In this document: in pieces, positions 1 to 64,000 of the stretch
Position numbering within the stretch: position 1 is the first letter of the stretch
Layout of the letters: each line of letters opens with the position of its first letter
Assembly: GCA_903857825.1 (NCBI GenBank)
Contig: CAIOGI010000006.1
Span: 25,132-89,131, forward strand
DNA length: 64,000 bases
Direction: 5' to 3'
DNA from: Candidatus Tayloriibacteriota bacterium
GTDB taxonomy: Bacteria > Patescibacteriota > Minisyncoccia > Phycocordibacterales > PALSA-1337
Program-made: the position numbers and the translations under genes
Notes under the pieces: model-generated
Told to the model about the DNA's origin: nothing
The model's database searches: none
The model's input: only the letters and a program-made list of their open reading frames with translations

Positions 1-661
1 CAAGCTTCATTATTGATATTTCGTCTTTTGCTGTAAAGATAATCAATCGTATAGTATTGAATGTAATTATTATTGCAACAATAACAAAAATTATTGCCAA
101 TATTGAGCCTGTTTTCTCAACCGCAGGAATTATACGGCCTAGTCTATCAATAACTAATTTATTTTGATTATAATTGACCTTTTCTACGATACTCACACCC
201 TCTTTTGAAAATGAACTTTTACTATCTAGAAAATTGGCAATGCCAGAATATTGTGAAGGTTCTTTTGCTTTTATATTTAGTACAGCAGGGAAAGGATTTT
301 CACCGATCTCATCTAGTCCCTGAAGAATAGAAGTATTGTCTTTCCATTTATCTCGAAAATCTGCAAGCGCTTTATCACGAGAAACGTATTCCACCTTATC
401 CACTTCTGACAAATTTTCTATTACCTTTTTTAGGGCGATAATATCTGTCTCGTTTGAATCAAGTACAAAATATACATTTATATCAACCTTGTCTTTTACC
501 TCTCTCAATAATGTTCTACCGAATGCACTACCAAATATTAATCCACCAAAAATAAGTAAAGAGAGTGTTATAACAACAATAGCAGAAAAAGAAAGAAAGC
601 CATTTCTCCAAAAGTTTACAAAACCTGCTTTAATTATTCTTTTTAAATTTGTGAATATCAT
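1..661 (-). CDS. ftsX: Cell division permease-like protein FtsX, partial (C-terminus runs off the left edge of the window)
   Basis: Hand translation of the minus strand from ATG at 661 gives MIFTNLKRIIKAGFVNFWRNGFLSFSAIVVITLSLLIF... with no stop before position 1. This is a typical FtsX N-terminus and sits immediately downstream of ftsE. The listed + ORF 336..671 is its antisense. Confidence 0.8.
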   Translation of the reverse strand, partial: MIFTNLKRIIKAGFVNFWRNGFLSFSAIVVITLSLLIFGGLIFGSAFGRTLLREVKDKVDINVYFVLDSNETDIIALKKVIENLSEVDKVEYVSRDKALADFRDKWKDNTSILQGLDEIGENPFPAVLNIKAKEPSQYSGIANFLDSKSSFSKEGVSIVEKVNYNQNKLVIDRLGRIIPAVEKTGSILAIIFVIVAIIITFNTIRLIIFTAKDEISIMKL

Positions 662-682
662 GATTATATAAATAATATATTT

Positions 683-1363
683 CTATAAAACGTATTTGCC
701 TGCCTTATCATCTCGTATTATTTTACCTTTTTCCATAGTCAATACTCTTCCACCAACTTCATCTACAACTCCTTTGTTGTGTGTAGTCAATAAAACTGTT
801 GTACCCATTTTATGAATTTTCTGTAGTATTTTTATTATTTCATAAGTATTTATAGGGTCAAGATTACCTGTAGGCTCGTCGGCTATTATTATATCTGGTT
901 GAGTAACAATTGCTCTAGCTATAGCTACTCTTTGCTTTTCTCCTCCAGAAAGCTCATGCGGAAAACTCCATATTTTCTTTCCAAGATCTACTAACTCTAA
1001 TACATGTGGTACATCAGAATGAATTTCTGCATCAGTTCTACCAGCTGCTTCCATTACAAAGGCGATATTTTCATATGCTGTTTTATTGGGTATAAGACGA
1101 AAGTCTTGAAAAACTGTTCCGATTCTTCTTCGAAGCTTATTTATCTCTCTTTTCTTTAATTTGTTAATATTTGCAGACTCAAAAAATACTGAACCCTCGG
1201 ACGGTCTTTCTTCTGCTATAAGCATCTTTATTAAAGTACTTTTCCCAGCTCCAGAGTGCCCCACAATTGTAAGAAATTCATTTGGCTGAACACCAAAACT
1301 GACTTGATCAAGAGCAATACTTTCATCCGCATATATCTTTGAGACTTTATCGAAATAAATCAT
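683..1363 (-). CDS. ftsE: Cell division ATP-binding protein FtsE (ABC ATPase)
   Basis: Walker A GHSGAGKST, ABC signature LSGGEKQRVAIARA and Walker B IIIADEPTGNLD. The N-terminus MIYFDKVSKIY aligns with the FtsE start MIRFEHVSKAY, so the upstream 30 codons of the listed ORF are probably not translated. Confidence 0.9.
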   Translation of the reverse strand: MIYFDKVSKIYADESIALDQVSFGVQPNEFLTIVGHSGAGKSTLIKMLIAEERPSEGSVFFESANINKLKKREINKLRRRIGTVFQDFRLIPNKTAYENIAFVMEAAGRTDAEIHSDVPHVLELVDLGKKIWSFPHELSGGEKQRVAIARAIVTQPDIIIADEPTGNLDPINTYEIIKILQKIHKMGTTVLLTTHNKGVVDEVGGRVLTMEKGKIIRDDKAGKYVL

Positions 1364-1364
1364 G

Positions 1365-1500
1365 AATAGATTATACCACAAGGGTACTTCTATTTCACTA
1401 ATTCGCTGGGTACAGCTCATGTGAAATAAGTCGTGCCACAGGAGTACTTCCATTTTCTAATCGCTTCGCTCAAGAAAATTAGGTCGTACCACAAGTAATA
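1365..1500. repeat. Degenerate tandem repeat of about 55-57 bp, roughly 2.5 units, in the prfB-ftsE intergenic region
   Basis: Units ...taccacaagggtacttctatttcactaattcgctg... / ...tgccacaggagtacttccattttctaatcgcttcg... / ...tcgtaccacaagtaatattt... are visibly related by eye. Confidence 0.5.
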
Positions 1501-1511
1501 TTTAAATATAC

Positions 1512-1679
1512 AAAATTGGACTCGTCGACTTGCGCTCGGAAGTTCCTCTTTTTTTCACAAGTTCAAAAAAGTAGGACTTCCTCCTTACAGGAGCTGTACA
1601 CCTTTCACTTTTTGATTACAAAATGTTCAAGGTCTTGCGAAAGCTCCGCTTTCTCACACCGTGCCGAGTCTCAATTTTG
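1512..1679. repeat. Palindromic intergenic repeat element, copy A (extended variant, about 168 bp)
   Basis: Starts AAAATTGGACTCGTCGACTTGCGCTCGGA and ends CACCGTGCCGAGTCTCAATTTT, the same termini as copies at 4690, 29332, 52129 and 52647. It has an internal GGAAGTTCCTC-T7...A6-GTAGGACTTCC hairpin and sits directly 3' of prfB. Confidence 0.8.
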
Positions 1680-1683
1680 TTTT

Positions 1684-2565
1684 CTATAACATTCTTTCCC
1701 CTTCTATAAACTCATCGATATGCCCTTCCAAAACCTTTTCTATTTGTGAAGTTTCAATATTTGTCCTATGATCCTTTACCATTTTGTAAGGATGCATAAC
1801 ATAAGAGCGAATCTGATTCCCCCATTCAATAGAAGTTGTCTTACTGATATACAGTCCCTTTTCCTTGGCTATTCTTTCATCCTCTCTTAATTTAAATAGC
1901 TTTCCACGCAGAATATCCATTGCTTTTTCTTTGTTTTGAGCTTGTGATCTCTCCGAGGTAACATGTACTGAAAGCCCAGTCTCTTTGTGTACAATCCTTA
2001 CAGCTGTTTCTCTTTTGTTCACATTTTGGCCACCAGGTCCGCCTGACTTTGCTATAGAAATCTCAATATCTTTTTCAGGAAGATCCATATCTGCACTATT
2101 TGTTTTTTCAAATTTTGGTATTACTTCGACCATTGAAAAAGAAGTGTGTCGAAGTTGTTTAGCATTAAAAGGTGAAATACGCACAAGACGATGTACACCT
2201 GACTCATTCTTCAGATCTCCATATACATTTTTTCCGCTTATCTCAATAGTTATATTTCTGAAACCACCATGATCATTTTCGTTTGAATGTACGAGCTCCA
2301 TTCCCCAACCTTTTTTTTCTGAATATTTTCTATACATTCTATAAAGAATTGCTGAGAAATCCTCTGAGTCGTCACCTCCCGCTCCAGAAAATATAGTCAA
2401 GATTGCATTACCTTTATCAAACTTTCCAACACCTTCCAGTGAATTTTTTAAATCTGCTATTTCTTTTATCACTGCCTGCGCTTTGTTCTTATCAGCCCAA
2501 AAGTCAGTGCTTTGCATAGACATTTCCAATTCGTCAATCTTTTTCTGAATTTCCTCTTTTTGCAT
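1684..2565 (-). CDS. prfB: Peptide chain release factor 2 (short form)
   Basis: GGQ motif (SGGPGGQNVNKRETAVR) and the RF2-specific SPF tripeptide (RISPFNAKQLRHTSF). The N-terminal domain is much shorter than in E. coli RF2. Confidence 0.85.
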   Translation of the reverse strand: MQKEEIQKKIDELEMSMQSTDFWADKNKAQAVIKEIADLKNSLEGVGKFDKGNAILTIFSGAGGDDSEDFSAILYRMYRKYSEKKGWGMELVHSNENDHGGFRNITIEISGKNVYGDLKNESGVHRLVRISPFNAKQLRHTSFSMVEVIPKFEKTNSADMDLPEKDIEISIAKSGGPGGQNVNKRETAVRIVHKETGLSVHVTSERSQAQNKEKAMDILRGKLFKLREDERIAKEKGLYISKTTSIEWGNQIRSYVMHPYKMVKDHRTNIETSQIEKVLEGHIDEFIEGERML

Positions 2566-2763
2566 TAGTTTAGTGTATAAGAAAAAAGGGCAAAAGAAAA
2601 GCCGAGAGGGTGAACTACCTTCACATTAAGATGGGGATGAATCTGTATTTTGAAGTGTTAGAGACGCAACACAACAACTACATCCATTCACGGGCTCAAG
2701 AGCCTAACCAGCCCCAAACTTACCTCTCGACTATTCATCTATCATATCATGTATTCATTCCTG

Positions 2764-2834
2764 AGCCAAATGTGAGAATCGGACTCACATTCCCGCTTTA
2801 CGAAAGCGGTGTTCTACCATTGAACTAATTTGGC
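2764..2834 (-). tRNA. tRNA-Thr (anticodon CGT), 71 nt, no encoded CCA
   Basis: Hand fold of the minus strand gives acceptor GCCAAAT/ATTTGGC (7 bp), D arm GTTC-AATGGTA-GAAC, anticodon stem CCGCT/AGCGG with loop TTCGTAA and T arm GTGAG-TCCGATT-CTCAC. The listed + ORF 2610..2828 overlaps it and is spurious. Confidence 0.85.
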
Positions 2835-3101
2835 AAAAGGTGCCACTGAAATCCGAGACAAGTACACCTCGTTATAGTTACGGGCACTCACTCCGGAGAC
2901 ATGGTATGTTTGGCCCATGCCAGAGTTACTTATGTCTCACAGCCTAGGTATTGTAACCAATTATGCCGAAAGACTTCAGTGGCTTTTTTATATTAACATT
3001 TTATATTCAATTTGCCATTAATCTTTTTACATCTCACCTCCCTGTCACCTCCCTAGCCAAAACTTCATTTTTCTGATACAGTAAAAAACACAAACACTAG
3101 T

Positions 3102-4640
3102 ATGACAAAGGTAATTAAGGACAATTCAGCTAAATTAATTAAACGACCCCCAGTTGTAGTTATTATGGGTCATATTGACCATGGTAAGTCAACACTTCTA
3201 GATTATATACGAAAAGCAAATATTGTTGACGGTGAAGCTGGAGGTATCACCCAACATCTCGGCGCATACGAAGTAAATCACAAAACCAGCGAAGGAAAAG
3301 AAGGTAGAATAACTTTTCTTGACACACCAGGCCACGAAGCCTTCTGCAGTATAAGAGAGCGAGGTGCTCAAGTTGCTGATGTTGCCATACTCGTTGTCTC
3401 TGCCGAGGATGGAGTGAAGCCACAGACTCTTGAAGCATTAAAATGCATTTTGCTAGAAAAAATTCCATATGTAGTAGCAATAAATAAAATTGATAAAGCC
3501 GGAGCAGATATAGAAAAAACAAAGCAGAGCCTTGCAGAGAATGAGGTATATGTTGAAGGTTATGGTGGAGATATTCCTGTATGTGCAATTTCTGCTTTAA
3601 ATGGTGAAGGAATCGCAAATTTATTGGATATAGTCCTACTAGTCACTGATATGCTAGATCTAAAAGCAGATACGAATGCTAAAGCAGAGGGTTCTATAAT
3701 AGAAGCAAAACTCGACAGCAAAAAAGGAATTTCAGCAACATTACTGATTAAAAATGGAACTTTAGAATCAGGTCAGTTCGTTGTTGCAGGAGATTCTCTA
3801 TCCCCAGTTAGAATATTCGAAGACTATCAAGGTAAAGCTATAAAAAAAGCTAGCTTTTCAAGTCCAGTGAAAGTTATTGGTTTTAATAAAATACCAATAG
3901 TTGGAAGTAGATTTGTCACCTGTCTTAATAAAAAAGAGGCTGAAGAAACTGCAAAGAACTTTACAGAAACACACAAAGCAAAAGCTAGCGTGAATAGCTC
4001 ATATACCAGAAGAGATGAAAACGACACAACTGTAATTATCCCAATTATCATTAAAGCTGATGTTGTGGGAAGTCTCGAAGGCATAAAGCATGAATTAGTA
4101 AAGATAAAAAATGAAAAAGTAAAGATAAAAATAGTTTCAGAAAGTATTGGTAATATAAATGAAAATGATGTAAAGACTGTTCAGGGCGATCCAAATATTA
4201 TAATAGTAAGTTTCAATACAAGAATAGACTCAAAAGCTCAAGGGACAATAGAAAGGTCAAATATTAAAATAAAATCCTTCGACATAATATACAATCTAGT
4301 TCAATTCTTAAAAGACGAAGTTACTTCAAAAATTCCAAAAGAATATATTGATGAAATATCAGGAACTGCCAAAATTTTAGCCATTTTCAACAAAAGTAAA
4401 GACAAACAAATACTAGGTGGAAAAGTACAAATTGGCACACTCAATATAGGTTCTGAAGTAAAAATACTTCGTCGAGATATGGAAATAGGCAGAGGAAGGA
4501 TAAAAGAGCTTCAATTACAAAAAGTTAAGGCAACTGAGGTAAATGAGGGCTATGAATTTGGTTGTATGATAGAGTCAAAGATCGAGATCGCTCTCGGTGA
4601 CAAGGTGCAGGGATTTGTCACTGTGGAGAAGAAAGTGTAA
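3102..4640 (+). CDS. infB: Translation initiation factor IF-2 (short form lacking a long N-terminal region)
   Basis: G domain motifs VVIMGHIDHGKSTLLD, DTPGHEAF and NKIDK; rbfA is directly downstream. Confidence 0.9.
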   Translation: MTKVIKDNSAKLIKRPPVVVIMGHIDHGKSTLLDYIRKANIVDGEAGGITQHLGAYEVNHKTSEGKEGRITFLDTPGHEAFCSIRERGAQVADVAILVVSAEDGVKPQTLEALKCILLEKIPYVVAINKIDKAGADIEKTKQSLAENEVYVEGYGGDIPVCAISALNGEGIANLLDIVLLVTDMLDLKADTNAKAEGSIIEAKLDSKKGISATLLIKNGTLESGQFVVAGDSLSPVRIFEDYQGKAIKKASFSSPVKVIGFNKIPIVGSRFVTCLNKKEAEETAKNFTETHKAKASVNSSYTRRDENDTTVIIPIIIKADVVGSLEGIKHELVKIKNEKVKIKIVSESIGNINENDVKTVQGDPNIIIVSFNTRIDSKAQGTIERSNIKIKSFDIIYNLVQFLKDEVTSKIPKEYIDEISGTAKILAIFNKSKDKQILGGKVQIGTLNIGSEVKILRRDMEIGRGRIKELQLQKVKATEVNEGYEFGCMIESKIEIALGDKVQGFVTVEKKV

Positions 4641-4689
4641 TATGAGTAATAAGAAAATTGGACTTGTCGAGAAATTGTATTGAGTAAAC

Positions 4690-4781
4690 AAAATTGAGAC
4701 TCGACGCGGTGAGGAAGTCTTTTATTTTAGCTCTGCTACAAATAAAAGAGCTTCCGAGCGCAAGCAAGCGAGTCCAATTTT
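4690..4781. repeat. Palindromic intergenic repeat element, copy B (reverse orientation)
   Basis: AAAATTGAGACTCGACGCGGTGAGGAAGTCTTTTATTTTAGCTCTGCTACAAATAAAAGAGCTTCCGAGCGCAAGCAAGCGAGTCCAATTTT is the reverse complement of the copy C/D consensus, with compensatory changes in the central stem. A partial half-copy lies at 4654..4677. Confidence 0.8.
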
Positions 4782-4796
4782 GTGAGATAAAATAAT

Positions 4797-5129
4797 ATGT
4801 CATCATCAAGAGAACAAAAATTAAAAGATATAATAAAAGAAGCAGCAGCTGAGTTCCTTCAGCGTGAATCAAATCACATTTCCCTATTAACAGTAACCGA
4901 TGTTTCTCTTTCAGATCGCTGCAATCAAGCCACAATATTCTTTACAGTCCTTCCTCAGGACAAGGAAAAAGGTGCATTAGATTTCGTAAAGAGAAAGCGT
5001 GCAGAATTTAGAGAATATTTTAAAAGCAAAGCAAGAATGCGTGCACTTCCCTTTTTTGATTTTGAAATTGATAATGGAGAGAAGAATCGTCAAAGAATAG
5101 ACGAAATAGCTAGAAATGTTATAGAATAG
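4797..5129 (+). CDS. rbfA: Ribosome-binding factor A
   Basis: About 110 aa, directly after infB (a conserved gene order); LLTVTDVSLSDRCNQATIFFTVL resembles the RbfA core. Confidence 0.75.
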   Translation: MSSSREQKLKDIIKEAAAEFLQRESNHISLLTVTDVSLSDRCNQATIFFTVLPQDKEKGALDFVKRKRAEFREYFKSKARMRALPFFDFEIDNGEKNRQRIDEIARNVIE

Positions 5130-5137
5130 CAAGAGTC

Positions 5138-5211
5138 GGCGTAGTGGCGAAGTTGGTTAACGCAGCAGTTTGCAAAACTGCCATTCACCGGTTCGAGCCC
5201 GGTCTACGCCT
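5138..5211 (+). tRNA. tRNA-Cys (anticodon GCA), 74 nt, no encoded CCA
   Basis: Acceptor GGCGTAG/CTACGCC, anticodon stem GCAGT/ACTGC with loop TTGCAAA and T arm ACCGG-TTCGAGC-CCGGT. Confidence 0.85.
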
Positions 5212-5226
5212 CCCAAATTATTAATT

Positions 5227-5913
5227 ATGAAAAATCAAGATGACATTGATCCAAATGTCTTTTGGTATATTGTTGGATACATCGCAACTGATGGTTCACT
5301 GAGCAAAGATGGAAGGCATGTATCGATCACGTCAAAAGACCATGAACATTTAGAAAAAATCAAGAAAGAGCTTGGTATTACTTCTAAAATTACAAAAAAA
5401 TGTCGTGCCCGAGGAAAAGAAAAAATATATTCGGTAATACAGATAGGTGGCATATCAAATTATCGTTTCCTTAATTCTATTGGTATGTATTCCAGAAAGA
5501 CATGGAATATGGGTCCAATCAAGATTGACGAAAAGTTATTTGGTGATTTTCTAAGAGGTGTTATAGATGGTGATGGATGTATTTATTCTTGGAAGAATAA
5601 GAGCAATAATCATAAACAATGGTCTTTGAGAATTTCTGGAACAGCACCAAAGTTTATTGAATGGTTATTTGAGCACATACAGACAACTTTTATGGTACAA
5701 GGTAGATTACATATTGACAAAAGAAATAATCGATCAGATACATACATAATTAAATTTGGTAAATTAGCCACTCAACGTATATTGAGAGACATTTATTATG
5801 AAGATTGTTTCTGTTTAGATAGAAAATTAGTTAAAGCGAATGAGTGCTTGCAAGATGAAGCAAAGATGATAAAGTATGGTGGAGTAATATGCTCGGGTGG
5901 CGAAACTGGTTAG
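5227..5913 (+). CDS. LAGLIDADG-family homing endonuclease (two-motif, monomeric type)
   Basis: Two LAGLIDADG motifs: FWYIVGYIATDGSLS and LRGVIDGDGCIY. The listed ORF start 5170 lies inside tRNA-Cys, so the start is more likely MKNQDD at 5227. The 3' end overlaps tRNA-Leu by about 23 nt. Confidence 0.75.
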   Translation: MKNQDDIDPNVFWYIVGYIATDGSLSKDGRHVSITSKDHEHLEKIKKELGITSKITKKCRARGKEKIYSVIQIGGISNYRFLNSIGMYSRKTWNMGPIKIDEKLFGDFLRGVIDGDGCIYSWKNKSNNHKQWSLRISGTAPKFIEWLFEHIQTTFMVQGRLHIDKRNNRSDTYIIKFGKLATQRILRDIYYEDCFCLDRKLVKANECLQDEAKMIKYGGVICSGGETG

Positions 5914-5975
5914 ACGCAAAAGACTTAAAATCTTTCGACCGAAAGGTTATGCGGGTTCGACTCCCGCCCCGAGCA
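5891..5975 (+). tRNA. tRNA-Leu (anticodon TAA), 85 nt with long variable arm
   Basis: Acceptor GCTCGGG/CCCGAGC, anticodon stem AAAGA/TCTTT with loop CTTAAAA, variable arm CGACCGAAAGGTTAT and T arm GCGGG-TTCGACT-CCCGC. Confidence 0.85.
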
Positions 5976-6121
5976 CTGATCTGTGCCCCATAAAAGTAAC
6001 CCCTATTTACCAGTTTTTTGCTGTTTTCTGCTTGTTTGTATTTGTTTTACATAGTAAAATATAGTGTAGTATTGATTTTGTATTTTAGATTCAATTTTAT
6101 TATTAGTTAATTTTATATACA

Positions 6122-8926
6122 ATGGAACATTTACCATTACTAGCAGAAAAGAAAAGATATGAGGAATTATCAGGTGCTGAAAAACTAAAAGTTTTACAAA
6201 AACTTTACCTTGAGCAAACGGGTAAAAAACTTATGAATGTTTCTAGCGCTAATGAACCTGAATATATGAATCCCGTAGGAAAAGCTCCGGGAAGGTATGT
6301 AAGAGTAAGACCATATGAAGGAAGAGAGGCATTAGTTATGTTACCATCTGAGAATGTAGATGAGATAGATGGAACTCCGCCAGAAAACCAAACTTCTGAA
6401 ACAACAGCAGAAGAACCTTCGACAGATACTGTTGCTAAAGATACTATACAAACGCAAGGAATACAGACACCCACTTCACCGTTTTCTGAAATAAACGAAC
6501 CTAAACCGGACGTTCAAAATGAACCCATACCAACAACCGCGACTGGAAAAGAAAATTTGCCATATCAAATGTTTGATAATATTGGTCTTGGCTTTAATTA
6601 CGGCAAAGCTGGTGAAGGTCAGCAAATGGCAGATGAAGACAAACTGGAACTAGCTAATACAAGATGGCAAGTAAAACCTGATATTGCTTTAACAGAATCA
6701 GGTTCGGCTGACAAAATAGAAGATCCAAAAGAAAAAGCAGAAACCAAAGAACAATCTCCAAATACAGAAAAATTTCTATCTCCAGAAGATATTGCTAAAG
6801 AAATAGATGCATTTGAAATCAAAGAAGGAAATTCTATTGTCTTTCACTATGCGGACAAAGACAGTAAAGTAAAAATTATAAGGATAGATGGTGGAAGCAT
6901 TATATATAAAAGCTTTCTTAATCGCAAAGGCACTAATGAAGAAACGGCGAGTAATGAAAAGTCCTATGATAAAGACGGGGAAAGTTTTAAACGCGAACTC
7001 AAAGATCTTTTAGTTAATAAAGATGAGAAAATTATAAGCATTACCATAACAACTGCTGATAATTCAGAAAAAATAGATGATGGGCAGACTACAGAAGAGG
7101 TGTCACCTAAAGAATTTACTGCGGAAAAACTTCATATTGAAGATATTGCTAATGGATCAAAAAGAGTAAAAATTGAAGGTATGAATAGTGCTGGTGTAAC
7201 TACAACTTACACTCTACACAAAGGCACTCGTGCTGGAAAACCATTTTACTCAATTAAGACAGTAAATAGAGTAGCTTCTGGTTCAATACACCATGATAGT
7301 ACAGATGAACTTTTGAAATATCTTAATAACGACAAACTTACAAATGTTGTGATTAGTAGTGAAGAAGTAGTAATGCTGGAACCTGAAAAAGAAAAAGAAG
7401 TGCCTGATGAACCAGGACCTACTCCATCATTGGCAGGAGACCAACCCGTTAAACCTACACCGCAAGCTCCAAGTGGTACAGTTCCATTATCATCATTGTT
7501 TCCTGGAGGGGCAGTAGACTTTGGAACATTCAAACAAGCAACAGCAAAGACCGAACCTGCTACATCATTACCAGGAGACCGACCCGTTAAACCTACACCG
7601 CAAGCTCCAAGTGGTACAGTTACATTATCATCAATGTTTCCTGGAGGAGGAGTAGTGGACTTTAAGAAAGAAGAAGGACTATACGAAAAAGCAACACTTG
7701 CAGATATCAGACTAAGCTCAAAAAATAAAAGCTTTTTTGGTAAAATGTCAAAATTTGCACAGTCAATAGCGTTAAAACTCTATGAAGGCTCGGGAGTTAG
7801 TGACTTAGTTGCTAAATTTAGTATATGGAATGAGCAAGGCGGGATAAACGCTTTTGAAAAAATAGCAGTAACAAGAAAGGAAGAGATTGATGAAATTGAA
7901 CTTTTAAGCAAAGCTTTAGACCAGTCAAGGATAGCTATAAACAGTTCGATAGCATCACTTAAAGCAAAAGGATTATCAGGCGCTGAATCTCTTCAGATTG
8001 AACTTAGAAATATAGATAATGAAAAGAAAAAAATAGAAACAAGAAAAGATAGAATTAAAACTAAATTTGATAAAGCATACAATACAGCAAAAGTTTATTC
8101 AAATGATCGTGATGCCATAGCAAATAGAGTCATTGATCGATACAATGAAAAACTAGCACCGATAGAAGAACACTTAGAAACTCTTCAGGAGCAAAGAGTA
8201 AAACTCGAGATTCTTACCGTAGCAAGTCAAGAAGAATATGCACTCAAGCAAGAAGAAATTGATAGTTTAGTAGCAGAAAGAAATAACGAGGTTGAAAGAT
8301 TAAAAAATGCATCTAAAATAGTGATAACTGGTGCCCTTAAGAGACTTGATGGGAACATCAATTCAATACGAGAAAGTATAAAACTAGGTAGAGAAAAGTT
8401 GGAGGAAGAAAAAGTTGAAATAAATCGTCAAATTGCCAAAGCTGAAGAAAGAGCAAATCCATACAGAACAAGGAGGAATGAATTTACAAGAATGAAATCC
8501 CCTCTTATTGATATAAATGTGCCACCGATTTCAATAGAAAAAGATAGCAGGAAATTAAATGATATAGGAATCAGAACGGGAGGTGTTGTTGATACTAGTT
8601 TGCAACCAGAAATAAGTGTGACGCCAGAAACTCCCCCTGATGTGAAAAGATATGGTAAAGAGTGGGTGTCTATATCTAGCCATATCGGAGGCTGGAACAA
8701 ATATATAGAAGGGATAAAAGACGCCAACATAAATAAAGACCTATTCAAAATAGATATTAAAGGGTTATATTTCAATCATCCCAGGATAACTGGTGATCAA
8801 CTAGTTAGACGTGAGGCATTCCTCAAAACTCTTCAGATTCATATGGAAGCAATAGCAAAAAAGAATAGGGGCAGCCTTACCACTGAGACGATAAAGAAGG
8901 TTATCGCCGATTTTCCTAAAAATTAA
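6122..8926 (+). CDS. Large hypothetical protein (934 aa) with an acidic, T/P/E-rich N-terminal half, an internal tandem repeat and a C-terminal coiled-coil region
   Basis: Long ORF. An approximately 85-bp direct DNA repeat at about 7426..7510 and 7561..7645 encodes ...GD(Q/R)PVKPTPQAPSGTV(P/T)LSS(L/M)FPGG.... Heptad-like K/E-rich segments follow. No recognisable catalytic motif. Confidence 0.5.
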   Translation: MEHLPLLAEKKRYEELSGAEKLKVLQKLYLEQTGKKLMNVSSANEPEYMNPVGKAPGRYVRVRPYEGREALVMLPSENVDEIDGTPPENQTSETTAEEPSTDTVAKDTIQTQGIQTPTSPFSEINEPKPDVQNEPIPTTATGKENLPYQMFDNIGLGFNYGKAGEGQQMADEDKLELANTRWQVKPDIALTESGSADKIEDPKEKAETKEQSPNTEKFLSPEDIAKEIDAFEIKEGNSIVFHYADKDSKVKIIRIDGGSIIYKSFLNRKGTNEETASNEKSYDKDGESFKRELKDLLVNKDEKIISITITTADNSEKIDDGQTTEEVSPKEFTAEKLHIEDIANGSKRVKIEGMNSAGVTTTYTLHKGTRAGKPFYSIKTVNRVASGSIHHDSTDELLKYLNNDKLTNVVISSEEVVMLEPEKEKEVPDEPGPTPSLAGDQPVKPTPQAPSGTVPLSSLFPGGAVDFGTFKQATAKTEPATSLPGDRPVKPTPQAPSGTVTLSSMFPGGGVVDFKKEEGLYEKATLADIRLSSKNKSFFGKMSKFAQSIALKLYEGSGVSDLVAKFSIWNEQGGINAFEKIAVTRKEEIDEIELLSKALDQSRIAINSSIASLKAKGLSGAESLQIELRNIDNEKKKIETRKDRIKTKFDKAYNTAKVYSNDRDAIANRVIDRYNEKLAPIEEHLETLQEQRVKLEILTVASQEEYALKQEEIDSLVAERNNEVERLKNASKIVITGALKRLDGNINSIRESIKLGREKLEEEKVEINRQIAKAEERANPYRTRRNEFTRMKSPLIDINVPPISIEKDSRKLNDIGIRTGGVVDTSLQPEISVTPETPPDVKRYGKEWVSISSHIGGWNKYIEGIKDANINKDLFKIDIKGLYFNHPRITGDQLVRREAFLKTLQIHMEAIAKKNRGSLTTETIKKVIADFPKN

Positions 8927-8950
8927 TCATTTATTAAAATAATCAATAAT

Positions 8951-9250
8951 ATGAATTCGACAACAAAACAAAGTGCAACAAATAGTGACGATGAAAAAGA
9001 TTTTGATAAAGAAATTGATAATCTTTTAGAAAAGTCAAAAACTTTAAAAAAAGAAGTGGATGACTTGAATAAAGATTCTAGCAAAATTACAAGTGATGCA
9101 AAAAATGCTGTTGAGAAAAATTCAAAAAGTATAGACAAACTATGCAACGACTTGGACAAAGTTGATGAAGATGCTAATAATGATATCGATCTATTAATAC
9201 TTAAACAGGCTGAGGATTTGTCAAAACTTAAGGAAGAGGATGCGGAATAG
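8951..9250 (+). CDS. Small hypothetical coiled-coil protein (99 aa, D/K/E-rich)
   Basis: The ORF directly follows the 934-aa gene and has low-complexity charged composition. Coding status is uncertain. Confidence 0.35.
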   Translation: MNSTTKQSATNSDDEKDFDKEIDNLLEKSKTLKKEVDDLNKDSSKITSDAKNAVEKNSKSIDKLCNDLDKVDEDANNDIDLLILKQAEDLSKLKEEDAE

Positions 9251-9346
9251 TAAAAATATATAGTCGATAAAAACTATTATATACGAGCAATAATTAGCAA
9301 TCATTTGAATGATTGCTAATTTGCTATATTTTTGCTATATTTTTCT

Positions 9347-9494
9347 GGTAAGTGCCCATAGATGTTTTGGTAGACTTAGACCATATGTAGATCTTAGTTT
9401 GATAATATACAATTAAATAAGTATTGCGCCCATAGCTGTTCTGGTAGGCCCAGAGCATATGGACATCTTAGCTCGACAAGATACAATTAAATAA
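9347..9494 (+). pseudogene. Two tandem degenerate copies (about 74 bp each) of the tRNA-Lys 5' region: pseudo-tRNA fragments
   Basis: Unit 1 is GTGCCCATAGATGTTTTGGTAGACTTAGACCATATG...ACAATTAAATAA. Unit 2 is GTATTGCGCCCATAGCTGTTCTGGTAGGCCCAGAGCATATGG...ACAATTAAATAA. Both align to the genuine GCATTGCGCCCATAGCTCAGTTGGTAGAGCAG. Confidence 0.6.
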
Positions 9495-9499
9495 GCATT

Positions 9500-9572
9500 G
9501 CGCCCATAGCTCAGTTGGTAGAGCAGATCCCTCTTAAGGATAAGGTCGTAGGTTCGATCCCTACTGGGCGCA
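9500..9572 (+). tRNA. tRNA-Lys (anticodon CTT), 73 nt
   Basis: Acceptor GCGCCCA/TGGGCGC, D arm GCTC-AGTTGGTA-GAGC, anticodon loop CTCTTAA and T arm GTAGG-TTCGATC-CCTAC. The 3' 20 nt (TACTGGGCGCACAAGTGAGG) are repeated at 9631..9652. Confidence 0.8.
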
Positions 9573-9698
9573 CAAGTGAGGAAAAAGAGGTTTACCTCTT
9601 TCATTCCGAACGCAGTCGCCCATCACGAAGTACTGGGCGCACAAGTGAGGGTTGGAGAATTTATCTTCTTTGATCCAAGCTTAATAGAATAGAAACAT

Positions 9699-9780
9699 GC
9701 GCGGGTGGCGAAATTGGCAGACGCACTTGCCTTAGGAGCAAGCGGGGTAACCCTTGGAGGTTCAAGTCCTCTCCCGCGCA
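9699..9780 (+). tRNA. tRNA-Leu (anticodon TAG), 82 nt with long variable arm
   Basis: Acceptor GCGCGGG/CCCGCGC, anticodon stem CTTGC/GCAAG with loop CTTAGGA, variable arm CGGGGTAACCCTTG and T loop TTCAAGT. The 3' 18 nt are repeated at 9914..9933. Confidence 0.85.
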
Positions 9781-9789
9781 CAGAATAAT

Positions 9790-9818
9790 AAAAGACTGGA
9801 TAAATCCAGTCTTTTATT
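9790..9818 (+). terminator. Rho-independent terminator after the tRNA pair
   Basis: AAAAGACTGGA-TAAA-TCCAGTCTTTT followed by ATTATT: perfect 11-bp stem flanked by an A-tract and a T-tract. Confidence 0.7.
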
Positions 9819-9840
9819 ATTACTAGTATTTGCGATTAGG

Positions 9841-9933
9841 ACTTGAAAGACGGAGGACACGGAGGTGTCCGAGTCGGGGTCGCAGGCGAGCCTAACAAGG
9901 CGAGACCTGTGACCAAGTCCTCTCCCGCGCACT
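9841..9933 (+). pseudogene. GC-rich tRNA-like remnant ending with a duplicate of the tRNA-Leu 3' end
   Basis: ...GGAGGTGTCCGAGTCGGGG... resembles a tRNA 5' half. The terminal CCAAGTCCTCTCCCGCGCAC matches the tRNA-Leu(TAG) 3' end at 9762..9781. No complete cloverleaf can be folded. Confidence 0.45.
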
Positions 9934-10208
9934 GATATGTAAAATAAGCATAACTTTAGTTATGCGTTTTTACATTTATGAGGGCTTGAAGGCTAAAGCT
10001 ATACCAAGTTACTCCATGATTTAAGCCATATTTTATGTGCTTTCTTTGGCTATAATTTTAAACCCCGTTTTGCTATTGACATCTATATCAATATATGCTA
10101 GTATAACTATCAGACAGTTCCCCAAAACAAACCTAGATGCCTGTGTTGGGTATCAAGGTAAATATAACAATTCAGTGTGGGGAGTTGCCAACGGAGAAAG
10201 AACACACC

Positions 10209-10844
10209 ATGACAGTAAATGAAATCTTTGCCACGACAGCGACGGTTGCAGCCAGCGTTGTCCTAATGCTGGCATCCCAGCGCTACCAATCGTGGGAGGC
10301 TGGGAGGTGGCAAAACAAAGGACTCGACATGGCTCGAGTGACAAACAGTCCTGTGGCGATGGCGCCTACAAGCGTAACTCCCCCAACGGTAACTTACGTC
10401 ACAAACACAATCACCACACCCGCAACGCCTGCCGTGGTGGTGCCAACACCCCCACCAGTGACGGTAACCAACACAATCTTTACGACAAACGTCGTGGTGG
10501 TTACCACAACAAACGTGGCATCGGTAGCCTCACCGGTTAGAACAGGAACAACACCGAGTGGTGTGACCTGGCCTAATGATCGCTTGTCTGACAGGGTTGT
10601 CAGTTACAACAGCGTCACGAATGATGTAGTAACTGTCCCCCCGGGAGAAACTTTTCTCCTCGAGCCAGCAACTAAGCTCGATCTCAGTACGGCCTTCAAC
10701 CGCCAACTCCGATTCGCAAAGGCGGGGCAAGAGTTAGTGGCTGGCATGAGTAGCCCATACTTTCGTTCGCTTCCGGGGCCAACGACAGTAATGAACCCCG
10801 GATCGACGCCGATCCAGCTGAAGGTTCGAGTTACCCGACGGTAG
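10209..10844 (+). CDS. Membrane-anchored Thr/Pro/Val-rich hypothetical protein encoded on a GC-rich (about 52%) island
   Basis: GGAG Shine-Dalgarno 9-12 nt upstream of ATG at 10209. N-terminal hydrophobic anchor ATTATVAASVVLMLA, then TPPTVTYVTNTITTPATPAVVVPTPPPVTVTNT.... The GC content is far above the roughly 33-37% background. The listed ORF starts at 10137, but there is no RBS there. Confidence 0.6.
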   Translation: MTVNEIFATTATVAASVVLMLASQRYQSWEAGRWQNKGLDMARVTNSPVAMAPTSVTPPTVTYVTNTITTPATPAVVVPTPPPVTVTNTIFTTNVVVVTTTNVASVASPVRTGTTPSGVTWPNDRLSDRVVSYNSVTNDVVTVPPGETFLLEPATKLDLSTAFNRQLRFAKAGQELVAGMSSPYFRSLPGPTTVMNPGSTPIQLKVRVTRR

Positions 10845-10883
10845 CCGAACCCTGCGCGAGAACACCTCGCGCTAAACCAAAAA

Positions 10884-10927
10884 AGGACAGGAGTGCCATC
10901 ACATGTGGCCCCTGTCCTCTTTCTTTT
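10884..10927 (+). terminator. Rho-independent terminator after the GC-rich island gene
   Basis: AGGACAGG...CCCCTGTCCT hairpin followed by CTTTCTTTT. A second hairpin GCGCGAGAACACCTCGCGC lies at 10854..10872. Confidence 0.55.
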
Positions 10928-10948
10928 ACATAAATTATATTTATAAAA

Positions 10949-11248
10949 CTAAAATGTTGCAGTCTGTCCCAAACTACTAAATACAAACCGAACAATGCCA
11001 TAAGCTGAAATCATTATTGCCATACCTACCAAACCCCATAATATGTGCGTTTGCCCGGTTTTTCTTCTTTCTGGATCTTCCCCACCCATAATATATCCGA
11101 TTATACCCCAGATGAACATAAAGGTTGCCAGTACGAACATGAACTGTACTATTGGAGAAATAATATTATCTACTATTTTTAGAATTATCAAATCTGTAGC
11201 TGCTGAGCTATTATTCGCCGCTTCTGCAACTTTAGAGAAGATATTCAT
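10949..11248 (-). CDS. Small two-helix membrane protein, VirB2/TrbC-like pilin paralog 1
   Basis: Core FMFIWGIIGYIMGGEDPERRKTGQTHILWGLVGMAIMISAYGIV: two hydrophobic helices split by a short charged loop, shared with the four ORFs upstream. Confidence 0.55.
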   Translation of the reverse strand: MNIFSKVAEAANNSSAATDLIILKIVDNIISPIVQFMFVLATFMFIWGIIGYIMGGEDPERRKTGQTHILWGLVGMAIMISAYGIVRFVFSSLGQTATF

Positions 11249-11278
11249 TAATATAGCAAAATATTAACTGTATTTGGA

Positions 11279-11659
11279 TTATCTAACAGTAGTTGGATCG
11301 ATAACTTTTGGAAATTGGTTTTCTGTTGGAGTATTATTGCCTGTACCAAATGAATTCTTTAGTATTGCGACTAGACCCCAGATAGAAAGGATTACGAATA
11401 GACCAACAACACCGTATAGAATACGCAACCCCCCCTCTTTTCTTTTATCTTCTGAACCAGCAATAAGATATACAAAAACATTTACAACAATCCATATAAC
11501 TGCTAGAGATATAACAATAGTTATAAATGAGTTTCCAAGAGAAGTAAATTTACCAAAGATACTGTCTTGACCAGTACCATCAATTTTAGTTATAGTATTT
11601 TGAGCAAACACTGCCACCGGAGCTAATAATGAAACCGCAATTGCAATTATTTTTTTCAT
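11279..11659 (-). CDS. Small secreted two-helix membrane protein, VirB2/TrbC-like pilin paralog 2
   Basis: Signal peptide MKKIIAIAVSLLAPVAVFA; core IVVNVFVYLIAGSEDKRKEGGLRILYGVVGLFVILSIWGLV. Confidence 0.6.
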   Translation of the reverse strand: MKKIIAIAVSLLAPVAVFAQNTITKIDGTGQDSIFGKFTSLGNSFITIVISLAVIWIVVNVFVYLIAGSEDKRKEGGLRILYGVVGLFVILSIWGLVAILKNSFGTGNNTPTENQFPKVIDPTTVR

Positions 11660-11748
11660 ATTTTTTATTTAATAATAATACTTTTATTTACTAATTGTAA
11701 CAACATATAGGACAAGAAGCAATCTATGAATTGTGGAAAAGAGATAAG

Positions 11749-12165
11749 CTATATCCAGTCTTCGTCTTCGTTGTCATCTGGTGGTGTAGTCTGATTAAAA
11801 TTCCCAAACGGTATTGTGGGTGGTGTATTCTGCAATTTAAATGTATTAGTCAATATGAATACCAAGCCCCATATAGATAGTATTACAAAGAAGCCGATAA
11901 GGCTGTACATAACATATAGACCAGCTTCTTTTTTTGCTGCAGGATCATCACTTCCATATATGAAATACTTGAATACATTCCATACGAACATCAGAACTGC
12001 AAAGCTAATAATCAAATATATAGCATATTGAAAATAACCTGTAATTAATTGCATTAGACTTCTGAGATCAGTCACAGAACTTGGGGTTATCGCTGCTACA
12101 GCAGAAGCAAATGCAGGTGCTGATAACAATATCACTGCCATAATTGTTTTTTTCATATTATTCAT
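11749..12165 (-). CDS. Small secreted two-helix membrane protein, VirB2/TrbC-like pilin paralog 3
   Basis: Signal peptide MKKTIMAVILLSAPAFASA; core LMFVWNVFKYFIYGSDDPAAKKEAGLYVMYSLIGFFVILSIWGLVFIL. Confidence 0.6.
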   Translation of the reverse strand: MNNMKKTIMAVILLSAPAFASAVAAITPSSVTDLRSLMQLITGYFQYAIYLIISFAVLMFVWNVFKYFIYGSDDPAAKKEAGLYVMYSLIGFFVILSIWGLVFILTNTFKLQNTPPTIPFGNFNQTTPPDDNEDEDWI

Positions 12166-12174
12166 ATTATATTA

Positions 12175-12543
12175 TTAATTTCGATTAAACACACTACTGT
12201 CCACAACTCCAGCCGAGGATAGAGTATTTTTTAATATTTCTACGATGACCCTGGCACTTATTAAAATGGCCAATCCCACAATTATATACAGTAGCCACAT
12301 CTTTGCTTCTTTTAATTTATCCGTATTACCTTGAGCCATAACAAATTGGAATCCAACATATATTAAGGCGAGTATAGAGAATGCAACACCGATATACATT
12401 GCTATATCAACCGCTAGGTAAATAACCCCCTGAACACTCTCAACCTTTAGTGGATTTGTTAATTTATTACTTTCAACAGCAAAACTAACAGAAAATACTG
12501 AAAGAAAAGTGATGAAAATGAATGATGTTATTATTTTTTTCAT
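12175..12543 (-). CDS. Small secreted two-helix membrane protein, VirB2/TrbC-like pilin paralog 4
   Basis: Signal peptide MKKIITSFIFITFLSVFSVSFA; core ALIYVGFQFVMAQGNTDKLKEAKMWLLYIIVGLAILI. Confidence 0.6.
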   Translation of the reverse strand: MKKIITSFIFITFLSVFSVSFAVESNKLTNPLKVESVQGVIYLAVDIAMYIGVAFSILALIYVGFQFVMAQGNTDKLKEAKMWLLYIIVGLAILISARVIVEILKNTLSSAGVVDSSVFNRN

Positions 12544-12549
12544 ATTATT

Positions 12550-13017
12550 TTATTGACCCACTAGTGTACCTGTAACAGACAGGAATTCAGGGGTAAGTAT
12601 CCATTTTAATAATGTAGTGACGATAAACCACGCCATGAGAGCCCAAACAAAACCTTTTACTGCACTGATCATGATTTTCTTCGCTTTGTCGATATTACCC
12701 TTTGAACCAGTCATGTATAGAAAACCAGCATAAGCGAGAAGTCCCACCATAACTGGAATTGATATACCAAATGCCCAATTTATCAAATACTTCACCATTG
12801 AGACGAGATTTGCGAAATTACAAACAACCTGACGTTTACTCTCTCCAGGAGTCACCACTCCATCACATTGAACCCAACCACTATAATCAAGGGTTGTTGA
12901 GGGTGCAGGTACTGCTGGTGGAGGTGAATTGACAGAATAAACCAAAGGTGACAATGAATAACTACCTAATATAAGAAGGACGAGTGCAGCAAACTTTAAT
13001 ATAAATCTTTTATTCAT
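12550..13017 (-). CDS. Small secreted two-helix membrane protein, VirB2/TrbC-like pilin paralog 5 (Pro-rich, two Cys in the N-terminal part)
   Basis: Signal peptide; SPPPAVPAPSTT...C...C; core GLLAYAGFLYMTGSKGNIDKAKKIMISAVKGFVWALMAWFIV. Overlaps the upstream SBP gene by 8 nt. Confidence 0.55.
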   Translation of the reverse strand: MNKRFILKFAALVLLILGSYSLSPLVYSVNSPPPAVPAPSTTLDYSGWVQCDGVVTPGESKRQVVCNFANLVSMVKYLINWAFGISIPVMVGLLAYAGFLYMTGSKGNIDKAKKIMISAVKGFVWALMAWFIVTTLLKWILTPEFLSVTGTLVGQ

Positions 13018-14308
13018 TTCTATTTAATAAAATATTAAATTCTTCACTTCCAGATTGTATTGCTTCTCTGGCGTTCTTTCTACCACTTGTTATCAATTCT
13101 GTAATATTTTGAAGAATTTTATTTGAATCAATTCTTCCTATATCCAACCAATTTCTAGATACTAATGCAGAATTGTTAAATATTGAAAGATAAGGATCTG
13201 TTGAACCGCTAGCTATTATATCCCTCCTAACTGATGGCAAATATGTCATAGAAACCAAAGTATTGAGTGAACTCGCTTCTATCAAAGAACTCAGTATGGT
13301 ATAAGTAGCATTTACATTTGCTGCGCTTCTTACAATTGAAATACCATACATATTTCCATAAACAACTCTGCCGGATGAATTCCTTATCTGTGGAAATGCT
13401 GTTACATCAAAATCAAGATTTGGATTCTTTCCTTTAATTTCACTTATTTCAGAAGCAAAACCAAAGTAAGTAGCGAGATTTCCAGAAAGGAAAGAATTTT
13501 TTGTATTTGTTAATGAACGATTCCAAGAATAATTTTCATTTGAAGGGTTTGAGAATTGTGTAAAGAAATCAAGAGCTTTTATTGATGAATTTGATCCTGA
13601 GTAACCCTGATCACCTAAAGCGCTGGCGATAAGGTAATCTTTGTCTCTAAATGTAACTGGATTTCCATATTGCATTAGTATTGTACCTAGTATCTCTCTT
13701 GCATGTACAATATTATTGAACTCTCCCAAAGCTATAGCACTTCTTTTTATATTAGAATTTACATCTTTTTTAGTTATCTTCTTATTAATTTCAGTAAATT
13801 CATCCCAATACTTTGGAGGTATTGCTATACCCGCATTAGTAAATGTATCTCTATTCCAATACATAATCAAAGGATCTTCTATAAAAGGAAGAGCTAGAAC
13901 TCCATTTTTCCCCAGATATAACTCCGCCTGTTGAATAAAAGTATCTCTGAAAGATCTTTCGGATAAGGCCTCATAAGGTATCGGAATTATTTTATCTTCA
14001 TATTTATAGACATAGTCTTGTGGTATAAGAATAGCATCAGGACCTTGTCCTCTAGCCAATGCTTCAATAAACTTTTTGTCAAAATTTGTCTCTTCTACCT
14101 TAACATAGGTAATTTTCAAAGCTTCAGCTCGAGTCTGATTAATTTTATTTATATAAGCATCAAAGGAAGAACTAGGATAAGTACCCCAAATAGTTATTGC
14201 TGGTAATTCATCTTTTGCAGATCCACCCCTAAATGTTGCAAAAGCTATAACGCCACCGACTATACAAACAACAAAAACAGCTGTTAATATTACTTGAAAT
14301 TTACTCAT
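13010..14308 (-). CDS. Extracellular solute-binding protein, family 1 (MalE/UgpB-like), membrane-anchored and orphan (no permease or ATPase nearby)
   Basis: N-terminal TM anchor, then ITIWGTYPSSSFDAYINKINQ...ITYVKVEETNFDKKFIEALARGQGPDAILIPQDYV...LPFIEDPLIMYWNRDTF...PPKYWDEF, the characteristic order of SBP_bac_1 motifs. ATGA overlap with the methyltransferase gene upstream. Confidence 0.7.
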   Translation of the reverse strand: MSKFQVILTAVFVVCIVGGVIAFATFRGGSAKDELPAITIWGTYPSSSFDAYINKINQTRAEALKITYVKVEETNFDKKFIEALARGQGPDAILIPQDYVYKYEDKIIPIPYEALSERSFRDTFIQQAELYLGKNGVLALPFIEDPLIMYWNRDTFTNAGIAIPPKYWDEFTEINKKITKKDVNSNIKRSAIALGEFNNIVHAREILGTILMQYGNPVTFRDKDYLIASALGDQGYSGSNSSIKALDFFTQFSNPSNENYSWNRSLTNTKNSFLSGNLATYFGFASEISEIKGKNPNLDFDVTAFPQIRNSSGRVVYGNMYGISIVRSAANVNATYTILSSLIEASSLNTLVSMTYLPSVRRDIIASGSTDPYLSIFNNSALVSRNWLDIGRIDSNKILQNITELITSGRKNAREAIQSGSEEFNILLNRNE

Positions 14309-14829
14309 GGTTTTTTAAATATAATACCATAATGATGATCCCCTGCATCAAATCCCTTTTCTAATTGAAATCCGTTTTTTTGAAAAATACCTTCTGCGAA
14401 TAGTCTAGGCACCAAAGTTTTTGGACTTAAAGGACTTCCCGCATCCCAATCAATAACCATTACCTTTCCTCCTGATTTTAATATTCTTTTAATTTCTAGA
14501 GCTAGATTATCTCTATCCTCGGCGGCTATTTGAAATAAGGTATTAGAAAGTATAACTCGATCTGCTATTGCTTCTCGAAGTTTAGTACCACCAATCTTTT
14601 CTATATTACCCCAAACAACTTCAATGTTATGCAGACCAACAAGCCCTGCAGAATTCTTTAACTTATTTAATAAATCTTGTTGTACATCTACAGCATATAC
14701 CCTACCAGATGGACCAGCACTCTTTGCTGCTTCTATAGAATAGAAACCACTTCCCGCTCCAAGATCAACAACTTTCATACCATTAGCTATTTCAAATAAT
14801 GCAATATTTTTTTGTGGGTCGGAGAACAT
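14305..14829 (-). CDS. Class I SAM-dependent methyltransferase
   Basis: Motif I VVDLGAGSGFYS; downstream acidic motif AVDVQQDLL. Confidence 0.75.
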   Translation of the reverse strand: MFSDPQKNIALFEIANGMKVVDLGAGSGFYSIEAAKSAGPSGRVYAVDVQQDLLNKLKNSAGLVGLHNIEVVWGNIEKIGGTKLREAIADRVILSNTLFQIAAEDRDNLALEIKRILKSGGKVMVIDWDAGSPLSPKTLVPRLFAEGIFQKNGFQLEKGFDAGDHHYGIIFKKP

Positions 14830-14924
14830 GAAATTATTATAACATATCTAAAAAATAGTAAACACATATAAGTTGTGGTTTGGTGGGGGCTAGCCAACAA
14901 ACATGTAGTTTACTATTTTCTAGT

Positions 14925-17408
14925 TTATAAACAGATAAGTGAAGCCAACGAATCCCCATCTCGGAGTTTCATCACTCTCACGCCCTGTGTTGAACGTCCA
15001 AGTGTAGGAATTTCAGAAAGATTTACACGGATAACCTGACTCTTCTTTGACATAGCTACCATTTCTTCTATCTCATCCGTAACAACCTTTGCAGCAATCA
15101 ATGGACCAGTCTTGTCAGTAACATTCATAGTTAGAATACCTGAACCACCACGGTTCTGAACTTTGTATTCATCAAGTTTCGTCTTCTTTCCATAGCCGTG
15201 CTCACCCATTACGAATAGTTGTGGATTCTTTGCATCCTTTGGCACAATATCGGCACTAATCACAGCATCATCCTTACCAAGCTTTATAACGCGTACACCA
15301 GCGGCATTTCTACCCATTTCGCGAACATCACTTTCCTCAAATCTGATGGACTGACCATCTCGTGTAGCTATAACAATATTATCATCCTTAGAGACGAATG
15401 AAGCTGACATAAGTTCATCTCCATCGTCTAGAGTAATAGCTATAAGACCAGAACGTCGTACATCGTGGAAATGCTTTGCTGAACTTTTCTTTCCTGTACC
15501 ATTCTTCGTAACCATCATAAGTGCAAGATTTTCTGCCTCCTTTTTATTCTTTGGCATTGGCAAAATAGAGGTGATCTTTTCCCCTTCAGCAAGCGACAAG
15601 AAATTCATAACTGACTTCCCTCTTGTTGACTTTTTTCCTTCTGGAATATCGTACATTTTTATCTGATATGCCTTTCCCTTATCAGTAAAGAACAAAATGT
15701 CATTGTGTGAACTAGCATATATAAGGTGTGTAATAAAATCCTCCTCCTTTGTATCTAGATCTACAACACCAACACCACCTCGCTTCTGCTGTTTGTATTC
15801 ATCAGGATTTGTACGCTTTATATATCCTCCTTTTGTAAGTACAAGCACGCTTTCTTCATCGGCGATTAGATCCTCAGGATTAAAGTCCTTGAGAGTATGT
15901 TTGATGAGTCTGGTTCTTCTTTCATCACCATATTTAGCCTTAATCTCAACAAGCTCATCTTTTATAATATTTCGTACCTTTCTATCACTTCCTAGAATTT
16001 CCTTTAGTTTTTCTATAAGTTCCTGAACTTCTTTTAATTCTTCTAATACTTTTTTTCTTTCAAGACCTGCAAGCTTTTGCAAACGCATTTCGAGAATAGC
16101 TGTAGCCTGCTTTTCTGAGAACCTAAACTTCTTCATCAAATTTGCATGTGCCTCAATAGCATCCTTTGATCCACGAATCAAAGTAATGATCTCATCGATA
16201 TGATCAAGCGCCTTCTTCAAACCAATAAGTATATGTTCTCTTTCTTCAGCCTTATTTAAATCAAACTTTGTACGTCGGCGTATAACCTCGATTCTGTGAG
16301 TTATGAATTCTTCAAGAAAAGTCTTGAGGGCAAGCGTCTGTGGTACACCATGCACAAGAGCAACCATGTTTACATGGAATGTTTCTTCTAATTGAGTGTG
16401 TTTATATATATAATTTAGAACCTTTTCTGGGTATGCTCCGTTCTTTAAATCTATAACAATCCTAAGTTCCTTGTCGGACTCATCTCTAAGGCCCTTTATG
16501 CCATCTACAAGCTTTTCTCGCACAAGATCAGCGATACGCATAATAAGCTCAGCTTTGTTAACACGATAAGGTATAGAGGAAATAATGATCTGGAATTGAC
16601 CCTTCTTGTCTTCAACTATCTCTGCCTCCCCACGTACTAGAATACCTCCGCGACCAGTAGAATATGCATGATGAATGTCTTTTTCACCATACATGATACC
16701 TCCAGTTGGAAAGTCCGGACCTTTTATAAACTGTAATAGATCGTTAGTTGTAGCGTCTTTGTTTTCAACAAGATGAACAGTGGCATCAATGACTTCTCCA
16801 AGATTGTTTGGTGGAATATTTGTCGCCATACCGACAGCAATACCTAGTGTTCCATTTAAAAGAAGATTCGGCACCGTAGTAGGAAGTACAGTAGGTTCAT
16901 TTCTAGTGCCTTCATAGTTTGGTCGGAAGTCTACAGTGTCCTTATCAATATCTCGAAGTGTTTCTTGAGCTATCTTTGACATCTTTGCTTCGGTATATCT
17001 ATCGGCTGCGGCATTGTCTCCATCAATAGAACCAAAGTTTCCCTGACCTATAACAAGCGGATAACGCATACGAAAATCCTGTGCCATGTTTACCATACTT
17101 TCATATACAGCAACAGTCCCGTGAGGGTGATAGTTACCTGTCACGTCTCCAACGATCTTTGCTGATTTTCTAGTCTTAGCACCAGCTGTTAGTCCGAGTT
17201 CATGAAGAGTAAAGAGTATTCTTCTGTGTACAGGCTTTAATCCATCTCGAACATCTGGAAGTGCACGGTTAGTGATAACTGACATTGCATAATCTAGATA
17301 AGACTCGCGCATTTCAGTGCTTATATTTCTCGCGATAATTCCCTCTCTTGGATCTCTCGGTGTGGGTTCCTGATTATTCTTATCTGATGCTTCGGGTTTT
17401 TTAGACAT
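14925..17408 (-). CDS. gyrA: DNA gyrase subunit A (type IIA topoisomerase A subunit)
   Basis: [26 protein letters not shown]; catalytic Tyr region [15 protein letters not shown]; C-terminal beta-pinwheel repeats. GyrA versus ParC cannot be separated with certainty. Confidence 0.85.
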
Positions 17409-17505
17409 GGTTTTCTAGTGATTTTCTATTAAATAATTCGGATTTTTATAAATTTTTATGTGTATATTATAGCAAATTTTAGCTTTTTTGTCGTGGGGAA
17501 AAGGG

Positions 17506-17535
17506 TTGACAATACTTAATTGTAATGATAGAAAT
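17506..17535 (+). promoter_or_regulatory. Candidate sigma70-type promoter driving the GC-rich segment
   Basis: TTGACA at 17506..17511, a 17-nt spacer, then a TAGAAA(T)-like -10 box. Confidence 0.4.
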
Positions 17536-17680
17536 ATCTGGAACACAGCGAACGTCTTGCTGTAAAAAGCACAAAGAAACACAGTACTGCATGCAAAAAG
17601 ATAAAGAGAGTTGGCCACCGCTTCCCGGTGATTTTCTTCAATTTCGTATTCCATCTCGCCCCAAAGGGAAATACTGGTAT

Positions 17681-17914
17681 ATGGATGTTGAACTCCTTCG
17701 GAATCACGAATTTGTTACCCTCCGTGGAAAGGAGGTGCACAAGCTCCCCTTACCCAAGAACAGACTTGAGATGGATCGTCTGGTCATGACTACTGCCAAA
17801 CTGCTCGTCGCTTCGGCTGGCTTGCGGATCATCAAATGGTCACACACCATTGACGACGGCGAGATCTATGTCTTCCGTCTCGGCCCAAAAGGAACACGTA
17901 GGAAAGTGAAGTGA
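17681..17914 (+). other. GC-rich (about 50%) segment spanning about 17560..17995, containing an ORF (77-129 aa depending on start) that may instead be a structured RNA
   Basis: Compositional contrast with flanks. The ORF ends ...LRIIKWSHTIDDGEIYVFRLGPKGTRRKVK, faintly RelE/ParE-like. There are also GC-rich hairpins (CCTCC-GTGGAAA-GGAGG), two CTTCGG motifs, and T-tracts at 17925 and 18000. Confidence 0.35.
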
Positions 17915-18114
17915 CGCCCTTGCTACCTTTTTTAATACATCACCTCGCCCCAGCAATCACCCCGCTCGTCGTAGCTCACAAGCTGCCACGGTGGGGTCTT
18001 TTTTTATTTAAATACTATTTACAACAACACAAGAGTTGTGTCGTAACTCAAATCTTTATCATTCCTTAATAATTTCTTTAGAACTTCTTAATAACTTTTT
18101 GCTAATCTAATGAA

Positions 18115-18540
18115 ATGAATGAAAAATATTTTAAAGATTTTGATAAATGGAATAATAAATCTAAAGAGATTGAATCAAAAGAGTTCGAGAACTTCTTTTA
18201 TGCTCGAGAAATCTGGTGGTGTGCTTTAGGCGTGAATATTGGCTCAGAACAAGATGGCAAAAATGATTCATTTGAAAGACCTGTATTGATTGTTCGACGA
18301 ATAAGTCGGGACTCGTGCATAATTTTACCATTCACAAGTAAAATTGTTGATAGTGACTATCGCGTAACTACAGAGAGCACCGGTATTCAAGCACAAGTCG
18401 TATTATCTCAAATAAAGACAATTAGCAGTAAGCGTCTATTAAGGAAAATAGGAAAAATTAAAACAATAATATTTTATGAGATACTAATAAAATTATCATT
18501 TATAATACTTGGTGTTTTGAAAGACGAAACCCCACCATAA
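18115..18540 (+). CDS. PemK/MazF-family endoribonuclease toxin (type II toxin-antitoxin toxin)
   Basis: EIWWCALGVNIGSEQDGKNDSFERPVLIVRRISRDSCIILPFTSKIVD...VLSQIKTISSKRLLRKIGKI matches the PemK/MazF pattern. No antitoxin-sized ORF is evident immediately upstream. Confidence 0.75.
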   Translation: MNEKYFKDFDKWNNKSKEIESKEFENFFYAREIWWCALGVNIGSEQDGKNDSFERPVLIVRRISRDSCIILPFTSKIVDSDYRVTTESTGIQAQVVLSQIKTISSKRLLRKIGKIKTIIFYEILIKLSFIILGVLKDETPP

Positions 18541-18548
18541 AGGTGGGG
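18530..18548. terminator. Stem-loop CCCCACC-ATAAA-GGTGGGG at convergent gene ends
   Basis: Perfect 7-bp GC-rich stem between the + gene ending at 18540 and the - gene ending at 18613. U-rich only on the minus-strand side. Confidence 0.45.
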
Positions 18549-18612
18549 AATCTCGGAGCCCGAAGGCGGCAGTGCTATTATTATATACCCTTAGAATATA
18601 CTGTCAACCACC

Positions 18613-18921
18613 CTATCTACTCCCCGCTTCGACAGTCACATTGTCCTTCGAATATTCTGCTTTATTTGATCCAAAAAGAAGATTCTTTATATCAGACCAA
18701 GCACCAAAGGCAGATGCGGTTAGAGAGGATACTGGTGTTTCAACTATTACCTCCTCACCATCTTTAATAACATTTTCAGCAATTACTGAAGAGGAATTAA
18801 AACCATAAGATGCCATCCAGCCAGCAAAAACTAAAAATGTAAATGAGAAAGAAACAATAAAAGCAAAACGCTTCTTTACGTGATGAGGTTTTGTTTTTAA
18901 ATTTTCTAAATAGTCATTCAT
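18613..18921 (-). CDS. Small hypothetical membrane protein (102 aa)
   Basis: One TM helix FAFIVSFSFTFLVFAGWMA; no motifs. Confidence 0.4.
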   Translation of the reverse strand: MNDYLENLKTKPHHVKKRFAFIVSFSFTFLVFAGWMASYGFNSSSVIAENVIKDGEEVIVETPVSSLTASAFGAWSDIKNLLFGSNKAEYSKDNVTVEAGSR

Positions 18922-18955
18922 GATGATATTTTATCACAAAACAACTTTCATTACA

Positions 18956-19594
18956 CTATTCCTTTGATGAATCAAGTAGCATGATATCCGCCTCCTTGCC
19001 TTCTAGATCCTTTTTCTTCAATGTTAGCTTGGCTTCTGCCTTTGGACTTTCTCCAGCCTCCTTCAAAAATACTTTTAGAGCTTCCTTTGCGCCGATATCA
19101 CCGTAATGCATAGGGATAATGATTTTTGGTTCTAGAGATACAGCAAGCTTATATGCCTTAACGGGATCGAGAACTCCCTCACCACCTATTGGTACAAAAA
19201 GGATATCTATCTCGTCTAATGCTTCAATAGTTTCATTTTTCAATTCAGGAGTATTGATAGCTCCAAGAAAACAAATGTTCATATTTTCGAGAGATACTGT
19301 ATATATAGTATTTATCAAATCTTTGCCACCGTACTTTGACTCTGAAGGAAGACCCTTTATAAAAACCTCCTTTACTTCGTATTCACCTGGACCACTTATA
19401 ACAAAGGGTGTCTTGTCTCCATGACTGACCTGATCTACGCCATTAAAATCCTCGTGATATGTAGTAGAGAGGACAATGTCTGCACCAAAGCGACTAGGCT
19501 TAAGCTTTGAATCCTTTGAAATAGGGTTAAAGGCAAGCGTGGTATCACCAAACTGAACTTTGAAAAACTCCGCTCCGAAATATGTAATAATCAT
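18956..19594 (-). CDS. Metallo-beta-lactamase-fold metal-dependent hydrolase (UPF0173-like)
   Basis: MIITYFGAEFFKVQFGDTTLAFNP...DIVLSTTYHEDF...IPMHYGD resembles the MBL-fold YtkL/UPF0173 family. Confidence 0.65.
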   Translation of the reverse strand: MIITYFGAEFFKVQFGDTTLAFNPISKDSKLKPSRFGADIVLSTTYHEDFNGVDQVSHGDKTPFVISGPGEYEVKEVFIKGLPSESKYGGKDLINTIYTVSLENMNICFLGAINTPELKNETIEALDEIDILFVPIGGEGVLDPVKAYKLAVSLEPKIIIPMHYGDIGAKEALKVFLKEAGESPKAEAKLTLKKKDLEGKEADIMLLDSSKE

Positions 19595-19635
19595 AGTATT
19601 GGCATTATATCATAGCGATATGATATCGTTAAGAG

Positions 19636-20316
19636 ATGCAAGAAGATGTATGGGAAGATGAATATAGGAATCCAAAACTCGTTAGTCTAAGTAATGAGCC
19701 AATAAAGGCTATCAAAGATTTTACACGTTTTCTACGTAAAGAGCGTGCCCTTGAACTTTCTAATTTAAATATACTTGATTTAGGCTGTGGAAATGCAAAA
19801 AACAGCTTTTACATAGCAGAGCAAGGTATCGAAAATAAAATAATTGGGATTGATGTGTCTGAAACAGCACTGAAATATGCGAAGGAACTCGCGCCACAAG
19901 GAAATTTTATAAAACATAGCATTGGCACTACCTGGCCCATCAATGATAATTCGCAAGATGTCGTACTCGACGTCACTTCCTCCAATTCCCTTTCAGAAAA
20001 TGAGCGTGAAATATATTTAAATGAAATTCAGCGTACATTGAAGCCTGGTGGATATCTTTTCATTCGTGCTTTATGTAAAGACGGTGATGCAAATGCAAAG
20101 AGTTTACTAAAATCAAATCCAGGAAAAGAAAAAGATACTTATATAATGCCAGAGTTTGGACTTGTTGAGCGAGTTTTCTCGCGTGAAGATTTACTTGCAA
20201 CATATGCACCAATTAGTGAAATGCTTTACTTAGACAAAGAGACACATTACTCGAAGTTTAAAGGCAGAATATACAAAAGAAACTTCTGGGTTGGGGTTTG
20301 GGAGAAAAATAGATAG
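19636..20316 (+). CDS. Class I SAM-dependent methyltransferase
   Basis: Motif I ILDLGCGNAKNSFYIAEQG; post-I acidic IGIDVSE; LKPGGYLFI. Confidence 0.75.
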   Translation: MQEDVWEDEYRNPKLVSLSNEPIKAIKDFTRFLRKERALELSNLNILDLGCGNAKNSFYIAEQGIENKIIGIDVSETALKYAKELAPQGNFIKHSIGTTWPINDNSQDVVLDVTSSNSLSENEREIYLNEIQRTLKPGGYLFIRALCKDGDANAKSLLKSNPGKEKDTYIMPEFGLVERVFSREDLLATYAPISEMLYLDKETHYSKFKGRIYKRNFWVGVWEKNR

Positions 20317-20351
20317 TTGGGATATACTGATATTTGAGGTAAAATATTGCA

Positions 20352-21353
20352 ATGGAAGAATTTAAAGTAAATCAAGAAAACTCTGGAATAAACCGCATTG
20401 TTGGTGTTGACGAAGACTTAGAAAAAGAGTTGTTGAAATATTTTGAGCGTGTTTTTGAGAATAACAGTACCGATGGAGAAGAAATAATAAAACCAGCTGA
20501 ACTAGAAAATATAATTGCGAGGATAAATAGTGTTTTAGTTGATTTCTTGGGAAGATACGGAATTAACGCGATTAATATACCTTCAAAAAATATTCATGTA
20601 ATTGATAGGACAAAATTTGATCCTGTCGGTTTGGCGAAGCTACAAGAAAAATTCAAAACTGATAATGGTTTTTTTATTGCCCTCAAACAGGCAATAGGAA
20701 TCCTGAAAGAATATAAGGAAGATGAAAAACTCTCATTCTTGCAGACATTAATTCATGAAATCATGCATTTCGAATCATTTCATTCACTTGAAGAGACAGA
20801 TAGTGAGTTTTCTGAAAGAAATCTTGAAAATGTGGACAAGAGAATTAGTCTAAAGACTCGCAGATCTGGCTTTTCAATTGCAAGCAAAGATGGTGAAATG
20901 ATGTATTTTCATTATATTGATGAGGTGGTAATAACGGAATTGGCAATTAGATTTGAACAACAATATTTTAATGGGTGGCCAGAAGTCAGGGACGAAATAA
21001 ATGAAAGAAATAGATATCTTGAAAGAATGTCAGTGAGAGAAAACATCCCATTAAGTAGATTGATGCTAGGGGCTGCAAGTCTAAGAAGAAAAGTTGACGA
21101 AGATGGAAATGCGAAATATGTAGCTATAACCCACAGTTATAATGACGATAGAATAATATTTCATCAGCTACTAAATCAGTTGTTTGTAAAAAACAAGGAT
21201 ACTTTTGATTCTGAGGAGCAAATATTTAATTTATTTGCAAAGGCGACCTTAACAGGAAAACTGTTGCCAGTAGCAAGATTGATCGAAAAAACATTTGGCA
21301 AGGGCTCTTTTAGAATCATGGGTATAAAGAGCTCCGACAAGTATTCAATTTAA
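20352..21353 (+). CDS. Hypothetical protein with an HExxH motif (possible zinc-dependent hydrolase)
   Basis: LQTLIHEIMHFESFH contains HEIMH. No further family assignment is possible by eye. Confidence 0.45.
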   Translation: MEEFKVNQENSGINRIVGVDEDLEKELLKYFERVFENNSTDGEEIIKPAELENIIARINSVLVDFLGRYGINAINIPSKNIHVIDRTKFDPVGLAKLQEKFKTDNGFFIALKQAIGILKEYKEDEKLSFLQTLIHEIMHFESFHSLEETDSEFSERNLENVDKRISLKTRRSGFSIASKDGEMMYFHYIDEVVITELAIRFEQQYFNGWPEVRDEINERNRYLERMSVRENIPLSRLMLGAASLRRKVDEDGNAKYVAITHSYNDDRIIFHQLLNQLFVKNKDTFDSEEQIFNLFAKATLTGKLLPVARLIEKTFGKGSFRIMGIKSSDKYSI

Positions 21354-21537
21354 AACCACCCCTCCTAAACGCAATCTATCTAGATCCCCTAGACTTTTCC
21401 CTCATTTTATACTATAGTATCCCCACGGCTTTTGTACTGCATTTATGGAGTATTTAGGCTATTTATTAACCAACTGCACACGTTAAACCCGCAAATTATC
21501 ATTATTATTAAAAAGCGGATCGTATGCACACAAAATT

Positions 21538-22695
21538 ATGATTAAAGACATTAAGGATGAGGTAAAGGAGGCTGGAGTTGCGGTAGTAAAAAAGGTTAAA
21601 AAGATAAAAGCAGTTGTAGAACCAAAGCTAGACACACTTATGGACAGACTTCTAAACGAGTCTGCAAATCCTCCATTAGTTGGAGAATTGGTTGAGGGTC
21701 CAGTTTTGAATGTAGAAAAGTCAGCAGTATATATTGATCTTGCACCATTTGGTACAGGTATCATTTTTGGTCGTGAATATATTACAGCTAGAGATATTAT
21801 AAAGAAGATAAACATCGGTGATGTTGTAGCGGCAAAGGTTGTTGATACAAATAACAAAGATGGCTATATCGAACTTTCTCTAAAGGAGGCTCGACAGGCA
21901 CTTATCTGGAGTGAGGCAGAAGCTGCTATTAACAATAAGTCAGTCTTGGAACTCCCTATCGTTGAAGCAAACAAGGGTGGTCTTATCATTCAATGGCAAG
22001 GCATTTCTGGTTTTCTACCAGCATCTCAGCTAAAGACTGAACACTATCCTAGAGTTCTAGATGGTGATAAGGACAAGATTCTAGAAGAGCTAAAGAAATT
22101 GATCGGTACAAAGATTTCAGTTTCAATTATTTCTGCTATCCCAAAGGAAGGTAAGCTTATCTTCTCAGAGAAGAGTCCAGAGACAAAGGAAAAGGAAAAG
22201 ATTATCGGCAAATACAAAGTTGACGATGTCATTTCTGGAACTGTTACTGGTATCGTAGACTTCGGCGTCTTCGTAAAGCTAGAAGATGGTCTAGAAGGTC
22301 TAGTCCACATATCAGAGATCGACTGGTCTCTAGTAGAAGATCCTCGTGCCCTATTCAAAGTTGGTCAAAAGCTACAAGTGAAGGTTATCGAGATCAAAGA
22401 AGGCAAGATTTCTCTTTCTCTAAAAGCACTTAAGGAAAATCCTTGGGTTGAAGCTTCAAAAAAATACAAGAAAGACATGGCGGTTCAGGGTGTTGTTATC
22501 AAATTCAACAAGCATGGTGCATTGGCATCTATTGAGGAAGGTATAGCAGGACTTGTGCATGTTTCAGAATTTGGCTCAGAAGAAAAACTAAGAAAGAATC
22601 TAGAGCTAGGAAAGTCATACAATTTCAAAATAACATTGTTTGATGTAAAGGAACAAAAGATGGCATTGTCTTTCACAGGAGAAAAGAAACCCTAA
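21538..22695 (+). CDS. rpsA: 30S ribosomal protein S1-like protein (multiple S1 RNA-binding domains)
   Basis: Repeated S1-domain signatures: GELVEGPVLNVEKSAVYIDL, DVISGTVTGIVDFGVFVKLEDGLEGLVHISEI and AVQGVVIKFNKHGALASIEEGIAGLVHVSE. Confidence 0.75.
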   Translation: MIKDIKDEVKEAGVAVVKKVKKIKAVVEPKLDTLMDRLLNESANPPLVGELVEGPVLNVEKSAVYIDLAPFGTGIIFGREYITARDIIKKINIGDVVAAKVVDTNNKDGYIELSLKEARQALIWSEAEAAINNKSVLELPIVEANKGGLIIQWQGISGFLPASQLKTEHYPRVLDGDKDKILEELKKLIGTKISVSIISAIPKEGKLIFSEKSPETKEKEKIIGKYKVDDVISGTVTGIVDFGVFVKLEDGLEGLVHISEIDWSLVEDPRALFKVGQKLQVKVIEIKEGKISLSLKALKENPWVEASKKYKKDMAVQGVVIKFNKHGALASIEEGIAGLVHVSEFGSEEKLRKNLELGKSYNFKITLFDVKEQKMALSFTGEKKP

Positions 22696-22774
22696 AACAA
22701 AGAGCGCAGCGACTATGTTTTAGGAGTTCGTCGAGTACTCTCGACGTTAAACAAGCTAAGATGAAAACAATCAA

Positions 22775-22806
22775 GAAAACACCCACGAAAGTGGGGTTTT
22801 CTTTTG
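22775..22806 (+). terminator. Rho-independent terminator after the S1 gene
   Basis: CCCAC-GAAA-GTGGG followed by GTTTTCTTTTGC. Confidence 0.65.
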
Positions 22807-22898
22807 CTTGACTGTAGTTAAATTTTTGCTAGTATATAGTAATGAAAGAAACTTTCGGCCGTGGTTTATACACCACACTTGGCGGAGGGTTTTTTTCT

Positions 22899-23327
22899 TT
22901 ATATAGACTTTATTGGAAATATTGATATGAGACTTTTTTCTCTTCTTTTAACGCTTTCCTTTATTTGTACACAAAATAGACTTTTATCTAATGTTCTCCC
23001 GTAAAACCGATGTAATATCTCTGATGATTTATTTGGGTTATTTTTTGAATCTTGCCTAATATTTGAATTTTTAATTAAATCTAGGCCGCAAGTATAGTAT
23101 TTCAATCTCCTTGCCCTATCCTTAGGATTCTTTTGCCTGATATGATCCCAGAAGTAATCAAGAAACACCTTCTCATTATTAAAATGTCTTGACCTAACAT
23201 ATGGTCTACGCCTAGTTTTAGATGCAATTTGTTTGTAGATAGAAATTGCCTGAGGGTACACCTCATTATAGCTAGTGCCTGATAGTTTTTTTATCTTAGT
23301 ATTATATATTTTAGAATCCATCCCCAC
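22899..23327 (-). CDS. Hypothetical basic protein (142 aa)
   Basis: K/R-rich ORF; no recognisable motif. Confidence 0.35.
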   Translation of the reverse strand: MGMDSKIYNTKIKKLSGTSYNEVYPQAISIYKQIASKTRRRPYVRSRHFNNEKVFLDYFWDHIRQKNPKDRARRLKYYTCGLDLIKNSNIRQDSKNNPNKSSEILHRFYGRTLDKSLFCVQIKESVKRREKSLISIFPIKSI

Positions 23328-23415
23328 ACCCTAACAAAAAGTTATTAAGAAGTTATAAAGAAAAGTGCTGTTTTTAGTAGTTCAAATACAGAAAATATAA
23401 AAAGTAAATAGTAAA

Positions 23416-24111
23416 TTAAGAAAATATCTTAGTCCTCCATATCCCCCACGCCAACGCCCCCACTCCTTCATCCTCCCCCATTCTTTTTGCCAGACTTCGC
23501 ATATATGTTCCGCTCGAGCATTTTACTTTTATTTTTAAAATAGAAAATTTCGTTTCAGACAGGCCTCGAGAAATCACTTCCTCCCATTTCCTCACTATTT
23601 CCTTTTGTCTAAAATCTCCTTTTACTAAAGCAATATTTTTTTTCACCTGATCCAATACTTCTGCGCCGGTCATTTCCCTCTTTCCTAAATCTTCAATAGA
23701 ATATACTTCAACTTCCTTTGTCGGCATATCTTCTGGAACTTCTTTCATTGCAATAATTCGAGATGAATATCTAGGATACTCCTGAACAAACCTCCCGATA
23801 TATTTATTCAAATCAATTTCCCCAACCTCTCCACTCTTTACCCCATCGATCATCCCCAAAACATCATGACTATCAGTAGAAATACCGAAAAGCACATCGA
23901 CTTCGTATTCTTTGTCAAAACCCAGATACTTTTCCTTGTTCTTGCACTCATCACCCACAAGTATTATAAGTTCCCCTTCAGCAAGGGGGTCCAAACGCCC
24001 AGCATAAGTCATGGGTACATCCGAGGTCATGCCATATTCAATACGAATCCTCTCGAGACATTCGAGTGGTGTTTCTCCTAGCTTTTTATATGTATTAATG
24101 ACTTTTTGCAT
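23416..24111 (-). CDS. truB: tRNA pseudouridine(55) synthase TruB
   Basis: GRLDPLAEGELIIL (catalytic Asp motif) and KEYEVDVLFGISTDSHDVLG. The start is more likely MQKVINTYKKL (24111) than the listed 24159, which would overlap hisS. Confidence 0.8.
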   Translation of the reverse strand: MQKVINTYKKLGETPLECLERIRIEYGMTSDVPMTYAGRLDPLAEGELIILVGDECKNKEKYLGFDKEYEVDVLFGISTDSHDVLGMIDGVKSGEVGEIDLNKYIGRFVQEYPRYSSRIIAMKEVPEDMPTKEVEVYSIEDLGKREMTGAEVLDQVKKNIALVKGDFRQKEIVRKWEEVISRGLSETKFSILKIKVKCSSGTYMRSLAKRMGEDEGVGALAWGIWRTKIFS

Positions 24112-24133
24112 AATTTTAGTATAATAAATAGAT

Positions 24134-25420
24134 ATGAAACTATCAACAGATCCATACAAGGGCGTGCGTGACTTTTATCCAGATGACATGGCGATTCAAA
24201 ATCAAATATTCGCCATTTGGAAAAGTGTAGCACATAAATACGGCTATCAGGAATATGCAGCCTCAGTTCTAGAGCCAGCAGACCTTTACAAGGCGAAGTC
24301 AGGCGAAGAAATAGTAAATGAGCAAACATATACTTTTACAGATCGTGGAGAACGAGAAGTCACTCTACGTCCAGAAATGACACCAACAGTAGCTAGAATG
24401 GTAGCGGCTAGAAAGCGAGAGCTTGGCTTTCCTTTACGTTGGTTTTCAATTCCTAATCTTTTCCGCTATGAGCAACCTCAGCGAGGCCGTTTGCGTGAAC
24501 ACTGGCAGCTTAATGTGGACATTTTCGGAGTTGAGAGTAATCAAGCAGAAATCGAGGTCATTCAAATAGCCTACGATATCACCTGTGCATATGGTCTAAA
24601 GCCTACAGATTTCGAGGTTCGCATCAACAACAGAAAACTGATGAACTATGTCACGAAGGAAGTCTTTGGACTTGATGATGATATGGCAAAGAAGATTTCA
24701 AAGCTGATAGACAAGAAAAGCAAAGTTCCAGCAGAAACATTCAATCTACTTGCGGAAGAGATACTAAATGAAAAAAGTCAGCAATTCCTCACTTTGATTG
24801 CCTCACAAAATTTCGAAGAATTTACAAAGAACTTGCCTCAGACCAAGGATGAGCACAAGGGTTTGAAGGAAATAAAAGAAGTTATAGAGGCATTAGAGAA
24901 ACTTGGCATTACAAATGCCCGCTTTGATCAGACTCTGATGCGTGGTTTTGATTATTATACTGGAATAGTGTTTGAAGTTTTTGACAAAAATCCTGCAAAC
25001 AGACGTTCTGTATTTGGTGGTGGACGTTATGATGATTTGCTCGACCTATTTGGAGGAGAAAAGGTTCCTGCCTTTGGCTTCGGTGCAGGAGATGTTATAG
25101 CACGTGATTTACTTGAGACTTATGACAAGCTTGCAAAGCCAGAGGCTGTGCATCCAGCTGACATATACATTTGTCTTATGAGCAAGGAGGTTTCAAGTTA
25201 TGGACAGGAACTTGCGCAAACCCTGCGCGAAAAAGGTATGCGAGTAGCCATAGATTTCTCATTCAGAAAACTCGGTGATCAAATAAAAAACGCTGACAGA
25301 ATACATATACCCTATGTAATATGTATAGGTGAAGAAGAAGTAAAAACTGGAAGTTTCAAATTAAAGAATTTAGCAACTGGTGAGCAGAAGGAATATACAG
25401 CTGACACTATTTCTATTTAA
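24134..25420 (+). CDS. hisS: Histidine--tRNA ligase
   Basis: Class II aaRS motifs: RPEMT motif 1 region, RGFDYYTGIVFE and GGGRYDDL, characteristic of HisRS. C-terminal anticodon-binding domain. Confidence 0.85.
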   Translation: MKLSTDPYKGVRDFYPDDMAIQNQIFAIWKSVAHKYGYQEYAASVLEPADLYKAKSGEEIVNEQTYTFTDRGEREVTLRPEMTPTVARMVAARKRELGFPLRWFSIPNLFRYEQPQRGRLREHWQLNVDIFGVESNQAEIEVIQIAYDITCAYGLKPTDFEVRINNRKLMNYVTKEVFGLDDDMAKKISKLIDKKSKVPAETFNLLAEEILNEKSQQFLTLIASQNFEEFTKNLPQTKDEHKGLKEIKEVIEALEKLGITNARFDQTLMRGFDYYTGIVFEVFDKNPANRRSVFGGGRYDDLLDLFGGEKVPAFGFGAGDVIARDLLETYDKLAKPEAVHPADIYICLMSKEVSSYGQELAQTLREKGMRVAIDFSFRKLGDQIKNADRIHIPYVICIGEEEVKTGSFKLKNLATGEQKEYTADTISI

Positions 25421-25426
25421 CTTCAT

Positions 25427-26011
25427 ATGAGAAAAATAACTTTTGACGTTGAAACACGCAACTTATTTCAAGATGTAAATTCCACAGAATCTACAGCTTT
25501 AGATATTTCTGTTGTCTGTATACATGACTCAGCCACCGACCAATACACCAGCTATCTCCAAGAGGATTTTGGTACGCTATGGCCAATACTCGAACAAGCA
25601 GATATGTTAGTAACCTTCAACGGAGATCATTTCGATATTCCCCTACTAAATAAATACTATTCTGGCGATTTAACAAAGATAAAAAGTCTAGATCTACTAG
25701 TAGAAGTCAGAAATGTACTCGGTAAAAGAATAAAGCTAGATACAATAGCTGAGGCAACACTTGGGATAAAGAAAAGCGGACATGGTCTAGAAGCGGTAAC
25801 TTGGTGGAAAACTGGAGAAATAGATAAAATAATAAAGTACTGTATAGATGATGTGAAAATCACCAAGGATGTTTATGACTATGCTATGAAAAATAGCAAA
25901 TTAAAATATAAAGATTTTGGTCCAAATGGACAAATACGAGATATTAAACTAGATACTTCAAATTGGGAAAAGAAAAACGATAGCGCAATGACATTTACAC
26001 TACCGTTTTAA
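25427..26011 (+). CDS. DEDD-family 3'-5' exonuclease (DnaQ/PolB-exonuclease-like)
   Basis: Exo I ITFDVET, Exo II LVTFNGDHFDIPLL and Exo III YCIDDV. Confidence 0.6.
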   Translation: MRKITFDVETRNLFQDVNSTESTALDISVVCIHDSATDQYTSYLQEDFGTLWPILEQADMLVTFNGDHFDIPLLNKYYSGDLTKIKSLDLLVEVRNVLGKRIKLDTIAEATLGIKKSGHGLEAVTWWKTGEIDKIIKYCIDDVKITKDVYDYAMKNSKLKYKDFGPNGQIRDIKLDTSNWEKKNDSAMTFTLPF

Positions 26012-26056
26012 TCTTTAATTTCCAAAATAAGGATTGAGAAATAGAGCTAAGAAATA

Positions 26057-27565
26057 TTATGGACCATAAGGATCAGCTGATTGTGATAATACAGTACCTG
26101 TTAGACCGCCTGGGATTGCATTTCCGCTATATGTCGGATCAACTCGCACGCAAGTCGTTTCACTTATGGCGGTATATATCGGTGGTTGATTCATTATGGT
26201 AACAGTCTCTATATAATTATTAGTTTCTTTTTGAATCCAGCCATTATTACATCCATTTTGATGTCGAATGAGTGCAAAGGTATTACTTTCTGAACCACCA
26301 GCTGCCACATTACGAACTGAGTATTTCACCCACTTGTCCCATCTTATAGTCTGTACTGTTTGTATACTCCAGCTAGCATTTCCACTTGCATCTGAAGTTA
26401 AAACTTTCCCAGTCAATGGGCCCGTGCCACCAGTTATTTGAAGTGAGGTTGCCTGAAGGCCTGTTGCCTTGACAGTTCCTACCACCTCTAGTTTAGTAGA
26501 TGGATTCGCAGTTCCAATTCCAACATCGCCAGTAATAGAAGCACTCCCTATTGTAGTTAAGTTACCAGAGACATATTGACTACCTACTGCCAAACCCTTA
26601 TAGGCGCCATTATCTGTTGCCAATAATCTTAGCCAACCATCATCTGTTCCTGAATAACCATTTCCATCAAAATAATAATTCCCAATCTTCATATTTCCTA
26701 CTACATCCAACTTTGCTGTTGGATTCATTGTGCCTATTCCAACATTACCACTCGGATTGACCACCAAACGGGCTTGGCCATTCACCCACATCATCATTGA
26801 ATTTGCTGCTCCACCAGTACCATCATGAGCATCACCTATAAATTGTGTATTCGCTGTATTTGTCCACAAACCTCCTGTATTTGCTGAATCACCAGATTGA
26901 ATTCTACCTCCGACTGTTGCGCCTACATTATTTGCAACTCCATTTCCTGATACAGCTAACTTTGTTGTCGGTGTTTGAGTACCAATTCCAACATTACCAG
27001 ACAGATTTCCATTATATATATCTGTTCCATTTGTACTAGTTGCCCATTTTGAAGAACCTCCTGAACCAGGTACTGAGGATGGAGTCGCCCAATATACAGT
27101 ACCTAGACTATCTGCAGAAGTAAGCACCTTGCCTGGTCCAGGAGCATAAACTACATTATTGAGTGTACGAGTTCCAGAAACCTTTATATTTCCTCTTATC
27201 CAAGAATCACCATTAACATCTAGAGTAACTGAAGGCCATTGTCCTGTAGCATAATTAGGTACACCAGCACCGATCTTTCCATACATGACTAGATCAGCAC
27301 TTCCAACTATAGTTTTAAAAAGAGATATCCCACTTGGAACAGCAAAAGAGTACCCGTCAATTAAATTCTGCAAAGAACTAGTTCCTACTGCCATACCTCC
27401 AACTTTTGCTTGTCTAGAAACCCCAACATTTATCGGTGCATCTGTATTACTATTTGGTGGGCTTGAAGGCGCTGGAGTCCATGCTGCAGATGCGTAACTT
27501 ATACCCAGTGCAAGTATTAGTGCCAAGGTTACTATTTTTATATTTTGAATGTTTATATTTTTCAT
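26057..27565 (-). CDS. Secreted Gly/Thr/Ser-rich surface protein with repeated N(V)GIGT..P(T/S)xKL(A/D/E)V(V/S)G motifs (fibre-like)
   Basis: Signal peptide MKNINIQNIKIVTLALILALGISYASA. Three copies of GNVGIGTQTPTTKLAVSG, GNVGIGTMNPTAKLDVVG and GDVGIGTANPSTKLEVVG. Confidence 0.55.
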   Translation of the reverse strand: MKNINIQNIKIVTLALILALGISYASAAWTPAPSSPPNSNTDAPINVGVSRQAKVGGMAVGTSSLQNLIDGYSFAVPSGISLFKTIVGSADLVMYGKIGAGVPNYATGQWPSVTLDVNGDSWIRGNIKVSGTRTLNNVVYAPGPGKVLTSADSLGTVYWATPSSVPGSGGSSKWATSTNGTDIYNGNLSGNVGIGTQTPTTKLAVSGNGVANNVGATVGGRIQSGDSANTGGLWTNTANTQFIGDAHDGTGGAANSMMMWVNGQARLVVNPSGNVGIGTMNPTAKLDVVGNMKIGNYYFDGNGYSGTDDGWLRLLATDNGAYKGLAVGSQYVSGNLTTIGSASITGDVGIGTANPSTKLEVVGTVKATGLQATSLQITGGTGPLTGKVLTSDASGNASWSIQTVQTIRWDKWVKYSVRNVAAGGSESNTFALIRHQNGCNNGWIQKETNNYIETVTIMNQPPIYTAISETTCVRVDPTYSGNAIPGGLTGTVLSQSADPYGP

Positions 27566-27688
27566 ATTAATTAATTTTTTAAAGAATAATTACCTAAAAG
27601 ATTAACTTTATATTAATAATACAACAGAAAGCATATAAATGATAAGGATATTTTACGTATCTGTGGATAAGGACTAATATTATATTAA

Positions 27689-28411
27689 TTAAATTCCCGC
27701 CAGTCTTACAGCAATAAACATAACAACAACACCAAGCACAGTCATTAAAGTAGTCCAAAAAGTAGGGTGCTGATGATGACTTTCTGGTAAAAGATCGCTA
27801 GCACCAAGATATAAGAAGAATCCACAGAAGAGTGCCAAAACTATACCCAACACTGATTCGGAAAAGGAAATAATAGTAGATGCTAATATACCAATAACCG
27901 GAGCAAGTGAATTAACAAAAAGCCATCTCAATGCCCTCTTTTTATCCCCACCATTTTTAAGTATTAGACCAATTGTATTAATACCATCAAGGAACTTGTG
28001 TAGTAATACAGCAATAGACACCATTATACCAACGGACACCGAAACCTGAAAAGCAATGCCCACCGCCAAACCATCTAAAAAACTATGGAATGACAAGCTA
28101 CCAGCACCCAAATGCCCCCGATGATTTGTATTTTCACAGTGTTCATCGGCATTGTGATGAGGAGCCACGAAACGATCGATAATCATAAATATAACAAAAC
28201 CCAACACAAGAAACGAGGTAACGGTAGAGATCTCGAATCTTGAGCCTGCAAGTTCAATAGCTTCCGGCAATATATCAAAAAATGCAACACCTATAAGCGC
28301 CCCGGCACTAAAGCCCAAAAGTAGATGCAGTCTATCTTTGAATTTTAAAGCGATAAGACCCCCAAGAAAAGTAGCTAGAAATGACCCTATTGATATCAAA
28401 ATAATAATCAT
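27689..28411 (-). CDS. ZIP-family divalent metal (zinc) transporter
   Basis: His-rich loop HHNADEHCENTNHRGH, then HSFLDGLAVGIAFQVS (ZIP signature) and eight predicted TM helices. The start is probably MIIILISIGSF (28411) rather than 28507. Confidence 0.75.
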   Translation of the reverse strand: MIIILISIGSFLATFLGGLIALKFKDRLHLLLGFSAGALIGVAFFDILPEAIELAGSRFEISTVTSFLVLGFVIFMIIDRFVAPHHNADEHCENTNHRGHLGAGSLSFHSFLDGLAVGIAFQVSVSVGIMVSIAVLLHKFLDGINTIGLILKNGGDKKRALRWLFVNSLAPVIGILASTIISFSESVLGIVLALFCGFFLYLGASDLLPESHHQHPTFWTTLMTVLGVVVMFIAVRLAGI

Positions 28412-28449
28412 ATGGTATAATTTAGTAATTAATATAAACATAACATAAA

Positions 28450-29295
28450 ATGGAATCAACACAAGAAACAAGAAAAATGTCAGGTGGTTTGAATATACCG
28501 ACTGCAATAGTTATTGCTGGAGCAATTATTGCTATAGCTGTCATATATACAAAAGCTCCAAGTGTTCAGAAACCACCAAATCAACAAGCTGATACCTTTG
28601 AACAGAAGATGAAACCGATTACTGATGCAGATTATATTATTGGTAATCCAAAGGCAAAGATAAAGATAGTGGAGTATTCAGACGCATCTTGTCCTTATTG
28701 TAAGGTATTCCACAATACAATGAGAAAAGTTATGTCAGATTACGGAACTTCAGGAAATGTAGCTTGGCTATATCGTCATTACACTCTTGATAAACCAGAT
28801 CCAAATGGCAACATTCTTCATCCAAATGCTGGTAGAGAAGCTCAAGCTATGGAATGTGCTGGATCTTTGGGCGGTAATGAAAAATTCTGGACATTTACAA
28901 ATAGACTTTATGAAGTAACACCTTCAGTTACAGGAGCAACACCAAATGGTCTAGATCCTAAGGAACTTCCAAAGATTGCTGAATTTTCTGGAATAAATGT
29001 TACTGACTTCAATAATTGTCTTTCAACAAGTAAATTTAAAGAAAAAGTAGAGGCCGATTTTGTTGATGGAGTAAATATAGGTATAAATGGAACTCCATCT
29101 AGTATAATTGTTCTAGAAAAAGCATTCCCAGCTTCAGTAAAAGAAAAACTTATGCAAATCTATGATCCTTACAAGAATCCTCAAACTGGTGAATATCCAA
29201 TTAAAATAAGCAGTGATTCGAAGATGGTTCTTCTGGGTGGAGCAATGCCAATCGAAGCAGTAAAAGCTACAATAGACCTATTCTTTACTTACTAA
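28450..29295 (+). CDS. DsbA-family thiol-disulfide oxidoreductase, membrane-anchored
   Basis: N-terminal TM anchor; CPYC active site in a thioredoxin fold (VEYSDASCPYCKVFH). Confidence 0.75.
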   Translation: MESTQETRKMSGGLNIPTAIVIAGAIIAIAVIYTKAPSVQKPPNQQADTFEQKMKPITDADYIIGNPKAKIKIVEYSDASCPYCKVFHNTMRKVMSDYGTSGNVAWLYRHYTLDKPDPNGNILHPNAGREAQAMECAGSLGGNEKFWTFTNRLYEVTPSVTGATPNGLDPKELPKIAEFSGINVTDFNNCLSTSKFKEKVEADFVDGVNIGINGTPSSIIVLEKAFPASVKEKLMQIYDPYKNPQTGEYPIKISSDSKMVLLGGAMPIEAVKATIDLFFTY

Positions 29296-29331
29296 GTAAA
29301 TTATTAGCAGAATGAGTTCATGTCACTTAGT

Positions 29332-29423
29332 AAAATTGGACTCGTCGACTTGCGCTCGAGAGTACTTTTATTTGTAGCAGAGCTAAAATAAAAGTCTCTC
29401 TCACCGTGCCGAGTCTCAATTTT
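29332..29423. repeat. Palindromic intergenic repeat element, copy C
   Basis: AAAATTGGACTCGTCGACTTGCGCTCGAGAGTACTTTTATTTGTAGCAGAGCTAAAATAAAAGTCTCTCTCACCGTGCCGAGTCTCAATTTT, between the convergent gene ends at 29295 and 29440. Confidence 0.85.
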
Positions 29424-29439
29424 ACAAAGTAATATAAAC

Positions 29440-32421
29440 TTATTTTGTCAAAGACTTACCCAACTTACAGTACTCACAATCCTTCTCTCCACATACCTTA
29501 TCCCAGAAATTTAAATTGTAAATTTCACCAACTTTCTCTTGTAAAAGTTTTTTGAGCTCCTCCACCTCTTCATCTGTAACCTCAAATCTCTCTTTAGTAA
29601 ACTTTCCTTTAGCATCGGGCTCGATAAAATCAAGTTCGCCAGAAAGCATATTGTATTTTTTCTTGTCGTCTAAACTTAAAAGTAATTTGTAGAATATAAG
29701 CTGTCTATGATAATTCTCTTTATTATCTGACTTTTTCTTGCCAGTTTTGTAATCAACTACATTCACATCATGCTCATTTATAAACTCAATCTTGTCTAAT
29801 TGTCCCTTCAAAAGCAGGTCAAAAGTACCCACATTTAGATGAACTCCACGGATACTGAATTCTGTTAGTAAATTGCGACTCCAGAGGCCTTTATAAGCCT
29901 CAAAATAGGCTTCTAGGGCTTGTTTTCCCTTCTTTAGGCTATCTATGTAATCAGATGGTGAAAGCAGGGTTTTATTCAAATTAAACTCGAATAATTCAAC
30001 CAAGTCCTTCTTACTCATATCCTGCTCTTCTCTGTATTTATCAAAGAAAACTTTCAGAGTTTCGTGCACGGCAGTACCATACATTTGATGTTTACTCTGG
30101 GCGCTTGGAAGGCGGATAAGGTTAATGAAAAAATACTGCCAAGGACATTTCAAATAATTATTCAATGCGGTCACAGATAGGCCCTGCTCTAGGAATAGCT
30201 TTTGCAAGTATTCTTTATTATGAATTTCATGATGTTCGTGAACGACTGATTCTTTGAAGGCAAAGGCCTTATCTGCAAGCACATCAGCAACTTCTACTTT
30301 TTTAAATTCATCTGAAATTTCACTTATAAATTGAGTAGGTAGCTGCTCCCTTCCCTCACTACTTTCTTTTGCATAAGAAATATATACGGCTTTTCTAGCT
30401 CTTGTAAGTGCCACATAGAAAAGTCGTCTTTCATCATCTATATTTCCACCAGCATCAGATGCTGAGTCTGCCATTATCATGGTATGGAAAAATGTTCTTC
30501 GAGTTTTATTCCCCCAATGCCCATCGAATGCGCCAACGACATAAACATAGTCAAATTCCAAACCCTTTGATCTGTGTGCAGTCATAAGTCTTACTCCTTC
30601 TTTCATAATTCCCTTTCCTGTTTTTGTAAGAATCCCATGTTCGCGCACGCGCTCTAGGTGCTCTATAAAATCCTTTAGAAAATATTCTTTTTTCGCACCT
30701 GCCATTTTCTTTAATTCACCAAAGAAAGCCTCAAGTGTCGCCATCATCTCTAGTGAGTTTGTATTGGACAGAGCATATTCTAAATATCCAGATTCTCTAA
30801 CAATTATTTCAAATAGCTCAATAAATGATTTATTATGAGCATAACTGGCCCATGAAGAAATCCTCCTAGCCATCTCTGGAAAATCTCTTTCTATCACATC
30901 TATTAATTTCATCTTTTCCCTTCTCGCATTATCAAAAGTCTTGTAAATATCTATAGTCGGCAATTTAAAGAAATCAATGAATAAAACCTTACCAAGCTTC
31001 TCCTCATCAGAAAGATTATTAATTGATTCAAAGATGATGAGGAGCTTGCGTACATTTTCATCTTTCAAAATATCATTATCACTTTCTATACGGAAAGGTA
31101 TACCAGCTTTTTCAAAAGCATGAGCCACAGGAAAGGCGTCTTTATTGTCTCTATATAAAACTGCAATTTCTTCTGAAGCTACGCCTGCTTTTACTTTTGC
31201 CTGTATTTCTTTAATCAAAAATGCATTCTCAGTGTCTTGATTTGCACATTCAATAATATGAATAGGTTCTTTGCCTTCTACTGCTCTCGCCTGAAGCTCT
31301 ACGTGCTTATGACCTTCGGGCATATGATTATTCAAAATCAAAGAGTGTGAAGCGTCTAGTATGGACTGTGTTGATCTGTAATTTTCCTCAAGATGTATTA
31401 GCTTAGCCTCTGGATACAGCTTTTTGAAGTATAGAAAATTTTCCATAGATGCCCCTTGGAATCTAAATATAGCCTGCTTGTCATCACCAACAATGAAGAG
31501 ATTTGGACTAGAATGGAAATTTGAAAGTAATTCAAGCACGGCGTTCTGAGCATTATTTGCATCCTGATGTTCATCTGCGAGGATGTACTGATATGACTCC
31601 TGAAGCATGAGTAGTAGATCATTGTCTTTTCTCAAAGTTTTTATAACCTCTACTATCATGTCTTCGAAGTCATAAAACTTTTGCTTTATTAATGCCTTTT
31701 CATAAGCATCATAAAGTTTCAGTAACTCCTTATTCTTCTCAATTCTTTCTTTAAGCTTTATGAATTCACCCTTCATCTTGCCATTATGTGCACCTTTAAC
31801 ATGAACCTTTTCAGGAATATCTTCAAAATCTTTTTCTTGCTTCTTTATAGCTTGTTCAAAGTCTTCTACACCGACAGCTTCCCTCTTTAAATTTTTAATT
31901 TCTGTAAGTGCTGGTTTTACATAAAAGAAAATATCACCGTATGGCTTCAATAGCTTAAAGTCAAAAGAACTATCATTCCCACTATTTTCAATAATCTTCT
32001 CCATTATTGCGATCTGATCTATGTCTGTGATAGCTGTTGAGCCAATAATGCGCGGAAATCTTTCTGGATACTGCTTTATAACTTCATTACAAAATCCATG
32101 AAAAGTACTTATATTTACCTTATAGCCAGCTGTTCCTATTATGGTCACCAACTTTTTTCTCATAGCATAAGCACCCGACTCTGTGAAAGTCAGAGCGAGA
32201 ACATTTTCTGGAGAAATATCCGTTTGTTTTATTATATTTGCAATACGTAAAGTCAAAATGGAAGTCTTACCAGTACCCGGTCCAGCCACCACCATAACAG
32301 GCCCATCGATAGTGTCGACAGCTTCCTTCTGCGCCTTGTTTAGTCTTTTATAGAGAGTTTCGAATTCAGAATTACTGTCCTGATTTTGACCATTGACATT
32401 GTTTTTTGTTTTGTTTATCAT
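29440..32421 (-). CDS. ATP-dependent UvrD/PcrA-type helicase fused to a C-terminal PD-(D/E)xK (RecB/AddA-like) nuclease domain
   Basis: Walker A AGPGTGKTSIL; helicase motifs DEHQDAN, VGDDKQAIFRFQGA and YRS. The C-terminus has DLLLKGQLDKIEFI...VVDYKTGKK (nuclease motifs II/III) and CGEKDCEYCKLGK. Confidence 0.75.
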   Translation of the reverse strand: MINKTKNNVNGQNQDSNSEFETLYKRLNKAQKEAVDTIDGPVMVVAGPGTGKTSILTLRIANIIKQTDISPENVLALTFTESGAYAMRKKLVTIIGTAGYKVNISTFHGFCNEVIKQYPERFPRIIGSTAITDIDQIAIMEKIIENSGNDSSFDFKLLKPYGDIFFYVKPALTEIKNLKREAVGVEDFEQAIKKQEKDFEDIPEKVHVKGAHNGKMKGEFIKLKERIEKNKELLKLYDAYEKALIKQKFYDFEDMIVEVIKTLRKDNDLLLMLQESYQYILADEHQDANNAQNAVLELLSNFHSSPNLFIVGDDKQAIFRFQGASMENFLYFKKLYPEAKLIHLEENYRSTQSILDASHSLILNNHMPEGHKHVELQARAVEGKEPIHIIECANQDTENAFLIKEIQAKVKAGVASEEIAVLYRDNKDAFPVAHAFEKAGIPFRIESDNDILKDENVRKLLIIFESINNLSDEEKLGKVLFIDFFKLPTIDIYKTFDNARREKMKLIDVIERDFPEMARRISSWASYAHNKSFIELFEIIVRESGYLEYALSNTNSLEMMATLEAFFGELKKMAGAKKEYFLKDFIEHLERVREHGILTKTGKGIMKEGVRLMTAHRSKGLEFDYVYVVGAFDGHWGNKTRRTFFHTMIMADSASDAGGNIDDERRLFYVALTRARKAVYISYAKESSEGREQLPTQFISEISDEFKKVEVADVLADKAFAFKESVVHEHHEIHNKEYLQKLFLEQGLSVTALNNYLKCPWQYFFINLIRLPSAQSKHQMYGTAVHETLKVFFDKYREEQDMSKKDLVELFEFNLNKTLLSPSDYIDSLKKGKQALEAYFEAYKGLWSRNLLTEFSIRGVHLNVGTFDLLLKGQLDKIEFINEHDVNVVDYKTGKKKSDNKENYHRQLIFYKLLLSLDDKKKYNMLSGELDFIEPDAKGKFTKERFEVTDEEVEELKKLLQEKVGEIYNLNFWDKVCGEKDCEYCKLGKSLTK

Positions 32422-32466
32422 AGTATTTGTACTAATACGATTAAGGTTCCGAAAGGTGCAAGTGCC

Positions 32467-32994
32467 TTAGGACCCTTTTTCATTTATATTCTCTAATTGA
32501 ATATAGCTTTTAAGATTTTCTAAACAATCGAAAGATCGTGCTCTTAAATAGTAATATAGTGATGAGGCAAACTTTCTATTTGGGAAAAGAATCTTTTCAA
32601 ATTTATCTTTTCTAATTAAATAGTTAATCGTTCTTTTATAATCACCATCTCCAGAAACAATAATAATTTTGTTAAAGCTATTATTATCAATAAGATTTTT
32701 CATTATCTCGAATACTAGATCTGTATCTACATTTCCTTTCTTCTTGGTCGCAAGATCTGAACCATGTTCTTTAAAAATGGTTATGAAACCAGCTTGTCTT
32801 AAATTATTATATAAATCATTTTGAGCTTCGATTTTACATCCTAGAAAATAATATGCATCTGTTACTTTATATTTATCTTTCAAATAAATCCTAAATTTAG
32901 CAAAATCAACCTTCCAGCCACATTCCTTTGTGCCCATGTGTAGATTTTGTCCATCTATAAAAGCCAGATTGTTTATTTTAACTTTTTCTTCCAT
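32467..32994 (-). CDS. NYN-domain (LabA-like) protein
   Basis: LAFIDGQNLHMG...VDFAKF...DAYYF...DTDLVFEIM...IIIVSGDGDY matches the NYN/LabA nuclease-fold pattern. Confidence 0.65.
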   Translation of the reverse strand: MEEKVKINNLAFIDGQNLHMGTKECGWKVDFAKFRIYLKDKYKVTDAYYFLGCKIEAQNDLYNNLRQAGFITIFKEHGSDLATKKKGNVDTDLVFEIMKNLIDNNSFNKIIIVSGDGDYKRTINYLIRKDKFEKILFPNRKFASSLYYYLRARSFDCLENLKSYIQLENINEKGS

Positions 32995-33082
32995 ATATAT
33001 TATACATGACATTATACCCCTCCCATTTTCCATGGGAAGTTCCATAACTCAAATATTTATGTCACATCTGAAACTAGATAAC

Positions 33083-34291
33083 CTAGTAATTCTTCAATCT
33101 ATTGATCTTGTCATGCTGTCGTATCTTGTCATGAGCCTTTGCCTCGATTTGTCGTATACGCTCTCGAGTTACACCGAATTCCTTCCCTACTTCCTCCAAG
33201 GTATGAGTGATGCCGTCGTTTAGTCCATGACGCATTTCGAGAATTTTCTTTTCTTTTTCAGAAAGATCGTCGAGGATTTCATTAACCTGATCTCGCAAGA
33301 TTCTGCGTGAACTTTCTTGATCTGGAGAAAGGATTTTGTCATCTGCGATAAAGTCACCTAGTGTAGACTTTCCGTCATCACTATCGTCACCGATTTGATC
33401 ATCTAGAGATGCGACATTTTGATCAATCTTTTCTATATTATAAATTTTCTCTACATCAAGACCCATTTCTGTAGCTACTTCCTCTGGTAATGGATCACGA
33501 CCTAAGTCCTGAGTTAGACGACGGACGACTTGTTTGTACTTTGCGATTGTCTCCACCATATGCACTGGAACACGAATAGTTCTACTCTGATCTGCTAGTG
33601 CACGAGTAATAGCCTGACGTATCCACCACGTAGCATAAGTTGAAAACTTATAACCCTTTGTCCAGTCGAACTTATCAACTGCCTTGAATAGACCTAGGTT
33701 TCCCTCTTGAATAAGATCTAGGAGAGTAAGGTCTGGTGAACGGCCAACATATTTCTTTGCAATAGAAACCACTAGACGAAGGTTTGCACGAGCAAGAAGA
33801 TTCTTTGCCTCCTTGTCACCTGCTTGTATCCTTTTTGCCAATTCCTTTTCATTTGAAGCAGAGATAAGAGAATATTGTCCAATCTCCTTCAAATACATTT
33901 GAATAGAATCGTAAGATGAATCGGAACTTCTACTACTTCCATACGAATATTTCTTTGGGGCATGATGAACTTCTGGCTCCATCTCCAACAGACCTCCTCC
34001 TTCGAGCACATCAATACCAGCAACTGAGAACTTCGAATACAAATCATCTAGGAAAATGATATCTGTCTCGATATTTGGAAATTCCTTCAAAATTTCATCG
34101 TAGGTGACGAAACCTCTTTCACGTCCTTTTGTAGTAAGCTTTGATGCTTTTAATTCAAACTCTTTATTCTTATTCTGCTTTGCTGGAGATGATTTCTTTA
34201 CAACTTTCTTTAAAACTTTTTTTGCTTTTGTCTTAACTTTTGTCTTTAATTTTTTGACAACCTTCTTTACAACTTTTTTATTTTTTTTCAT
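33083..34291 (-). CDS. rpoD: RNA polymerase sigma factor, sigma-70 family (primary sigma type)
   Basis: Region 2 [34 protein letters not shown]; region 4 [22 protein letters not shown]. Directly downstream of dnaG (the dnaG-rpoD operon). Confidence 0.9.
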
Positions 34292-34297
34292 ATATTA

Positions 34298-36082
34298 TTA
34301 AATTTTTTGCTTTCTCTTTGATAATTCTGAGAGTCTAAGACTCAGAACCTGACACTTTTTCATAAGCTCCTGCCCTTTCATTTCATCCTTTTCTCTTTCA
34401 GATCTGGCGAGTTCTGACATGGCCTCTGAAAATTCCTGTCTCACAATGTCTTCTTCAAAATTGAGTAATAATTCATCAAGGTCTCTTATTAAGTCCTTAT
34501 TATTCTCATTTATGTTTTTTGAACCAAAGGTTACTTCCGCTTCCAAAAGTAATTGATCTTTGTATGGTTCAATATTTTTTATTAAATTGTCATACCTTTC
34601 CGCGGAGATATTTTTGATGTTAGTTTTATAACTATTTACATCCACTCCGGGTATTGTATTTTTATCCAAATAATGGATAAGACCAAATAACTTTCTAGTT
34701 ATCGAGTCCAGTCTGGTAGATGCAGTTCTAAGCTTTTCAGCAATTTGAACTTCGGCAACCAAACCCTTCAAAGAGGCTTCTGTTTTCTTTAGATCCTCTC
34801 GAATAGACTCTTCTGAAAGCCCAGTCTTTTCCTTTATTAACTTTATATAGTGTGCTTTTTCCATCGCTCCTGTAAGAGGGGCTATAAATGGAAGGACATT
34901 GTCCCACAATGCCTGTGGCAATTTGCGCGGGTCAAGCTGTTGTTTAAGCACAGTATCAATTTGAAATTCTACCACAGGTTTCGAATTACGCAAGACGTTC
35001 CTCCAAGATTCGGCGTCTGCTAACACAAGATCGGCTGGGTCCTTTCCTTCTGGAAGATCTGCTATTTTTACGTCCATTCCCAAACTCAAGGCAATTGCCG
35101 AGGAGCGCATTGCCGCTTTTCTTCCCGCATTATCGGAGTCAAAGGCCAAAATAATATTGTTTGAAAGCCTTTTTATTATTCCTAAATTGTTTACAACATT
35201 ATCTTTAGAAATAAGTGAATCCGCAAGAGCTGTTCCTGAAACAGCTACAGTGTTTTTTATACCAGCTTGATGAGAGAGGACCAAATCCATTTGTCCTTCT
35301 ACCAAAATTGAATAGTCTTTTATACGTATTGCTTGCTTGGCCTTATCTATACCATAAAGTACGGTCGACTTATTAAACAAGATGGTATCTGGACTATTTA
35401 GATACTTTGCAGACTTTCCATCATCTACCAAAATTCTGCCAGAGAAAGCTATTACTCGCCCGCTCGAATCAGAAATAGGAAACATCACACGTCCGCGAAA
35501 ACGATCATAGTATTCTTTCTTTACACTACCAGCCTCATCTGGACGCTTTATCAATCCCGCCTTTTCTATATCATTATCTGTATATTTTTTATTTTTTAAA
35601 TATGTATAAATGAGTCTCCAGTCTGCTGGTATATATCCTATACGAAAGTTTTTCGCCGTCTCGGAAGTTATCCCTCTTTTCTTCAAGTATTCTTGTGCTT
35701 CTTTCGAATGTTTCAATCCTCCTTCAAAAAACTTCGTAGCATCCTCCATTATTGCCAACAACTTTTCCTTTTCTGTTTTATGTTCATTATTTACCTTATC
35801 AAATTCAAGTTGAATTCCAGCTCTTTCCGCAAGCATTTTTAATGCGCCCATGAAGTCTAGACCTTCGAATTGTTCGACGAAGCTAAACACGTCGCCTTTG
35901 GATCCGCAACCAAAACAAAAATAACTTCCCCTATCAGGCGACACGAAAAATGACGGTGTCTTTTCATTGTGAAATGGACATTTACCCTTCAGGTTCTTCC
36001 CTGCCTTGTCTAGCTTGATATATGAACTAATAACCTCCTCAATCCCAAGCCTTTCCTTGATTTTTTCGACATTAGATGACAT
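34298..36082 (-). CDS. dnaG: DNA primase
   Basis: CHC2 zinc finger CPFHNEKTPSFFVSPDRGSYFCFGCGSKGD; TOPRIM region ILVEGQMD...DSDNAGRKAA. Confidence 0.9.
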   Translation of the reverse strand: MSSNVEKIKERLGIEEVISSYIKLDKAGKNLKGKCPFHNEKTPSFFVSPDRGSYFCFGCGSKGDVFSFVEQFEGLDFMGALKMLAERAGIQLEFDKVNNEHKTEKEKLLAIMEDATKFFEGGLKHSKEAQEYLKKRGITSETAKNFRIGYIPADWRLIYTYLKNKKYTDNDIEKAGLIKRPDEAGSVKKEYYDRFRGRVMFPISDSSGRVIAFSGRILVDDGKSAKYLNSPDTILFNKSTVLYGIDKAKQAIRIKDYSILVEGQMDLVLSHQAGIKNTVAVSGTALADSLISKDNVVNNLGIIKRLSNNIILAFDSDNAGRKAAMRSSAIALSLGMDVKIADLPEGKDPADLVLADAESWRNVLRNSKPVVEFQIDTVLKQQLDPRKLPQALWDNVLPFIAPLTGAMEKAHYIKLIKEKTGLSEESIREDLKKTEASLKGLVAEVQIAEKLRTASTRLDSITRKLFGLIHYLDKNTIPGVDVNSYKTNIKNISAERYDNLIKNIEPYKDQLLLEAEVTFGSKNINENNKDLIRDLDELLLNFEEDIVRQEFSEAMSELARSEREKDEMKGQELMKKCQVLSLRLSELSKRKQKI

Positions 36083-36104
36083 TGGGTACAGTATATATCA
36101 TTTA

Positions 36105-36200
36105 ATGGGTTGACTACAAGAAGGGGCTTGATATGATATGAGTACAGTCGTCCTTAATTGGACTGCCGAGATTCCCCGCCATTTGGCGGGGTTTCGCTTT
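36105..36200 (+). ncRNA. Candidate small transcript: promoter-like TTGACT-16nt-TATGAT followed about 60 nt later by an intrinsic terminator
   Basis: TTGACT at 36105, TATGAT about 16 nt downstream, and hairpin CCCCGCC-ATTT-GGCGGGG followed by TTTCGCTTTTTTT at 36170..36200. This could equally be just the bidirectional terminator for the KilA-N gene. Confidence 0.25.
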
Positions 36201-36206
36201 TTTTGT

Positions 36207-37049
36207 TTACTTATTATTTTTTAATGTTTCAAATCTCTTTGAAACACTACTACTGGTTAATACTCTCATTTGAAAAATACATATACTGTTTAGCTTAACA
36301 AGTCTTTCTTCTTGTGACATATTAGTTCGAATATATTCAGCATTAATACTTTCAATATTTGATAGCACAAGTAGTTGCTCAATAGTCGCATAATCTCGAA
36401 CATTTCCTTCTTTGTCCTTATTTTCGTTACGCCATTGTTTTGCTGTTTTTCCAAATAGAGCAACATTCAAGATATCTGCTTCATCAGCATAAATATAGTT
36501 AATTTGTTCCTTTGTAATATTGGTTGGAATAATATTTTCCTTAATTGCTTGTGTTTGTAGTTTGTAATTCAATTTTGATAAAATACGATTTATATTCCAA
36601 TTAAGTGACAATGCTTGATTTTCACCATCTTTTAATCTTTGAAATTCTTTTATTAAGTACATTTTAAAACCTGGACTAAGCCATGTACCAAACTCGAAAG
36701 CTATATCTTTGTGTGCATATGTTCCTCCCCCATATCTTCCAGCTTTTGACTTAATGCCAATTGCCTTTGTTGCGGTAATCCATTTTTTAGGAGTTAAACG
36801 GAAACTATTGAGTCCAGCCTCCTTCCTAAAGGTGTCGAATTCGACACCTTTAAAATCTAAATTGTGTATTTGCTCCCAAATACCAAGGAACTCCAGTGTA
36901 TTTCGATTTCGCATCCACCCATAAATCAAATCCTCACCACCAAACTTTTTAGCCATATCTGTGAGACATATATAATCCCCAAAACTATCGGATATTATTG
37001 TTATCTCAGAGCCCTGCACGTTTATATGCGATTTTGTATCTTTTTTCAT
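36207..37049 (-). CDS. KilA-N domain-containing protein (phage antirepressor-like N-terminal DNA-binding domain)
   Basis: ITIISDSFGDYICLTDMAKKFGG...LIYGWMRNRNTLEFLGIWE matches the KilA-N/APSES-type fold pattern, followed by a C-terminal domain of unknown function. Confidence 0.6.
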   Translation of the reverse strand: MKKDTKSHINVQGSEITIISDSFGDYICLTDMAKKFGGEDLIYGWMRNRNTLEFLGIWEQIHNLDFKGVEFDTFRKEAGLNSFRLTPKKWITATKAIGIKSKAGRYGGGTYAHKDIAFEFGTWLSPGFKMYLIKEFQRLKDGENQALSLNWNINRILSKLNYKLQTQAIKENIIPTNITKEQINYIYADEADILNVALFGKTAKQWRNENKDKEGNVRDYATIEQLLVLSNIESINAEYIRTNMSQEERLVKLNSICIFQMRVLTSSSVSKRFETLKNNK

Positions 37050-37188
37050 ATTTTGTTTAATTATCTTAATAATTTGCATACTTTAACAAAAAGTTCTTAA
37101 GAAGTTTTAAAGAAATTATTAAGAAATGATAAAGATTTGAGTTAGAAAATGAAATACGAGAACTGTAAATATTTTTTAGTATAAAAAT

Positions 37189-37692
37189 ATGATAGATTTT
37201 ACATCAATGATTATTGGATTGCATAAAAAATATATTAAAGGCAGTGAGAAAAATGCTATTGTTCAAATAGTTCAAGCGTTTATGTGTAATTTAACTGCGG
37301 CCGTCGTAAAAGGTATATCGTGTCCTAGTAATAAGGTTTATATCAGTACTCGCGTATTAAAACATGTATATGACAAGAGGCCTGCAGAAGAATTTGATTT
37401 TCTGATCGAAAACCTACATTTGATTATTAAGTTCCCAGATTTAATTTTTAAAAATAAAAGTGGCAAGCGTGGTGAATTTTGCTTTGTAAAAGAAATTAAA
37501 GGCAAAAAATACTTATGCTCAATAGAAATTATAAACAAAGTGGACATAGTCCAATGTGAAATAGCTACCTTTTTCCGTGTAGATAGTGATTATTTAAAAA
37601 ATTACGAACTCTTATGGGAGTGGAAGGGCGGCGGCCTTCATCGTAGTGCGTTCGATGCTGATATTACTCAGCCTAATAGCACCCTGCAGTAG
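37189..37692 (+). CDS. Hypothetical protein (167 aa), possibly a phage-associated nuclease-like domain
   Basis: ORF divergent from the KilA-N gene. There are no secure motifs, and the PBECR-like guess is weak. Confidence 0.35.
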   Translation: MIDFTSMIIGLHKKYIKGSEKNAIVQIVQAFMCNLTAAVVKGISCPSNKVYISTRVLKHVYDKRPAEEFDFLIENLHLIIKFPDLIFKNKSGKRGEFCFVKEIKGKKYLCSIEIINKVDIVQCEIATFFRVDSDYLKNYELLWEWKGGGLHRSAFDADITQPNSTLQ

Positions 37693-37852
37693 AGCCTTTC
37701 TGACTTTCACCCCCGTAAGAATCAATAATTCACTTATAAGCATATTATACCTAACTTCTATTTTTTTGCCAATTTTTTAGTAAATTTGGAAATAATATAA
37801 AAAACTGGCGGCCCCAAGTAAATGAGGTCGCCAGCGCGAAAGTGATGCTTGA

Positions 37853-38479
37853 TCACATCTGTCGTGATCGATGCTCGGCTCTTATCATGAGCCAAATCAG
37901 TAGCCCGACACCAAATGTGGTCCTACTGGCGAAGATAATAGATAGAGTGTTCCGGCTTACGATACCGGTATACATTGCTATCAATGAAGCCACAAGCACA
38001 AACCACCAAGCGGACAATGGTTCAGTATTTTTCTTGGCGCTCAATAGCCTTTCAGCGGTGATGAGATATCCAATCAGCATCAACACTTGAATGAGAATAT
38101 TGGGGACAATTCCAGTTCCTCCCAATCCCCAGACAAGCACTGCCCAGAATATCGCAATGACCGTCGAAACCATCAGACACACCTTTTGGAAAGTGTTGAA
38201 ACTCAATTTAACCCCATTCGCCCGATTTTTGATGGCGACGGAAATCAGAATTGAGTTGATAGTAACAATACTGATCGCGTTGTACGCGTTACTCACCAAG
38301 CTGTGGTGAGGGCTTGTCCAGTACGTTGCAAAGGACAAAACCGTCCCGAAACTGGTCACAATCCACGTTGCCAACACGGGCTTAACCGCATCGTTCTTTG
38401 CAACCTGAATAATGTACCAGATTGACCCAATGACCAGAATGATCGTCGAAGTCAATGCCGACATTTCTCTCGGTGTCAT
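37853..38479 (-). CDS. Integral membrane protein (about 6 TM helices), hypothetical, in a mildly GC-elevated (about 44%) segment
   Basis: Hydrophobic helices throughout; no family motif. Confidence 0.45.
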   Translation of the reverse strand: MTPREMSALTSTIILVIGSIWYIIQVAKNDAVKPVLATWIVTSFGTVLSFATYWTSPHHSLVSNAYNAISIVTINSILISVAIKNRANGVKLSFNTFQKVCLMVSTVIAIFWAVLVWGLGGTGIVPNILIQVLMLIGYLITAERLLSAKKNTEPLSAWWFVLVASLIAMYTGIVSRNTLSIIFASRTTFGVGLLIWLMIRAEHRSRQM

Positions 38480-38652
38480 AAACTTAAATCAAATTTTCAA
38501 GGTCCAGTTGTGCAACATGCACCCTTTGAACATCATATATTATAACATACTGTATCTATATAAGTCAATGCCTACATAGAAAAAGCCCCATTTCTAGGGC
38601 TCTTTCTTCAAATGCTTACTTTTATCTATTCCCCACCTTCTATTTATTCCTT

Positions 38653-39018
38653 CTACTCTAGAATACCTAATACCTTTTGTAACCTGCCAATCAACTCTTG
38701 CTTTACTTCGTCAGAAGGGACTCCTTCTTCAAAAACACTTGGCGTTCCACTTTCTATTTCATATTCTCCAGCTTTATCAAGTATGTTCGAAATTTCTTTT
38801 TGAGCTGATTCTTCTTGTTCGCTACTAATTTCTTTTTTAAGTTTTGCTGTGCTAAGTAGGGTTGGTATAACTTTCCACACCGTTGTCCTAAAACAAGGAA
38901 ACCAGCTCTGCCCCGTGCGCTGAACTTCAAGACTAATATTTTTTTCTACTGCTTCAACACATTCTTTTATTTTACCCAATGTAGTGATTTCTTTTGGTTG
39001 TTCTAATCCTTCATTCAT
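38653..39018 (-). CDS. Hypothetical acidic protein (121 aa) immediately downstream of rpoC
   Basis: ORF only. Confidence 0.35.
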   Translation of the reverse strand: MNEGLEQPKEITTLGKIKECVEAVEKNISLEVQRTGQSWFPCFRTTVWKVIPTLLSTAKLKKEISSEQEESAQKEISNILDKAGEYEIESGTPSVFEEGVPSDEVKQELIGRLQKVLGILE

Positions 39019-39030
39019 ACAATGATTTAA

Positions 39031-42000
39031 TTAATACCCATATTCCTCCTCCTTTGGCTGTACTGCCTCTATCATTTTCTGCTTTGGACTTCCCGCAAAT
39101 CCTGAACCCGCTGGGATCAAGCGACCGATGATAACATTTTCCATTAGACCAACTAGATCATCCTCACTTCCTCGAACTGCACTGTTTATAAGTACACGAG
39201 TAGTGTGCTGGAATGAAGCTGCTGATAGGAAACTCTTTCTAGATAGAGAAACTTCTGTGATACCCATCACAACAGCTTCTACCTTTGCTGGAGAACCATC
39301 AGTTTCCTTTGCCTTATCATTTTCTTCTCGTAGATATGTATCGTCAACTATCATGCCCTCTGCAAAGTTTGTATTTCCAGCCTCAGTAACTTTTCTTCTT
39401 GAGAACATTTGCTTTACGATAATTTCGATATGCTTTCTAGCAACTGTTTCTCCTTGAAGTTCGTAAATCTTTCCAACTTCTGAAATAACATAATCCTTTG
39501 CCTTCTCTGCCCCACCGAATTCAAATACTTCGTCAATATCAGCAGAACCATCTGTGATAAGGTCACCCTTCTTTACATTATCTCCCATTTTTACGAAAGG
39601 CATACGCTTTGGATTGAATAGATATTCAACTTCACTTGCTTTATGACCCTTTGCTCTATCCTCAAGCTCTGGCATTATTCTTATGACCTTTTCCTTTCCG
39701 AGATCCTTAACTTCTGTAACTGTTCCACTAACTGTGGCAACAACGGCAGGATTCTTTGGACGTCGCTTCTCGAAGATTTCCTCAACACGAGGAAGACCCT
39801 GAGTAATATCTCCACCAACAGACGCTGTACCTCCGGCGTGGAATGTACGCATTGTTAGCTGTGTTCCTGGTTCACCGATAGCCTGACCAGCAACTGTACC
39901 AACTGCTTCTCCAAGTTCTACGAGTTTATTCTTTCCAAGATCAGCACCATAACATTGTGCACATACGCCTCTCACACTCTTACATGAAAGTGGAGAACGA
40001 ACGCGAACAGAAGTAATACCCGCCTCCTCGATTTGAACTGCCTCTAGCTTTGAAAGAAGATGATTCTTCTTGAACAAGCTCTTCCCATCTGCAGTTACTA
40101 AATCCTCTGCAAGTACACGGCCTCTAATGTTCTTTGAAAGTGGAATGTTAATTCCTGAAGCTGTTTGCTTCTTTATGGTGATTGACTCCTTTGTCCCGCA
40201 ATCATCTTCATTGACCATCACATCCTGTGCAACAACGAATAGCTTTCGAGTGAGGTAACCTGCCTTTGCTGTGTTAAGAGCGGTATCTGTAAGACCCTTT
40301 CTTGAACCGTGAGTAGTAATGAAATACTCGATAGGAGTAAGACCTTCCTTTGAACAAGAAATAATTGGGAATTCAATAGTCTCTCCAGATGTAGATGCGA
40401 TAAGACCCTTCATACCAGCCATCTGAGTAATCTGTGAAAGAGAACCTCGGGCTCCAGAAGTAACCATGTCGTAGACAGATCCCATCTTGTTTAGAGAAGC
40501 TGGAATAAGTTTTTCAACTTCGTTCTTTGCCTTGTGCCAGATTTCTATATTCTTTCTCAATCTCTCTTCTTCAGTTAGAAGACCTTCATTGAATTGATCC
40601 ATTACCAATTCTGAATTTGCCTTCGCCTTTGATATAACTTCTATTTTACCCTTTGGAATGACAACATCATCAATACCCCATGTAGTTCCTGAGTGTGTAG
40701 CGTATTTGAATCCGAATGTCTTGATCTGGTCTAGGATAATAGGTATATCCTTCATATCATGAGTAATGATCAAATCATCCATAATTCCAGAAAGTTTCTT
40801 TCTATCGATTTCCTTGTTTATAAAAGGATAATCTGAAGGAAGAATGTCATTGAATAGAATACGTCCGACAGTTGTTTCGAAAAGCTTACCTTCAAACTGT
40901 GCATATTTCTTATCATCTCTTGGTAGAACCTTTATCTTTGCTCTGTATGTTACTGCACCATAGTTGTGTGCTGTAAGAGCGGCTTCAGGACTTTCAAAAA
41001 TCTTTCCTTCTCCTGTATCACCATCAACAATTTTTGTAATCCAGAAACAACCAAGCACAATATCAAGAAGCTTAGCTACAACCGTAGGATCTCCGTTTCC
41101 AGGCTTTAAGATGTTCTTGTCAGCAGCCATAATTTCCTTTGCTTCAAGCTGAGCCTCAACTCCCAATGGAACGTGAACAGCCATCTGGTCACCGTCGAAG
41201 TCAGCGTTGAAAGCTGTACATACAAGTGGGTGAACTTGAATAGCGTTTCCTTCAATAAGGATAGGACGAAATGCCTGTATACCAAGTCTGTGTAGAGTAG
41301 GTGCTCGGTTTAGAAGCACGTACTTTCCTTCAATAACTTCTTCTAGGATTTCCCAGACTTCCTTTGCACCATCATCAATAAGTCTACCAGCACCACGAAT
41401 ATTAAATGCCAATTCCCTCTTCAATAGTCCAGAAATAACGAATGGTCGGAATAGTTCTAGTGCCATGTGCTTTGGAAGACCACATTGATCAAGAGCTAGG
41501 GTAGGACCGACAACGATCACAGAACGTCCTGAATAGTCCACACGCTTTCCAAGAAGATTTTGTCGGAACAGACCTCTCTTACTCTTCAAATTGTCTGAAA
41601 GAGATTTCAATGCACGCTTCTGAGCCTGAATAGCAGCAGCTCCCGTAGCTGCACCATGACGAATAGAATTATCTATAAGCGCATCAACTGCCTCTTGTAG
41701 AATTCTTTTTTCATTTCGAAGAATAACATCTGGAGCATCGATTTCCTTTAGCTTCAAAAGACGATTATTTCGGTTTATAACTCTTCGATACAAATCGTTT
41801 ACATCTGAAGTAGCATAACGTCCTCCATCAAGAGCAACCATAGGTCGAAGTGCAGGTGGAATAACTGGAATTCTTGTAAGGAACATCCACTCTGGTCTTG
41901 TCTCTGATTTTATCATTGACTTGATAAGAGAAATTCTCTTTGAAAGTTTTTCTTTCTCAAGTGAACCTGCCTTATCGATTTCTGCATTTAATGCCAAAAG

Positions 42001-42711
42001 AAGCTTATTCATGTCTGTCTTCTTCAATATTTCAAAAATTGCCTCAGCACCAATGCCAGCTTCAAATAGAGCACCATATTTCATTGAATATCTGTGAAAT
42101 TGAACTTCATCCATTACGAAACCAGGTACTAGGCTCTCGATTTCTCTTCTAGCTGTAAGTACAAGTTCTTTCAAAGCCTCCTTTGTCTTTTCATCCTGAG
42201 CTGCTTTTACCTTTGTCTTGAATTCAGAATCAAGCTCCTTCAAGAATGCATCTTTTTCTGACTGATGAATCTTTGTAACTATATATCCAGCAAAGTAAAC
42301 AACCTTCTCTAGATCAGAAGTTGTCATTCCAAGTACTAGACCAATACGAGATGGCATAGATCGTAGGAACCATATATGTGATACGGGTGTAGCTAGCTCG
42401 ATATGTCCCATTCTGTCTCTTCGAACTATTGAACGGGTGATCTCAACTCCACATTTTTCACAAACAATTCCCTTATATCTTATTCCGCGATATTTTCCAC
42501 AATAACATTCGAAATCACGATCTGGACCAAATATCTTCTCATCAAAAAGTCCATTCTTTTCTGAACGCTGTGTTCTGTAGTTAATGGTTTCTGGCTTAGT
42601 AATTTCACCAAATGACCATTCCAAGATTTTCTCAGGCGAAGCAACACCAAGCTTCACTGCATCGAAGTCTGTTGGGTCATTTTGTCTTTTGTACATATTT
42701 TTATTTTCCAT
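39031..42711 (-). CDS. rpoC: DNA-directed RNA polymerase subunit beta'
   Basis: Catalytic NADFDGDQMAVH. N-terminal zinc-binding CYCGKYRGIRYKGIVCEKCGVEI. 1226 aa. Confidence 0.95.
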   Translation of the reverse strand: MENKNMYKRQNDPTDFDAVKLGVASPEKILEWSFGEITKPETINYRTQRSEKNGLFDEKIFGPDRDFECYCGKYRGIRYKGIVCEKCGVEITRSIVRRDRMGHIELATPVSHIWFLRSMPSRIGLVLGMTTSDLEKVVYFAGYIVTKIHQSEKDAFLKELDSEFKTKVKAAQDEKTKEALKELVLTARREIESLVPGFVMDEVQFHRYSMKYGALFEAGIGAEAIFEILKKTDMNKLLLALNAEIDKAGSLEKEKLSKRISLIKSMIKSETRPEWMFLTRIPVIPPALRPMVALDGGRYATSDVNDLYRRVINRNNRLLKLKEIDAPDVILRNEKRILQEAVDALIDNSIRHGAATGAAAIQAQKRALKSLSDNLKSKRGLFRQNLLGKRVDYSGRSVIVVGPTLALDQCGLPKHMALELFRPFVISGLLKRELAFNIRGAGRLIDDGAKEVWEILEEVIEGKYVLLNRAPTLHRLGIQAFRPILIEGNAIQVHPLVCTAFNADFDGDQMAVHVPLGVEAQLEAKEIMAADKNILKPGNGDPTVVAKLLDIVLGCFWITKIVDGDTGEGKIFESPEAALTAHNYGAVTYRAKIKVLPRDDKKYAQFEGKLFETTVGRILFNDILPSDYPFINKEIDRKKLSGIMDDLIITHDMKDIPIILDQIKTFGFKYATHSGTTWGIDDVVIPKGKIEVISKAKANSELVMDQFNEGLLTEEERLRKNIEIWHKAKNEVEKLIPASLNKMGSVYDMVTSGARGSLSQITQMAGMKGLIASTSGETIEFPIISCSKEGLTPIEYFITTHGSRKGLTDTALNTAKAGYLTRKLFVVAQDVMVNEDDCGTKESITIKKQTASGINIPLSKNIRGRVLAEDLVTADGKSLFKKNHLLSKLEAVQIEEAGITSVRVRSPLSCKSVRGVCAQCYGADLGKNKLVELGEAVGTVAGQAIGEPGTQLTMRTFHAGGTASVGGDITQGLPRVEEIFEKRRPKNPAVVATVSGTVTEVKDLGKEKVIRIMPELEDRAKGHKASEVEYLFNPKRMPFVKMGDNVKKGDLITDGSADIDEVFEFGGAEKAKDYVISEVGKIYELQGETVARKHIEIIVKQMFSRRKVTEAGNTNFAEGMIVDDTYLREENDKAKETDGSPAKVEAVVMGITEVSLSRKSFLSAASFQHTTRVLINSAVRGSEDDLVGLMENVIIGRLIPAGSGFAGSPKQKMIEAVQPKEEEYGY

Positions 42712-42735
42712 GGTTTTTATAATTATTTGATGAAA

Positions 42736-44112
42736 TTAATTGGTAATGGTGAAGTAATTATCGCTTACATCACAAGGATTACTTGAACGGACTCTTGATT
42801 CGTCAAATACATTTGGACAAATAGTTATTTTATATAATCCTGCTTTTGGTATAGTCTGACTATTTCCTCCTAATGAATACTGACCAACTGTCCACTCAAA
42901 TATGCCGGAATTACTAACAGCCTTTGCTATTATTGGACTAAAACTGGTTGTTGGCATATTTGTACCAGGCGCTGGAGGAGCTAAGCAAGGCTCAAGAACA
43001 CAATTTTCTTTTGATTCAATTTTTATATCAACAATTTTACCTTGAATTGGTTTCCAACCAATAACCTGTTTACTTCCCATCTTCCAAACTTCCCCTCCAT
43101 TTGGTGAAAGAACGGTGATGGAGGGTTGGGTGTTTGAGGTAGATGTAAATTTAAAATTATTTAATAAATCATTAATTTCATTATCGGTAAAGTTAGCTGC
43201 GTAAAAGTGGTACATGATCCCATTGTGGTAAACATAGAACCATCTTTTATCGTTTAATGACCATAATACTTTTTCACCCCCAATTGCAGAAACACGTCCT
43301 AATAAATTAGAAACAAGATTGGGTATATATGAGGTACACGATTCGACAGAATTACAACCTTTCACAACGGTTTGATCAAGACGCGACTTATCTCTTGTTT
43401 CAATACTAAATTCTTGTTTTTTATTCTCATTCACCAAAGTTAGAGTTGCTACAGTATTTGCCTTTTCACATGATGAAGGAGCGTATCCTCCTGAGATAAC
43501 TTCCATTACTCTATAATTACTTGGGTATTTAATCGTATAATTATATTTAGTGATCGCACATGAAATCAATTTATTAACTTCTAACAAGTTTTGATCTACT
43601 GAAGTCTGAGAAGTAAATTTAAGAGTTGATATAATTTGACTCATAATGCTTTTTGCAATGTTATCACCAGCAGTCATTGTTATTGATATATCATTTTTAG
43701 GTCCCATACAGATGGTTTTGTAAAAAACTAATCCAAAACCCTGTTCCCAGTCAGAATTAACACAAGCTGATCCCGTCTTCTTAATAACTAATTGCTCAAT
43801 AGGAAGATCTGTATCTGGTTTACCTTGTTTGTCTGGATTCACAATTCTAACAATATTATTGTCATCTTCTTTTATTAGCCAATTTGGAAGATATTTAATT
43901 TCAAATCCATGTTTCTCATTTATATACGTCTTCCAATCTGAAGTTACTACTGTAGACGTCGCATTTACTACCACATCATCAACCTTGGGTTCTAGAGGAG
44001 CTACCACATCCCTTGTCCCAAAGTAATATACAGCACCAGCAGCCACTGCAATAGCGACTATTATAACCATCCCCTGCGCTGCAAACCCTTTTTTATAATT
44101 TATTTTATTCAT
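42736..44112 (-). CDS. Hypothetical membrane-anchored secreted protein (458 aa) inserted between rpoB and rpoC
   Basis: N-terminal TM anchor GMVIIVAIAVAAGAVYYF. C-terminal SITVLSPNGGEVWKMGSKQVIGWKP beta-sandwich-like repeat. Confidence 0.5.
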   Translation of the reverse strand: MNKINYKKGFAAQGMVIIVAIAVAAGAVYYFGTRDVVAPLEPKVDDVVVNATSTVVTSDWKTYINEKHGFEIKYLPNWLIKEDDNNIVRIVNPDKQGKPDTDLPIEQLVIKKTGSACVNSDWEQGFGLVFYKTICMGPKNDISITMTAGDNIAKSIMSQIISTLKFTSQTSVDQNLLEVNKLISCAITKYNYTIKYPSNYRVMEVISGGYAPSSCEKANTVATLTLVNENKKQEFSIETRDKSRLDQTVVKGCNSVESCTSYIPNLVSNLLGRVSAIGGEKVLWSLNDKRWFYVYHNGIMYHFYAANFTDNEINDLLNNFKFTSTSNTQPSITVLSPNGGEVWKMGSKQVIGWKPIQGKIVDIKIESKENCVLEPCLAPPAPGTNMPTTSFSPIIAKAVSNSGIFEWTVGQYSLGGNSQTIPKAGLYKITICPNVFDESRVRSSNPCDVSDNYFTITN

Positions 44113-44277
44113 ATATTTTTTATGATTTTAGAATCTTATTTTCTCCTTTGTAAATAAAATTCTTAACATACTGAATTGCAATAGACTTCAAGGATATCCC
44201 AAAACCCTTAGCTAGTTTTTGAGCTTTTTCTTTTATCCTCTTATTTATTTTTATATTTAGTGTTGTTTTCATATATT

Positions 44278-45342
44278 TTATTTCAATTTCTTAATACTAT
44301 CTCCAACCACCTTATTTGTCTCCTTGATAAATTGATCGAAGTCACTTTCAAATATTCTATCCTGAACTATTCTATACTTTTCAAATTCACTTTCTGCGAA
44401 ACTTTTTGCTATCTCTGCAGATACTTTACCAGGATTATCCAGTACTTTTCTTTTATTAAATTGTAGAAAAGCATCCAGTCTTTCTGCCCAGTCCTTCATA
44501 GTCATAGGTATTTTTTGTTCTGCTTGATCTTCCGCATAGTCAAGGTACATGGATACAATACGATCAAGAGATTTTATCTCTTTAGCGTCTAAATAATTTT
44601 TAGCAATGATCACATCAGTCTTTAAAATTTTTCCTTTTGGTGCTTTTTCCCAACTAGTTAGACCCATAAAAGGTTTCTTCGCGTCTGCTCTCTTTATAAT
44701 TACCTCAGCAGCTGTGAATCCATGTATAGCGTAGTGTAATTTATTCTGTACAGTTTTGAAAAATTTCTGGGTTAATGGTGAATCTACATCATAATCCAAT
44801 GCTGTAGTATAAATATCAGTAATTTTTTGATAGAATTTTCTTTCACTGTTTCGTATTTCACGAATTTCTTGTATAAGAGAATCATAATAATTTTGACCAA
44901 GATATGTACCATTTTCTAGTCTATCTTTATCTAATACATATCCACGGACAGCAAAAGTTTTTAGAATTCTCGTAGCCCAACGACGAAATGCAGTGGCTTT
45001 CTCTGAATTTACACGATAACCAATAGCGATAATTGTATCAAGGTTATAGTGTTCGACTTCTCTAGAAACAGAACGACTACCCTCTTTTTGAACTATTAGG
45101 AAATTCCTAATAGTTGCTTCTTTATTTAATTCATTTGATTGATATATAACTTTCAAATGTTCATTTATTGTCGGTATTCTAACTTCAAAGAGTTCAGCAA
45201 TAAGCTTTTGTGTAAGCCATAAATTTTCATTCTCGAATCGAACCTCTATTCCACTCTCTTTAGAATCAGAAGTAAACATCAGAAATTCTGCTGTACTATT
45301 ACGAATTATTAGTTTTTTTGATTCTAAATTATCTTTTTTCAT
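44278..45342 (-). CDS. RhuM-family protein, full-length (354 aa), inserted between rpoB and rpoC
   Basis: HYNLDTIIAIGYRVNSEKATAFRRWATRILKTFAVRGYVLDKDRLEN matches the conserved RhuM core (YNLDAII.VGYRVNS..ATQFRIWAT). A paralog lies at 61739..62251. Confidence 0.65.
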   Translation of the reverse strand: MKKDNLESKKLIIRNSTAEFLMFTSDSKESGIEVRFENENLWLTQKLIAELFEVRIPTINEHLKVIYQSNELNKEATIRNFLIVQKEGSRSVSREVEHYNLDTIIAIGYRVNSEKATAFRRWATRILKTFAVRGYVLDKDRLENGTYLGQNYYDSLIQEIREIRNSERKFYQKITDIYTTALDYDVDSPLTQKFFKTVQNKLHYAIHGFTAAEVIIKRADAKKPFMGLTSWEKAPKGKILKTDVIIAKNYLDAKEIKSLDRIVSMYLDYAEDQAEQKIPMTMKDWAERLDAFLQFNKRKVLDNPGKVSAEIAKSFAESEFEKYRIVQDRIFESDFDQFIKETNKVVGDSIKKLK

Positions 45343-45389
45343 GCTTTTAGTATCTTAAACTGGTCGAATTCTACCAGTTTAGTTTCCTA

Positions 45390-48300
45390 TTACTCTGTCT
45401 CCTCTTCATCACGACCCTTTTTAATCAATTCGACATCCAATGCCAAACCACGTAGTGATTTTAGAAGCACATTGAAAGATGCTGGAAGGTTTGGTTGCTT
45501 CAATGGCTCACCCTTAACAATAGAATCGAATGCCTGAGAACGACCTTGTATATCATCAGACTTTATAGTTAGAATTTCGCGTAGTGTATAAGCTGCACCG
45601 TGACCGAGAAGAGCCCAGACTTCCATTTCTCCAAATCTCTGTCCTCCACCCTGTGCTTTTCCTCCTAGAGGCTGCTGTGTGATAAGAGAGTAAGGTCCGA
45701 TAGAACGCATGTGTATCTTATCCTCAACCATGTGATGAAGTTTCAAGATATACATATATCCGACTGCAATAGGTTGATCGAAATGATCTCCTGTTCGTCC
45801 ATCGCGTAGTTTCATTTTTCCACTTGCATCAAAGCCTGCCTTCACAAGCTCTTCTTTTATTTCAACATCTGTAGCTCCTGTGAATGGAGGGACGATAGCT
45901 TGGTAACCAAGTGTATGTGCTGCTAGTCCAAGGTGAAGTTCTAGTATCTGTCCAAGGTTCATACGTGAAGGCACACCTAATGGGGTTAGAATAACATCGA
46001 CAGGTGTTCCATCTTCCATGTATGGCATATCTTCCTCTGGAAGAATTCTAGAAATAACTCCCTTGTTTCCGTGTCGTCCAGCTAGCTTGTCTCCAACTGA
46101 AACGTTTCTTAGCTCTGCAACTTCTATGTAAATTTTCTTTATGATTCCTGACTCTAGCTTGTCACCTTTTTCTCGTGAGAATATCTTTACAGAAATAACA
46201 CGACCTCTCTTTCCTCCTTCCATTCTCTTTGATGTATCCTTTACATCACGAGCCTTCTCTCCGAAAATAGATCTAAGTAGTCTCTCTTCTGGTGTTAGCT
46301 GAGTCTCACCTCTTGGTGAAATCTTTCCAACTAGAATATCTCCAGGTCGTACTTCTGCTCCGATTCTAACGATTCCATCTTCTGCTAGATTCTTCAATTT
46401 TGCCTCTCCAACGTTTGGAATATCGCATGTAGTAACTTCTGGACCTAGTTTTGTATCACGAACATTTACTACGAATTCTTCTATGTTTATAGAACTGAAT
46501 TTACTATTCTTTACAACTCTTTCTGAAAGAATAATGGCATCTTCGTAGTTATTACCAGACCATGACATGAATGCTACTAGCATGTTTTGTCCAAGAGCGA
46601 TTTCTCCATTGTCTGAAGTAGATGTATCTACCAGCACATCTCCTTTCTTTACCTTATCTCCAACACTTACTATTGGACGTTGATGGAATGATGTGAATCC
46701 ATTTGTTCGAGAGAAATGAATAAGATCGTATTGTTTCTTTCCAACTTTCTTACCTTCAAAAATAACTTTTTTTGAATCAACATAAGTTATCTCGCCATCT
46801 TCTGGTGCAAGCACAATTCTTCCTGTATCGATAACTGCTTGCTTTTCAATACCAGTAGCAACTAAAGGAGCTTCAGGAATAAGACAAGGAGTTGCCTGCT
46901 TTTGCATGTTTGATCCCATGAGTGCTCGGTTCGCATCATCGTGGTTTAGGAATGGAATAAGAGATGTAGCAATAGAAAATGCTTGATTTGTAGATACATC
47001 TATATAGTCGACATCATCTGCCTTTGCTAGACCAGGCTTTCCATTTATACGTACCTCGACTTCTGCTGCTGTGATAGTTCCACTTTTATCATAAGGTATT
47101 GCACCGTGAGCGATTCTAAAACCTTCTTCTTCAAGTGCATTCAAATATACAATGTCCTTTGTAACCTTTCCATTCTTTACCTTTGCATAAGGAGTTTCGA
47201 TCATTCCAAAATCATTTATACGAGCATAAGTAGCAAGGTTTAGAATAAGACCAATGTTTGGACCTTCTGGTGTGTGAATAGGACAAATTCTTCCGTAGTG
47301 AGATGGGTGAACGTCTCGAACTTCGAAACCTGCTCGCTCTCGTGTTAGACCTCCAGGACCAAGTGCTGTTAGTTTTCTAAGGTTTTCGATTTCTGATAGA
47401 ACGTTTTCCTGACCCATGAACTGTGACAATTGGTTTGTAGTAAAGAACTCCTTTATACGTGCCTGAAGTGGTCTTGGGAAAACGAAATTTACAGGAAGAG
47501 TAACATCTGGCTCTACCGTAGACATCTTGTCCTGAATATTTCTCTTCATCTGTGTCATACCGACACGTAGCTTCTGCTGTAGAAGTTCACCTACATATCG
47601 AACACGTCTTGATCCTAGATGATCAATATCGTCTTCAACGGCCTCTGGAGTATTATTTAGAAGAGTAATATGAGAAATTATTGTTGAAAGGTCATCTGTT
47701 GATACTGTCTTGTGTTCAAGATCTTTTTCCTCCATTGACTTTCCGAAACGCTTGTTAAAACGGAATCTTCCAACACGAGATAGGTCATATCTTTCTGGAT
47801 TAAATATATTTCCAAGAAATTCACGAGCATTATCAGCTGTAGCCAAATCTCCATCACGAAGTCGCTTGTGTATTTCAACATATGCTTCATCTACTGTCTT
47901 TGCATGATCCTTGGCAAGAGTTTGTTCAATAGCCTTTTTTGCAAGTGCCTCCTTATCAAATAGTGCTAGTATTTCTTCATTTGTCTTTGCTCCAAGAATT
48001 CTAAGTAAAGATGTAATAGGAAACTTTCTCTTTCTGTCTATACGTGTGTAGATTGTCCCATCTGAATCTGATTCGATTTCCATCCATACTCCGCGGGCAG
48101 GAATAACCTTGGCACCAAAAAATGTCTTACCCTTTATCTCATTTGCAGTAAAAAATATACCAAAGGATCTAGCTAATTGAGGAACTATAACTCTCTCAAT
48201 CCCATTTATAATAAATGTACCGTGATTTGTCATCAAAGGAAGGTCTGCAAGAAACATTTCTTGTTCTTTGACTGCATCAAGAAGTTTATTCTTCAGCTTT

Positions 48301-48566
48301 ACCTTAACCTTTATTTGTCCTTCATATGAAAGTTTATTGTTTTTAGCATAATGCTCGTCGTACTTTGGCTTTGAAAGCTCAAAACCAGTAAAAGACAGCT
48401 CGAACTTCTTCTTGGCATAATCCTCAATTGGTGAGAATTCTTTCAACACTTCTGATATACCATTATCTAAAAATGTATCGAAAGAAATCGTCTGTGACTC
48501 AACCAAATTTGGCATAGCTGTCAATGGCTCTTTGAATCTACTGAAATACTTTTTGGTTATATGCAT
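45390..48566 (-). CDS. rpoB: DNA-directed RNA polymerase subunit beta (short, 1058 aa)
   Basis: N-terminus SFDTFLDNGISEV; C-terminal catalytic region GGQRFGEMEVWAL; conserved blocks throughout. Confidence 0.95.
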   Translation of the reverse strand: MHITKKYFSRFKEPLTAMPNLVESQTISFDTFLDNGISEVLKEFSPIEDYAKKKFELSFTGFELSKPKYDEHYAKNNKLSYEGQIKVKVKLKNKLLDAVKEQEMFLADLPLMTNHGTFIINGIERVIVPQLARSFGIFFTANEIKGKTFFGAKVIPARGVWMEIESDSDGTIYTRIDRKRKFPITSLLRILGAKTNEEILALFDKEALAKKAIEQTLAKDHAKTVDEAYVEIHKRLRDGDLATADNAREFLGNIFNPERYDLSRVGRFRFNKRFGKSMEEKDLEHKTVSTDDLSTIISHITLLNNTPEAVEDDIDHLGSRRVRYVGELLQQKLRVGMTQMKRNIQDKMSTVEPDVTLPVNFVFPRPLQARIKEFFTTNQLSQFMGQENVLSEIENLRKLTALGPGGLTRERAGFEVRDVHPSHYGRICPIHTPEGPNIGLILNLATYARINDFGMIETPYAKVKNGKVTKDIVYLNALEEEGFRIAHGAIPYDKSGTITAAEVEVRINGKPGLAKADDVDYIDVSTNQAFSIATSLIPFLNHDDANRALMGSNMQKQATPCLIPEAPLVATGIEKQAVIDTGRIVLAPEDGEITYVDSKKVIFEGKKVGKKQYDLIHFSRTNGFTSFHQRPIVSVGDKVKKGDVLVDTSTSDNGEIALGQNMLVAFMSWSGNNYEDAIILSERVVKNSKFSSINIEEFVVNVRDTKLGPEVTTCDIPNVGEAKLKNLAEDGIVRIGAEVRPGDILVGKISPRGETQLTPEERLLRSIFGEKARDVKDTSKRMEGGKRGRVISVKIFSREKGDKLESGIIKKIYIEVAELRNVSVGDKLAGRHGNKGVISRILPEEDMPYMEDGTPVDVILTPLGVPSRMNLGQILELHLGLAAHTLGYQAIVPPFTGATDVEIKEELVKAGFDASGKMKLRDGRTGDHFDQPIAVGYMYILKLHHMVEDKIHMRSIGPYSLITQQPLGGKAQGGGQRFGEMEVWALLGHGAAYTLREILTIKSDDIQGRSQAFDSIVKGEPLKQPNLPASFNVLLKSLRGLALDVELIKKGRDEEETE

Positions 48567-48667
48567 GTTTTTTATTAATAAAACTTTTGCTAATAAAATT
48601 ACTAAAATCTACACTACACTTTAAACAATAAACTCCATAAAATGATTCACTCTACACAACGAAAAAT

Positions 48668-48694
48668 AACGCCTGTAAAGGGCGTTCCTTATAC
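48668..48694 (-). terminator. Rho-independent terminator for the membrane-protein gene upstream of rpoB
   Basis: On the minus strand, AACGCCCTTTACAGGCGTT is followed by ATTTTTCG. Confidence 0.5.
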
Positions 48695-48836
48695 TAAAAA
48701 AGTATTTTAGGTAGAAGTTGCAAGATGAGGATCAATTTATAGCCTTGTAATCCTTCATATTTTAGTCGCAACACAATCGATGAAGTTGGTTATGAGCTTA
48801 TCAGAATACGAGAAATAGTCAAGGGTTTGTAGCTTT

Positions 48837-49805
48837 TTACTTAGAAATATAGTTTTTGTTAATATTAATCGAAATATAACCAAGTCCAATAAACAAGAAG
48901 CCAAGAAATACTAGAGAGACCGGCCATCCAACTGAATTTGCAAAATATTCACTAGTAATATACGAAAGAAAAGTAATCAAAAAGATTGTAGACATTATCA
49001 AAATGATTCTATTTTTTAGACTAACCGAAAGGAAAAAACAAGCAATAAGAATAACAAAATATATCAACTGATATATACCAGAATCAAATATTAAAGAAAA
49101 TGCAGAACCGAGTAAACCAGTTATACCGACAAAATATATAACTCCAATGAGAAAACTATTCCACTTACCTTCAAAGAAACGTCCGAGCTGTAAATAACTC
49201 ATACCAATTACAACTGTAAGGTATTGATAAATATCGCCAGAATTAAACCACATATCATATGGATTGCTTATAATTGCATTGACTAATAGGTAAACAAAGG
49301 CTGTGCCATTCGCTATTGCAAAAAAAGCTAGTATGGAATTTTTGTTTATCCAATTTAGTAATAGATAAAATGCAAATAATGAACCAAATGTACCTGCAAC
49401 AATCCATGAATGATACCCTCCCGTACTAAGCTCATACAAAGTAACCAAAGCTCCACTTGGCACCAAAATTCCACCAATAAAATAAAATACTGTGCCGATT
49501 TTGTCTTCTGGCTTATTCTTGATCAACATAGCACCTATTCCAGTCATCAAGAAACCTAAACCAAATGTAACCAGTATTCTTCCGAAAGATTGAATGTCGT
49601 TCCAAATTTGAGATACAAAAGTAATCAAACCAATAATTACTATTACAGCGCCCAGTGCATAAAAGATCTTTGTTAAAGAAAAAATGCTCGGTTTATTTTG
49701 GGGAATAGTCGTTTCGGTCTTTAAACTATTTATTATTTCATCTCTAGTTATTTCTCCTGTACTAATTTTATTCTTAATCTCATTTAGTAATTGTTCTTTA
49801 TTCAT
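48837..49805 (-). CDS. Polytopic integral membrane protein, hypothetical (322 aa, about 9 TM helices)
   Basis: Hydropathy only. Confidence 0.45.
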   Translation of the reverse strand: MNKEQLLNEIKNKISTGEITRDEIINSLKTETTIPQNKPSIFSLTKIFYALGAVIVIIGLITFVSQIWNDIQSFGRILVTFGLGFLMTGIGAMLIKNKPEDKIGTVFYFIGGILVPSGALVTLYELSTGGYHSWIVAGTFGSLFAFYLLLNWINKNSILAFFAIANGTAFVYLLVNAIISNPYDMWFNSGDIYQYLTVVIGMSYLQLGRFFEGKWNSFLIGVIYFVGITGLLGSAFSLIFDSGIYQLIYFVILIACFFLSVSLKNRIILIMSTIFLITFLSYITSEYFANSVGWPVSLVFLGFLFIGLGYISININKNYISK

Positions 49806-49809
49806 AAAA

Positions 49810-50391
49810 TTAATTATTTTTAATTATCCAACCCAAAAATTCAAAGTTGCTGGCATAATAATAGCTATTCAAGTTATTGACCAAATTTATCTTACTTTTA
49901 AAATTCCCTTTTGTTAGATAAAATCCATATGACGATGAACCTCCGAAAATAGAAAATATGCCATTATTTGTATTATCATAGTGACTAGAAACGGTAATAC
50001 CATCAGGTGAGGTTAGAAGATTACTCAGGACAAGCGATTGTGCTTCATCTATAGATATTTCCTTGCTTTCATTATTTTTTGTATCATGTAAAAATATTCT
50101 ATCTGAATACTTTTCTTTATAATCTGGCACACCATTTTTATCCAGATCAACATCTTTATCAATAGGTTTTATTATAAGCTTTCCATCATTTACAACATAA
50201 CGGTCCTGTAAATATTTATTACAAGGGAATTGGTAGTAATTTGCACCATCTGTACAAGAAGCATATATAAAATTGTAATTTGTGGAAATAAATAGTGATG
50301 GTAAATATGTTGCCATAGCAACGCAAATAATCAATATCAATGGTAATACAAAAGCTGATAAAACCAAAAAGTTTTTCTTAATAAAATTCAT
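49810..50391 (-). CDS. Hypothetical membrane-anchored protein (193 aa)
   Basis: N-terminal TM helix; no motifs. Confidence 0.4.
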   Translation of the reverse strand: MNFIKKNFLVLSAFVLPLILIICVAMATYLPSLFISTNYNFIYASCTDGANYYQFPCNKYLQDRYVVNDGKLIIKPIDKDVDLDKNGVPDYKEKYSDRIFLHDTKNNESKEISIDEAQSLVLSNLLTSPDGITVSSHYDNTNNGIFSIFGGSSSYGFYLTKGNFKSKINLVNNLNSYYYASNFEFLGWIIKNN

Positions 50392-50426
50392 AATATAAAT
50401 TATAGCACTAATATGGTCAATGTAAT

Positions 50427-51398
50427 CTATTTATTAACAACTCTAACTCCGTCCCTATCAATTTCAAAGGTAATCTCTTTATAATTTAGATTTACAATAT
50501 TATCACCCTCTTTTTTTACTTCTACACACAAACCCATACCTGTCATGGTCTCCCTTGAAAAAAATTGATCAAATGCAAAATTACCTAATGAATAAAAAAT
50601 CTTCTTTCCCTTATATTCTTCAATATCACCTATTACATGCGAATGCGTACCTACTACAGCATCTGCACCACTATCAATAAATTCCTTTGCCCATTTTTTT
50701 TGCTTCTCTGTCGGTGTCTTATCATATTCAATTCCCCAGTGAGGAGTTACTATTAAAATATCAACTTCTGGTCTGAGTTTTTCTATTTCAACGAATACTT
50801 TATCAAAATTCATATAGCTGAATTCATGAAAACCAATTATTCCAACTCGTATTCCATTTTTAACCTTTACTATACTTATTTCATCTTTATTATTTGGATC
50901 ACCATAGTAAAGCATACTAGTACTATCAATATATCTTCTCGTTGACTCTAAACCTTCTATACCAAAATTAGAAGTATGATTATTTGCAAGTCCAAGAATA
51001 TCAAAACCTAGGTCAGTAAGTGAATTTACCAAACTTGGATCAAAAGTAAACTGAAGTGCTTTATTTTTTAAATTTTTTGTTATTGAAGGATTTTTTGTAA
51101 ATGGACCTTCAAGATTTGCAATAGAAATATCAGCATCATTTATTAAATTTCTTACTCCCGCAAAATATGATTCAAATCCTTTTTTATCTATAATATTTGA
51201 AACCTCTCTGTCCAACATCATATCTCCAACGAAAAGAATACTCATTGAATTAATATTAGTATCTGTATAATTCTTTGTATTTGTTAATGAAAATTGATGA
51301 GATATTGAATTGCCAATAATAAATAAAAAGATAAAAAATGTAATGGAAAAACCAAATATCAATAATATTTTTTTACTTTTTATTTTTTCTCCATTCAT
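50427..51398 (-). CDS. CapA/PgsA-family metallophosphatase (poly-gamma-glutamate capsule synthesis protein-like)
   Basis: N-terminal TM anchor; ILFVGDMMLDREV, NLEGPF, GLANNHTSNFG and GTHSHV are calcineurin-like phosphoesterase motifs in CapA order. Confidence 0.65.
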   Translation of the reverse strand: MNGEKIKSKKILLIFGFSITFFIFLFIIGNSISHQFSLTNTKNYTDTNINSMSILFVGDMMLDREVSNIIDKKGFESYFAGVRNLINDADISIANLEGPFTKNPSITKNLKNKALQFTFDPSLVNSLTDLGFDILGLANNHTSNFGIEGLESTRRYIDSTSMLYYGDPNNKDEISIVKVKNGIRVGIIGFHEFSYMNFDKVFVEIEKLRPEVDILIVTPHWGIEYDKTPTEKQKKWAKEFIDSGADAVVGTHSHVIGDIEEYKGKKIFYSLGNFAFDQFFSRETMTGMGLCVEVKKEGDNIVNLNYKEITFEIDRDGVRVVNK

Positions 51399-52068
51399 CT
51401 ATTAATTTGTGATTTCCAGAAAGAAGAACTTTCGGCACTCTGTATTTCTTTCCTTTATATTCTAACACTTCTGGCCGAGTATATACATCTGGTGATGCGA
51501 TACGACTTTCCTCAAGTGAACAATGGTCACCCAAGACACCTTCTATTTGACGTGATATCGAATCTATCAAAATCATTGCGGGAAGCTCCCCACCAGTTAA
51601 TACAAATGGCCCAACTGATATTTCATCCATTTTAAATGCGGACTTAACCCGAGCATCTATGCCCTCGTATCGTCCGCAAATAAACACGATATCTGTATAC
51701 TTTATCGCAACATCTTTCGCATAAGTAGTGTCAAACTGTTTTCCAGATGGTGTAAACCAAATAACTTTTACTTTTTTCTGAGGAGTTTTCTTGCCTAGCT
51801 TTTTGCTGGACAGGCCCACAGCTTTTGCAATAGCCTTTATCACAGGCAAAGCTTCTATAACCATGCCAGGTCCTCCGCCATAAGGTTTGTCATCCACTCT
51901 TCTATCAGCATAACTTTGTTCCCCACCTTTTTTAGAAGAAACTGTGAAATCGCGAGGATTGTAGAACTTCACCTTTATTTTTTTATCCTCTTGGGCACGT
52001 TTAAGAATAGACTCGGATAGATATGAGTCGAAGGACTGTGGAAATAGTGAAATGATGTGATATGTCAT
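51373..52068 (-). CDS. trmD: tRNA (guanine37-N1)-methyltransferase
   Basis: MTYHIISLFP...YGGGPGMVIEALPV...IFICGRYEGIDAR...VLTGGELPAMILIDSISR; SPOUT-fold TrmD. Confidence 0.9.
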   Translation of the reverse strand: MTYHIISLFPQSFDSYLSESILKRAQEDKKIKVKFYNPRDFTVSSKKGGEQSYADRRVDDKPYGGGPGMVIEALPVIKAIAKAVGLSSKKLGKKTPQKKVKVIWFTPSGKQFDTTYAKDVAIKYTDIVFICGRYEGIDARVKSAFKMDEISVGPFVLTGGELPAMILIDSISRQIEGVLGDHCSLEESRIASPDVYTRPEVLEYKGKKYRVPKVLLSGNHKLIDEWRKNKK

Positions 52069-52082
52069 GTGTTTTTATAAAC

Positions 52083-52118
52083 AAAAAAGCGTGGTATTAC
52101 ATTACCACACTTTTTTAT
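52083..52118 (-). terminator. A-tract/hairpin/T-tract bidirectional terminator
   Basis: AAAAAAGC-GTGGTATTACATTACCAC-ACTTTTTTAT. Confidence 0.5.
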
Positions 52119-52128
52119 AGCTGTACAC

Positions 52129-52221
52129 AAAATTGGACTCGTCGACTTGCGCTCGGAGGCTCCTCTTTTTTTCGTAAACTCAAAAAAGTAGGACCTCCTC
52201 ACCGTGCCGAGTCTCAATTTT
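52129..52221. repeat. Palindromic intergenic repeat element, copy D
   Basis: AAAATTGGACTCGTCGACTTGCGCTCGGAGGCTCCTCTTTTTTTCGTAAACTCAAAAAAGTAGGACCTCCTCACCGTGCCGAGTCTCAATTTT, directly 3' of the KH-domain gene. Confidence 0.85.
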
Positions 52222-52222
52222 G

Positions 52223-52546
52223 TTAAATCTTCAAATCTGCCATTGCTTCATCTACTGTCTTTGAAGCCTTCTCAACCATTGGTACTGACTTTAGTCCTCC
52301 TTCTGGCTCATTGATCTTCAAATTCACTCTTGAGTTATTCTTCATTCCAACAACTCTTAGAAGAGTTCTGATGGCCTTTGCAGTGTTTCCTGCTCGACCG
52401 ATAACCTTACCCATATCTGCTGCGTTTACCTCTAATGTCATAAGCACACCCATCTCATCTACTGTTCTCGCTATCTTAACGTCATTTGGATTCTCTACCA
52501 ATGACTTAACTACAAATTCCAAAAACTGCTGGTCCGTATTATTCAT
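52223..52546 (-). CDS. KH-domain RNA-binding protein (YlqC/UPF0109-like)
   Basis: GKVIGRAGNTAKAIRTLLRV is the KH GxxG loop region. Sits between rpsP and trmD in the conserved neighbourhood. Confidence 0.75.
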   Translation of the reverse strand: MNNTDQQFLEFVVKSLVENPNDVKIARTVDEMGVLMTLEVNAADMGKVIGRAGNTAKAIRTLLRVVGMKNNSRVNLKINEPEGGLKSVPMVEKASKTVDEAMADLKI

Positions 52547-52646
52547 ATATATTTTCTTATTATCTTATAATCAAACAAATACAGTACATATTGTACCTTG
52601 CTAATGACAAGAGTCAAAATTAGTTTTACACAGTTTGGCATAAAGT

Positions 52647-52742
52647 AAAATGGACTCGCCTGCTTGCGCTCGGAAGCACTTTATTTTTTTACGCTTTCGC
52701 TAGAAAAAATAAAGTCTCCCTCACCGCGTCGAGTCTCATTTT
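52647..52742. repeat. Palindromic intergenic repeat element, copy E (diverged)
   Basis: AAAATGGACTCGCCTGCTTGCGCTCGGAAGCACTTTATTTTTTACGCTTTCGCTAGAAAAAATAAAGTCTCCCTCACCGCGTCGAGTCTCATTTT, directly 3' of rpsP. Confidence 0.8.
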
Positions 52743-52743
52743 A

Positions 52744-53082
52744 CTAAGCAGCAACTGGAGCATCCGCCTTCTTTTCCTCAGCCTTAGCCTCTTCCTTCTT
52801 TACAGGAGTTCTCTTTGGCAATGCATTAACCTTCTTTCCTTCAATCACCTTCTTGTTTACAAGAAAATTGTGAACTGTATTTGAAAGTTTAGCACCCTTT
52901 GAAATGTGTTCCTTTATTTTAACAATATTAAAGTTTTCTATCTTGTTATCTAAACGTGGATCAAAAGAACCAAGTACTTCTAAATATCTACCACTCTTTG
53001 GTCCATTCTTTGAATCAGTCAAAACAAGACGAAATACGGGTTCGTGCTTTCTTCCTACGCGTTGTAATCGAATCATTAACAT
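52744..53082 (-). CDS. rpsP: 30S ribosomal protein S16 with a K/E/A-rich C-terminal extension
   Basis: MLMIRLQRVGRKHEPVFRLVLTDSKNGPKSGRYLEVLGSFDP. The start is at MLMIRLQ (53082), not the listed 53118. Confidence 0.85.
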   Translation of the reverse strand: MLMIRLQRVGRKHEPVFRLVLTDSKNGPKSGRYLEVLGSFDPRLDNKIENFNIVKIKEHISKGAKLSNTVHNFLVNKKVIEGKKVNALPKRTPVKKEEAKAEEKKADAPVAA

Positions 53083-53143
53083 AGGGGCTATACTACCAGA
53101 CCCATTAAAAAAAGGCAATACTCTGGTTGGTTCCTAGTATTTC

Positions 53144-55135
53144 ATGGACTTTAGCCCCATTTTCTGTTATAGTGTATTTTCACAAATGACTCATAAAAAA
53201 CAAAAAACAGGGGCCAATACACTGATTGGAACGATAATGACCAATCGCAAAGGTATGGGCTTTGTTAAAGACCCAAAGAACGATGAAAAGGACATCATGA
53301 TAGACGTCGGGTTTTTAAATACGGCATTAAATGGCGATACGGTGGAAATTAAGATTGGAAAAAAGAATTCTTATGGACAACTTTCTGCAGAGGTCTTACG
53401 TGTTATAGAAAGGGCACGAAATTCATTTGTATGCACAATAGACAGCCGAGAAGGCATTCTAACAGCTTATCCAGATGATAAAAAAGCATATGCTTCTATT
53501 GTACTTTCATCAACTGATAAGGATCGGGTTACTATCGGCGATAAAGTTTTCGTAAAAATGAATGAATGGAAAGATGCGAAACAAAATCCTACAGGAAATA
53601 TAATAAAAGTAATTGGAAAGAAAGGTAATAATAATGTAGAAATGGAAAGTATAGTACTCGAAAGAGGATTTGAAATCGGCTTCCCTTCTGCTGTTGAAAA
53701 TGAGGCATCAGAAATAGAAAAAAACAAAATTAATGATATTAATTCTGAAATTCCAAAACGCAAGGACTTCCGTGGAACTTTGACTTTCACCATTGACCCC
53801 TTTGATGCAAAAGACTTTGATGATGCAATATCGTACAAAAATCTTGGTTCCGGCAAGTATGAAATCGGCGTACATATCGCCGATGTAAGTCATTATGTCA
53901 TAGAGGGTTCAGCTCTGGACAAGGAGGCATTGAAGCGTGGTTGTTCTATATATTTAGTCGACCGAACTATACCCATGCTTCCAGAAGTCCTATCAAATGA
54001 CGTATGTAGTCTTAATCCACATGAAGACAAGCTCACCTTCTCTGCTTGGTTTGTAATGAATGATAGAGGAGAGGTTTTAGAACGAGGCTTTGGGAAAACT
54101 ATTATAAATTCTGATCACAGATTTACTTACGAAAATGCTCAGGAAGTTTTGAATGCCAAATCAGGACAGTATTTTACTGAGCTAAATAAGCTAAATGAAA
54201 TAGCAAAGATTCTGCAAAAAGAAAAGTTCAAAAAAGGTGCAATAGAATTTGAACAAGAAGAAATCAAATTCAAATTAGATGAAAATGGAAAGCCAATAGG
54301 AGTATATAAAAAAGCTCGACTAGATACACACAAACTAGTTGAGGAATACATGCTACTAGCAAATCGTGAAGTTGCTAAACATATTTTTGACTCAATAAAA
54401 AAGAAAGGTAAAAAGGATACGGGTTCAATATACCGAATACACGACATTCCAGATCAAGAAAGAATGCTTGATTTATCAACCTTCGTAAAGGCCCTAGGAT
54501 ACAAATTGAATACGAAAGAAGGTAAAGTTACTGCTCACGATATAAAGTCGCTATTAAAGCAAATTGAGGGCACTACACATGAAGCCTTGATCAGTACTGC
54601 GGTTATAAGGTCAATGCAAAAAGCGGTTTACTCTACGAAGAACATAGGTCACTTCGGCCTAGCTTTTGAATATTACACACACTTCACTTCCCCTATTCGT
54701 CGTTATCCAGATCTGTTGATACAAAGAATTCTTCAGAGACATCTTCACAATGAACCTTTTGGTGATACAGAAATAAATTCATTTCAAAACATTGCAGAGA
54801 AATCTACAGCTAGAGAAATAGACGCAGCTGGAGCAGAAAGAGAATCAAAGAAACTCAAGCAAGTTGAGTACATGTCAGACAAAGTCGGACAAGTCTTTGA
54901 AGGTACTATTTCCGGAGTTACAGAGTGGGGTATGTATGTAGAGGAAAATGAAACTAAGTCCGAAGGAATGATCAAGATCCGAGATATCGGTGATGACTAT
55001 TTTGAATTTGATAAAAAGACTTACTCGATCTTTGGTCAAAAGACAAAGAAAAGATTTACTCTAGGAGATCCTATAAAGTTTAAGGTTGCAGGTGCTGATT
55101 TGGATAAAAAAACACTGGATTTCTTACCAGCTTAG
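53144..55135 (+). CDS. rnr: RNase II/R-family 3'-5' exoribonuclease
   Basis: RNB domain RKDFRGTLTFTIDPFDAKDFDDAIS and HFGLAFEYYTHFTSPIRRYPDLLIQRIL; C-terminal S1 domain. The true start is probably downstream of 53144, for example MTHKK at 53186. Confidence 0.8.
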   Translation: MDFSPIFCYSVFSQMTHKKQKTGANTLIGTIMTNRKGMGFVKDPKNDEKDIMIDVGFLNTALNGDTVEIKIGKKNSYGQLSAEVLRVIERARNSFVCTIDSREGILTAYPDDKKAYASIVLSSTDKDRVTIGDKVFVKMNEWKDAKQNPTGNIIKVIGKKGNNNVEMESIVLERGFEIGFPSAVENEASEIEKNKINDINSEIPKRKDFRGTLTFTIDPFDAKDFDDAISYKNLGSGKYEIGVHIADVSHYVIEGSALDKEALKRGCSIYLVDRTIPMLPEVLSNDVCSLNPHEDKLTFSAWFVMNDRGEVLERGFGKTIINSDHRFTYENAQEVLNAKSGQYFTELNKLNEIAKILQKEKFKKGAIEFEQEEIKFKLDENGKPIGVYKKARLDTHKLVEEYMLLANREVAKHIFDSIKKKGKKDTGSIYRIHDIPDQERMLDLSTFVKALGYKLNTKEGKVTAHDIKSLLKQIEGTTHEALISTAVIRSMQKAVYSTKNIGHFGLAFEYYTHFTSPIRRYPDLLIQRILQRHLHNEPFGDTEINSFQNIAEKSTAREIDAAGAERESKKLKQVEYMSDKVGQVFEGTISGVTEWGMYVEENETKSEGMIKIRDIGDDYFEFDKKTYSIFGQKTKKRFTLGDPIKFKVAGADLDKKTLDFLPA

Positions 55136-55443
55136 TTTCTACTTCTTTCAAATATAACTTTTCCAAATTCATCTATATGCTTTTTTAGTTCAAGATTTGA
55201 AATAACATTATAATCAAGTACGTCTACTTTGTATGCAAATGGTGACGCATTATTTAAAAAGTTCAAAAGACTACCCGCAGTAGTATCTTTCAAATTTCCT
55301 TTTATAGAAATATCAATATCAGATGTACTTTTATAATTACCCATAGCTCTTGAGCCAAATATAGAAGCAGAATCAATATCGGCATAATTACCAATTGCTT
55401 GAGTTATAAAATCCAAATTTTCTTGACTTATCCCAAAATTCAT
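55132..55443 (-). CDS. Nucleotidyltransferase-domain protein (MNT/HI0073-like)
   Basis: SIFGSRAMGNYKSTSDIDISI is the GS...D.D motif of minimal nucleotidyltransferases. Confidence 0.7.
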   Translation of the reverse strand: MNFGISQENLDFITQAIGNYADIDSASIFGSRAMGNYKSTSDIDISIKGNLKDTTAGSLLNFLNNASPFAYKVDVLDYNVISNLELKKHIDEFGKVIFERSRN

Positions 55444-55838
55444 AAAGATTTTTTTAAAGAAATATAAAGATCATCAAAGATAGGTGCAAATGATATTCTA
55501 ATCAATTCTTCTGTCTTCTTTGTCATTACATTATCATATAAGTGTGACATTTCATTGCGTCTTTTTAAAGCCTCTAGCCAAACTTCACCATTAATTATCA
55601 TCTTAGCTTGAAAAGCTTCTTGAATGACTTCTCTAGGCAAATTGACTTCCACACCACCAGCTTCTAACTTATCTTTCATTGTTTTCCATGCAAGTTCAAA
55701 GGTAAATTCAAATGATTGAATAAGGCCAGCTCTAAGAAGCTCGTTATTCACTGTGTCTGATTCAAGTGCTTTTTTAAAAAATAAATAAGCATTCTCAAAG
55801 TTAGCAAATCTTTGTTTCCATCTATTTTCATTTTTCAT
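55440..55838 (-). CDS. HI0074-family nucleotidyltransferase substrate-binding (HEPN-like) protein
   Basis: About 130 aa, all-helical, LIQSFEFTFELAWKTMKD...EVWLEALKRRNEMSHLYD. 4-nt overlap with the downstream MNT gene (the classic HI0073/HI0074 pair). Confidence 0.65.
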   Translation of the reverse strand: MKNENRWKQRFANFENAYLFFKKALESDTVNNELLRAGLIQSFEFTFELAWKTMKDKLEAGGVEVNLPREVIQEAFQAKMIINGEVWLEALKRRNEMSHLYDNVMTKKTEELIRISFAPIFDDLYISLKKSL

Positions 55839-55882
55839 ATTCTAAGTATATATTAATGTTTGAAATAATCAATAAAATCTAT

Positions 55883-58105
55883 CTATTTCGCTACCTGCAC
55901 TGCCTCTTCAAACTGTATAGAAAGTAATTTTGATGCTCCATCTCCACCCATTGTCACTCCATAAAGTACGCCAGCTCGAGACATTGTCTCACGATTGTGA
56001 GTAATAAGGATAAGCTGAGAATAAGTAGAAAGATTCGCTATCATATCGCCATATTTTCTTGAATTTGCCTCATCTAGAGCCGCGTCTGTCTCATCTAAAA
56101 TAATAAATGGAGGTGGGTTAACTTGAGATATAGCAAAAAGTAGGGCAATGGAAGTCAGAGCTCTTTCCCCACCAGAAAGCATCATAAGTCCTTTTACTTT
56201 TTTTCTTGGTAAACTTACATTTATTTCAATACCCTCTTCACCCTCTTCTTCAGTGGCATCAGCTATATCAGCAATATCTGCGTCATCAGACAAAACTGAA
56301 GACAAATCCGTATCAGCCTTCTTTTTTCGTTTCTTTTCTCTAATCACATTCAACCCCGCATTTCCACCACCAAACATAAGTGAAAAATACTGCTGAAACT
56401 GAGCATTTATTTTCAAAATTCCCTCTTTGAATTCAATATCTATACGTGCATCGAGATCAGCTATCATATTATTGAGATTAGTTCTTGAGCTTTCCAGATC
56501 CACAAGTTCTCTTTCTAAAAATGCATCTCTATCCTCAACTTCTTTATATTCCTTCAGAATATCTATGTTATTTCCCGCTCCAGAATCCTCTATTCGAATT
56601 TTTATCTTTTCAATCAACTTAATACGATCATGTTGCTTTATTCTGTCCTCTTCTATAAGAATTAAATCAGCATAGTCAACAGCTTCTCTACCCACTATCA
56701 CATATGCTTCCTGCATCTCTCTTTTGAATGAATCTTCTTCTATAACTAATCTACTCTCAATATTTTTAATACCGTTCAATACACCTCGTACTTCATTTTG
56801 TCTTGCAATTATCCTGAACACATTCTTTTCTGCATCACGATTTGAGTCCTTTTCTCTTTCAATTCTTTGGCGCAGTTCATTGTATTCGAGCGTTCTAGAC
56901 CTCTCTGATTCATCTAGAGTCTTCAAAGTCTTTTCAGATTCATTCTTCTTGTTTTTTAACTCAGCAAGTTCTCTTTCAACTTCTGCTATCAGTGCCGAAT
57001 CTTCCTTGTTTTTGTGTGAAGAAATAAAGCCAAATAACATTTGCTTTATTTCAGCCAAACTTTCTAACAAACTCACCCTGTTTACAACTTCCTCAACATC
57101 CTTCAAATATATCGTCTTGAACTCATCTTTTGTTTGCTTTTCCTTTTCTTTAACGATTGTTCTTTGCCCAGCATAAATCTCTCCGTCAATTTTTCCAGCC
57201 TCACGCATAACTGCATCTTTTTCCATGCGTATCTTATGCAATACACTCTCGAGATTTATAAGCTCATCACTCTTGGCATCGCGATTTTTTGAACCCTCCA
57301 GTATTTTTCTTGCATCCGCTATCTCTATATCTAATCGAGCCAACTCTTCTACCAAGGGTACTTTTTCTACTTCTATTTTTGCCCTTTCAAGTTTTAGATA
57401 TGTTTCTTCTCTTTTTAAATATTCCTTATACAGCTTCCTAAGTTCTTCTCTTAATTCTTGTACTTTTTCAACCTTTTCTACCTGCTTTTTCAAAAACTTT
57501 AAATGTGGAGCGATCTCTCGTCTAAGTGACTCCACAGACTTCATATTTTCCTCGGTCTTCTCTAACTTTCTTTGACTTTCAAGTTTTTTGTATTGATATA
57601 TCTTCAAACCTAGGGCGTCCTCTATCATTTCTCTTCTTTCACGAATATTAGCATTGAGAATTCTGTCAGCCTCTCCTTGAGAAATGATATGGTGTCCAGA
57701 GGCTCCGATATGTGCATGTGCCAGTAATTCTACGATGTCCTTTAAACGCACTGGGGAGCCGTTTATAAAATATTCATTTGAATTGTCACGATGAACAACA
57801 CGCTCCAGTGTAACTTCATCAAAATCAACATTGAGCATTCTTTTTCTATTATCGAAAATCACCTTCACTCCTGCTCTATTTACCCTAGCACCTTCTCCGC
57901 CACCATTAAAAATGAGATCCTCGCCTCGCTTTCCGCGCATAGACTTTATACTTTGTTCACCAAGTACAAAACGAAATGCCTCTGCAACATTTGATTTACC
58001 CGAGCCATTTGGACCAACTATAGATGAGATGGGTGAAGTAAAATTTAAAGTCGCTTTTTTAGCGAATGATTTAAAACCTGAAATCTCGAGTGATTTGAGA
58101 TACAT
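55883..58105 (-). CDS. smc: SMC-family chromosome segregation ATPase (short, 740 aa)
   Basis: N-terminal LEISGFKSF...IVGPNGSGKSNVAEAFRFVLGEQS; long coiled coil; C-terminal LSGGERALTSIALLFA...ILDETDAALD. Confidence 0.75.
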   Translation of the reverse strand: MYLKSLEISGFKSFAKKATLNFTSPISSIVGPNGSGKSNVAEAFRFVLGEQSIKSMRGKRGEDLIFNGGGEGARVNRAGVKVIFDNRKRMLNVDFDEVTLERVVHRDNSNEYFINGSPVRLKDIVELLAHAHIGASGHHIISQGEADRILNANIRERREMIEDALGLKIYQYKKLESQRKLEKTEENMKSVESLRREIAPHLKFLKKQVEKVEKVQELREELRKLYKEYLKREETYLKLERAKIEVEKVPLVEELARLDIEIADARKILEGSKNRDAKSDELINLESVLHKIRMEKDAVMREAGKIDGEIYAGQRTIVKEKEKQTKDEFKTIYLKDVEEVVNRVSLLESLAEIKQMLFGFISSHKNKEDSALIAEVERELAELKNKKNESEKTLKTLDESERSRTLEYNELRQRIEREKDSNRDAEKNVFRIIARQNEVRGVLNGIKNIESRLVIEEDSFKREMQEAYVIVGREAVDYADLILIEEDRIKQHDRIKLIEKIKIRIEDSGAGNNIDILKEYKEVEDRDAFLERELVDLESSRTNLNNMIADLDARIDIEFKEGILKINAQFQQYFSLMFGGGNAGLNVIREKKRKKKADTDLSSVLSDDADIADIADATEEEGEEGIEINVSLPRKKVKGLMMLSGGERALTSIALLFAISQVNPPPFIILDETDAALDEANSRKYGDMIANLSTYSQLILITHNRETMSRAGVLYGVTMGGDGASKLLSIQFEEAVQVAK

Positions 58106-58232
58106 AGGTATATTTTAGCATATTTTGGCTCTGTGGATATAACTTTGCATATATACTATATGTATGGTATATATAATACATGGATTGGGGTGTCCCCGAT
58201 CGGCACGAGGTCCCGTAAGGGACTTTTTGCAT

Positions 58233-58970
58233 TTATGGAAAAACCTTTAAACCATAACCCTTGAATGATCCTAGATTATTTCTTCTGAATTTCCTCTCAA
58301 CTATGTCATATAGAGGGTAAGGTTCATTTGGATTTATTATATGTCTTGCTACTGGATGTGCACATAGATCTGCTACCTGTAAACCACAATCATTTTCTAT
58401 TTTTCTTCTAAATTCCATTTTCTCAAATCTTTTTTTAAATCTTTCTGGTGTAATATGCTGGCTTCCTTTATCTAATAAACGATTATGTCTTTTTTGTATG
58501 ATTTCATCTTCTACCCTACCTCTTGCCTCTAACATAAGATGTATCACGTCATCTTTACCATTATCTATTTCCATAACTGCTCGTTCAAGTAAGAAAGACA
58601 ATGAAATCTCATATGGATCATCAGCAATCTTTCCATACTTTTCAATAAATTCTTGTTTCTTAATACCAACAGCAATTACAGTAAATTTAGCATTATCAAG
58701 AATAGAATTTAATTGTCTATGAAATCTCGCCTTTATATCTAGATCAAAAAGCTTAGTAAAGATTCCTTCACATTTTCTAATCTCTCGGCTATGTAAAATA
58801 GCATGTTCACTATTGAAAAACTCCTTCTTCATTTTTACAAGCTCAGAACACACTCTCACATATTCAGAACCCTCAAATATACATCCAAGTAAAGTAAAAA
58901 CAGGAAAATTAAGGTTAATTGAGCTTAAACTTGGGTCTCCAGATTCATCTATAAAAAGGTGGTATTGCAT
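58233..58970 (-). CDS. DUF3800-domain protein
   Basis: MQYHLFIDESGD...FTVIAVGIKK matches the DUF3800 N-terminal signature (yiDESG). Confidence 0.55.
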   Translation of the reverse strand: MQYHLFIDESGDPSLSSINLNFPVFTLLGCIFEGSEYVRVCSELVKMKKEFFNSEHAILHSREIRKCEGIFTKLFDLDIKARFHRQLNSILDNAKFTVIAVGIKKQEFIEKYGKIADDPYEISLSFLLERAVMEIDNGKDDVIHLMLEARGRVEDEIIQKRHNRLLDKGSQHITPERFKKRFEKMEFRRKIENDCGLQVADLCAHPVARHIINPNEPYPLYDIVERKFRRNNLGSFKGYGLKVFP

Positions 58971-59227
58971 ATTGTGCACATTCTAGCACACTCTAAATAG
59001 GTTTTTATAACTATCGCAGCAACCTCAATACAAGCCAAAAAGGATAGGTAGCTAATAACATTTAGCACTTGTAGAATTTATGAATCAAACAAAAGTCATT
59101 TATTTCTGTATTTCCAGAATAATAGATGCAAAAAGAAAAAGCCCAGACCTCCTTGTGGTGTATGAACCACGGTCTTAAGACCTTTTCATTACTATATATT
59201 ATCACAATCAATAACCCAGTCAACTAC

Positions 59228-59923
59228 TTACCACCCCTTCACCTCCAGCGCTTTTTCCGCAGCCTTTTGTTCTGCTTCTTGTTTTGAAAGTCCTGAACCA
59301 AGCGCGACCTGAACATCTCCAATGAAAACTCCCAATGTAAACAATTTATTATGATCTGGGCCAGTTTCTTTCATTGTCTTATAGGAAGGAGTGAGCCCTG
59401 TTAACTCTTGAGCCTTTTCCTGGAAACGACTCTTGGCATCTAACCAAGATTTATTTTTTATAATCTCATCAATATCAATAATTTCAAGTAATTGTTCAGA
59501 AATAAAATTCGCAGCACCGTCATATCCTTTATCAATATAAACTGCTCCTATTATCGCTTCTATAGTATCAGCATGAATGATTGACCTTGCACGACCAGTA
59601 TCTTTTGATTCTCCCCTGGAAAGCAAAATGTATTCACCAACACCTATGTGAAGCGCAACTTTAGAGAGGCTATGAGTATTCACTAAAGCAGAACGATATG
59701 AGGTCATATCACCTTCATTTCTATCTGGAAACTTTCTAAATAGGAAACTTGTTATAACCAATTCCAAAACAGCATCGCCAAGAAATTCTAGACGTTCATT
59801 GTGTTCTAATCCAGCCCCTTTGTTTTCATTTAAATATGAACGATGTGTACATGCCTTCTTTAGCAGGCTAATATCATTAAATTTAATATTCATTTTTTCT
59901 GCGAATTTTAAATAGTCGGGCAT
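59228..59923 (-). CDS. rnc: Ribonuclease III
   Basis: RNase III signature ERLEFLGDAVLELVI; C-terminal dsRBD. Confidence 0.9.
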   Translation of the reverse strand: MPDYLKFAEKMNIKFNDISLLKKACTHRSYLNENKGAGLEHNERLEFLGDAVLELVITSFLFRKFPDRNEGDMTSYRSALVNTHSLSKVALHIGVGEYILLSRGESKDTGRARSIIHADTIEAIIGAVYIDKGYDGAANFISEQLLEIIDIDEIIKNKSWLDAKSRFQEKAQELTGLTPSYKTMKETGPDHNKLFTLGVFIGDVQVALGSGLSKQEAEQKAAEKALEVKGW

Positions 59924-59937
59924 AGATTTTCTTTTTC

Positions 59938-60831
59938 TTACTTATTTAATAGGGTAATCGCCTTTGTAACAATTGGCAATATATCATTATAAAAATTCAA
60001 TTCAAGTATATCGTCTATTTTAAACCACTTTCCATCATCAAGACCTGGTTTCTCTGCTAACTTAATATTTTCAAAATCTGATTCGGCTAGGAAATAGTGT
60101 ACTTGTTTTCTTATTTTACCCAATTCTGGATCACTTGCTATGTATTCATTATTTCCAAGATCCTCAACTATCTTAATATTCAAGCCCATTTCTTCTTTAA
60201 CTTTATTTATTGTACCCTCTCTAACATCTCCTTCTGGAATTTTGCCTTTTGACAAAGTCCAATGTCCAAATATATCGTGTACAAAGGCTAAATATATTTC
60301 TCCCTCATGTCGAGAATACACAACTGCCCCACCAAGATTTTGTACTGGCATTTGTTCGTAAGGAACACTTGCAATCTTTTTCTTTTTTGTAGAAACAGAG
60401 TCCTTACCAGGCTCACCTAATTCCTTATAAACAGAACCGAGCACTCCATTTACAAATTTTCCACTATTCTCACCACCAAAACTTTTTGCAAGTTCTATTG
60501 ATTCATTTATAGCAACCTTGGCTGGAACCTCATCTCTATTTGAAAAAAGTAATTCATATAGACCAATTCTTAGAATATTCCTATCAATGATTGAAATCTT
60601 TTCTATAGGCCAATCAGGTGCAGCTTTTCCGATAATCATATCTAAATCATTTCTCTTTGCCAAAATGTTTTTTACTAGTTCTTCGATAAAAGAAAAATCA
60701 CTCATACCAGGAGCAAACTCCTTAGAAATACGAATGATTGTTTCTTTCATCTCTTCATTATGACAACCTCGAAAGTCCCACTCAAAGAGTGATTGGAGTG
60801 CTACTGATCTTGATAGGTGTCTGTTTGCCAT
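59938..60831 (-). CDS. nusB: NusB-family antitermination domain fused to a C-terminal Nudix hydrolase domain
   Basis: Residues 1-140 are NusB-like (LSRSVALQSLFEWDF...AINESIELAKSFGGENSGKFVNGVLGSV). Residues about 160-297 are Nudix-like (GGAVVYSRHEGEIYLAFVHDIFGHWTLSKGKIPEGDVREGTINKVKEEMGL). One uninterrupted 297-codon ORF. Confidence 0.65.
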   Translation of the reverse strand: MANRHLSRSVALQSLFEWDFRGCHNEEMKETIIRISKEFAPGMSDFSFIEELVKNILAKRNDLDMIIGKAAPDWPIEKISIIDRNILRIGLYELLFSNRDEVPAKVAINESIELAKSFGGENSGKFVNGVLGSVYKELGEPGKDSVSTKKKKIASVPYEQMPVQNLGGAVVYSRHEGEIYLAFVHDIFGHWTLSKGKIPEGDVREGTINKVKEEMGLNIKIVEDLGNNEYIASDPELGKIRKQVHYFLAESDFENIKLAEKPGLDDGKWFKIDDILELNFYNDILPIVTKAITLLNK

Positions 60832-60862
60832 ATTTTATAAAGAACGAACTCTAATGCTTAAA

Positions 60863-61075
60863 TTACTTTTTTACTTCTTTCTTTTGTTTCTTTTCTGTCT
60901 TTTTTGCGACTATTGCTGTCATATCTATCACCTTTTTTCCTCTGTATGTTCCACATTTATCGCACATTGTGTGGCGTACATGCTGTGATCCGCAGTTTGT
61001 GCACTTAGAAAGTCGCACATCATCTAAAGCGTGATGTGAACGTCTGTTTCCTGTATGCGACCTATTTGCCCTCAT
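60863..61075 (-). CDS. rpmF: 50S ribosomal protein L32 with a lysine-rich C-terminal tail
   Basis: RRSHHALDDVRLSKCTNCGSQHVRHTMCDKCGTYRGKKV (L32 zinc-ribbon type). Confidence 0.8.
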   Translation of the reverse strand: MRANRSHTGNRRSHHALDDVRLSKCTNCGSQHVRHTMCDKCGTYRGKKVIDMTAIVAKKTEKKQKKEVKK

Positions 61076-61099
61076 TCGGTTTACCATAGTTTTATTATA

Positions 61100-61738
61100 T
61101 TAGCTTATATTGGGGTTTTTTGCAAATTCAAAAATACTTTTACAGAAACTTCTCCTATGCAGGCTAATCAAGCCAAACTTCTTTACCGCCTCATAATGCT
61201 TCCTTGTCCCATACCCCTTATTTACATCAAAACTATACTCTGGATACTTCTTTGCTAAAACCCTCATTTTTCTATCTCGGGTCACTTTTGCACATATTGA
61301 GGCGAGAGCAATGACTTGCTCTTTTACATCGCCCTTTATAATTGTTTTTTGATTTTCATATTCAATGGGAGCTTTCAGACCTCCGTCGAGCAGTACTCGA
61401 GCTTCATCAGGTTTTATTTTAAGTTTGGCAATTGACATAGCAAGCGCTTTTTTTATTGCGAATGAAATCCCCTTTTTGTCTATAACTTTCTCGCTTTGAA
61501 AGATCACCACAAAATCAATCAGTCCATCTTTCCTTGCTTTTTCTATCTTTTCAAACCAAATTTCCCTTTTTTCTTCGGTTAATTGTTTTGATTCCTTGAC
61601 CCCTCGAAAATACTTTTTTGCCTCCGGTTCTAAGTACACGAAAGCCCCCACAGCCACTGGTCCAGCTATGGGCCCACGACCAACTTCGTCGATGCCTATA
61701 AGGTATTTAATATTTATATTTTTTAAATCTTTTTTCAT
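61100..61738 (-). CDS. rnhB: Ribonuclease HII
   Basis: IGIDEVGRGPIAGPVAVGAF is the RNase HII active-site DE motif; 212 aa. Confidence 0.85.
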   Translation of the reverse strand: MKKDLKNINIKYLIGIDEVGRGPIAGPVAVGAFVYLEPEAKKYFRGVKESKQLTEEKREIWFEKIEKARKDGLIDFVVIFQSEKVIDKKGISFAIKKALAMSIAKLKIKPDEARVLLDGGLKAPIEYENQKTIIKGDVKEQVIALASICAKVTRDRKMRVLAKKYPEYSFDVNKGYGTRKHYEAVKKFGLISLHRRSFCKSIFEFAKNPNIS

Positions 61739-62251
61739 TTAAGTTTTATCATTCCCCTCCATATTCTTTGTAATTTTTAAAGTAAGTTTACCTTTCAATT
61801 TGCCCTTATATTTATTCGAAGTAATCAATGCCAATGTTTCCTGCAAACCCTCTATTACTTCTGGATTCTTCTTTAATTTATACTCTTGTAAAACATAACC
61901 ATTTTTTAAATATTCTCTCAATACTCCAGTCGCCCAAATACGAAATTGAGTCGCTTTCTTTGAATTTACACGATAACCGACTGCGATAATAGCGTCGAGA
62001 TTATAGAACTTAGTTTCATATGACTTCCCATCAGCTCCAGTATTCCGGAATTTCCGGATAACTGAATTAATGTCTAATTCCTCAGTTTTGAAAATATTCT
62101 GCAGATGCTCACTAATAGTTCTTACATTAATTTCAAACAATTCAGCAATTTGTGCTTGTGTAGCCCAAATTGTGTCTTCCTTAATGTCTGCCCTTAGCTC
62201 AATGACCCCGCCCTTTCCTTGATAAATGATTATATTATTCTTTTTATCCAT
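61739..62251 (-). CDS. RhuM-family protein, short or truncated paralog (170 aa)
   Basis: FYNLDAIIAVGYRVNSKKATQFRIWATGVLREYLKNGYVLQE. Lacks the C-terminal half present in the 44278..45342 paralog. Confidence 0.6.
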   Translation of the reverse strand: MDKKNNIIIYQGKGGVIELRADIKEDTIWATQAQIAELFEINVRTISEHLQNIFKTEELDINSVIRKFRNTGADGKSYETKFYNLDAIIAVGYRVNSKKATQFRIWATGVLREYLKNGYVLQEYKLKKNPEVIEGLQETLALITSNKYKGKLKGKLTLKITKNMEGNDKT

Positions 62252-62464
62252 ATTTATATATCAGATTAATTATTAATAAAAATAGAATTATTGGTTCAAT
62301 GATATCAACTGAAAAGACATTGTCTATAGTCAAAATCGCAAAAACTTTATCATTTCTTAAGAACCTGGGGATAATTAGATTGATTTTTAAAACAAATTTA
62401 AATTTTAAAATAAAAAAGGCCATGAACATTACTCCACAGCCTGATCCGATGACCATTCGATTAT

Positions 62465-63238
62465 TTACAAACAGCGAGTAGCCATCCTGTCCACATAAGC
62501 TTGAAAAAGAGCCGGCTCAAAATATTGCCCCCCGATCAATCCTGGCGCCCAAGTGATTGCATGAGGAGTTTTCTTCCGAATTTCTTCATACTCATTTCGG
62601 GTGAGGATTTTTTCAGGTTTTGACCTTTCTTGTCCATACTGTTCGTCAGCGTTGGGGTAAGCAACCCCTTTTTGCATATTGACATAGCAAATCATTGAAC
62701 CCATCTTTGAGTCACGTGGTTCGAGAGTTTTCCATACTTCGATCAGAAGACTCCGGTCCAGACATGCGATAACTCTCTTCTCGGCATCAATTACCGCCGG
62801 ATAAAATGCCATGAGTCCGTGAGTAAGTTGTAGAAAGAAAACTTTATCCAGCCGATAACCTTGCTCTTTTGGGTCCTTCTTGAACAACTCGAACAGGTTG
62901 GAGGGGATACCTTCTCCGTTAAAACGCTGTTCTAAACTTTTTCTGGATTGTTCAACTGCAACCTCCTCCTGTTTTCTTTTGTCGGTCTGTTCCTTGTAGA
63001 CCGCTCCCGTCACATGTCTGTCACCATCCAAAGAATGTTGACATGTTTCGCACAGAGGAGCTCCACAGATCAACGAGCTCCCATGATCACAGTCTTGAGT
63101 TGCTTTCGCCCCACAACTGCAACATTTCAGATTTTCATGCTTGCTGCACCATCCGTTTGTGCTTGGTTTGTCACACTTGCCTACCCATGAGACTTCGAGT
63201 AGACATGGTTTAGACTTCGGCATTTCAATGTCAGCCAT
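62465..63238 (-). CDS. Cys-rich hypothetical protein (zinc-ribbon-like N-terminus) on a GC-elevated (about 45-50%) segment
   Basis: C..KC..W...CSKH...CCSCG....DCDH....C....CETCQH cluster. The composition stands out from the flanks. Confidence 0.45.
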   Translation of the reverse strand: MADIEMPKSKPCLLEVSWVGKCDKPSTNGWCSKHENLKCCSCGAKATQDCDHGSSLICGAPLCETCQHSLDGDRHVTGAVYKEQTDKRKQEEVAVEQSRKSLEQRFNGEGIPSNLFELFKKDPKEQGYRLDKVFFLQLTHGLMAFYPAVIDAEKRVIACLDRSLLIEVWKTLEPRDSKMGSMICYVNMQKGVAYPNADEQYGQERSKPEKILTRNEYEEIRKKTPHAITWAPGLIGGQYFEPALFQAYVDRMATRCL

Positions 63239-63431
63239 ATTGTGCTCCTTTCAACGAACAATTTGCTTATGCTCTGTTGAGCAGATTTTAGTGAAGCGAT
63301 ACACCACTAATTAATATTACTAATAGTAGCTAATCATTAAAACATAAAACTGTCAATGTGTCGTAATGGTTCAGTAGCTTGGAATCACCTAATGAGTGGA
63401 TATCATATTGATTATTGGTATAATACCCTCA

Positions 63432-64000
63432 TGAACCCCCCCGAGAAAAAACCCAAATTCATCCACCTCCACACCCACAGTCACTATTCCTTGCTGAACG
63501 CCCTACCAAAGATAGATGATCTAGTAGATGAGGTTATAAAGCTCGGTATGCCTGCAGTGGCCCTTACTGACGCTGGGAACCTTTATGGGGCTATAGAGTT
63601 CTATCAGAGGTGCAAGAAGAAAGGAATAAAAGCAATAATCGGCGTCGATTTCTATGTAGCCGTTCGCACAAGGAAAGACATGCAGGCCGGCATTGATAAT
63701 CGCCGAACCAGACTTGTTCTCCTTGCGAAAAATCATGATGGTTTTAAAAACTTAATTAAGCTAGTTACGGATTCAAACCTTGAAGGATTTTACTACAAGC
63801 CACGTATTGATAAGGAACTTATAGAAAAATACTATCAAAATTTGGTATGCATTGCCCCATCTTTTTCAAGTGATATTTCGATGGCTGTAAAAAACAAGAA
63901 TATTGATAAAGCAAAGGAAGCGATAGAATTCTACAAAAAAGTCTATGGAGATGAAAACTTTTTTATAGAGATTACACGACATCCAGAAATTCAGGGTCAT
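63432..64000 (+). CDS. dnaE: DNA polymerase III alpha subunit, N-terminal PHP domain; partial (continues past the window end)
   Basis: Hand translation from ATG at 63432: MNPPEKKPKFIHLHTHSHYSLLNALPKIDDLVDEVIKLGMPAVALTDAGNLYGAIEFY...RLVLLAKNHDGFKNLIKL. No stop before 64000. Not in the ORF track because it is open-ended. Confidence 0.8.

Follow-up and report, generated by a model that had tools for sequence, protein, structure and literature searches.

The DNA analysed here, a 64-kb stretch that we refer to as the window, carries five copies (A to E) of a palindromic repeat in the spacers around prfB, infB, rbfA, a dsbA-like gene, a helicase gene, a KH-protein gene, rpsP and trmD. The copies and the features beside them are as follows.

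1510..1680, minus strand: copy A, 171 nt; outer subtype beta, core type 2
4638..4644, plus strand: left direct repeat TAATATG (7 nt), bounding the entire B insertion and including the infB stop codon
4654..4671, minus strand: solo terminus AAAATTGGACTTGTCGAG, a 17/18 match to the repeat terminus, in the opposite orientation to B
4688..4783, plus strand: copy B, 96 nt; outer subtype alpha, core type 1
4793..4799, plus strand: right direct repeat TAATATG, including the rbfA start codon
29330..29425, minus strand: copy C, 96 nt; outer subtype beta, core type 1
52083..52116, minus strand: canonical terminator-like hairpin, not part of the element (A6, stem GTGTGGTA/TACCACGC, T6), between copy D and the trmD start
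52127..52223, minus strand: copy D, 97 nt; outer subtype beta, core type 2
52590..52617, minus strand: promoter-like TTGACT-16-TACAAT of the KH gene, outside the element and downstream of copy E
52645..52744, minus strand: copy E, 100 nt; outer subtype alpha, core type 3

The first-pass annotation had every copy abutting a stop codon. This is exact for copy A, which lies 3 nt past the prfB stop (TAG, 1684–1686), and for copies D and E, which overlap by 1 nt the stop codons of the KH-protein gene (TAA, 52223–52225) and of rpsP (TAG, 52744–52746), but not for the other two. Copy C is the sole hairpin between two convergent genes, 34 nt from the stop of the dsbA-like gene (29293–29295) and 14 nt from that of a UvrD/PD-(D/E)XK helicase gene (29440–29442), while copy B, between infB (stop 4638–4640) and rbfA (ATG 4797), is 47 nt from the infB stop. 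The end of B and the rbfA ATG are separated by 13 nt with no promoter-like site in between, and a tRNA-Cys lies 8 nt past rbfA. The start of ftsE is 56 nt further on from copy A, and that gap too has no promoter-like site. The solo terminus lies 13 nt from the infB stop and looks like what is left of an older copy at B's site. It is one of two partial copies proposed at first pass; the other, at 36140–36160, shares only AATTGGACT with the repeat and was found by neither the pattern search nor the covariance model, so that we treat it as chance. Both the hairpin at 52083–52116 (with compensatory changes) and the promoter-like GGTACAATAT of the KH gene are kept in the relatives L111, L112, L114 and L139.

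Running a covariance model built from the repeat family over the window returned exactly five copies, at the places where they had first been noticed, and no further match even with the filters off. Four of them score 93–106 bits (E 1e-22 to 1e-26); copy A scores only 35 bits because of its nested insert, a structured segment of 74 nt at ~1583–1656 that matches the extra insertion of ~70 bp already reported there. The exact 13-mer and 14-mer of the terminus occur four times each, far above expectation. The copies are real, but the length of ~92 bp originally given to them is too short: the palindrome takes in another 2 nt at either end (AC..GT in A, B and D; GT..AC in C and E), which sets the unit limits listed above and gives units of 96–171 nt, the usual size being 96–100 nt and the 171 nt including the nested insert of A. 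No ORF is common to the copies, since run lengths and cores vary. Repeat density is low, at ~5 per 80 kb.

The copies are built as nested imperfect palindromes: an outer stem of 13–15 bp and asymmetric internal loops, both conserved, enclose a fast-evolving inner hairpin. The outer stem, (NN)AAAAT(T)G[A]GACTCG / CGAGTCCA(A)TTTT(NN), contains the terminal inverted repeats AAAAT(T)G[A]GACTCG found at both ends (13/14), plus two co-varying pairs, in agreement with the initial description of the termini as imperfect inverted repeats of each other. The internal loops come in two co-varying subtypes, alpha (ACGCGG..GCAAGCAAG) and beta (GCACGG..GCAAGTCGA), within which lie a GGRAG/CUYCC stem and then the T-run / loop / A-run hairpin. 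This central hairpin with its two runs on opposite arms was correctly recognised at first pass; its 5′ arm carries the T-run and its 3′ arm the A-run. The T-run comes first on both strands, the reverse of terminator order, and the order A-run / stem / T-run occurs only in the outer stem. The core classes originally proposed (B with C, A with D, E alone) were likewise recovered. The inverted doublet and its spacer fold as one long hairpin, whose arms are the conserved left and right segments, neither of which pairs with itself; GTAG is absent.

Folding gives z-scores of −4 to −5.4 (RNA) and −5 to −7.4 (DNA) for all copies. Pairing holds in 97.2% of pair cells over 12 distinct copies; shuffles give 85%, and sliding the partners gives 37–49%. 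Both sides have changed in 16 of the 36 pairs, confirming the compensatory substitutions noted earlier between copies, and the observed covariation was reached by 0/500 shuffles. Bulges and internal loops are conserved and the stems co-vary, outermost pairs included; one co-varying pair lies inside the terminal repeat itself (AAAACTG/CAGTTTT in L129). One strand is consistently more stable, by 1.3–6.3 kcal/mol as RNA and 2–4 kcal/mol as DNA, and has a conserved G-T wobble where the opposite strand has an A-C mismatch.

The family also occurs outside the window, in further Saccharibacteria MAGs, and the same termini and loops recur in L014 and L096 (CAYWKB010000001.1), L047/L107, L108, L111 and L129 (two copies). 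The comparison draws on n=11 independent copies only; the exact-pattern scans of big collections were so strict that they reveal neither copy numbers nor how far the family truly extends. The Rfam and blastn look-ups suggested at first pass matched no known family. With Rfam 15, the window gave tRNAs only and no other family at gathering threshold, and the elements themselves, at E ≤ 10, gave at best plant and animal miRNA models of 13–22 bits, far under their thresholds. Neither blastn against phage and plasmid sequences nor a search of viral contigs gave a match to the repeat.

Spacer lengths at orthologous sites reveal how the copies were acquired. The rpsP-KH spacer, 197 nt in the window, is 162 nt in L111, where an orthologous copy of E has identical junctions and a type-1 core, and 80–110 nt in L112, L113, L114 and L139, where E is absent. 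The KH-trmD spacer is 154 nt in the window and 66–83 nt in L111, L112, L114 and L139, where the site of D is empty. Between infB and rbfA, 156 nt in the window compares with 1–24 nt across relatives (1 nt in L130/L131, 6 nt in L132), and L129 has a copy at this site with a different core. Between prfB and ftsE the window has 230 nt and L130 only 36 nt, with no element. L129 has a private copy between ftsX and pyrG. Relatives with 76–88% identical TrmD or InfB have sites A, B, D and E empty, or only some of them filled. Since these relatives lack the repeat at orthologous sites, it was gained as an insertion in short spacers right behind stop codons, translation-gene operons included. In some cases the repeat has taken the place of a gene's final codons, and the stop then falls at or inside the A-rich terminus of the repeat: in L112 the rpsP stop is within ACTGTGTAA, a sequence that in the window comes after copy E, and in L096 and L047/L107 the upstream ORF stops at a TAA within the repeat terminus.

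Target duplication is not consistent across sites. It is seen at B alone, as the 7-nt TAATATG that occurs once only in the empty site of L130 (AAATAATATGTCATC); no direct repeats were seen at A, C, D or E or in the copies of other genomes. The empty sites of L139 hold small T-run/A-run palindromes exactly at the element position, which could be virgin targets or deletion remnants, so that some of the events may have been losses and not gains. Pfam shows no transposase, integrase or HUH enzyme among the 40 window ORFs or in the domain listings for ~250 kb of related loci, nor do these stretches contain a cognate autonomous IS with the same inverted repeats.

The copies are, furthermore, mosaic between outer part and core. 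Copies at orthologous sites have outer parts that are 0.93–0.98 identical and cores that are only 0.46–0.53 identical, while copies at non-orthologous sites in different species have cores that are 0.97–1.00 identical. Some cores are 97–100% identical between species whose neutral DNA is saturated.

We conclude that this is probably a non-coding, non-autonomous, lineage-specific mobile repeat of ~96 bp, belonging to a clade of Candidatus Saccharibacteria. The presence of the family in other genomes, the empty orthologous sites and the strong covariation all support the mobile MITE/REP-like element that the first-pass annotation had seen in it; a purely local duplication or a lack of covariation had been named beforehand as telling against that view, and we found neither.

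A second part of the original proposal, that the copies are bidirectional intrinsic terminators, is not supported by the genomic context. Taken further, it would make them spreading modules like SPRITE of Streptococcus pneumoniae, kept for ending upstream transcription. Terminator-like repeats have a precedent in SPRITE (PMC10969869), and the outer stem is indeed in terminator order (A-run, 6–7-bp stem containing G+C, 4–6 T), with at least 5/8 bases past it being T on both strands, much like the native bidirectional terminator after tRNA-Leu (9785–9820, AAAAGACTGGAT..ATCCAGTCTTTT). Every copy is downstream of a stop codon, C provides the only hairpin between two convergent genes, and E is followed by a promoter-like site for the next gene. 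However, copy B splits infB from rbfA, with no promoter-like site between it and the rbfA ATG and with the tRNA-Cys further downstream, and next after copy D comes a canonical terminator hairpin, which relatives without D have conserved too. Relatives without E have no terminator at that place, so that no ancestral function is being replaced. Judged by position, copies A, B and D are not at the ends of transcription units (B in infB-rbfA, D ahead of a terminator, A 56 nt before ftsE), and across the family the elements face either way with respect to transcription. The place of the 'loop' in the outer stem is taken by a structured rod of 66 nt, beyond usual terminator geometry, the inner hairpin has its T-run before and its A-run after, and a terminator consensus scan of the window flagged none of the copies. 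Given that the outer stem and T-run resemble native terminators such as that at 9785–9820, weak or occasional termination may occur, for example at C; context argues against efficient termination, and we think it unlikely that the elements are maintained as terminators.

Two further explanations turn on the conserved structure. If the repeat were a strand-specific structured RNA (a cis-regulatory motif, small RNA, ribozyme or protein-binding RNA), the copies would reflect function and not mobility. Conserved loop nucleotides with co-varying flanking stems are the usual signature of functional RNA, and the five window copies share one orientation relative to the nearest upstream gene; yet 10 independent insertions are mixed in orientation, A to E lying one way and those in L014, L096 and L047 and the second L129 copy the other. 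The repeat also has no promoter of its own, because copies begin 0–3 nt past stop codons, its neighbour genes are functionally unrelated, its presence varies between closely related species, and even at E ≤ 10 it has no Rfam match. We regard such a role as extremely improbable. The other explanation accepts mobility but makes the element a REPIN- or attC-like variant, whose mobilisation would depend on a structure-specific enzyme (HUH/Y1 such as RAYT, or a tyrosine recombinase) working on a folded DNA single strand and not on a DDE transposase acting on double-stranded inverted repeats. The conserved bulges and internal loops, the covariation that extends to the outermost pairs and to AAAACTG/CAGTTTT in L129, the consistently more stable strand with its G-T wobble in place of an A-C mismatch, and the irregular target duplication are all in its favour, as is the arrangement of two conserved inverted units and a variable spacer in ~100 nt, as in REPINs (PMC3116915). 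Against it, neither conserved unit forms a palindromic REP hairpin by itself or bears a GTAG head, RAYT, IS200-like and integrase genes are absent from both the window and the related loci, and the 7-nt repeat at B better fits a staggered double-strand cut. We are doubtful of it.

For the mobile repeat that we favour, we envisage a trans-acting enzyme, encoded elsewhere, that would recognise the conserved termini and subterminal loops, possibly on a folded single strand, and move or copy the element. Selection in compact genomes may tolerate it directly behind stop codons, where it would be co-transcribed with its neighbours in either orientation and fold to a ~36-bp rod. Such a rod would be at most a weak terminator and more probably an RNA 3′-end or processing hairpin (an RNase III substrate or exonuclease block); an RNase III is encoded in the genome (Pfam listing). 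All of these RNA-level effects we infer. A bolder scheme, which we consider quite improbable, is that the repeat is moved as a folded single strand by a not-yet-recognised Patescibacteria enzyme, homes to stop-proximal sites or small T-run/A-run palindromes, brings its own stop codon, and swaps its inner hairpin between copies and even species. Were this folded-strand, core-swapping reading true, ultra-small genomes would harbour in the repeat a structured mobile element of a new kind, or else an RNA-processing module that has been domesticated.

Several known systems bear comparison. Integron attC sites lie directly 3′ of ORFs and are imperfectly palindromic, their ends and unpaired bases conserved and their centre variable; the repeat has all of these features. 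However, its termini do not fit the RYYYAAC/GTTRRRY boxes, there is no integrase and no cassette array, and its neighbours are housekeeping genes (prfB, infB, rbfA, rpsP, trmD) in conserved synteny. Rickettsia palindromic elements (RPE) are, like the repeat, palindromic and spread in a reduced genome, and are likewise able to land in coding sequence; they are kept in frame and translated inside proteins, whereas the repeat sits at the extreme 3′ end of genes, its A-rich ends supplying or abutting the stop codon. SPRITE is a dispersed repeat with a structure mimicking an intrinsic terminator (PMC10969869), but in the present repeat the terminator-like part is the outer stem only, around the 66-nt rod, the context of B and D speaks against efficient termination, and both taxon and sequence are different.

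The Correia elements (CREE) of Neisseria and similar MITEs (ERIC, RUP, BOX) resemble the repeat in being small and non-coding, of 100–200 bp with terminal inverted repeats, and in lying beside or between genes, co-transcribed (as predicted for ours) and with nested insertions; CREE-type elements fold into long hairpins cleavable by RNase III (PMC10969869). The repeat differs in having no sequence similarity in any collection searched, no TA duplication, no demonstrated IHF site or promoter, and asymmetric internal loops that are conserved across genera. Small size (below ~500 bp), lack of coding capacity, terminal inverted repeats and dispersal with presence/absence among relatives are nonetheless what is expected of a prokaryotic MITE. 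REPINs are REP doublets that form hairpins and are mobilised by RAYT transposases (Bertels and Rainey 2011, PMC3116915). The conserved segments of the repeat are not self-palindromic REP units (20–40-nt palindromes with a GTAG-like head), no RAYT accompanies them in the window or related loci, the host has a reduced Saccharibacteria genome, and the sparse copies hug stop codons. Like REPINs, though, they are extragenic units of ~100 nt with two conserved inverted segments and a less conserved spacer, the inverted doublet being predicted to form a long hairpin in ssDNA or mRNA, and they are non-autonomous and dispersed, with occasional singlets (compare the solo terminus at 4654–4671). Our best reading is that the family is a new one of an already familiar type, a small mobile MITE/REPIN-like repeat that is probably co-transcribed as a long hairpin.

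Repeat finding followed by alignment assigns five copies of a nested-hairpin repeat of about 96 bp to a single family, at the positions proposed by the first-pass annotation.

Copy A, 1510-1680, between prfB and ftsE
Copy B, 4688-4783, between infB and rbfA
Solo terminus, 4654-4671, a single element end near copy B
Copy C, 29330-29425, between convergent dsbA-like and helicase genes
Copy D, 52127-52223, between the KH gene and trmD
Copy E, 52645-52744, between rpsP and the KH gene

The palindrome described for the family is present, though it extends 2 nt further on each side than had been stated. Of the two partial copies also proposed, the solo terminus near copy B is genuine, while the one at 36140-36160 is supported neither by pattern search nor by the covariance model. 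The window contains four exact occurrences each of the terminal 13-mer and 14-mer, with a further variant in copy E; in shuffled sequence, even with two mismatches permitted, the matches number 2.6 (13-mer) and 0.9 (14-mer). A covariance model trained on ten copies recovers five elements and no others from the 64 kb, whether its speed filters are on or off, scoring B, C, D and E at 93-106 bits and A at only 35 bits because of its insert; the next-best match is an ordinary AT-rich terminator (E ∼0.1). No further copies were found in ∼15 kb of additional sequence past both window ends in the same species. The analysis as a whole draws on 11 independent element copies.

On its more stable strand, the 5' arm of the element reads 5'-NN AAAAT(T)G A GACTCG / loop / GGTGAGG RAG.. 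T-run; a loop follows, and the 3' arm is A-run ..CUYCC GAGCGCAAG / loop / CGAGTCC A(A)TTTT NN-3'. RNA and DNA folding both predict a single rod-like hairpin of ∼36 pairs for every copy and both strands, with z-scores of -4 to -5.4 (RNA) and -5 to -7.4 (DNA), and the strands differ in stability, consistently in favour of one of them, by 1.3-6.3 kcal/mol (RNA) or 2-4 kcal/mol (DNA). Every copy, whatever the genome, keeps the same irregularities, namely a G-U wobble, a bulged A and three small internal loops of asymmetric shape; the stems co-vary. Across 12 distinct copies, standard pairs fill 97.2% of pair cells (shuffling lowers this to 85%, sliding the partners to 37-49%), and 16 of the 36 pairs change on both sides; the observed covariation was equalled by none of 500 shuffles, which bears out the compensatory substitutions claimed earlier. 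Such changes reach the outermost pairs (AC/GT, GT/AC, AG/CT, GC/GC) and the lengths of the runs (A4/T4, A5/T5, A6/T6), and at L129, a relative's infB-rbfA/prfB-ftsE region, one pair within the terminal repeat is altered (AAAACTG/CAGTTTT). In the inner hairpin the T-run forms the 5' arm and the A-run the 3' arm on both strands, which is not the order of a terminator; A-run, stem and T-run follow one another only in the outer stem. A small conserved ORF within the element was ruled out, because run indels change the frame from copy to copy, and attC-like boxes are absent.

Comparison with relatives shows that the element was acquired at new sites by insertion.

Intergenic spacers in the window and in relatives (L111-L114 and L139, rpsP-KH-trmD loci; L129-L132, infB-rbfA/prfB-ftsE regions)
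rpsP-KH, window: 197 nt, contains copy E
rpsP-KH, L111: 162 nt, copy present, junctions identical to the window's
rpsP-KH, L112, L113, L114 and L139: 80-110 nt, without a copy
KH-trmD, window: 154 nt, contains copy D
KH-trmD, L111, L112, L114 and L139: 66-83 nt, without a copy
infB-rbfA, window: 156 nt, contains the solo terminus and copy B
infB-rbfA, L130 and L131: 1 nt; L132: 6 nt
infB-rbfA, L129: 24 nt between called genes, the called rbfA ORF entering an element located after the infB stop
prfB-ftsE: window, 230 nt (copy A); L130, 36 nt

A further copy, between ftsX and pyrG, is private to L129; the spacer there is 23 nt in L130 and of unrelated sequence in the window's species. In the latter (L134 11660-11925, just past the left end of the window) the ftsX-pyrG spacer is 266 nt long, against 23 nt in close relatives, and is G+C-rich and structured-looking but unlike the repeat family. 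At the sites of E and D, L139 carries small palindromes (7121-7140, TAGT-ATTTTAAGAAAAT-AC; 7558-7570, TAA-TTTTAAAA-GTGAC) with the polarity of the element cores, T-run then A-run; these could be virgin targets or deletion scars.

Copies A, D and E lie no more than 3 nt from a stop codon. The rpsP frame of L112 continues to ACTGTGTAA, a sequence found downstream of the element in the window and L111, where the frame instead ends at a TAG on the element boundary. At L096 and L047/L107, element-bearing loci of other genomes, a TAA within the terminus (G-TAA-AAATGG) ends the upstream ORF. Insertion can thus reach into a gene's final codons, with the A-rich end of the element providing the stop. 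In 7 of the 11 independent copies (∼1.5 expected, P ∼2e-4) the A-run has a TAG no more than 7 nt away on one or both sides, only two of these TAGs being a stop codon in use. The insertion of copy B is flanked by a 7-nt direct repeat, TAATATG, that is single-copy in the empty site and re-creates the infB stop and the rbfA start; no comparable flanking repeat was seen at the other sites, and TA, TWA or YTAR target duplications fail to fit both flanks.

The copies are mosaic. Mean pairwise identity is 88% in the outer, conserved parts and 54% in the cores. Where two copies occupy orthologous sites (E and L111; B and the L129 infB-site copy), their outer parts are 0.93-0.98 identical but their cores only 0.46-0.53, while copies at different sites in different species (B and L111; A and the L129 infB-site copy) have cores 0.97-1.00 identical. 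Either gene conversion, with the conserved segments as its route between copies, or recurrent insertion at shared hot spots would account for this pattern; from the solo terminus beside B it is clear that the site has seen more than one event. Internal loops of copy A and of the second L129 copy are interrupted by nested insertions that differ from each other, that of copy A being the extra insertion of about 70 bp already recognised, here measured at 74 nt (∼1583-1656). A 10-mer in this insert, GTGTACAGCT, recurs in the flank just downstream of copy D (52119-52128), and one in the ∼40-nt insert of the second L129 copy (∼4070-4110), CTTGTGGTAC, recurs in the downstream flank of copy A (∼1488-1497). 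Both resemble -10-region motifs (GGTAC..).

The window genome belongs to the Patescibacteria, has 36% G+C, and has 'uncultured Candidatus Saccharibacteria' MAGs as its closest named relatives. An exact-pattern scan of GTDB species genomes returned at least 106 stretches; true copies among the matches listed are L014 and L096, both on CAYWKB010000001.1, and L047, which together represent at least two species, the remaining ∼100 being chance matches in high-GC genomes. The exact two-ended pattern found at least two loci (L107 and L108) in metagenome contigs, both from groundwater. That pattern is too strict, missing the copies at L111 (one) and L129 (two), which differ at single conserved bases and came instead from fetched orthologous loci of a relative with 87-88% identical TrmD and InfB; the scans therefore understate the true range. 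The window's species occurs in many samples (36-58 index blocks of the collection), and its strains outside the window's own sample (L109, L110, L133-L135) have identical copies. Searching the full window in Rfam with gathering thresholds, and the elements alone at E≤10, returned nothing relevant; copy D has no blastn match in the phage and plasmid collections, and we found no published report of such repeats in Saccharibacteria or Patescibacteria. In viral contigs the left motif has 14 matches, all chance G+C-rich sequence with no family member by the covariance model, and the right motif has none. The element matches no described family by sequence or model.

The copies had been taken for bidirectional intrinsic terminators. 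The outer stem and T-run resemble native terminators here, such as the one after tRNA-Leu at 9785-9820, so that some termination is physically plausible, and copy C is the sole hairpin separating two convergent genes. The context of B, D and E nevertheless speaks against efficient termination. Copy B ends 13 nt ahead of rbfA, with no promoter-like site between them and a tRNA gene directly after rbfA, and infB and rbfA are adjacent or overlapping in relatives; in relatives without E the KH promoter comes directly after the rpsP stop; and downstream of D stands a canonical A6-stem-T6 hairpin that relatives without D have conserved. This hairpin (52083-52116, minus strand; A6, GTGTGGTA..TACCACGC, T6) lies 10-16 nt upstream of the trmD start codon, is kept with compensatory stem changes in L111, L112, L114 and L139, and could be a KH terminator or a trmD attenuator; no room is visible after it for a trmD promoter. 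A strand-specific functional RNA could be proposed from the uniform orientation of the window copies relative to the upstream gene (5/5), but orientation is reversed in L014, L096, L047 and the second L129 copy, which argues against such a role and against any universal orientation rule with respect to transcription.

What we observe is a structured palindromic repeat, conserved across genera and tolerated directly behind genes or in their last codons. The suggestion that it is a MITE/REP-like mobile element is upheld by sites empty in relatives, by copies gained at new sites and by the presence of the family in other genomes. Movement would depend on a trans-acting enzyme encoded outside the window; Pfam identifies no transposase inside it, and neither the window nor ∼250 kb of related loci yields a candidate mobilising enzyme. 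The conservation of bulges and loops, covariation in the stems, the asymmetry between strands and the absence of regular target duplications incline us towards a folded single strand as the form recognised, as in REPINs or attC, although the TAATATG repeat at B leans the other way.

Several other features of the window were recorded.

22800-22900 (plus) and 59130-59230 (minus): second repeat family, two copies of ∼100 nt, ∼80% identity
18044-18116, 37072-37144 and 23325-23363: common AT-rich segment of 40-73 nt (AACAAAAAGTTNTTAAGAAGTTNTAAAGAAATTATTAAG..)
9354-9501: tandem duplicate of a 74-nt unit, 82% identity, ending at the start of tRNA-Lys (9500-9573)
5170/5227-5913: LAGLIDADG homing-endonuclease ORF filling the gap between tRNA-Cys (5138-5213) and tRNA-Leu (5891-5976), its ends overlapping both
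10949-13017 (minus): five tandem paralogous T4SS_pilin-domain genes, syntenic in L129-L132 with varying gene number and sequence

In each copy of the second repeat family, TTGACTG is followed after ∼17 nt by TATATAGTAAT, next by a conserved hairpin (CCGTGGTT.ATACACCACA), then by a G-rich stretch and lastly by a T-run. This arrangement resembles a small transcription unit, and the family is a candidate small RNA gene, with no Rfam match when the window was searched at the gathering threshold. The AT-rich segment lies upstream of a MazF/PemK-like toxin gene (18115-18540) and a PBECR3 nuclease-domain gene (37189-37692), its third copy adjoining ORF 22899-23327, and may be a common promoter/operator of toxin-type genes. 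Each 74-nt unit terminates in promoter-like TTGATAATATACAAT.

The chief interest of the element lies in its host, a streamlined Saccharibacteria genome, and in its placement on stop codons within core operons. The genomes of Saccharibacteria, like those of other Patescibacteria, are very small and densely packed with genes, and are usually called poor in repeats and mobile DNA. A hairpin repeat that is actively spreading within core translation operons (prfB-ftsE, infB-rbfA, rpsP-KH-trmD) shows that genomes of this type can still accommodate selfish or regulatory repeats. The element can serve as a marker for strain typing and assembly breaks, and is a candidate for studying signals of mRNA processing and decay in hard-to-culture organisms, while its covariance model is usable for annotation and avoids mistaking the repeats for small RNA genes or terminators.

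If transcribed, the ∼36-bp rod would be a plausible RNase III substrate or block to 3' exonucleases, and RNase III is encoded nearby; such a role in transcript processing or decay would parallel that of Correia and REP elements (PMC10969869). Apart from a regular target duplication and a known parent IS, the element has the descriptive features of a bacterial MITE, and its architecture is like that of a REPIN, although it does not conform to the definition of a REP unit. With this likeness to MITEs and REPINs, and no match to a described family, we conclude that the element is a new family within a known kind of repeat.

Follow-up and report, generated by a model that had tools for sequence, protein, structure and literature searches.

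A free-standing LAGLIDADG homing endonuclease gene between tRNA-Cys and tRNA-Leu in a Candidatus Tayloriibacteriota bacterium, from a family recurring at the 5′ flank of tRNA-Leu genes

LAGLIDADG homing endonucleases make site-specific double-strand cuts at a long DNA target of ~20 bp; nearly all descriptions place them within introns or inteins, and free-standing homing has been studied mostly with phage GIY-YIG and HNH enzymes. The hallmark of the two-domain LAGLIDADG enzymes is a pair of motifs, each ending with a conserved acidic residue that is catalytic and precedes a Gly, and the monomer adopts a pseudo-symmetric fold in which the order alpha-beta-beta-alpha-beta-beta-alpha occurs twice. 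Intronless homing has been reviewed (PMC3984707), and a described case located in a tRNA cluster is SegB of phage T4, a free-standing homing endonuclease that recognizes a tRNA motif (PMC2330249). In CPR bacteria, LAGLIDADG proteins encoded in rRNA genes cluster by insertion site regardless of host, and they occur in a patchy pattern that has a vertical as well as a horizontal component (PMC11270868). Here we describe a LAGLIDADG homing endonuclease gene (HEG) located between two tRNA genes in a 64,000-nt stretch of a Candidatus Tayloriibacteriota genome (the window), and the family of related genes to which it belongs.

The gene and its flanking tRNAs

The locus contains the following features, all on the forward strand:

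5098..5127, +, weak sigma-70-like site, TAGACG-18-TAGAAT, directly 5′ of tRNA-Cys (9 of 12 positions match)
5138..5213, +, tRNA-Cys(GCA), complete and intron-less (ARAGORN; Rfam tRNA 62.9 bits, model positions 1-71 of 71)
5214..5226, +, 13-nt leader from the end of tRNA-Cys to the HEG start codon (sequence)
5227..5913, +, free-standing LAGLIDADG HEG, 228 aa, two-domain monomer (Pfam, AlphaFold2, homologues)
5263..5301, +, LAGLIDADG motif 1, W13...D22-G23...L25; ...GYIATDG (alignment A1)
5548..5583, +, LAGLIDADG motif 2, F108-LRGVIDGDG-CI, with predicted catalytic D116 (alignment A1)
5891..5913, +, overlap of the ORF with tRNA-Leu, the last 7 codons and the stop codon lying on the acceptor stem and D-arm
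5891..5976, +, tRNA-Leu(UAA), complete and intron-less (ARAGORN; Rfam tRNA 57.5 bits, positions 1-71 of 71)

The initial annotation folded both flanking tRNAs by hand as intact, intron-less genes, and ARAGORN together with end-to-end Rfam tRNA matches bears this out. The ORF fills the spacer between them as had been described, running from ATG 5227 to TAG 5913. Its mechanical extent in the ORF listing is 5170-5913, and we take ATG 5227 as the start because M1 is nearly invariant in a 34-sequence alignment of homologues (A1). The mechanical start, TTG 5170 inside tRNA-Cys, has no homologue support in the same alignment, so that the overlap with the 3′ end of tRNA-Cys proposed through an upstream start falls away, and the gene begins 13 nt past this tRNA. 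The description of a double-motif LAGLIDADG ORF stands, with its size corrected from about 229 aa to 228 aa when counted from ATG 5227. The overlap with the 5′ end of tRNA-Leu, estimated earlier at about 23 nt, is exactly 23 nt (5891-5913), and the stop codon (TAG, 5911-5913) is found in the D-loop sequence GGTTAG. This arrangement recurs among the homologues, whose C-terminal tails (CSGGETG, PGAVTGSQPRLKIE...) are translated tRNA-Leu sequence. The 13-nt leader lacks a Shine-Dalgarno motif, which is normal in this genome, where 3 of 36 long ORFs of the window have a motif of this kind. A Pfam search of the neighboring 934-aa and 99-aa ORFs returned no match. Within 5100-9800, a repeat search found neither a duplicate of the tRNA-Leu 5′ fragment nor a target-site duplication flanking the ORF; the only hit was the likeness between the 5′ ends of two tRNA-Leu genes.

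Our analysis of the encoded protein identified it, by motifs and predicted fold, as a two-domain monomeric LAGLIDADG homing endonuclease, which would be expected to cleave DNA. Pfam LAGLIDADG_3 matches the ORF in two stretches (E=3e-17), and the NCBIfam search returned no family. Across the 34 aligned sequences, W13, Y14, G17, D22, G23 and L25 are invariant in motif 1 and F108, R110, G111, D114, G115, D116 and G117 in motif 2, and with them both predicted catalytic pairs, D22-G23 and D116-G117. The AlphaFold2 model of the 228-aa protein (pLDDT 89, pTM 0.86) has an order of secondary-structure elements that fits the two-domain LAGLIDADG fold, with residues 215-228, which include the tRNA-overlapping tail, below pLDDT 50. 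The best fold match in the PDB is I-Tsp061I (2dch; E=2.7e-11, TM 0.66/0.72), which is also the best sequence match to a solved structure (E=0.0025), and Foldseek matched I-Tsp061I, I-AniI, I-OnuI, I-DmoI and I-SceI with a probability of 1.00 each. The dN/dS of the HEG is 0.07-0.11, with saturated synonymous distances, which points to purifying selection on a gene that has kept both predicted catalytic motifs.

Family distribution and empty sites

A total of 224 homologues of the HEG protein were found, and a scan of 185,579 species genomes, carried out with only two peptide patterns, gave ~100 loci confirmed by tblastn. The protein P0001 is carried by 32 contigs. At 74 loci the homologue has an identity of at least 35% (range 35-73%), and the hosts of these are Patescibacteria, Omnitrophota and Elusimicrobia. 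A tRNA-Leu lies at the 3′ end of the homologue in 71 of the 74, so that homologues occupy the same spot 5′ of tRNA-Leu in ~70 other uncultured bacterial species. The tRNA-Leu adjoining the ORF end is intact at 70 of the 74 loci, the one at L072 being split by an intron. At 69 of these 70 it begins no more than ~50 nt from the last codon (the outlier being the frameshifted L071), and at 60 of the 70 the stop codon falls between -14 and +53 of tRNA position 1. As a negative control, distant viral, archaeal and Bacillales relatives (25-38% identity) have no such tRNA alongside. Separate clades in the protein tree go with the UAA, UAG and CAA isoacceptors of tRNA-Leu; for example, L082 and L088 have an empty Cys-Leu(UAA) spacer, yet a 34%-identical relative precedes tRNA-Leu(UAG) in the same array. 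Decayed copies, either frameshifted or truncated, are present at the same site in L071, L072, L074 and L047. Taken from sequence comparison, these findings suggest that the whole lineage is specialized for the 5′ flank of a tRNA-Leu gene, that of tRNA-Leu(UAA) in the window. The literature we covered, from which subscription journals are largely absent, does not describe tRNA-Leu-linked LAGLIDADG genes, an absence that is no proof.

The empty-site comparison proposed in the initial annotation gave a positive result. The syntenic, HEG-less contig L099 has a Cys-Leu spacer of 42 nt vs 677 nt in the window, and another 33 Cys-Leu(UAA) pairs are likewise empty (n = 34 in all, spacers 4-56 nt). L099 and the window share 79% nucleotide identity in IF-2 and RbfA (98% protein identity in RbfA), with tRNA-Cys 100% and tRNA-Leu 99% identical, and the HEG-bearing locus L002 also has a tRNA-Cys 100% identical to that of the window. 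When genomes are ranked by RbfA/IF-2 identity to the window, those with and without the HEG interleave: L099 and L118 (without), L002 (with), L108/L100/L095/L089/L096 (without), L003 (with), L113 (without), L004/5 (with) and L116 (without). The site is therefore polymorphic for presence and absence among related genomes, and the HEG-less genomes have short spacers, as in free-standing homing of the T4 Seg/Mob type. Comparison of occupied with HEG-less loci demonstrated that the spacer is replaced rather than cleanly split, so that an insertion point cannot be read off. No nucleotide difference in tRNA-Leu or tRNA-Cys was found that separates the HEG-bearing alleles (window, L002) from the HEG-less L099. 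L099 carries tRNAs that match those of the window exactly or almost exactly, so that a target confined to one of the two tRNAs would persist in the HEG-carrying chromosome.

Inheritance of the gene presents two patterns. Close relatives differ more in the endonuclease than in IF-2 (73% vs 84% identity), whereas distant CPR hosts are more alike in the endonuclease than in IF-2 (45-51% vs 35-43%), and these identities hint at horizontal transfer. Standing opposite to this, HEG and flanking genes have diverged together in the family of the window itself, and L002 aligns with the window as one block across RbfA-Cys-HEG-Leu at 79% nucleotide identity, a pattern for which prolonged vertical descent with repeated losses would account as well as homing does. 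Neither a phage nor a plasmid vector for the HEG was found. A phage origin was considered and rejected, the relatives in IMG/VR being only 25-31% identical and none of them adjoining tRNAs.

Mobility and alternative explanations

The reading that we favor, with a probability of roughly two in three (0.68), is that the ORF is a free-standing, monomeric LAGLIDADG HEG of a lineage specialized for the tRNA-Leu 5′ flank, and that it spreads by intronless homing. By analogy with free-standing endonucleases that home without an intron, the enzyme would make a double-strand cut within or beside a tRNA-Leu(UAA) gene lacking a HEG in its upstream spacer, the HEG-bearing copy would serve as the template for repair of the break, and, with the highly conserved tRNA-Cys and tRNA-Leu as homology arms, the endonuclease cassette would replace the whole inter-tRNA spacer. 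In this scheme tRNA-Cys, the left flank, is presumed to be a homology arm, and tRNA-Leu, the landmark conserved across the whole family, is presumed to be either the target or a homology arm. The HEG is probably transcribed with the tRNA array; since its stop codon lies inside tRNA-Leu, RNase P processing of this tRNA would cut the stop codon off, and could hold expression low. The sigma-70-like site at 5098..5127 may, speculatively, be the promoter of a Cys-HEG-Leu co-transcript; promoter-like sites around the locus are overall not above chance, and a terminator scan found no terminator-like site between tRNA-Cys, HEG and tRNA-Leu. The suggestion in the initial annotation of a free-standing, invading HEG that targets tRNA genes gains support from four results, namely the empty sites, the recurrent tRNA-Leu position (71 of 74), the isoacceptor clades, and the conserved motifs under purifying selection, with cutting of a tRNA gene predicted for the enzyme. 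Several observations count against homing: a target retained in the HEG-carrying chromosome leaves avoidance of self-cleavage without an explanation, the replaced spacer gives no insertion point, HEG and host diverge in step in the window's family, no phage or plasmid vector was found, and dN/dS, at ~0.1, is low if the gene is purely selfish.

The other origin raised earlier, that the HEG is what is left of a tRNA group I intron after decay of its ribozyme, is highly improbable and for the window effectively refuted. Relatives in the family do adjoin a tRNA-Leu(UAA) with a genuine group I intron, and the closest solved structure is that of an intron-encoded enzyme, both of which would be expected of an intron remnant. 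Against it, both tRNAs are uninterrupted with full-length scores, the ORF lies between genes and not within one, its flanks of 13 nt and 0 nt are too small for a ribozyme core, and the intron-bearing relatives carry the ORF upstream of exon 1, outside the intron. The Rfam search for group I intron elements around the ORF, which the initial annotation had named as the way to overturn a free-standing gene, gave no match to Intron_gpI or any other ribozyme over 4000-7500 even at E<=10, and at gathering score only tRNAs, and no ribozyme, were found anywhere in the window or in 17 related loci. With neither a ribozyme core nor an interrupted tRNA, the HEG is not an intron-encoded gene of the group I type; it is free-standing, borne neither by an intron nor by an intein. 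The introns of the relatives also allow for another explanation, in which the enzyme cuts the tRNA-Leu(UAA) anticodon loop where the intron inserts and acts in trans as the mobility partner of a group I intron that lacks an ORF, co-evolved with the HEG family and protects the chromosome that carries it; the window would then be in an HEG-only state, the intron never having been gained or having since been lost. In one sub-clade of relatives a group I intron does interrupt the adjacent tRNA-Leu(UAA), with the HEG staying outside, upstream of exon 1: RF00028 matches L072, L121-L123 and L125 (57-74 bits, E 1e-12 to 1e-18), joining the exons gives a tRNA-Leu(UAA) fold for L072, L121 and L125, and at L124 (P0122) the contig ends within the intron, whose start was read from sequence only. 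The splice sites of the L121 and L125 pre-tRNA-Leu seem to fall between U33 and U34, shifted by one position relative to the classical site of cyanobacteria. An ORF-less intron beside the HEG is thus present in L072, L121-L123 and L125 and absent in the window, and the loci form a series of empty (L099), endonuclease only (window), and endonuclease plus intron (L072, L121-L125). That the protein clades follow the isoacceptor suggests recognition of isoacceptor-specific sequence, which may include the anticodon arm, and phage psbA and nrd introns provide documented cases of trans homing (PMC3984707, PMC2790892). We nevertheless consider this explanation unlikely, since an intron-less tRNA-Leu adjoins the HEG at ~65 of 70 loci, the window among them, where a target in the anticodon loop would remain intact in cis. 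Introns accompany the HEG in one small sub-clade only, and the HEG copy in L072 is frameshifted. If it were true, the series would document, in chromosomal bacteria, a pathway that has been proposed for the convergence of free-standing endonucleases and ORF-less introns on a single site, and a route by which an ORF-less tRNA-Leu intron could move between lineages.

It is also conceivable, and in our judgment quite unlikely, that the gene encodes a domesticated LAGLIDADG protein, inherited vertically with occasional loss and no longer mobile, with a host function connected with the tRNA array, which might lie in regulation, in RNA maturation or in defense against foreign DNA carrying tRNA-Leu genes. 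The low dN/dS (from saturated synonymous distances), the co-divergence with flanking genes in the window's family, and a protein tree that splits by phylum, CPR vs Omnitrophota, would all suit such a protein, and the LAGLIDADG fold has precedents for recruitment, in maturases and in the regulator WhiA, which are among the fold matches. Both predicted catalytic Asp residues are invariant in this family, however, and WhiA-type domesticated LAGLIDADG proteins are not known to keep the catalytic Asp invariant. Domestication is further opposed by the closest relatives, L099 and L118, which lack the HEG altogether, by the existence of decayed copies, and by carriers being a minority (the ~100 confirmed loci in the two-pattern scan of species genomes), and the placing of different clades on different tRNA-Leu genes is typical of site-specific mobile elements.

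Comparison with described systems

The family represents a free-standing LAGLIDADG lineage of bacterial chromosomes that is found in three or more uncultured phyla and is tied to the 5′ edge of tRNA-Leu. Its empty, occupied, decayed and intron-accompanied sites form a natural system in which tRNA genes appear to be exploited as conserved targets and homology arms, which bears on how selfish nucleases persist in tiny CPR genomes and possibly on how group I introns become associated with endonucleases. The family also adds natural meganuclease scaffolds with predicted tRNA-gene specificities. For annotation, pipelines will extend such ORFs into the tRNA, and tails such as CSGGETG are translated tRNA.

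The enzymes I-Tsp061I and I-DmoI (LAGLIDADG_3) are likewise monomers of ~200-230 aa that have acidic catalytic residues and a pair of LAGLIDADG motifs. I-Tsp061I/I-DmoI share only 18% identity with the window protein, and they reside within archaeal rRNA introns and target rDNA, whereas the HEG described here is free-standing in a bacterial tRNA spacer. The LAGLIDADG genes in CPR rRNA insertions belong to the same host group and also sit at conserved sites of structural RNA genes, but they lie inside 16S/23S genes, many in group I introns, and are mostly single-domain, in contrast to the window's family, which is two-domain, outside the RNA gene and linked to tRNA-Leu (PMC11270868). The term tRNA has 0 occurrences in that paper (PMC11270868). 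F-CphI with the psbA intron, and MobE/I-TevIII in nrdB, pair a free-standing HEG with an ORF-less or defunct intron (PMC3984707, PMC2790892). This is the layout of relatives L072 and L121-L125, the window having no intron, and those systems are phage systems with HNH or EndoVII-like enzymes acting on protein-coding genes (PMC3984707, PMC2790892). T4 SegB resembles our locus in that the HEG is free-standing between tRNA genes and missing from relatives (PMC2330249). SegB recognizes a conserved motif of tRNA genes, and is co-inherited with neighboring tRNAs through gene conversion (PMC2330249). SegB is a GIY-YIG enzyme of a phage genome whose activity is established by experiment and which recognizes the T-psi-C motif of many tRNAs, whereas the HEG of the window is a LAGLIDADG gene of a bacterial chromosome, with predicted activity, from a family tied to the 5′ edge of tRNA-Leu in isoacceptor-specific clades (PMC2330249).

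The gene between tRNA-Cys and tRNA-Leu

The spacer between tRNA-Cys(GCA) and tRNA-Leu(UAA) contains a single long ORF, encoding a LAGLIDADG homing endonuclease, and is arranged as follows.

5138-5213, + strand: tRNA-Cys(GCA) (ARAGORN; Rfam tRNA model, 62.9 bits, model positions 1-71 of 71)
5227-5913: LAGLIDADG endonuclease gene, 228 aa (ATG 5227; stop TAG 5911-5913)
5891-5976, + strand: tRNA-Leu(UAA) (ARAGORN; Rfam tRNA model, 57.5 bits, model positions 1-71 of 71)

Both tRNAs match the Rfam model end to end, confirming the initial annotation, which had described them as complete and intron-less. It had also proposed a protein of about 229 aa with a possible upstream start overlapping tRNA-Cys. 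The mechanical ORF start is indeed TTG 5170, within tRNA-Cys, but the alignment of 34 homologues begins at the Met of ATG 5227, which is nearly invariant, and we therefore place the start there, 13 nt past the end of tRNA-Cys, and correct the length to 228 aa. The 23-nt overlap with the 5′ end of tRNA-Leu is exact, since the D-loop sequence GGTTAG supplies the stop codon TAG. The double-motif assignment also held, with Pfam LAGLIDADG_3 matching in two stretches (E=3e-17), motif 1 ending at D22-G23 and motif 2 at D116-G117.

The closest solved relative by sequence is I-Tsp061I, an archaeal rRNA-intron enzyme (2dch; E=0.0025), which also ranked top in a Foldseek search of the PDB (E=2.7e-11, TM 0.66/0.72), followed by intein endonuclease domains, bI3 maturase, I-AniI, I-OnuI, I-DmoI, I-SceI and WhiA. 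An AlphaFold2 model built from the homologue alignment (pLDDT 89, pTM 0.86) contains two alpha-beta-beta-alpha-beta-beta-alpha halves, as expected for a monomeric LAGLIDADG enzyme, with residues 215-228 disordered. The seven C-terminal residues of the protein (CSGGETG) come from translated tRNA sequence. Because the tails of other homologues are translated tRNA-Leu strings (e.g., PGAVTGSQPRLKIE) that vary with a D-loop of GGTAG or GGCAG, the overlap is incidental read-through into the tRNA rather than a functional tail, and it is dispensable for function, since many Omnitrophota ORFs end a few nucleotides short of the tRNA.

The 8 nt before tRNA-Leu(UAA), i.e., the last endonuclease codons (AGTAATAT), resemble the 8 nt before tRNA-Leu(UAG) (AGAAACAT; window 5883-5909 compared with 9691-9717), and many sites lacking the gene likewise end A/T-rich (...ATAT or ...AAAT); the 3′ end of the ORF may preserve a conserved 5′-leader preference.

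No terminator-like hairpin was found between tRNA-Cys, the ORF and tRNA-Leu. At 5098-5127 there is a weak promoter-like site, although such sites are regionally not above chance, and the start codon lacks a Shine-Dalgarno motif, as do 33 of the 36 long ORFs of the window. We infer that the gene is transcribed within the tRNA precursor, where RNase P cleavage at tRNA-Leu +1 would remove its stop codon, which could limit expression.

Over 4000-7500, Rfam at a permissive threshold (E<=10) returned the two tRNAs and noise only, with no group I ribozyme around the ORF, and at the gathering score the whole window contains five tRNAs and no other match. Space for a ribozyme is also lacking, with 13 nt upstream of the ORF and 0 nt downstream. 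The proposal that the ORF is a remnant of an intron whose ribozyme has been lost is therefore excluded for the window.

A family at the 5′ edge of tRNA-Leu

Database searches identified 224 relatives of the window protein at E<=1e-3, and a GTDB scan of one genome per species gave 80 loci, all of which were re-run with tblastn and ARAGORN. In 70 of the 74 loci at 35% identity or more, an intact, same-strand tRNA-Leu adjoins the end of the ORF; in one more (L072) the adjoining tRNA-Leu is intron-split, and three (L020, L064, L067) have none. The tRNA-Leu begins no more than ~50 nt from the last codon in 69 of these 70, the outlier being the frameshifted L071, and the stop codon lies between -14 and +53 of tRNA position 1 in 60 of 70. 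Most loci also have tRNA-Cys(GCA) upstream. Labelled hosts are Patescibacteria (CPR), Omnitrophota and Elusimicrobia, with one Armatimonadota and one Chloroflexi MAG; some TPA labels (Planctomycetia, Gammaproteobacteria) look unreliable. Distant relatives from Bacillales and archaea (25-38% identity) and from IMG/VR viral loci (25-31%) have no tRNA beside the gene, and serve as a negative control for the linkage.

In a neighbour-joining tree, every tRNA-Leu(UAA)-linked protein falls in a single clade, with CPR and Omnitrophota/Elusimicrobia branches, while the proteins linked to tRNA-Leu(UAG) (L065, L066, L069, L073) and tRNA-Leu(CAA) (L070) form separate, deeper clades. Two further arrays, L082 and L088, have an empty Cys-Leu(UAA) spacer, yet carry a 34% identical relative between tRNA-Lys(CUU) and tRNA-Leu(UAG), ending ~40 nt before the latter (L088, ~3514-4216, reverse-complement orientation). 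Here a second, paralogous lineage sits at another tRNA-Leu gene of the array. The separate clades, and the presence of both states in one array, indicate that the endonuclease lineage tracks the tRNA-Leu isoacceptor.

Three relatives 66-71% identical to the window protein have an extra 313-353 nt between tRNA-Cys and the endonuclease gene (L003:3688-4000, L004:3652-3982, L005:3648-4000). This stretch is CT-rich on the + strand, is alike by eye in L004 and L005, and may encode a small reverse-strand protein.

A sub-clade combines the endonuclease with a group I intron. In L072 (Elusimicrobia), a full-length match (RF00028, 74.4 bits, E=1e-18) directly follows a frameshifted family member; as we read the sequence, the ORF end is followed by 12 nt, the tRNA-Leu 5′ half (GGGCAGGTGGCGGAACTGGCAGACGCAACGGACT), the intron, and the 3′ half (TAAAATCCGT...CCCTGCCCA). 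Searching with the repaired L072 protein identified three closer relatives (P0121, P0122, P0123; 57-60% identical to it). On their contigs (L121-L125) the ORFs are intact, and each stops exactly where exon 1 of this split tRNA begins.

Endonuclease-plus-intron loci
L072:4001-4932
L121:3001-3921
L122:1739-2660
L123:622-1545
L124:1731-2510 (contig ends within the intron; intron start read from sequence only)
L125:408-1350

RF00028 matches L121, L122, L123 and L125 at 57-58 bits (E ~1e-12). When joined, the exons of L072, L121 and L125 form an ordinary tRNA-Leu(UAA); the split genes of L072 and L121 are also recovered by ARAGORN in its intron mode. Since exon 1 ends ...ACGGACT and exon 2 begins TAAAATCCGT, the apparent insertion point is between U33 and U34. 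The endonuclease gene lies outside the intron.

Empty sites, inheritance and other insertions

A metagenome scan for the clade's tRNA-Cys 3′ end followed within 1-61 nt by its tRNA-Leu 5′ end yielded 39 stretches, of which 34 were confirmed as Cys(GCA)-Leu(UAA) pairs without the endonuclease gene (spacers 4-56 nt), usually in the array Cys-Leu(UAA)-Lys(CUU)-Leu(UAG). The best case is L099, where the alignment of the IF-2 and RbfA genes with window 3720-5129 shows 79% identical nucleotides; the proteins are 98% (RbfA) and 84% (IF-2) identical, and tRNA-Cys and tRNA-Leu 100% and 99%. Its spacer is 42 nt against 677 nt in the window, and the two share only "ccc" at the left and "t" at the right. 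The spacer is replaced rather than split, as expected if both tRNA genes serve as recombination arms. Ranked by RbfA/IF-2 identity to the window, empty and occupied sites interleave.

RbfA identity to the window and state of the site
98%: L099, empty
94%: L118, empty
92%: L002, occupied (endonuclease 73% identical)
84-87%: L108, L100, L095, L089, L096, empty
82%: L003, occupied (71%)
79%: L113, empty
79%: L004, L005, occupied (66-67%)
70%: L116, empty

The window and L002 align in one 79% block from RbfA through tRNA-Cys and the endonuclease gene to tRNA-Leu, which points to vertical inheritance since their common ancestor. In close relatives the endonuclease is less conserved than IF-2 (73% vs 84%), whereas in distant CPR hosts it is more similar (45-51% vs 35-43%); this reversal argues for some horizontal movement, with rate variation as the alternative. 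Nei-Gojobori dN/dS is 0.07-0.11, including two unsaturated pairs (L004/L005, dS 0.47; L023/L024, dS 0.64), and both catalytic Asp-Gly pairs are invariant among the 34 homologues. Decayed copies are found at this position too: frameshifted in L071 and L072, reduced to the C-terminal half in L074 and missing the N-terminus in L047.

The same array holds a second insertion (5977-9311), with tRNA-Lys(CUU) following tRNA-Leu(UAA) after 3.5 kb in the window and ~120-150 nt in L099 and L002. L002 carries the endonuclease gene but lacks this block, which makes the two insertions independent. The block holds the two ORFs that head the following list of further features of the window.

6122-8926: ORF of 934 aa, no Pfam match, with 101-nt internal repeats (7417-7517 and 7555-7655, 91%)
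8951-9250: ORF of 99 aa, no Pfam match
9354-9501: tandem duplication of 74 nt (82% identity), immediately 5′ of tRNA-Lys(CUU)
9562-9581 and 9631-9650: exact 20-nt direct repeat, comprising the final 12 nt of tRNA-Lys and 8 nt more, with a second copy 69 nt downstream
4690-4781 (-), 1512-1583, 52129-52229 and 52643-52747: dispersed ~100-nt repeat

The 20-nt repeat looks like an attachment-site scar. The dispersed repeat, whose four sites match the L099 IF-2/RbfA intergenic region (76-84% identity), could be a small MITE-like element.

Proposed intronless homing and its alternatives

Of the origins proposed initially, an invading, free-standing endonuclease gene that targets tRNA genes is the better supported: intronless homing is the leading reading, with cleavage putative. 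A free-standing gene beside a highly conserved gene would cut alleles lacking it, and break repair would copy it in, with the two tRNA genes as arms. Low dN/dS and vertical co-divergence would suit a protein domesticated by the host. Against this, the catalytic residues do not vary, the closest relatives lack the gene, some copies have decayed and the lineage has switched between tRNA-Leu genes. Less probably than homing, the endonuclease may be a dedicated partner of the tRNA-Leu intron, as the intron-bearing loci would suggest; the tRNA is intron-less in the window and ~65 other loci.

For intronless homing, one candidate target lies at the 5′ edge and in the D-arm of tRNA-Leu, beside the insertion point; another is the anticodon arm, because of the isoacceptor-specific clades and the intron-bearing sub-clade. 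The tRNA-Cys and tRNA-Leu alleles of L099 are the same as the window's, so a target wholly inside a tRNA would leave the carrier chromosome unprotected by sequence; either the site includes part of the spacer, or the cell tolerates self-cleavage or averts it by other means.

The CPR rRNA-insertion study, the most pertinent paper found, never mentions tRNA, and we found no description of tRNA-Leu-linked LAGLIDADG genes in the literature searched, whose coverage is incomplete. Among documented systems the nearest is SegB, a GIY-YIG enzyme encoded in the tRNA cluster of phage T4; it recognises a T-psi-C motif of tRNAs and promotes its own inheritance together with that of adjoining tRNA genes (PMC2330249). 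Phage systems of collaborative or trans homing (PMC3984707, PMC2790892) have a layout like that of L072 and L121-L125. LAGLIDADG enzymes are known, as are free-standing homing and tRNA targets; what appears to be new is their combination in a chromosomal, free-standing LAGLIDADG lineage that is fixed at the tRNA-Leu 5′ edge in different phyla, has clades specific to single isoacceptors and includes a branch accompanied by an intron.

Follow-up and report, generated by a model that had tools for sequence, protein, structure and literature searches.

It is routine to take duplicated tRNA ends for integrase scars, and the question raised by a tRNA-Lys/tRNA-Leu cluster in Candidatus Taylorbacteria (CPR/Paceibacteria) is whether its repeats, together with a GC-rich gene beyond them, are what an integrative element has left behind. 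Such a decayed element with a surviving cargo gene was proposed in a first-pass annotation of the 64,000-nt stretch of DNA analysed here (the window). Comparison with related genomes leads to a different answer: one of the duplicated ends belongs to a conserved, strand-specific, covarying structure, named R1, and the locus has gathered several small independent insertions, each copying part of the adjacent tRNA gene. The combined reading, in which these insertions lie in a native tRNA cluster, one of them is an R1 element, perhaps a selfish one, and the GC-rich ORF is separate, is considered somewhat probable. Coordinates are those of the window, and the features described lie on its plus strand.

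Both tRNA genes named in the first-pass annotation were confirmed by ARAGORN and Rfam, tRNA-Lys(CTT) at 9500-9573 (Rfam 70.1 bits) and tRNA-Leu(TAG) at 9699-9781 (54.4 bits). tRNA was the sole Rfam family at the gathering threshold in the window, and no further credible Rfam 15 match was obtained for 9200-11100 even at E up to 10. Sister loci were collected via GyrA and SBP, GyrA being 72-93% identical to that of 80 Taylorbacteria/Paceibacteria loci in the synteny comparison; a 934-aa neighbour was discarded as a route to such loci, with 0 relatives in GTDB representative genomes or the protein database. The compact four-tRNA cluster is also present in loci L006, L011, L067, L073, L081 and L217. 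Judged from these comparisons, the arrangement Cys-Leu(UAA)-Lys(CUU)-Leu(UAG) is evidently native, vertically inherited and the ancestral state of the locus. L217 is a syntenic relative with the empty state: it lacks two 74-bp pseudo-5' units, a 69-bp insertion at tRNA-Lys and a 151-bp block after tRNA-Leu, all of which are found in the window. The duplications are not assembly artefacts, as L001, an independent assembly from JGI, matches 9251-11000 (1750 bp) at 100% identity.

The GC-rich segment is as atypical as first described. In the sliding GC check, 10100-10900 reached 0.475-0.58 against about 0.35 for the window and formed the highest GC block in the 64 kb, and the GC3 of its ORF is 0.56 against about 0.22 in host genes. 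The orphan ORF (10137-10844, from ORF call and composition) has a predicted product of 235 aa (212 aa if the ATG at 10206 is the start), with an N-terminal hydrophobic transmembrane helix, then a linker in which Thr (37), Val (32) and Pro (21) abound, and a C-terminal tail of about 90 aa. A promoter-like TTGACA-17-TAGTAT with a TG (10076-10104; 10/12 matches) and a GGAG 12 nt ahead of that ATG precede it, and a terminator follows at 10880-10926 (inverted repeat I7), whose hairpin proper, GGACAGG.../...CCTGTCC, spans 10880-10922 with the T-run next. The membrane anchor, Thr/Pro/Val-rich stretch, Shine-Dalgarno sequence and terminator reported earlier are all seen in the sequence.

The position of the ORF speaks against its being cargo. 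The two repeat pairs enclose just 49 nt (9582-9630) and 132 nt (9782-9913), the ORF is situated past the second tRNA-Leu copy, and neither beyond 10930 nor elsewhere in the window is there another tRNA-end repeat. Sister genomes, whose inspection had been suggested, gave a divided answer: L217 is empty for the small insertions, but the GC-rich slot is occupied in all relatives, and every genome examined shows it to be hypervariable and of deviant composition. Unrelated membrane-protein ORFs, mutually non-homologous and 4-16 GC points above their own genomes, fill this slot in 13 relatives, and most of these ORFs have no tRNA-end duplication beside them. The shifted GC therefore belongs to the locus and does not mark a one-off import bounded by att scars. 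The GC-rich ORF is a separate transcription unit in this slot between the tRNA cluster and a T4SS-pilin array; it lies outside the repeats, is not cargo bounded by them and would be a fast-evolving local gene of its own.

A donor lineage, which the first-pass annotation had hoped to identify, did not emerge: searches of 5.8 billion clustered proteins and 1.84 billion representatives returned only self-matches, and Pfam gave no match. The product is recorded on 36 contigs, of which 16 were read. The single weak remote match (P0003), a 10-fold repeat protein matched ten times, is probably spurious. Homology to the positional analogues was rejected as well (phmmer found nothing, and the hhalign probability was 0.3%); synteny with the sister ORFs is positional only, and the ORF has no homologous DNA in the 80 related loci.

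Whether the ORF is a gene at all deserves attention, since 10110-10925 could possibly, though this is somewhat doubtful, be a structured non-coding RNA or a young non-functional ORF, the long frame being a by-product of a T-poor, ACN/CCN/GTN-repetitive composition. GC hardly differs among the three codon positions (0.54/0.545/0.56, against 0.49/0.37/0.22 in host genes), no codon-position bias is seen in the N- or C-terminal part (p ~0.2), synonymous codon use is near even, and the plus strand folds with a z of -8.3. Neither exhaustive protein search nor Pfam supplied a homologue, and the AF2 model, made from the single sequence with no alignment, has an uninformative pLDDT of 40. However, the minus strand folds well too (z -5.2), and 235 codons stay open where the other two plus-strand frames contain 8 and 17 stops; with about 8 stops expected from composition by our own estimate, such an open frame has P ~3e-4. 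The period-3 signal is strong (z 13), arising only from the linker, and promoter, GGAG and terminator are all present. Furthermore, the transmembrane anchor, low-complexity linker and beta-rich tail ending in LKVRVTRR resemble the slot membrane proteins of relatives, while Rfam gave no match and the 80 related loci contain no homologous DNA for covariation. For the same two reasons, with the Rfam search taken to E of 10, a large ornate RNA of the GOLLD/ROOL kind was rejected and survives only within the non-coding alternative.

Upstream of tRNA-Lys, the two degenerate 74-bp tandem 5' copies noted previously were recovered by TRF as an array at 9354-9511 (period 74, 2.1 copies, 84% matches), whose units in register with the tRNA are 9352-9425 and 9426-9499. 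Unit 1, assigned to repeat families D1/D2 and absent from L217, consists of degenerate tRNA-Lys nt 1-22 and about 52 nt of leader. Unit 2, also supported by TRF and repeat analysis, holds a promoter-like TGGACA-16-TACAAT (9460-9487) ahead of the real tRNA-Lys. The array duplicates the promoter and the first 22 nt of tRNA-Lys. Units homologous to unit 2 occur in L062, L034 and L018 with the same D-loop change, in which ATAGCTGTYYTGGTAG replaces ATAGCTCAGYTGGTAG.

These units and the downstream repeats might be ordinary local tandem duplications of tRNA genes that arose by slippage or unequal crossing-over and decayed into pseudo-tRNAs, without any element. The array is head-to-tail, its period matches the length of the tRNA, and the promoter is part of it; 10 of 187 tRNAs in these genomes are preceded by partial 5' duplications that extend to the D-loop; and recombination can expand or contract such repeats. 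Nevertheless, this explanation is rather unlikely for the locus as a whole. The CAG-to-GTY change in the D-loop is common to four genomes while the first 7 nt follow each resident acceptor stem, a combination that independent decay of the upstream units would not be expected to give. The explanation fails altogether for the tRNA-Leu block, where the intervening DNA is a conserved element common to other tRNAs and other phyla.

The repeat behind tRNA-Lys is a different case. An exact 20-mer at 9562-9581 and 9631-9650, spaced by 69 nt, bears out the duplication reported earlier, but only 12 nt of it are the tRNA end and the other 8 nt are trailer. The 69-bp insertion (9582-9650) is composed of 49 nt of uncertain origin (9582-9630) and the second copy of the 20-bp target TACTGGGCGCACAAGTGAGG. 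In L217 the tRNA-Lys site is single and uninterrupted, its AAGTGAG trailer included. The repeat evidently brackets these 49 nt as a 20-bp duplication of the target. A truncated R1 was considered for the 49-nt insert and rejected at only 2.1 bits against the R1 model.

At tRNA-Leu, 19 nt are repeated exactly at 9763-9781 and 9914-9932, with 84% identity over 31 nt, in accord with the 3'-end repeat first placed near 9914-9933; the last 18 nt of the tRNA (9764-9781) are the repeat copy X1. The DNA in between had been taken for a GC-rich tRNA-like remnant. In fact, the 151-bp block 9782-9932 is one intact copy of R1, a conserved structured element whose family stands behind many kinds of tRNA. The unit runs from a spacer hairpin through an arm complementary to T-loop/T-stem nt 57-63, a GAAAG and three helices ending in GUGACC to a direct tRNA copy from nt 57 to the 3' end. 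The terminator-like spacer hairpin at 9784-9821 (repeat and signal scan) is a perfect 18 bp with a TAAAT-type loop and a T-rich tail, and hairpins with the identical loop type and a covarying stem are present in L040 and L030. R1 itself starts 55 nt behind the end of tRNA-Leu(TAG), close to the family median of 53 nt.

Together with the tRNA copy (9836-9932), R1 is a four-helix element. Its model-defined part (9836-9914) comprises the left arm AGGACUU (9838-9844), GAAAG, P0 (GAC/GUC), the P1 hairpin (GGACAC/GUGUCC) and the P2 hairpin (GGUCGCAGG.../...CCUGUGACC), which carries a conserved G.U pair within a GGUCG/UGACC base. The covariance model scores it at 66.6 bits (E 1e-12 to 1e-15) on the plus strand and 4.4 bits on the minus strand, partly by construction as the copy is one of the ten training sequences. 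The MFE fold of the single sequence matches the family structure (-46 kcal/mol, z -3.8). Repeat analysis and folding place the exact tRNA-Leu copy X2 at 9915-9932, from T-loop position 57 to the 3' end (18/18 with 9764-9781); its first 7 nt pair with the left arm (AGGACUU with AAGUCCU) and the other 11 nt are predicted to be single-stranded. An A-U pair in the arm is compensatory relative to the G-C pair of the L028/L046 type of elements. A terminator-like hairpin with T-run closes the unit at 9948-9971 (signal scan; inverted repeat I5). Since the strong predicted terminator at 9784-9821 stands between tRNA-Leu and R1, transcription of the window copy is unproven.

The family was defined by a covariance model built from a 10-sequence alignment, with 21 pairs of which 13 show compensatory changes. 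On 1.27 Mb of related loci its only matches were tRNA-adjacent copies, and a metagenome search yielded 89 further copies in 80 loci, independent of the training set. In these 89 copies 95.1% of the structure cells are paired against 71.6% in shuffles, compensatory changes occur in 18 of the 21 pairs, and covariation scores 0.562, where shuffles reach 0.156 and slid controls about 0.07, counts that rest on a model-fitted alignment. The G.U pair is kept in 85 of the 89, and positions 1-6 of the closing helix are 73-90% paired against 41-67% with shuffled partners. A same-strand tRNA lies at most 110 nt upstream of 55 of the 89 copies (median 53 nt; about 1-2 expected by chance), R1 always has the orientation of its tRNA, and the tRNAs concerned, from CPR-like and other bacteria, cover no fewer than 35 anticodon types. 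Rfam 15, including RtT, tRNA-like, ribozyme, int-alpA and large ornate RNA families, contains no match to R1, and 12 R1-bearing loci gave only tRNA and one group I intron.

R1 copies are followed by the tRNA copy from T-loop to 3' end. The repeat, which could be located in 39 units, begins 17-24 nt ahead of the called tRNA end, the distance being 18 nt in 32 units (20 with an encoded CCA); its length ranges from 6 to 80 nt, and it often continues into the host-specific trailer. X2 is an exact 18-nt copy of the neighbouring 3' end in about one third of units, at many different tRNAs. The uninterrupted tRNA is intact beside the unit in 69 of 89 cases, namely those where the sampled locus reaches far enough. 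The sites differ among relatives (tRNA-Gln in L024, tRNA-Leu in L040 and L030, tRNA-Lys in six loci), and tandem arrays are found in L030 and L084. In L104, a full 5' copy (nt 1-53) of tRNA-Arg has an R1 within its T-loop, with the intact gene beside it. R1 accompanies 56 of the 126 tRNAs in the sampled loci, and up to four adjacent tRNAs of one locus each carry a divergent copy (L171, L128). At tRNA-Leu(TAG), the duplication is present in 5 of 20 distinct loci of relatives, L217 and most Taylorbacteria being without it.

The surroundings of R1 are those of ordinary genes. The 25 largest families among 150 ORFs within 3.5 kb of the 89 copies are all housekeeping, with no enrichment of a recombinase, TnpB/IscB or TnpA. 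An autonomous element in viral contigs was rejected, 13 of 14 matches being chance hits in high-GC phages; the remaining one, in L084, is a real R1 tandem array in a housekeeping context. Larger inserts between tRNA and R1 were likewise examined and rejected: L170 has a TauE transporter, L162 a 271-aa ORF of uncertain kind and L031 an ORF without recombinase domain. In L098, a 9-kb element with a large serine recombinase is inserted at tRNA-Ser, between the tRNA and an older R1 unit; a third, degenerate tRNA-end copy there indicates that this element entered beside a pre-existing R1, and that the two are independent. As for catalysis, no Rfam catalytic core of a self-cleaving ribozyme or self-splicing intron matched R1, and a hammerhead-like reading of the type-B elements (CUGA...GAA) was dismissed on inspection, as the core lacks NGA and the junction order misfits. 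CGAG words are strongly strand-asymmetric (11 CGAG against 0 CTCG in L040), mostly flank hairpins and may form tandem G.A loops; their spacing is too irregular for helically phased protein-binding sites.

As a tentative proposal, R1 may be a selfish element, non-autonomous and similar to an intron or a retroelement, that depends on its folded RNA to propagate. It would enter tRNA genes at a fixed T-loop point (nt 56/57), the Lys/Ile subtype at the discriminator instead, and would duplicate a variable length of target (18 to >40 nt), leaving the tRNA gene intact. Its arm could pair with either target copy. Loss would proceed by recombination between the two copies, which would account for the patchy distribution. 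This proposal needs an arm re-templated for every tRNA species, and we know of no insertion mechanism that re-templates an arm per target. A mobilising enzyme was not found near the copies, nor was a gain event caught between near-identical strains. Copies within one locus are mutually nearest relatives in just 3 of 40 cases, which argues against recent intragenomic bursts and is consistent with long-term keeping of a host-useful RNA.

Such an RNA, maintained by the host and acting in cis as a 3'-trailer module of the tRNA transcription unit, is fairly unlikely as the explanation of R1. The arm would pair with the T-arm/3' end of its own tRNA (X1) or with the decoy (X2), and the module might serve precursor 3'-end processing or quality control, mimic the tRNA end as a decoy against tRNA-directed nucleases, or be the source of an 18-nt 3' fragment. 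The strongly conserved, strand-specific structure with its G.U pair, the constant orientation, the exact X2 at many different tRNAs, the divergent copies at up to four neighbouring tRNAs, the proportion of tRNAs carrying R1 and the lack of mobility genes nearby are all in its favour. It is opposed by the patchy presence at orthologous tRNAs, as in the 5 of 20 tRNA-Leu(TAG) loci and the R1-free state of L217 and most Taylorbacteria, by the tandem arrays, by the mismatched configuration in L104 and by the terminator that precedes the window copy. Bolder still, and quite improbable, R1 might represent a new class of tRNA-gene-specific RNA-structured mobile element or a programmable RNA module. 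Its scaffold, followed by the 18-nt tail copy and joined to a stretch complementary to the same target, would direct a trans-acting enzyme (reverse transcriptase/endonuclease, recombinase or nuclease) or its own catalysis to the conserved T-loop, giving long target duplications fixed at one end with the essential gene intact.

An element that entered at tRNA-Lys or tRNA-Leu by a site-specific integrase and then lost the integrase and most genes, leaving att duplications and a GC-rich cargo gene, is very improbable: direct tRNA 3'-end repeats, one starting in the T-loop, an orphan ORF with foreign-looking GC and GC3, and the arrival of such elements at tRNAs of this clade (that of L098) would all suit it, but the ORF is outside both repeat pairs with no third repeat beyond 10930, the tRNA-Leu interval is a complete conserved R1 unit and not arm debris, R1 neighbourhoods lack recombinases among their 25 largest families, the large element of L098 and R1 are independent, the slot ORFs of relatives are GC-shifted too and mostly without duplications, three further Taylorbacteria have pseudo-5' units with the identical D-loop change, and, in line with the first-pass annotation, no integrase is called in the Pfam-annotated gene map, which covers about 10 kb on each side of the site, nor does a recombinase domain occur in the adjoining ORFs. 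What endures of the original interpretation is that the tRNA-end duplications mark real, small insertion events, with empty sites in L217; the scar at tRNA-Leu gives way to a complete R1, near whose relatives no recombinase is enriched, and the surviving cargo to a unit of its own outside the repeats.

R1 is found with tRNA genes for almost all specificities in CPR-type bacteria and in some other lineages, and annotation pipelines would currently give just "pseudo-tRNA fragments" for its units. If selfish, it colonises essential genes without killing them, duplicating its target from a fixed T-loop point; if a host RNA, it would be an unrecognised component of tRNA transcription units in minimal-genome organisms. 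The locus also calls for caution, as GC-shifted orphan genes beside tRNAs are not automatically islands, the slot between tRNAs and pilins being deviant in every genome examined.

Several known systems share features with R1. Among tRNA introns and split tRNAs (archaeal non-canonical introns, Nanoarchaeum, bacterial group I introns), the likeness lies in L104, where R1 occupies the T-loop intron position between nt 1-53 and the T-loop/3' part, and in a 4-nt stretch by the R1 core that pairs with the first nt of the "3' exon" like an internal guide sequence. Unlike in these systems, splicing is not needed, because the intact tRNA stands beside the unit (69 of 89 cases, where the locus reaches); moreover, a group I or group II intron would need a larger core, and neither Rfam model matches. 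The TnpB reRNA/omegaRNA of IS200/IS605 offers a resemblance only: a structured scaffold, after whose 3' end come about 18 nt with the same sequence as the neighbouring target DNA, the genuine target of R1 being preceded by the universal GTTC of the T-loop and the element copy by GUGACC. In contrast to these guide RNAs, the target of R1 is duplicated, its arm would mask the "guide", and no TnpB/IscB-like or TnpA gene is enriched among the 25 largest families near the 89 copies. The E. coli tyrT locus has 178-bp repeats, each with the final 19 nt of tRNA-Tyr, and the RtT RNA, which is an Rfam family. These repeats, like R1, lie downstream of the tRNA, copy about its last 19 nt, are co-oriented and can be tandem; R1 differs in having no Rfam match and in sharing one core with a closing helix at many tRNAs across phyla instead of being locus-specific. 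The T-loop is a classical tRNA sublocation for integration, and the tRNA att sites of integrative elements and CIMEs share with R1 a direct repeat from T-loop or discriminator to the 3' end, an intact tRNA, tandem accretion at one tRNA and presence/absence polymorphism among relatives. R1 units, however, measure 100-250 bp with no recombinase enriched nearby, their repeat often extends into the host-specific trailer, the DNA that separates the repeats holds an inverted arm derived from the target and a core that is covarying and strand-specific, and one family uses at least 35 tRNA species.

All features named by the first-pass annotation are indeed present. tRNA-Lys(CTT) was called at 9500-9573 and tRNA-Leu(TAG) at 9699-9781 by both ARAGORN and Rfam, and the duplication of the tRNA-Leu 3' end also stood, the last 19 nt of the gene being repeated at 9914-9932. 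The block behind tRNA-Leu, which had been taken for a GC-rich tRNA-like remnant, turned out instead to belong to a conserved structured family, R1, a four-helix element whose window copy (9836-9932) scores 66.6 bits over 9836-9920 under a covariance model and 4.4 bits on the opposite strand. Alignment to the window showed no element behind tRNA-Leu in locus L217, the best full-length relative available (SBP 65% identical; gene order the same from gyrA to IF-2). The tRNA-Leu(TAG) tail is also exactly repeated 3' of the gene in the related loci L028, L030 (two copies), L040 and L046, with the same arrangement in L040 although the tRNA context differs there (rpmF downstream). The intervening sequences of the window, L040 and L030 have in common a TAAAT-loop hairpin with a covarying stem and a GC-rich part, GAAAG-NC-GGAG-hairpin-CGAG-NC-GGGGUCG...YGUGACC, and the core recurs behind tRNA-Lys in six relatives and behind tRNA-Gln in L024. 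RNAalifold on 10 sequences gave a structure of 21 pairs, with compensatory changes in 13, and when the covariance model was run over the window and 1.27 Mb from related loci, its only matches were the copies next to tRNAs. Folded alone, the window unit reproduces the R1 structure exactly (-46 kcal/mol, z -3.8), leaving the acceptor-strand copy CUCCCGCGCAC single-stranded. No family of Rfam 15 matches the window R1 or R1 in twelve other R1-bearing loci, and full-text literature searches turned up nothing relevant; as far as these tools show, the family is uncatalogued, and it is the most interesting object at the locus.

A pattern scan of metagenome contigs, with scoring by the R1 model afterwards, yielded at least 89 copies with E below 0.01 in 80 loci among the matches listed. 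The alignment of these 89 copies, again among the matches listed, is model-fitted, which bears on all its pairing and covariation figures: pairing holds in 95.1% of cells (71.6% after shuffling), the alignment has a covariation score of 0.562 where shuffles reach 0.156 and slid controls about 0.07, and double changes occur in 18 of the 21 pairs. One G.U pair is preserved in 85 of the 89 copies among the matches listed, so the structure is specific to the tRNA-sense strand. Since the search pattern held no tRNA sequence, the tRNA-context results are independent of the search. Within the sampled loci, a same-strand tRNA was found upstream of 69 of the 89 copies among the matches listed, in 55 cases within 110 nt (median 53) where about 1-2 are expected from tRNA density, and the associated tRNAs comprise at least 35 anticodon types. 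Locus L171 (7121-8463) holds four R1 copies near a window-type cluster of Cys, Leu(TAA), Lys and Leu(TAG), three of them following their tRNA at 52-75 nt and the copy nearest Leu(TAA) at 334 nt, and locus L128 (876-3525) holds four behind Thr, Met and other tRNAs; from these copy numbers, a large share of tRNA genes carry R1 in some genomes. L128 also contains a group I intron (4331-4534, plus strand; Rfam 58.6 bits) about 220 nt upstream of the R1 copy at 4757-4875; ARAGORN called no tRNA at this site, which may be an intron-containing tRNA gene.

In units of the T-loop type, the sequence after ...GUGACC is a copy of the neighbouring tRNA, running from its T-loop to the 3' end. The repeat starts 17-24 nt before the called gene end in the 39 placeable units (18 nt in 32 of them), at 20 nt where the tRNA gene encodes CCA; its total length is 6-80 nt, it often runs into host-specific trailer, and some units form tandem arrays. 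The stretch directly 5' of GAAAG is an arm complementary to the repeat start; its positions 1-6 are paired in 73-90% of units (41-67% when partners are shuffled), and it covaries with each tRNA's T-loop/T-stem sequence. A second subtype, UUGU|GCGAG...GACC|ACAA, with a short repeat from the discriminator, is found at tRNA-Lys, tRNA-Ile and some tRNA-Arg. Furthermore, a related core, type B, obeys the same arm logic in L028 (20127-20280), L030 (12412-12554, minus strand) and L046 (12969-13218): the arms are target-derived as in R1 and the core is different, running AGGACUCG-AAAAG-UCUGAGCAU-hairpin-GCGAAGACUGUAC-hairpin. The type B arm pairs AGGACUCG with CGAGUCCU, for which the window counterpart is AGGACUUG/CAAGUCCU, a compensatory change.

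The tandem units reported upstream of tRNA-Lys were recovered by Tandem Repeats Finder as a 74-bp period over 9354-9511 (2.1 copies, 84% matches). Set in tRNA register they occupy 9352-9425 and 9426-9499, and they are copies of a promoter-like site (TGGACA-16-TACAAT, 9460-9487) plus tRNA-Lys nt 1-22. Such pseudo-5' units are absent from L217 in the alignment to the window; those of the window, L062 (two identical 73-bp units), L034 and L018 have a D-loop change of CAG to GTY in common, and their first 7 nt match the resident acceptor stem in each genome. In the sampled loci, 5' partial tRNA duplications stopping in the D-loop lie upstream of 10 of 187 tRNAs, two of them otherwise explained (the L104 case and an R1 stem in L159). 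The 74-bp units are treated as recurrent promoter-proximal duplications. The partial duplications that stop in the D-loop include those in L119, L143, L099, L105 and L114, at tRNA-Tyr, Val, Asn, Leu and Pro, where 11-18 nt from the 5' end of the tRNA recur 57-167 nt ahead of the complete gene; they may be the 5'-side counterpart of the 3' duplications. On the 3' side of tRNA-Lys, the repeat described as its last 20 nt does exist as an exact copy, but the 20-mer TACTGGGCGCACAAGTGAGG, at 9562-9581 and again at 9631-9650, consists of 12 nt of tRNA and then 8 nt of trailer. In L217, aligned to the window, a single CACAAGTGAG follows tRNA-Lys; therefore, the window has a 69-bp insertion, made up of 49 nt and a 20-bp target duplication, and it is this duplication together with the empty site that identifies the 49-nt stretch as inserted. 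This insert was not recognised as an R1 by the covariance model. The idea of integration scars survives in spirit for the small insertions, with their empty sites in L217, but not for the GC-rich cargo.

The host is a CPR bacterium, as judged by a T4SS-pilin array taken together with GyrA, which shares 72-93% identity with 80 Ca. Taylorbacteria/Paceibacteria loci. The array comprises five tandem divergent genes (PF18895/TrbC-like in Pfam; 10949-13017, minus strand); it adjoins an ABC substrate-binding protein gene, is kept in relatives and borders a hypervariable GC-shifted slot. In relatives, the Cys(GCA)-Leu(TAA)-Lys(CTT)-Leu(TAG) tRNAs are packed into about 500 bp; in the window this compact cluster is interrupted at two points, by a LAGLIDADG ORF at 5227-5913 and by a 3.5-kb stretch at 6122-9250. 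The former, a free-standing homing-endonuclease ORF on the plus strand (PF14528, E 3e-17), lies between tRNA-Cys (5138-5213) and tRNA-Leu(TAA) (5891-5976) and overlaps the start of the latter by 23 nt. In L217, an ORF for an HNH endonuclease is found instead, lying between tRNA-Lys and tRNA-Leu(TAA), and the compact clusters of other relatives are without either ORF. The 3.5-kb stretch, between tRNA-Leu(TAA) and tRNA-Lys on the plus strand, is an insertion with respect to all sister clusters and encodes orphan proteins of 934 and 99 aa with host-like composition (GC3 about 0.22); neither matched Pfam, and for the larger one no homologue exists beyond this strain.

The GC-rich segment was borne out, GC reaching 0.48-0.58 across 10100-10900 vs about 0.35 elsewhere, the window maximum, and an assembly artefact is unlikely because an independent assembly has the 1750 bp of 9251-11000 without a single difference and 36 contigs are on record with the product of the ORF. 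The ORF (10137-10844) occupies the slot bounded by tRNA-Leu(TAG) and the pilin array; the suggestion that it is a surviving cargo gene was abandoned, as a promoter-like site (10076-10104) and a terminator of its own accompany it in a slot variable across the clade, and the search for a donor lineage ended with no homologue in protein searches. That it is not a real gene could be argued from a period-3 signal arising from the Thr/Val/Pro linker alone, flat codon-position GC, even synonymous codon use, the RNA fold of the region (z -8.3) and a product with an AF2 pLDDT of 40, no Pfam match and no homologue among 5.8 billion clustered proteins or 1.84 billion representatives; such a reading is opposed by the ORF's own expression signals, GGAG included, by a frame open for 235 codons against 8 and 17 stops in the other plus frames, and by the strength of the period-3 signal (z 13), and translation is considered fairly probable. 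In the two closest genomes (GyrA 92-93%; CAIMDI01 and JANNAN01) the contigs stop short of the slot. In other relatives, it is filled by one to three ORFs in tRNA orientation, in the order 270-580 aa (TM helix, P/A/T-rich linker), about 330-380 aa and about 120-180 aa, with GC 4-16 points over their own genome and raised GC3; they are mutually non-homologous, with the exception of weak links among the ~350-aa proteins. Several end, like the window ORF, in an alternating hydrophobic strand and then basic residues; profile comparison of the window ORF with them gave no support for homology. The slot is a hypervariable, compositionally deviant feature shared across the clade, and its window version is reduced and lineage-specific. 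A second local GC peak (0.48) at 17501-18000 overlaps an unannotated 129-aa ORF (17525-17914; 107 aa in the related locus L001), and a PemK-family toxin gene adjoins (regions 17501-18000 and 18115-18540).

As to what R1 is, the main rival to a mobile origin is a putative host-maintained trailer RNA whose arm could pair with the tRNA's own tail or with the decoy copy, an explanation regarded as possible but rather doubtful. It is consistent with the lack of bursts, as same-locus copies are nearest relatives of each other in only 3 of 40 and so give no sign of recent ones, and with the lack of mobility genes: among 150 ORFs situated no more than 3.5 kb from R1 copies, the 25 largest families are all housekeeping (IF-2, EF-G, RNase R, RecG, FtsH and others), with no recombinase or transposase family enriched among them. 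A strong terminator at 9784-9821 stands between tRNA-Leu and the window R1, so expression of this copy is uncertain. In L098 (861-10135), a 9-kb element at tRNA-Ser(CGA) with a large serine recombinase, a pSAM2/G2P-type Rep, an Ltp lipoprotein, a GIY-YIG protein and phage-like genes separates the tRNA from its R1 copy; a third, degenerate tRNA-end copy and a terminator just upstream of the R1 arm mark the junction, so the element entered between the tRNA and a pre-existing R1 and is independent of it. In L104 (13878-14131), exact tRNA-Arg(TCT) nt 1-53 are followed by R1 and a non-matching T-loop/3' part, with an intact tRNA-Arg(TCT) 20 nt beyond the unit, a layout that places R1 inside a T-loop with a 5'-side duplication.

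The reading tentatively preferred is that R1 is a small selfish element. Entry would take place at a fixed junction, between nt 56/57 of the T-loop or at the discriminator, and duplicate the target, so that the tRNA would survive; recombination between the two target copies (in the window, the 3'-end segment of tRNA-Leu itself, X1, and its copy closing R1, X2, 9915-9932) would then remove R1 cleanly. Because the junction is fixed at these positions, the target duplication is of variable length and the arm is re-templated, and because of the strand specificity, conserved fold, tandem arrays and patchy presence at orthologous tRNAs, R1 is not easily explained as a classical integrase att scar or a cut-and-paste MITE. 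These features agree best with a selfish element whose RNA fold would be required for propagation, as in an intron or a retroelement.
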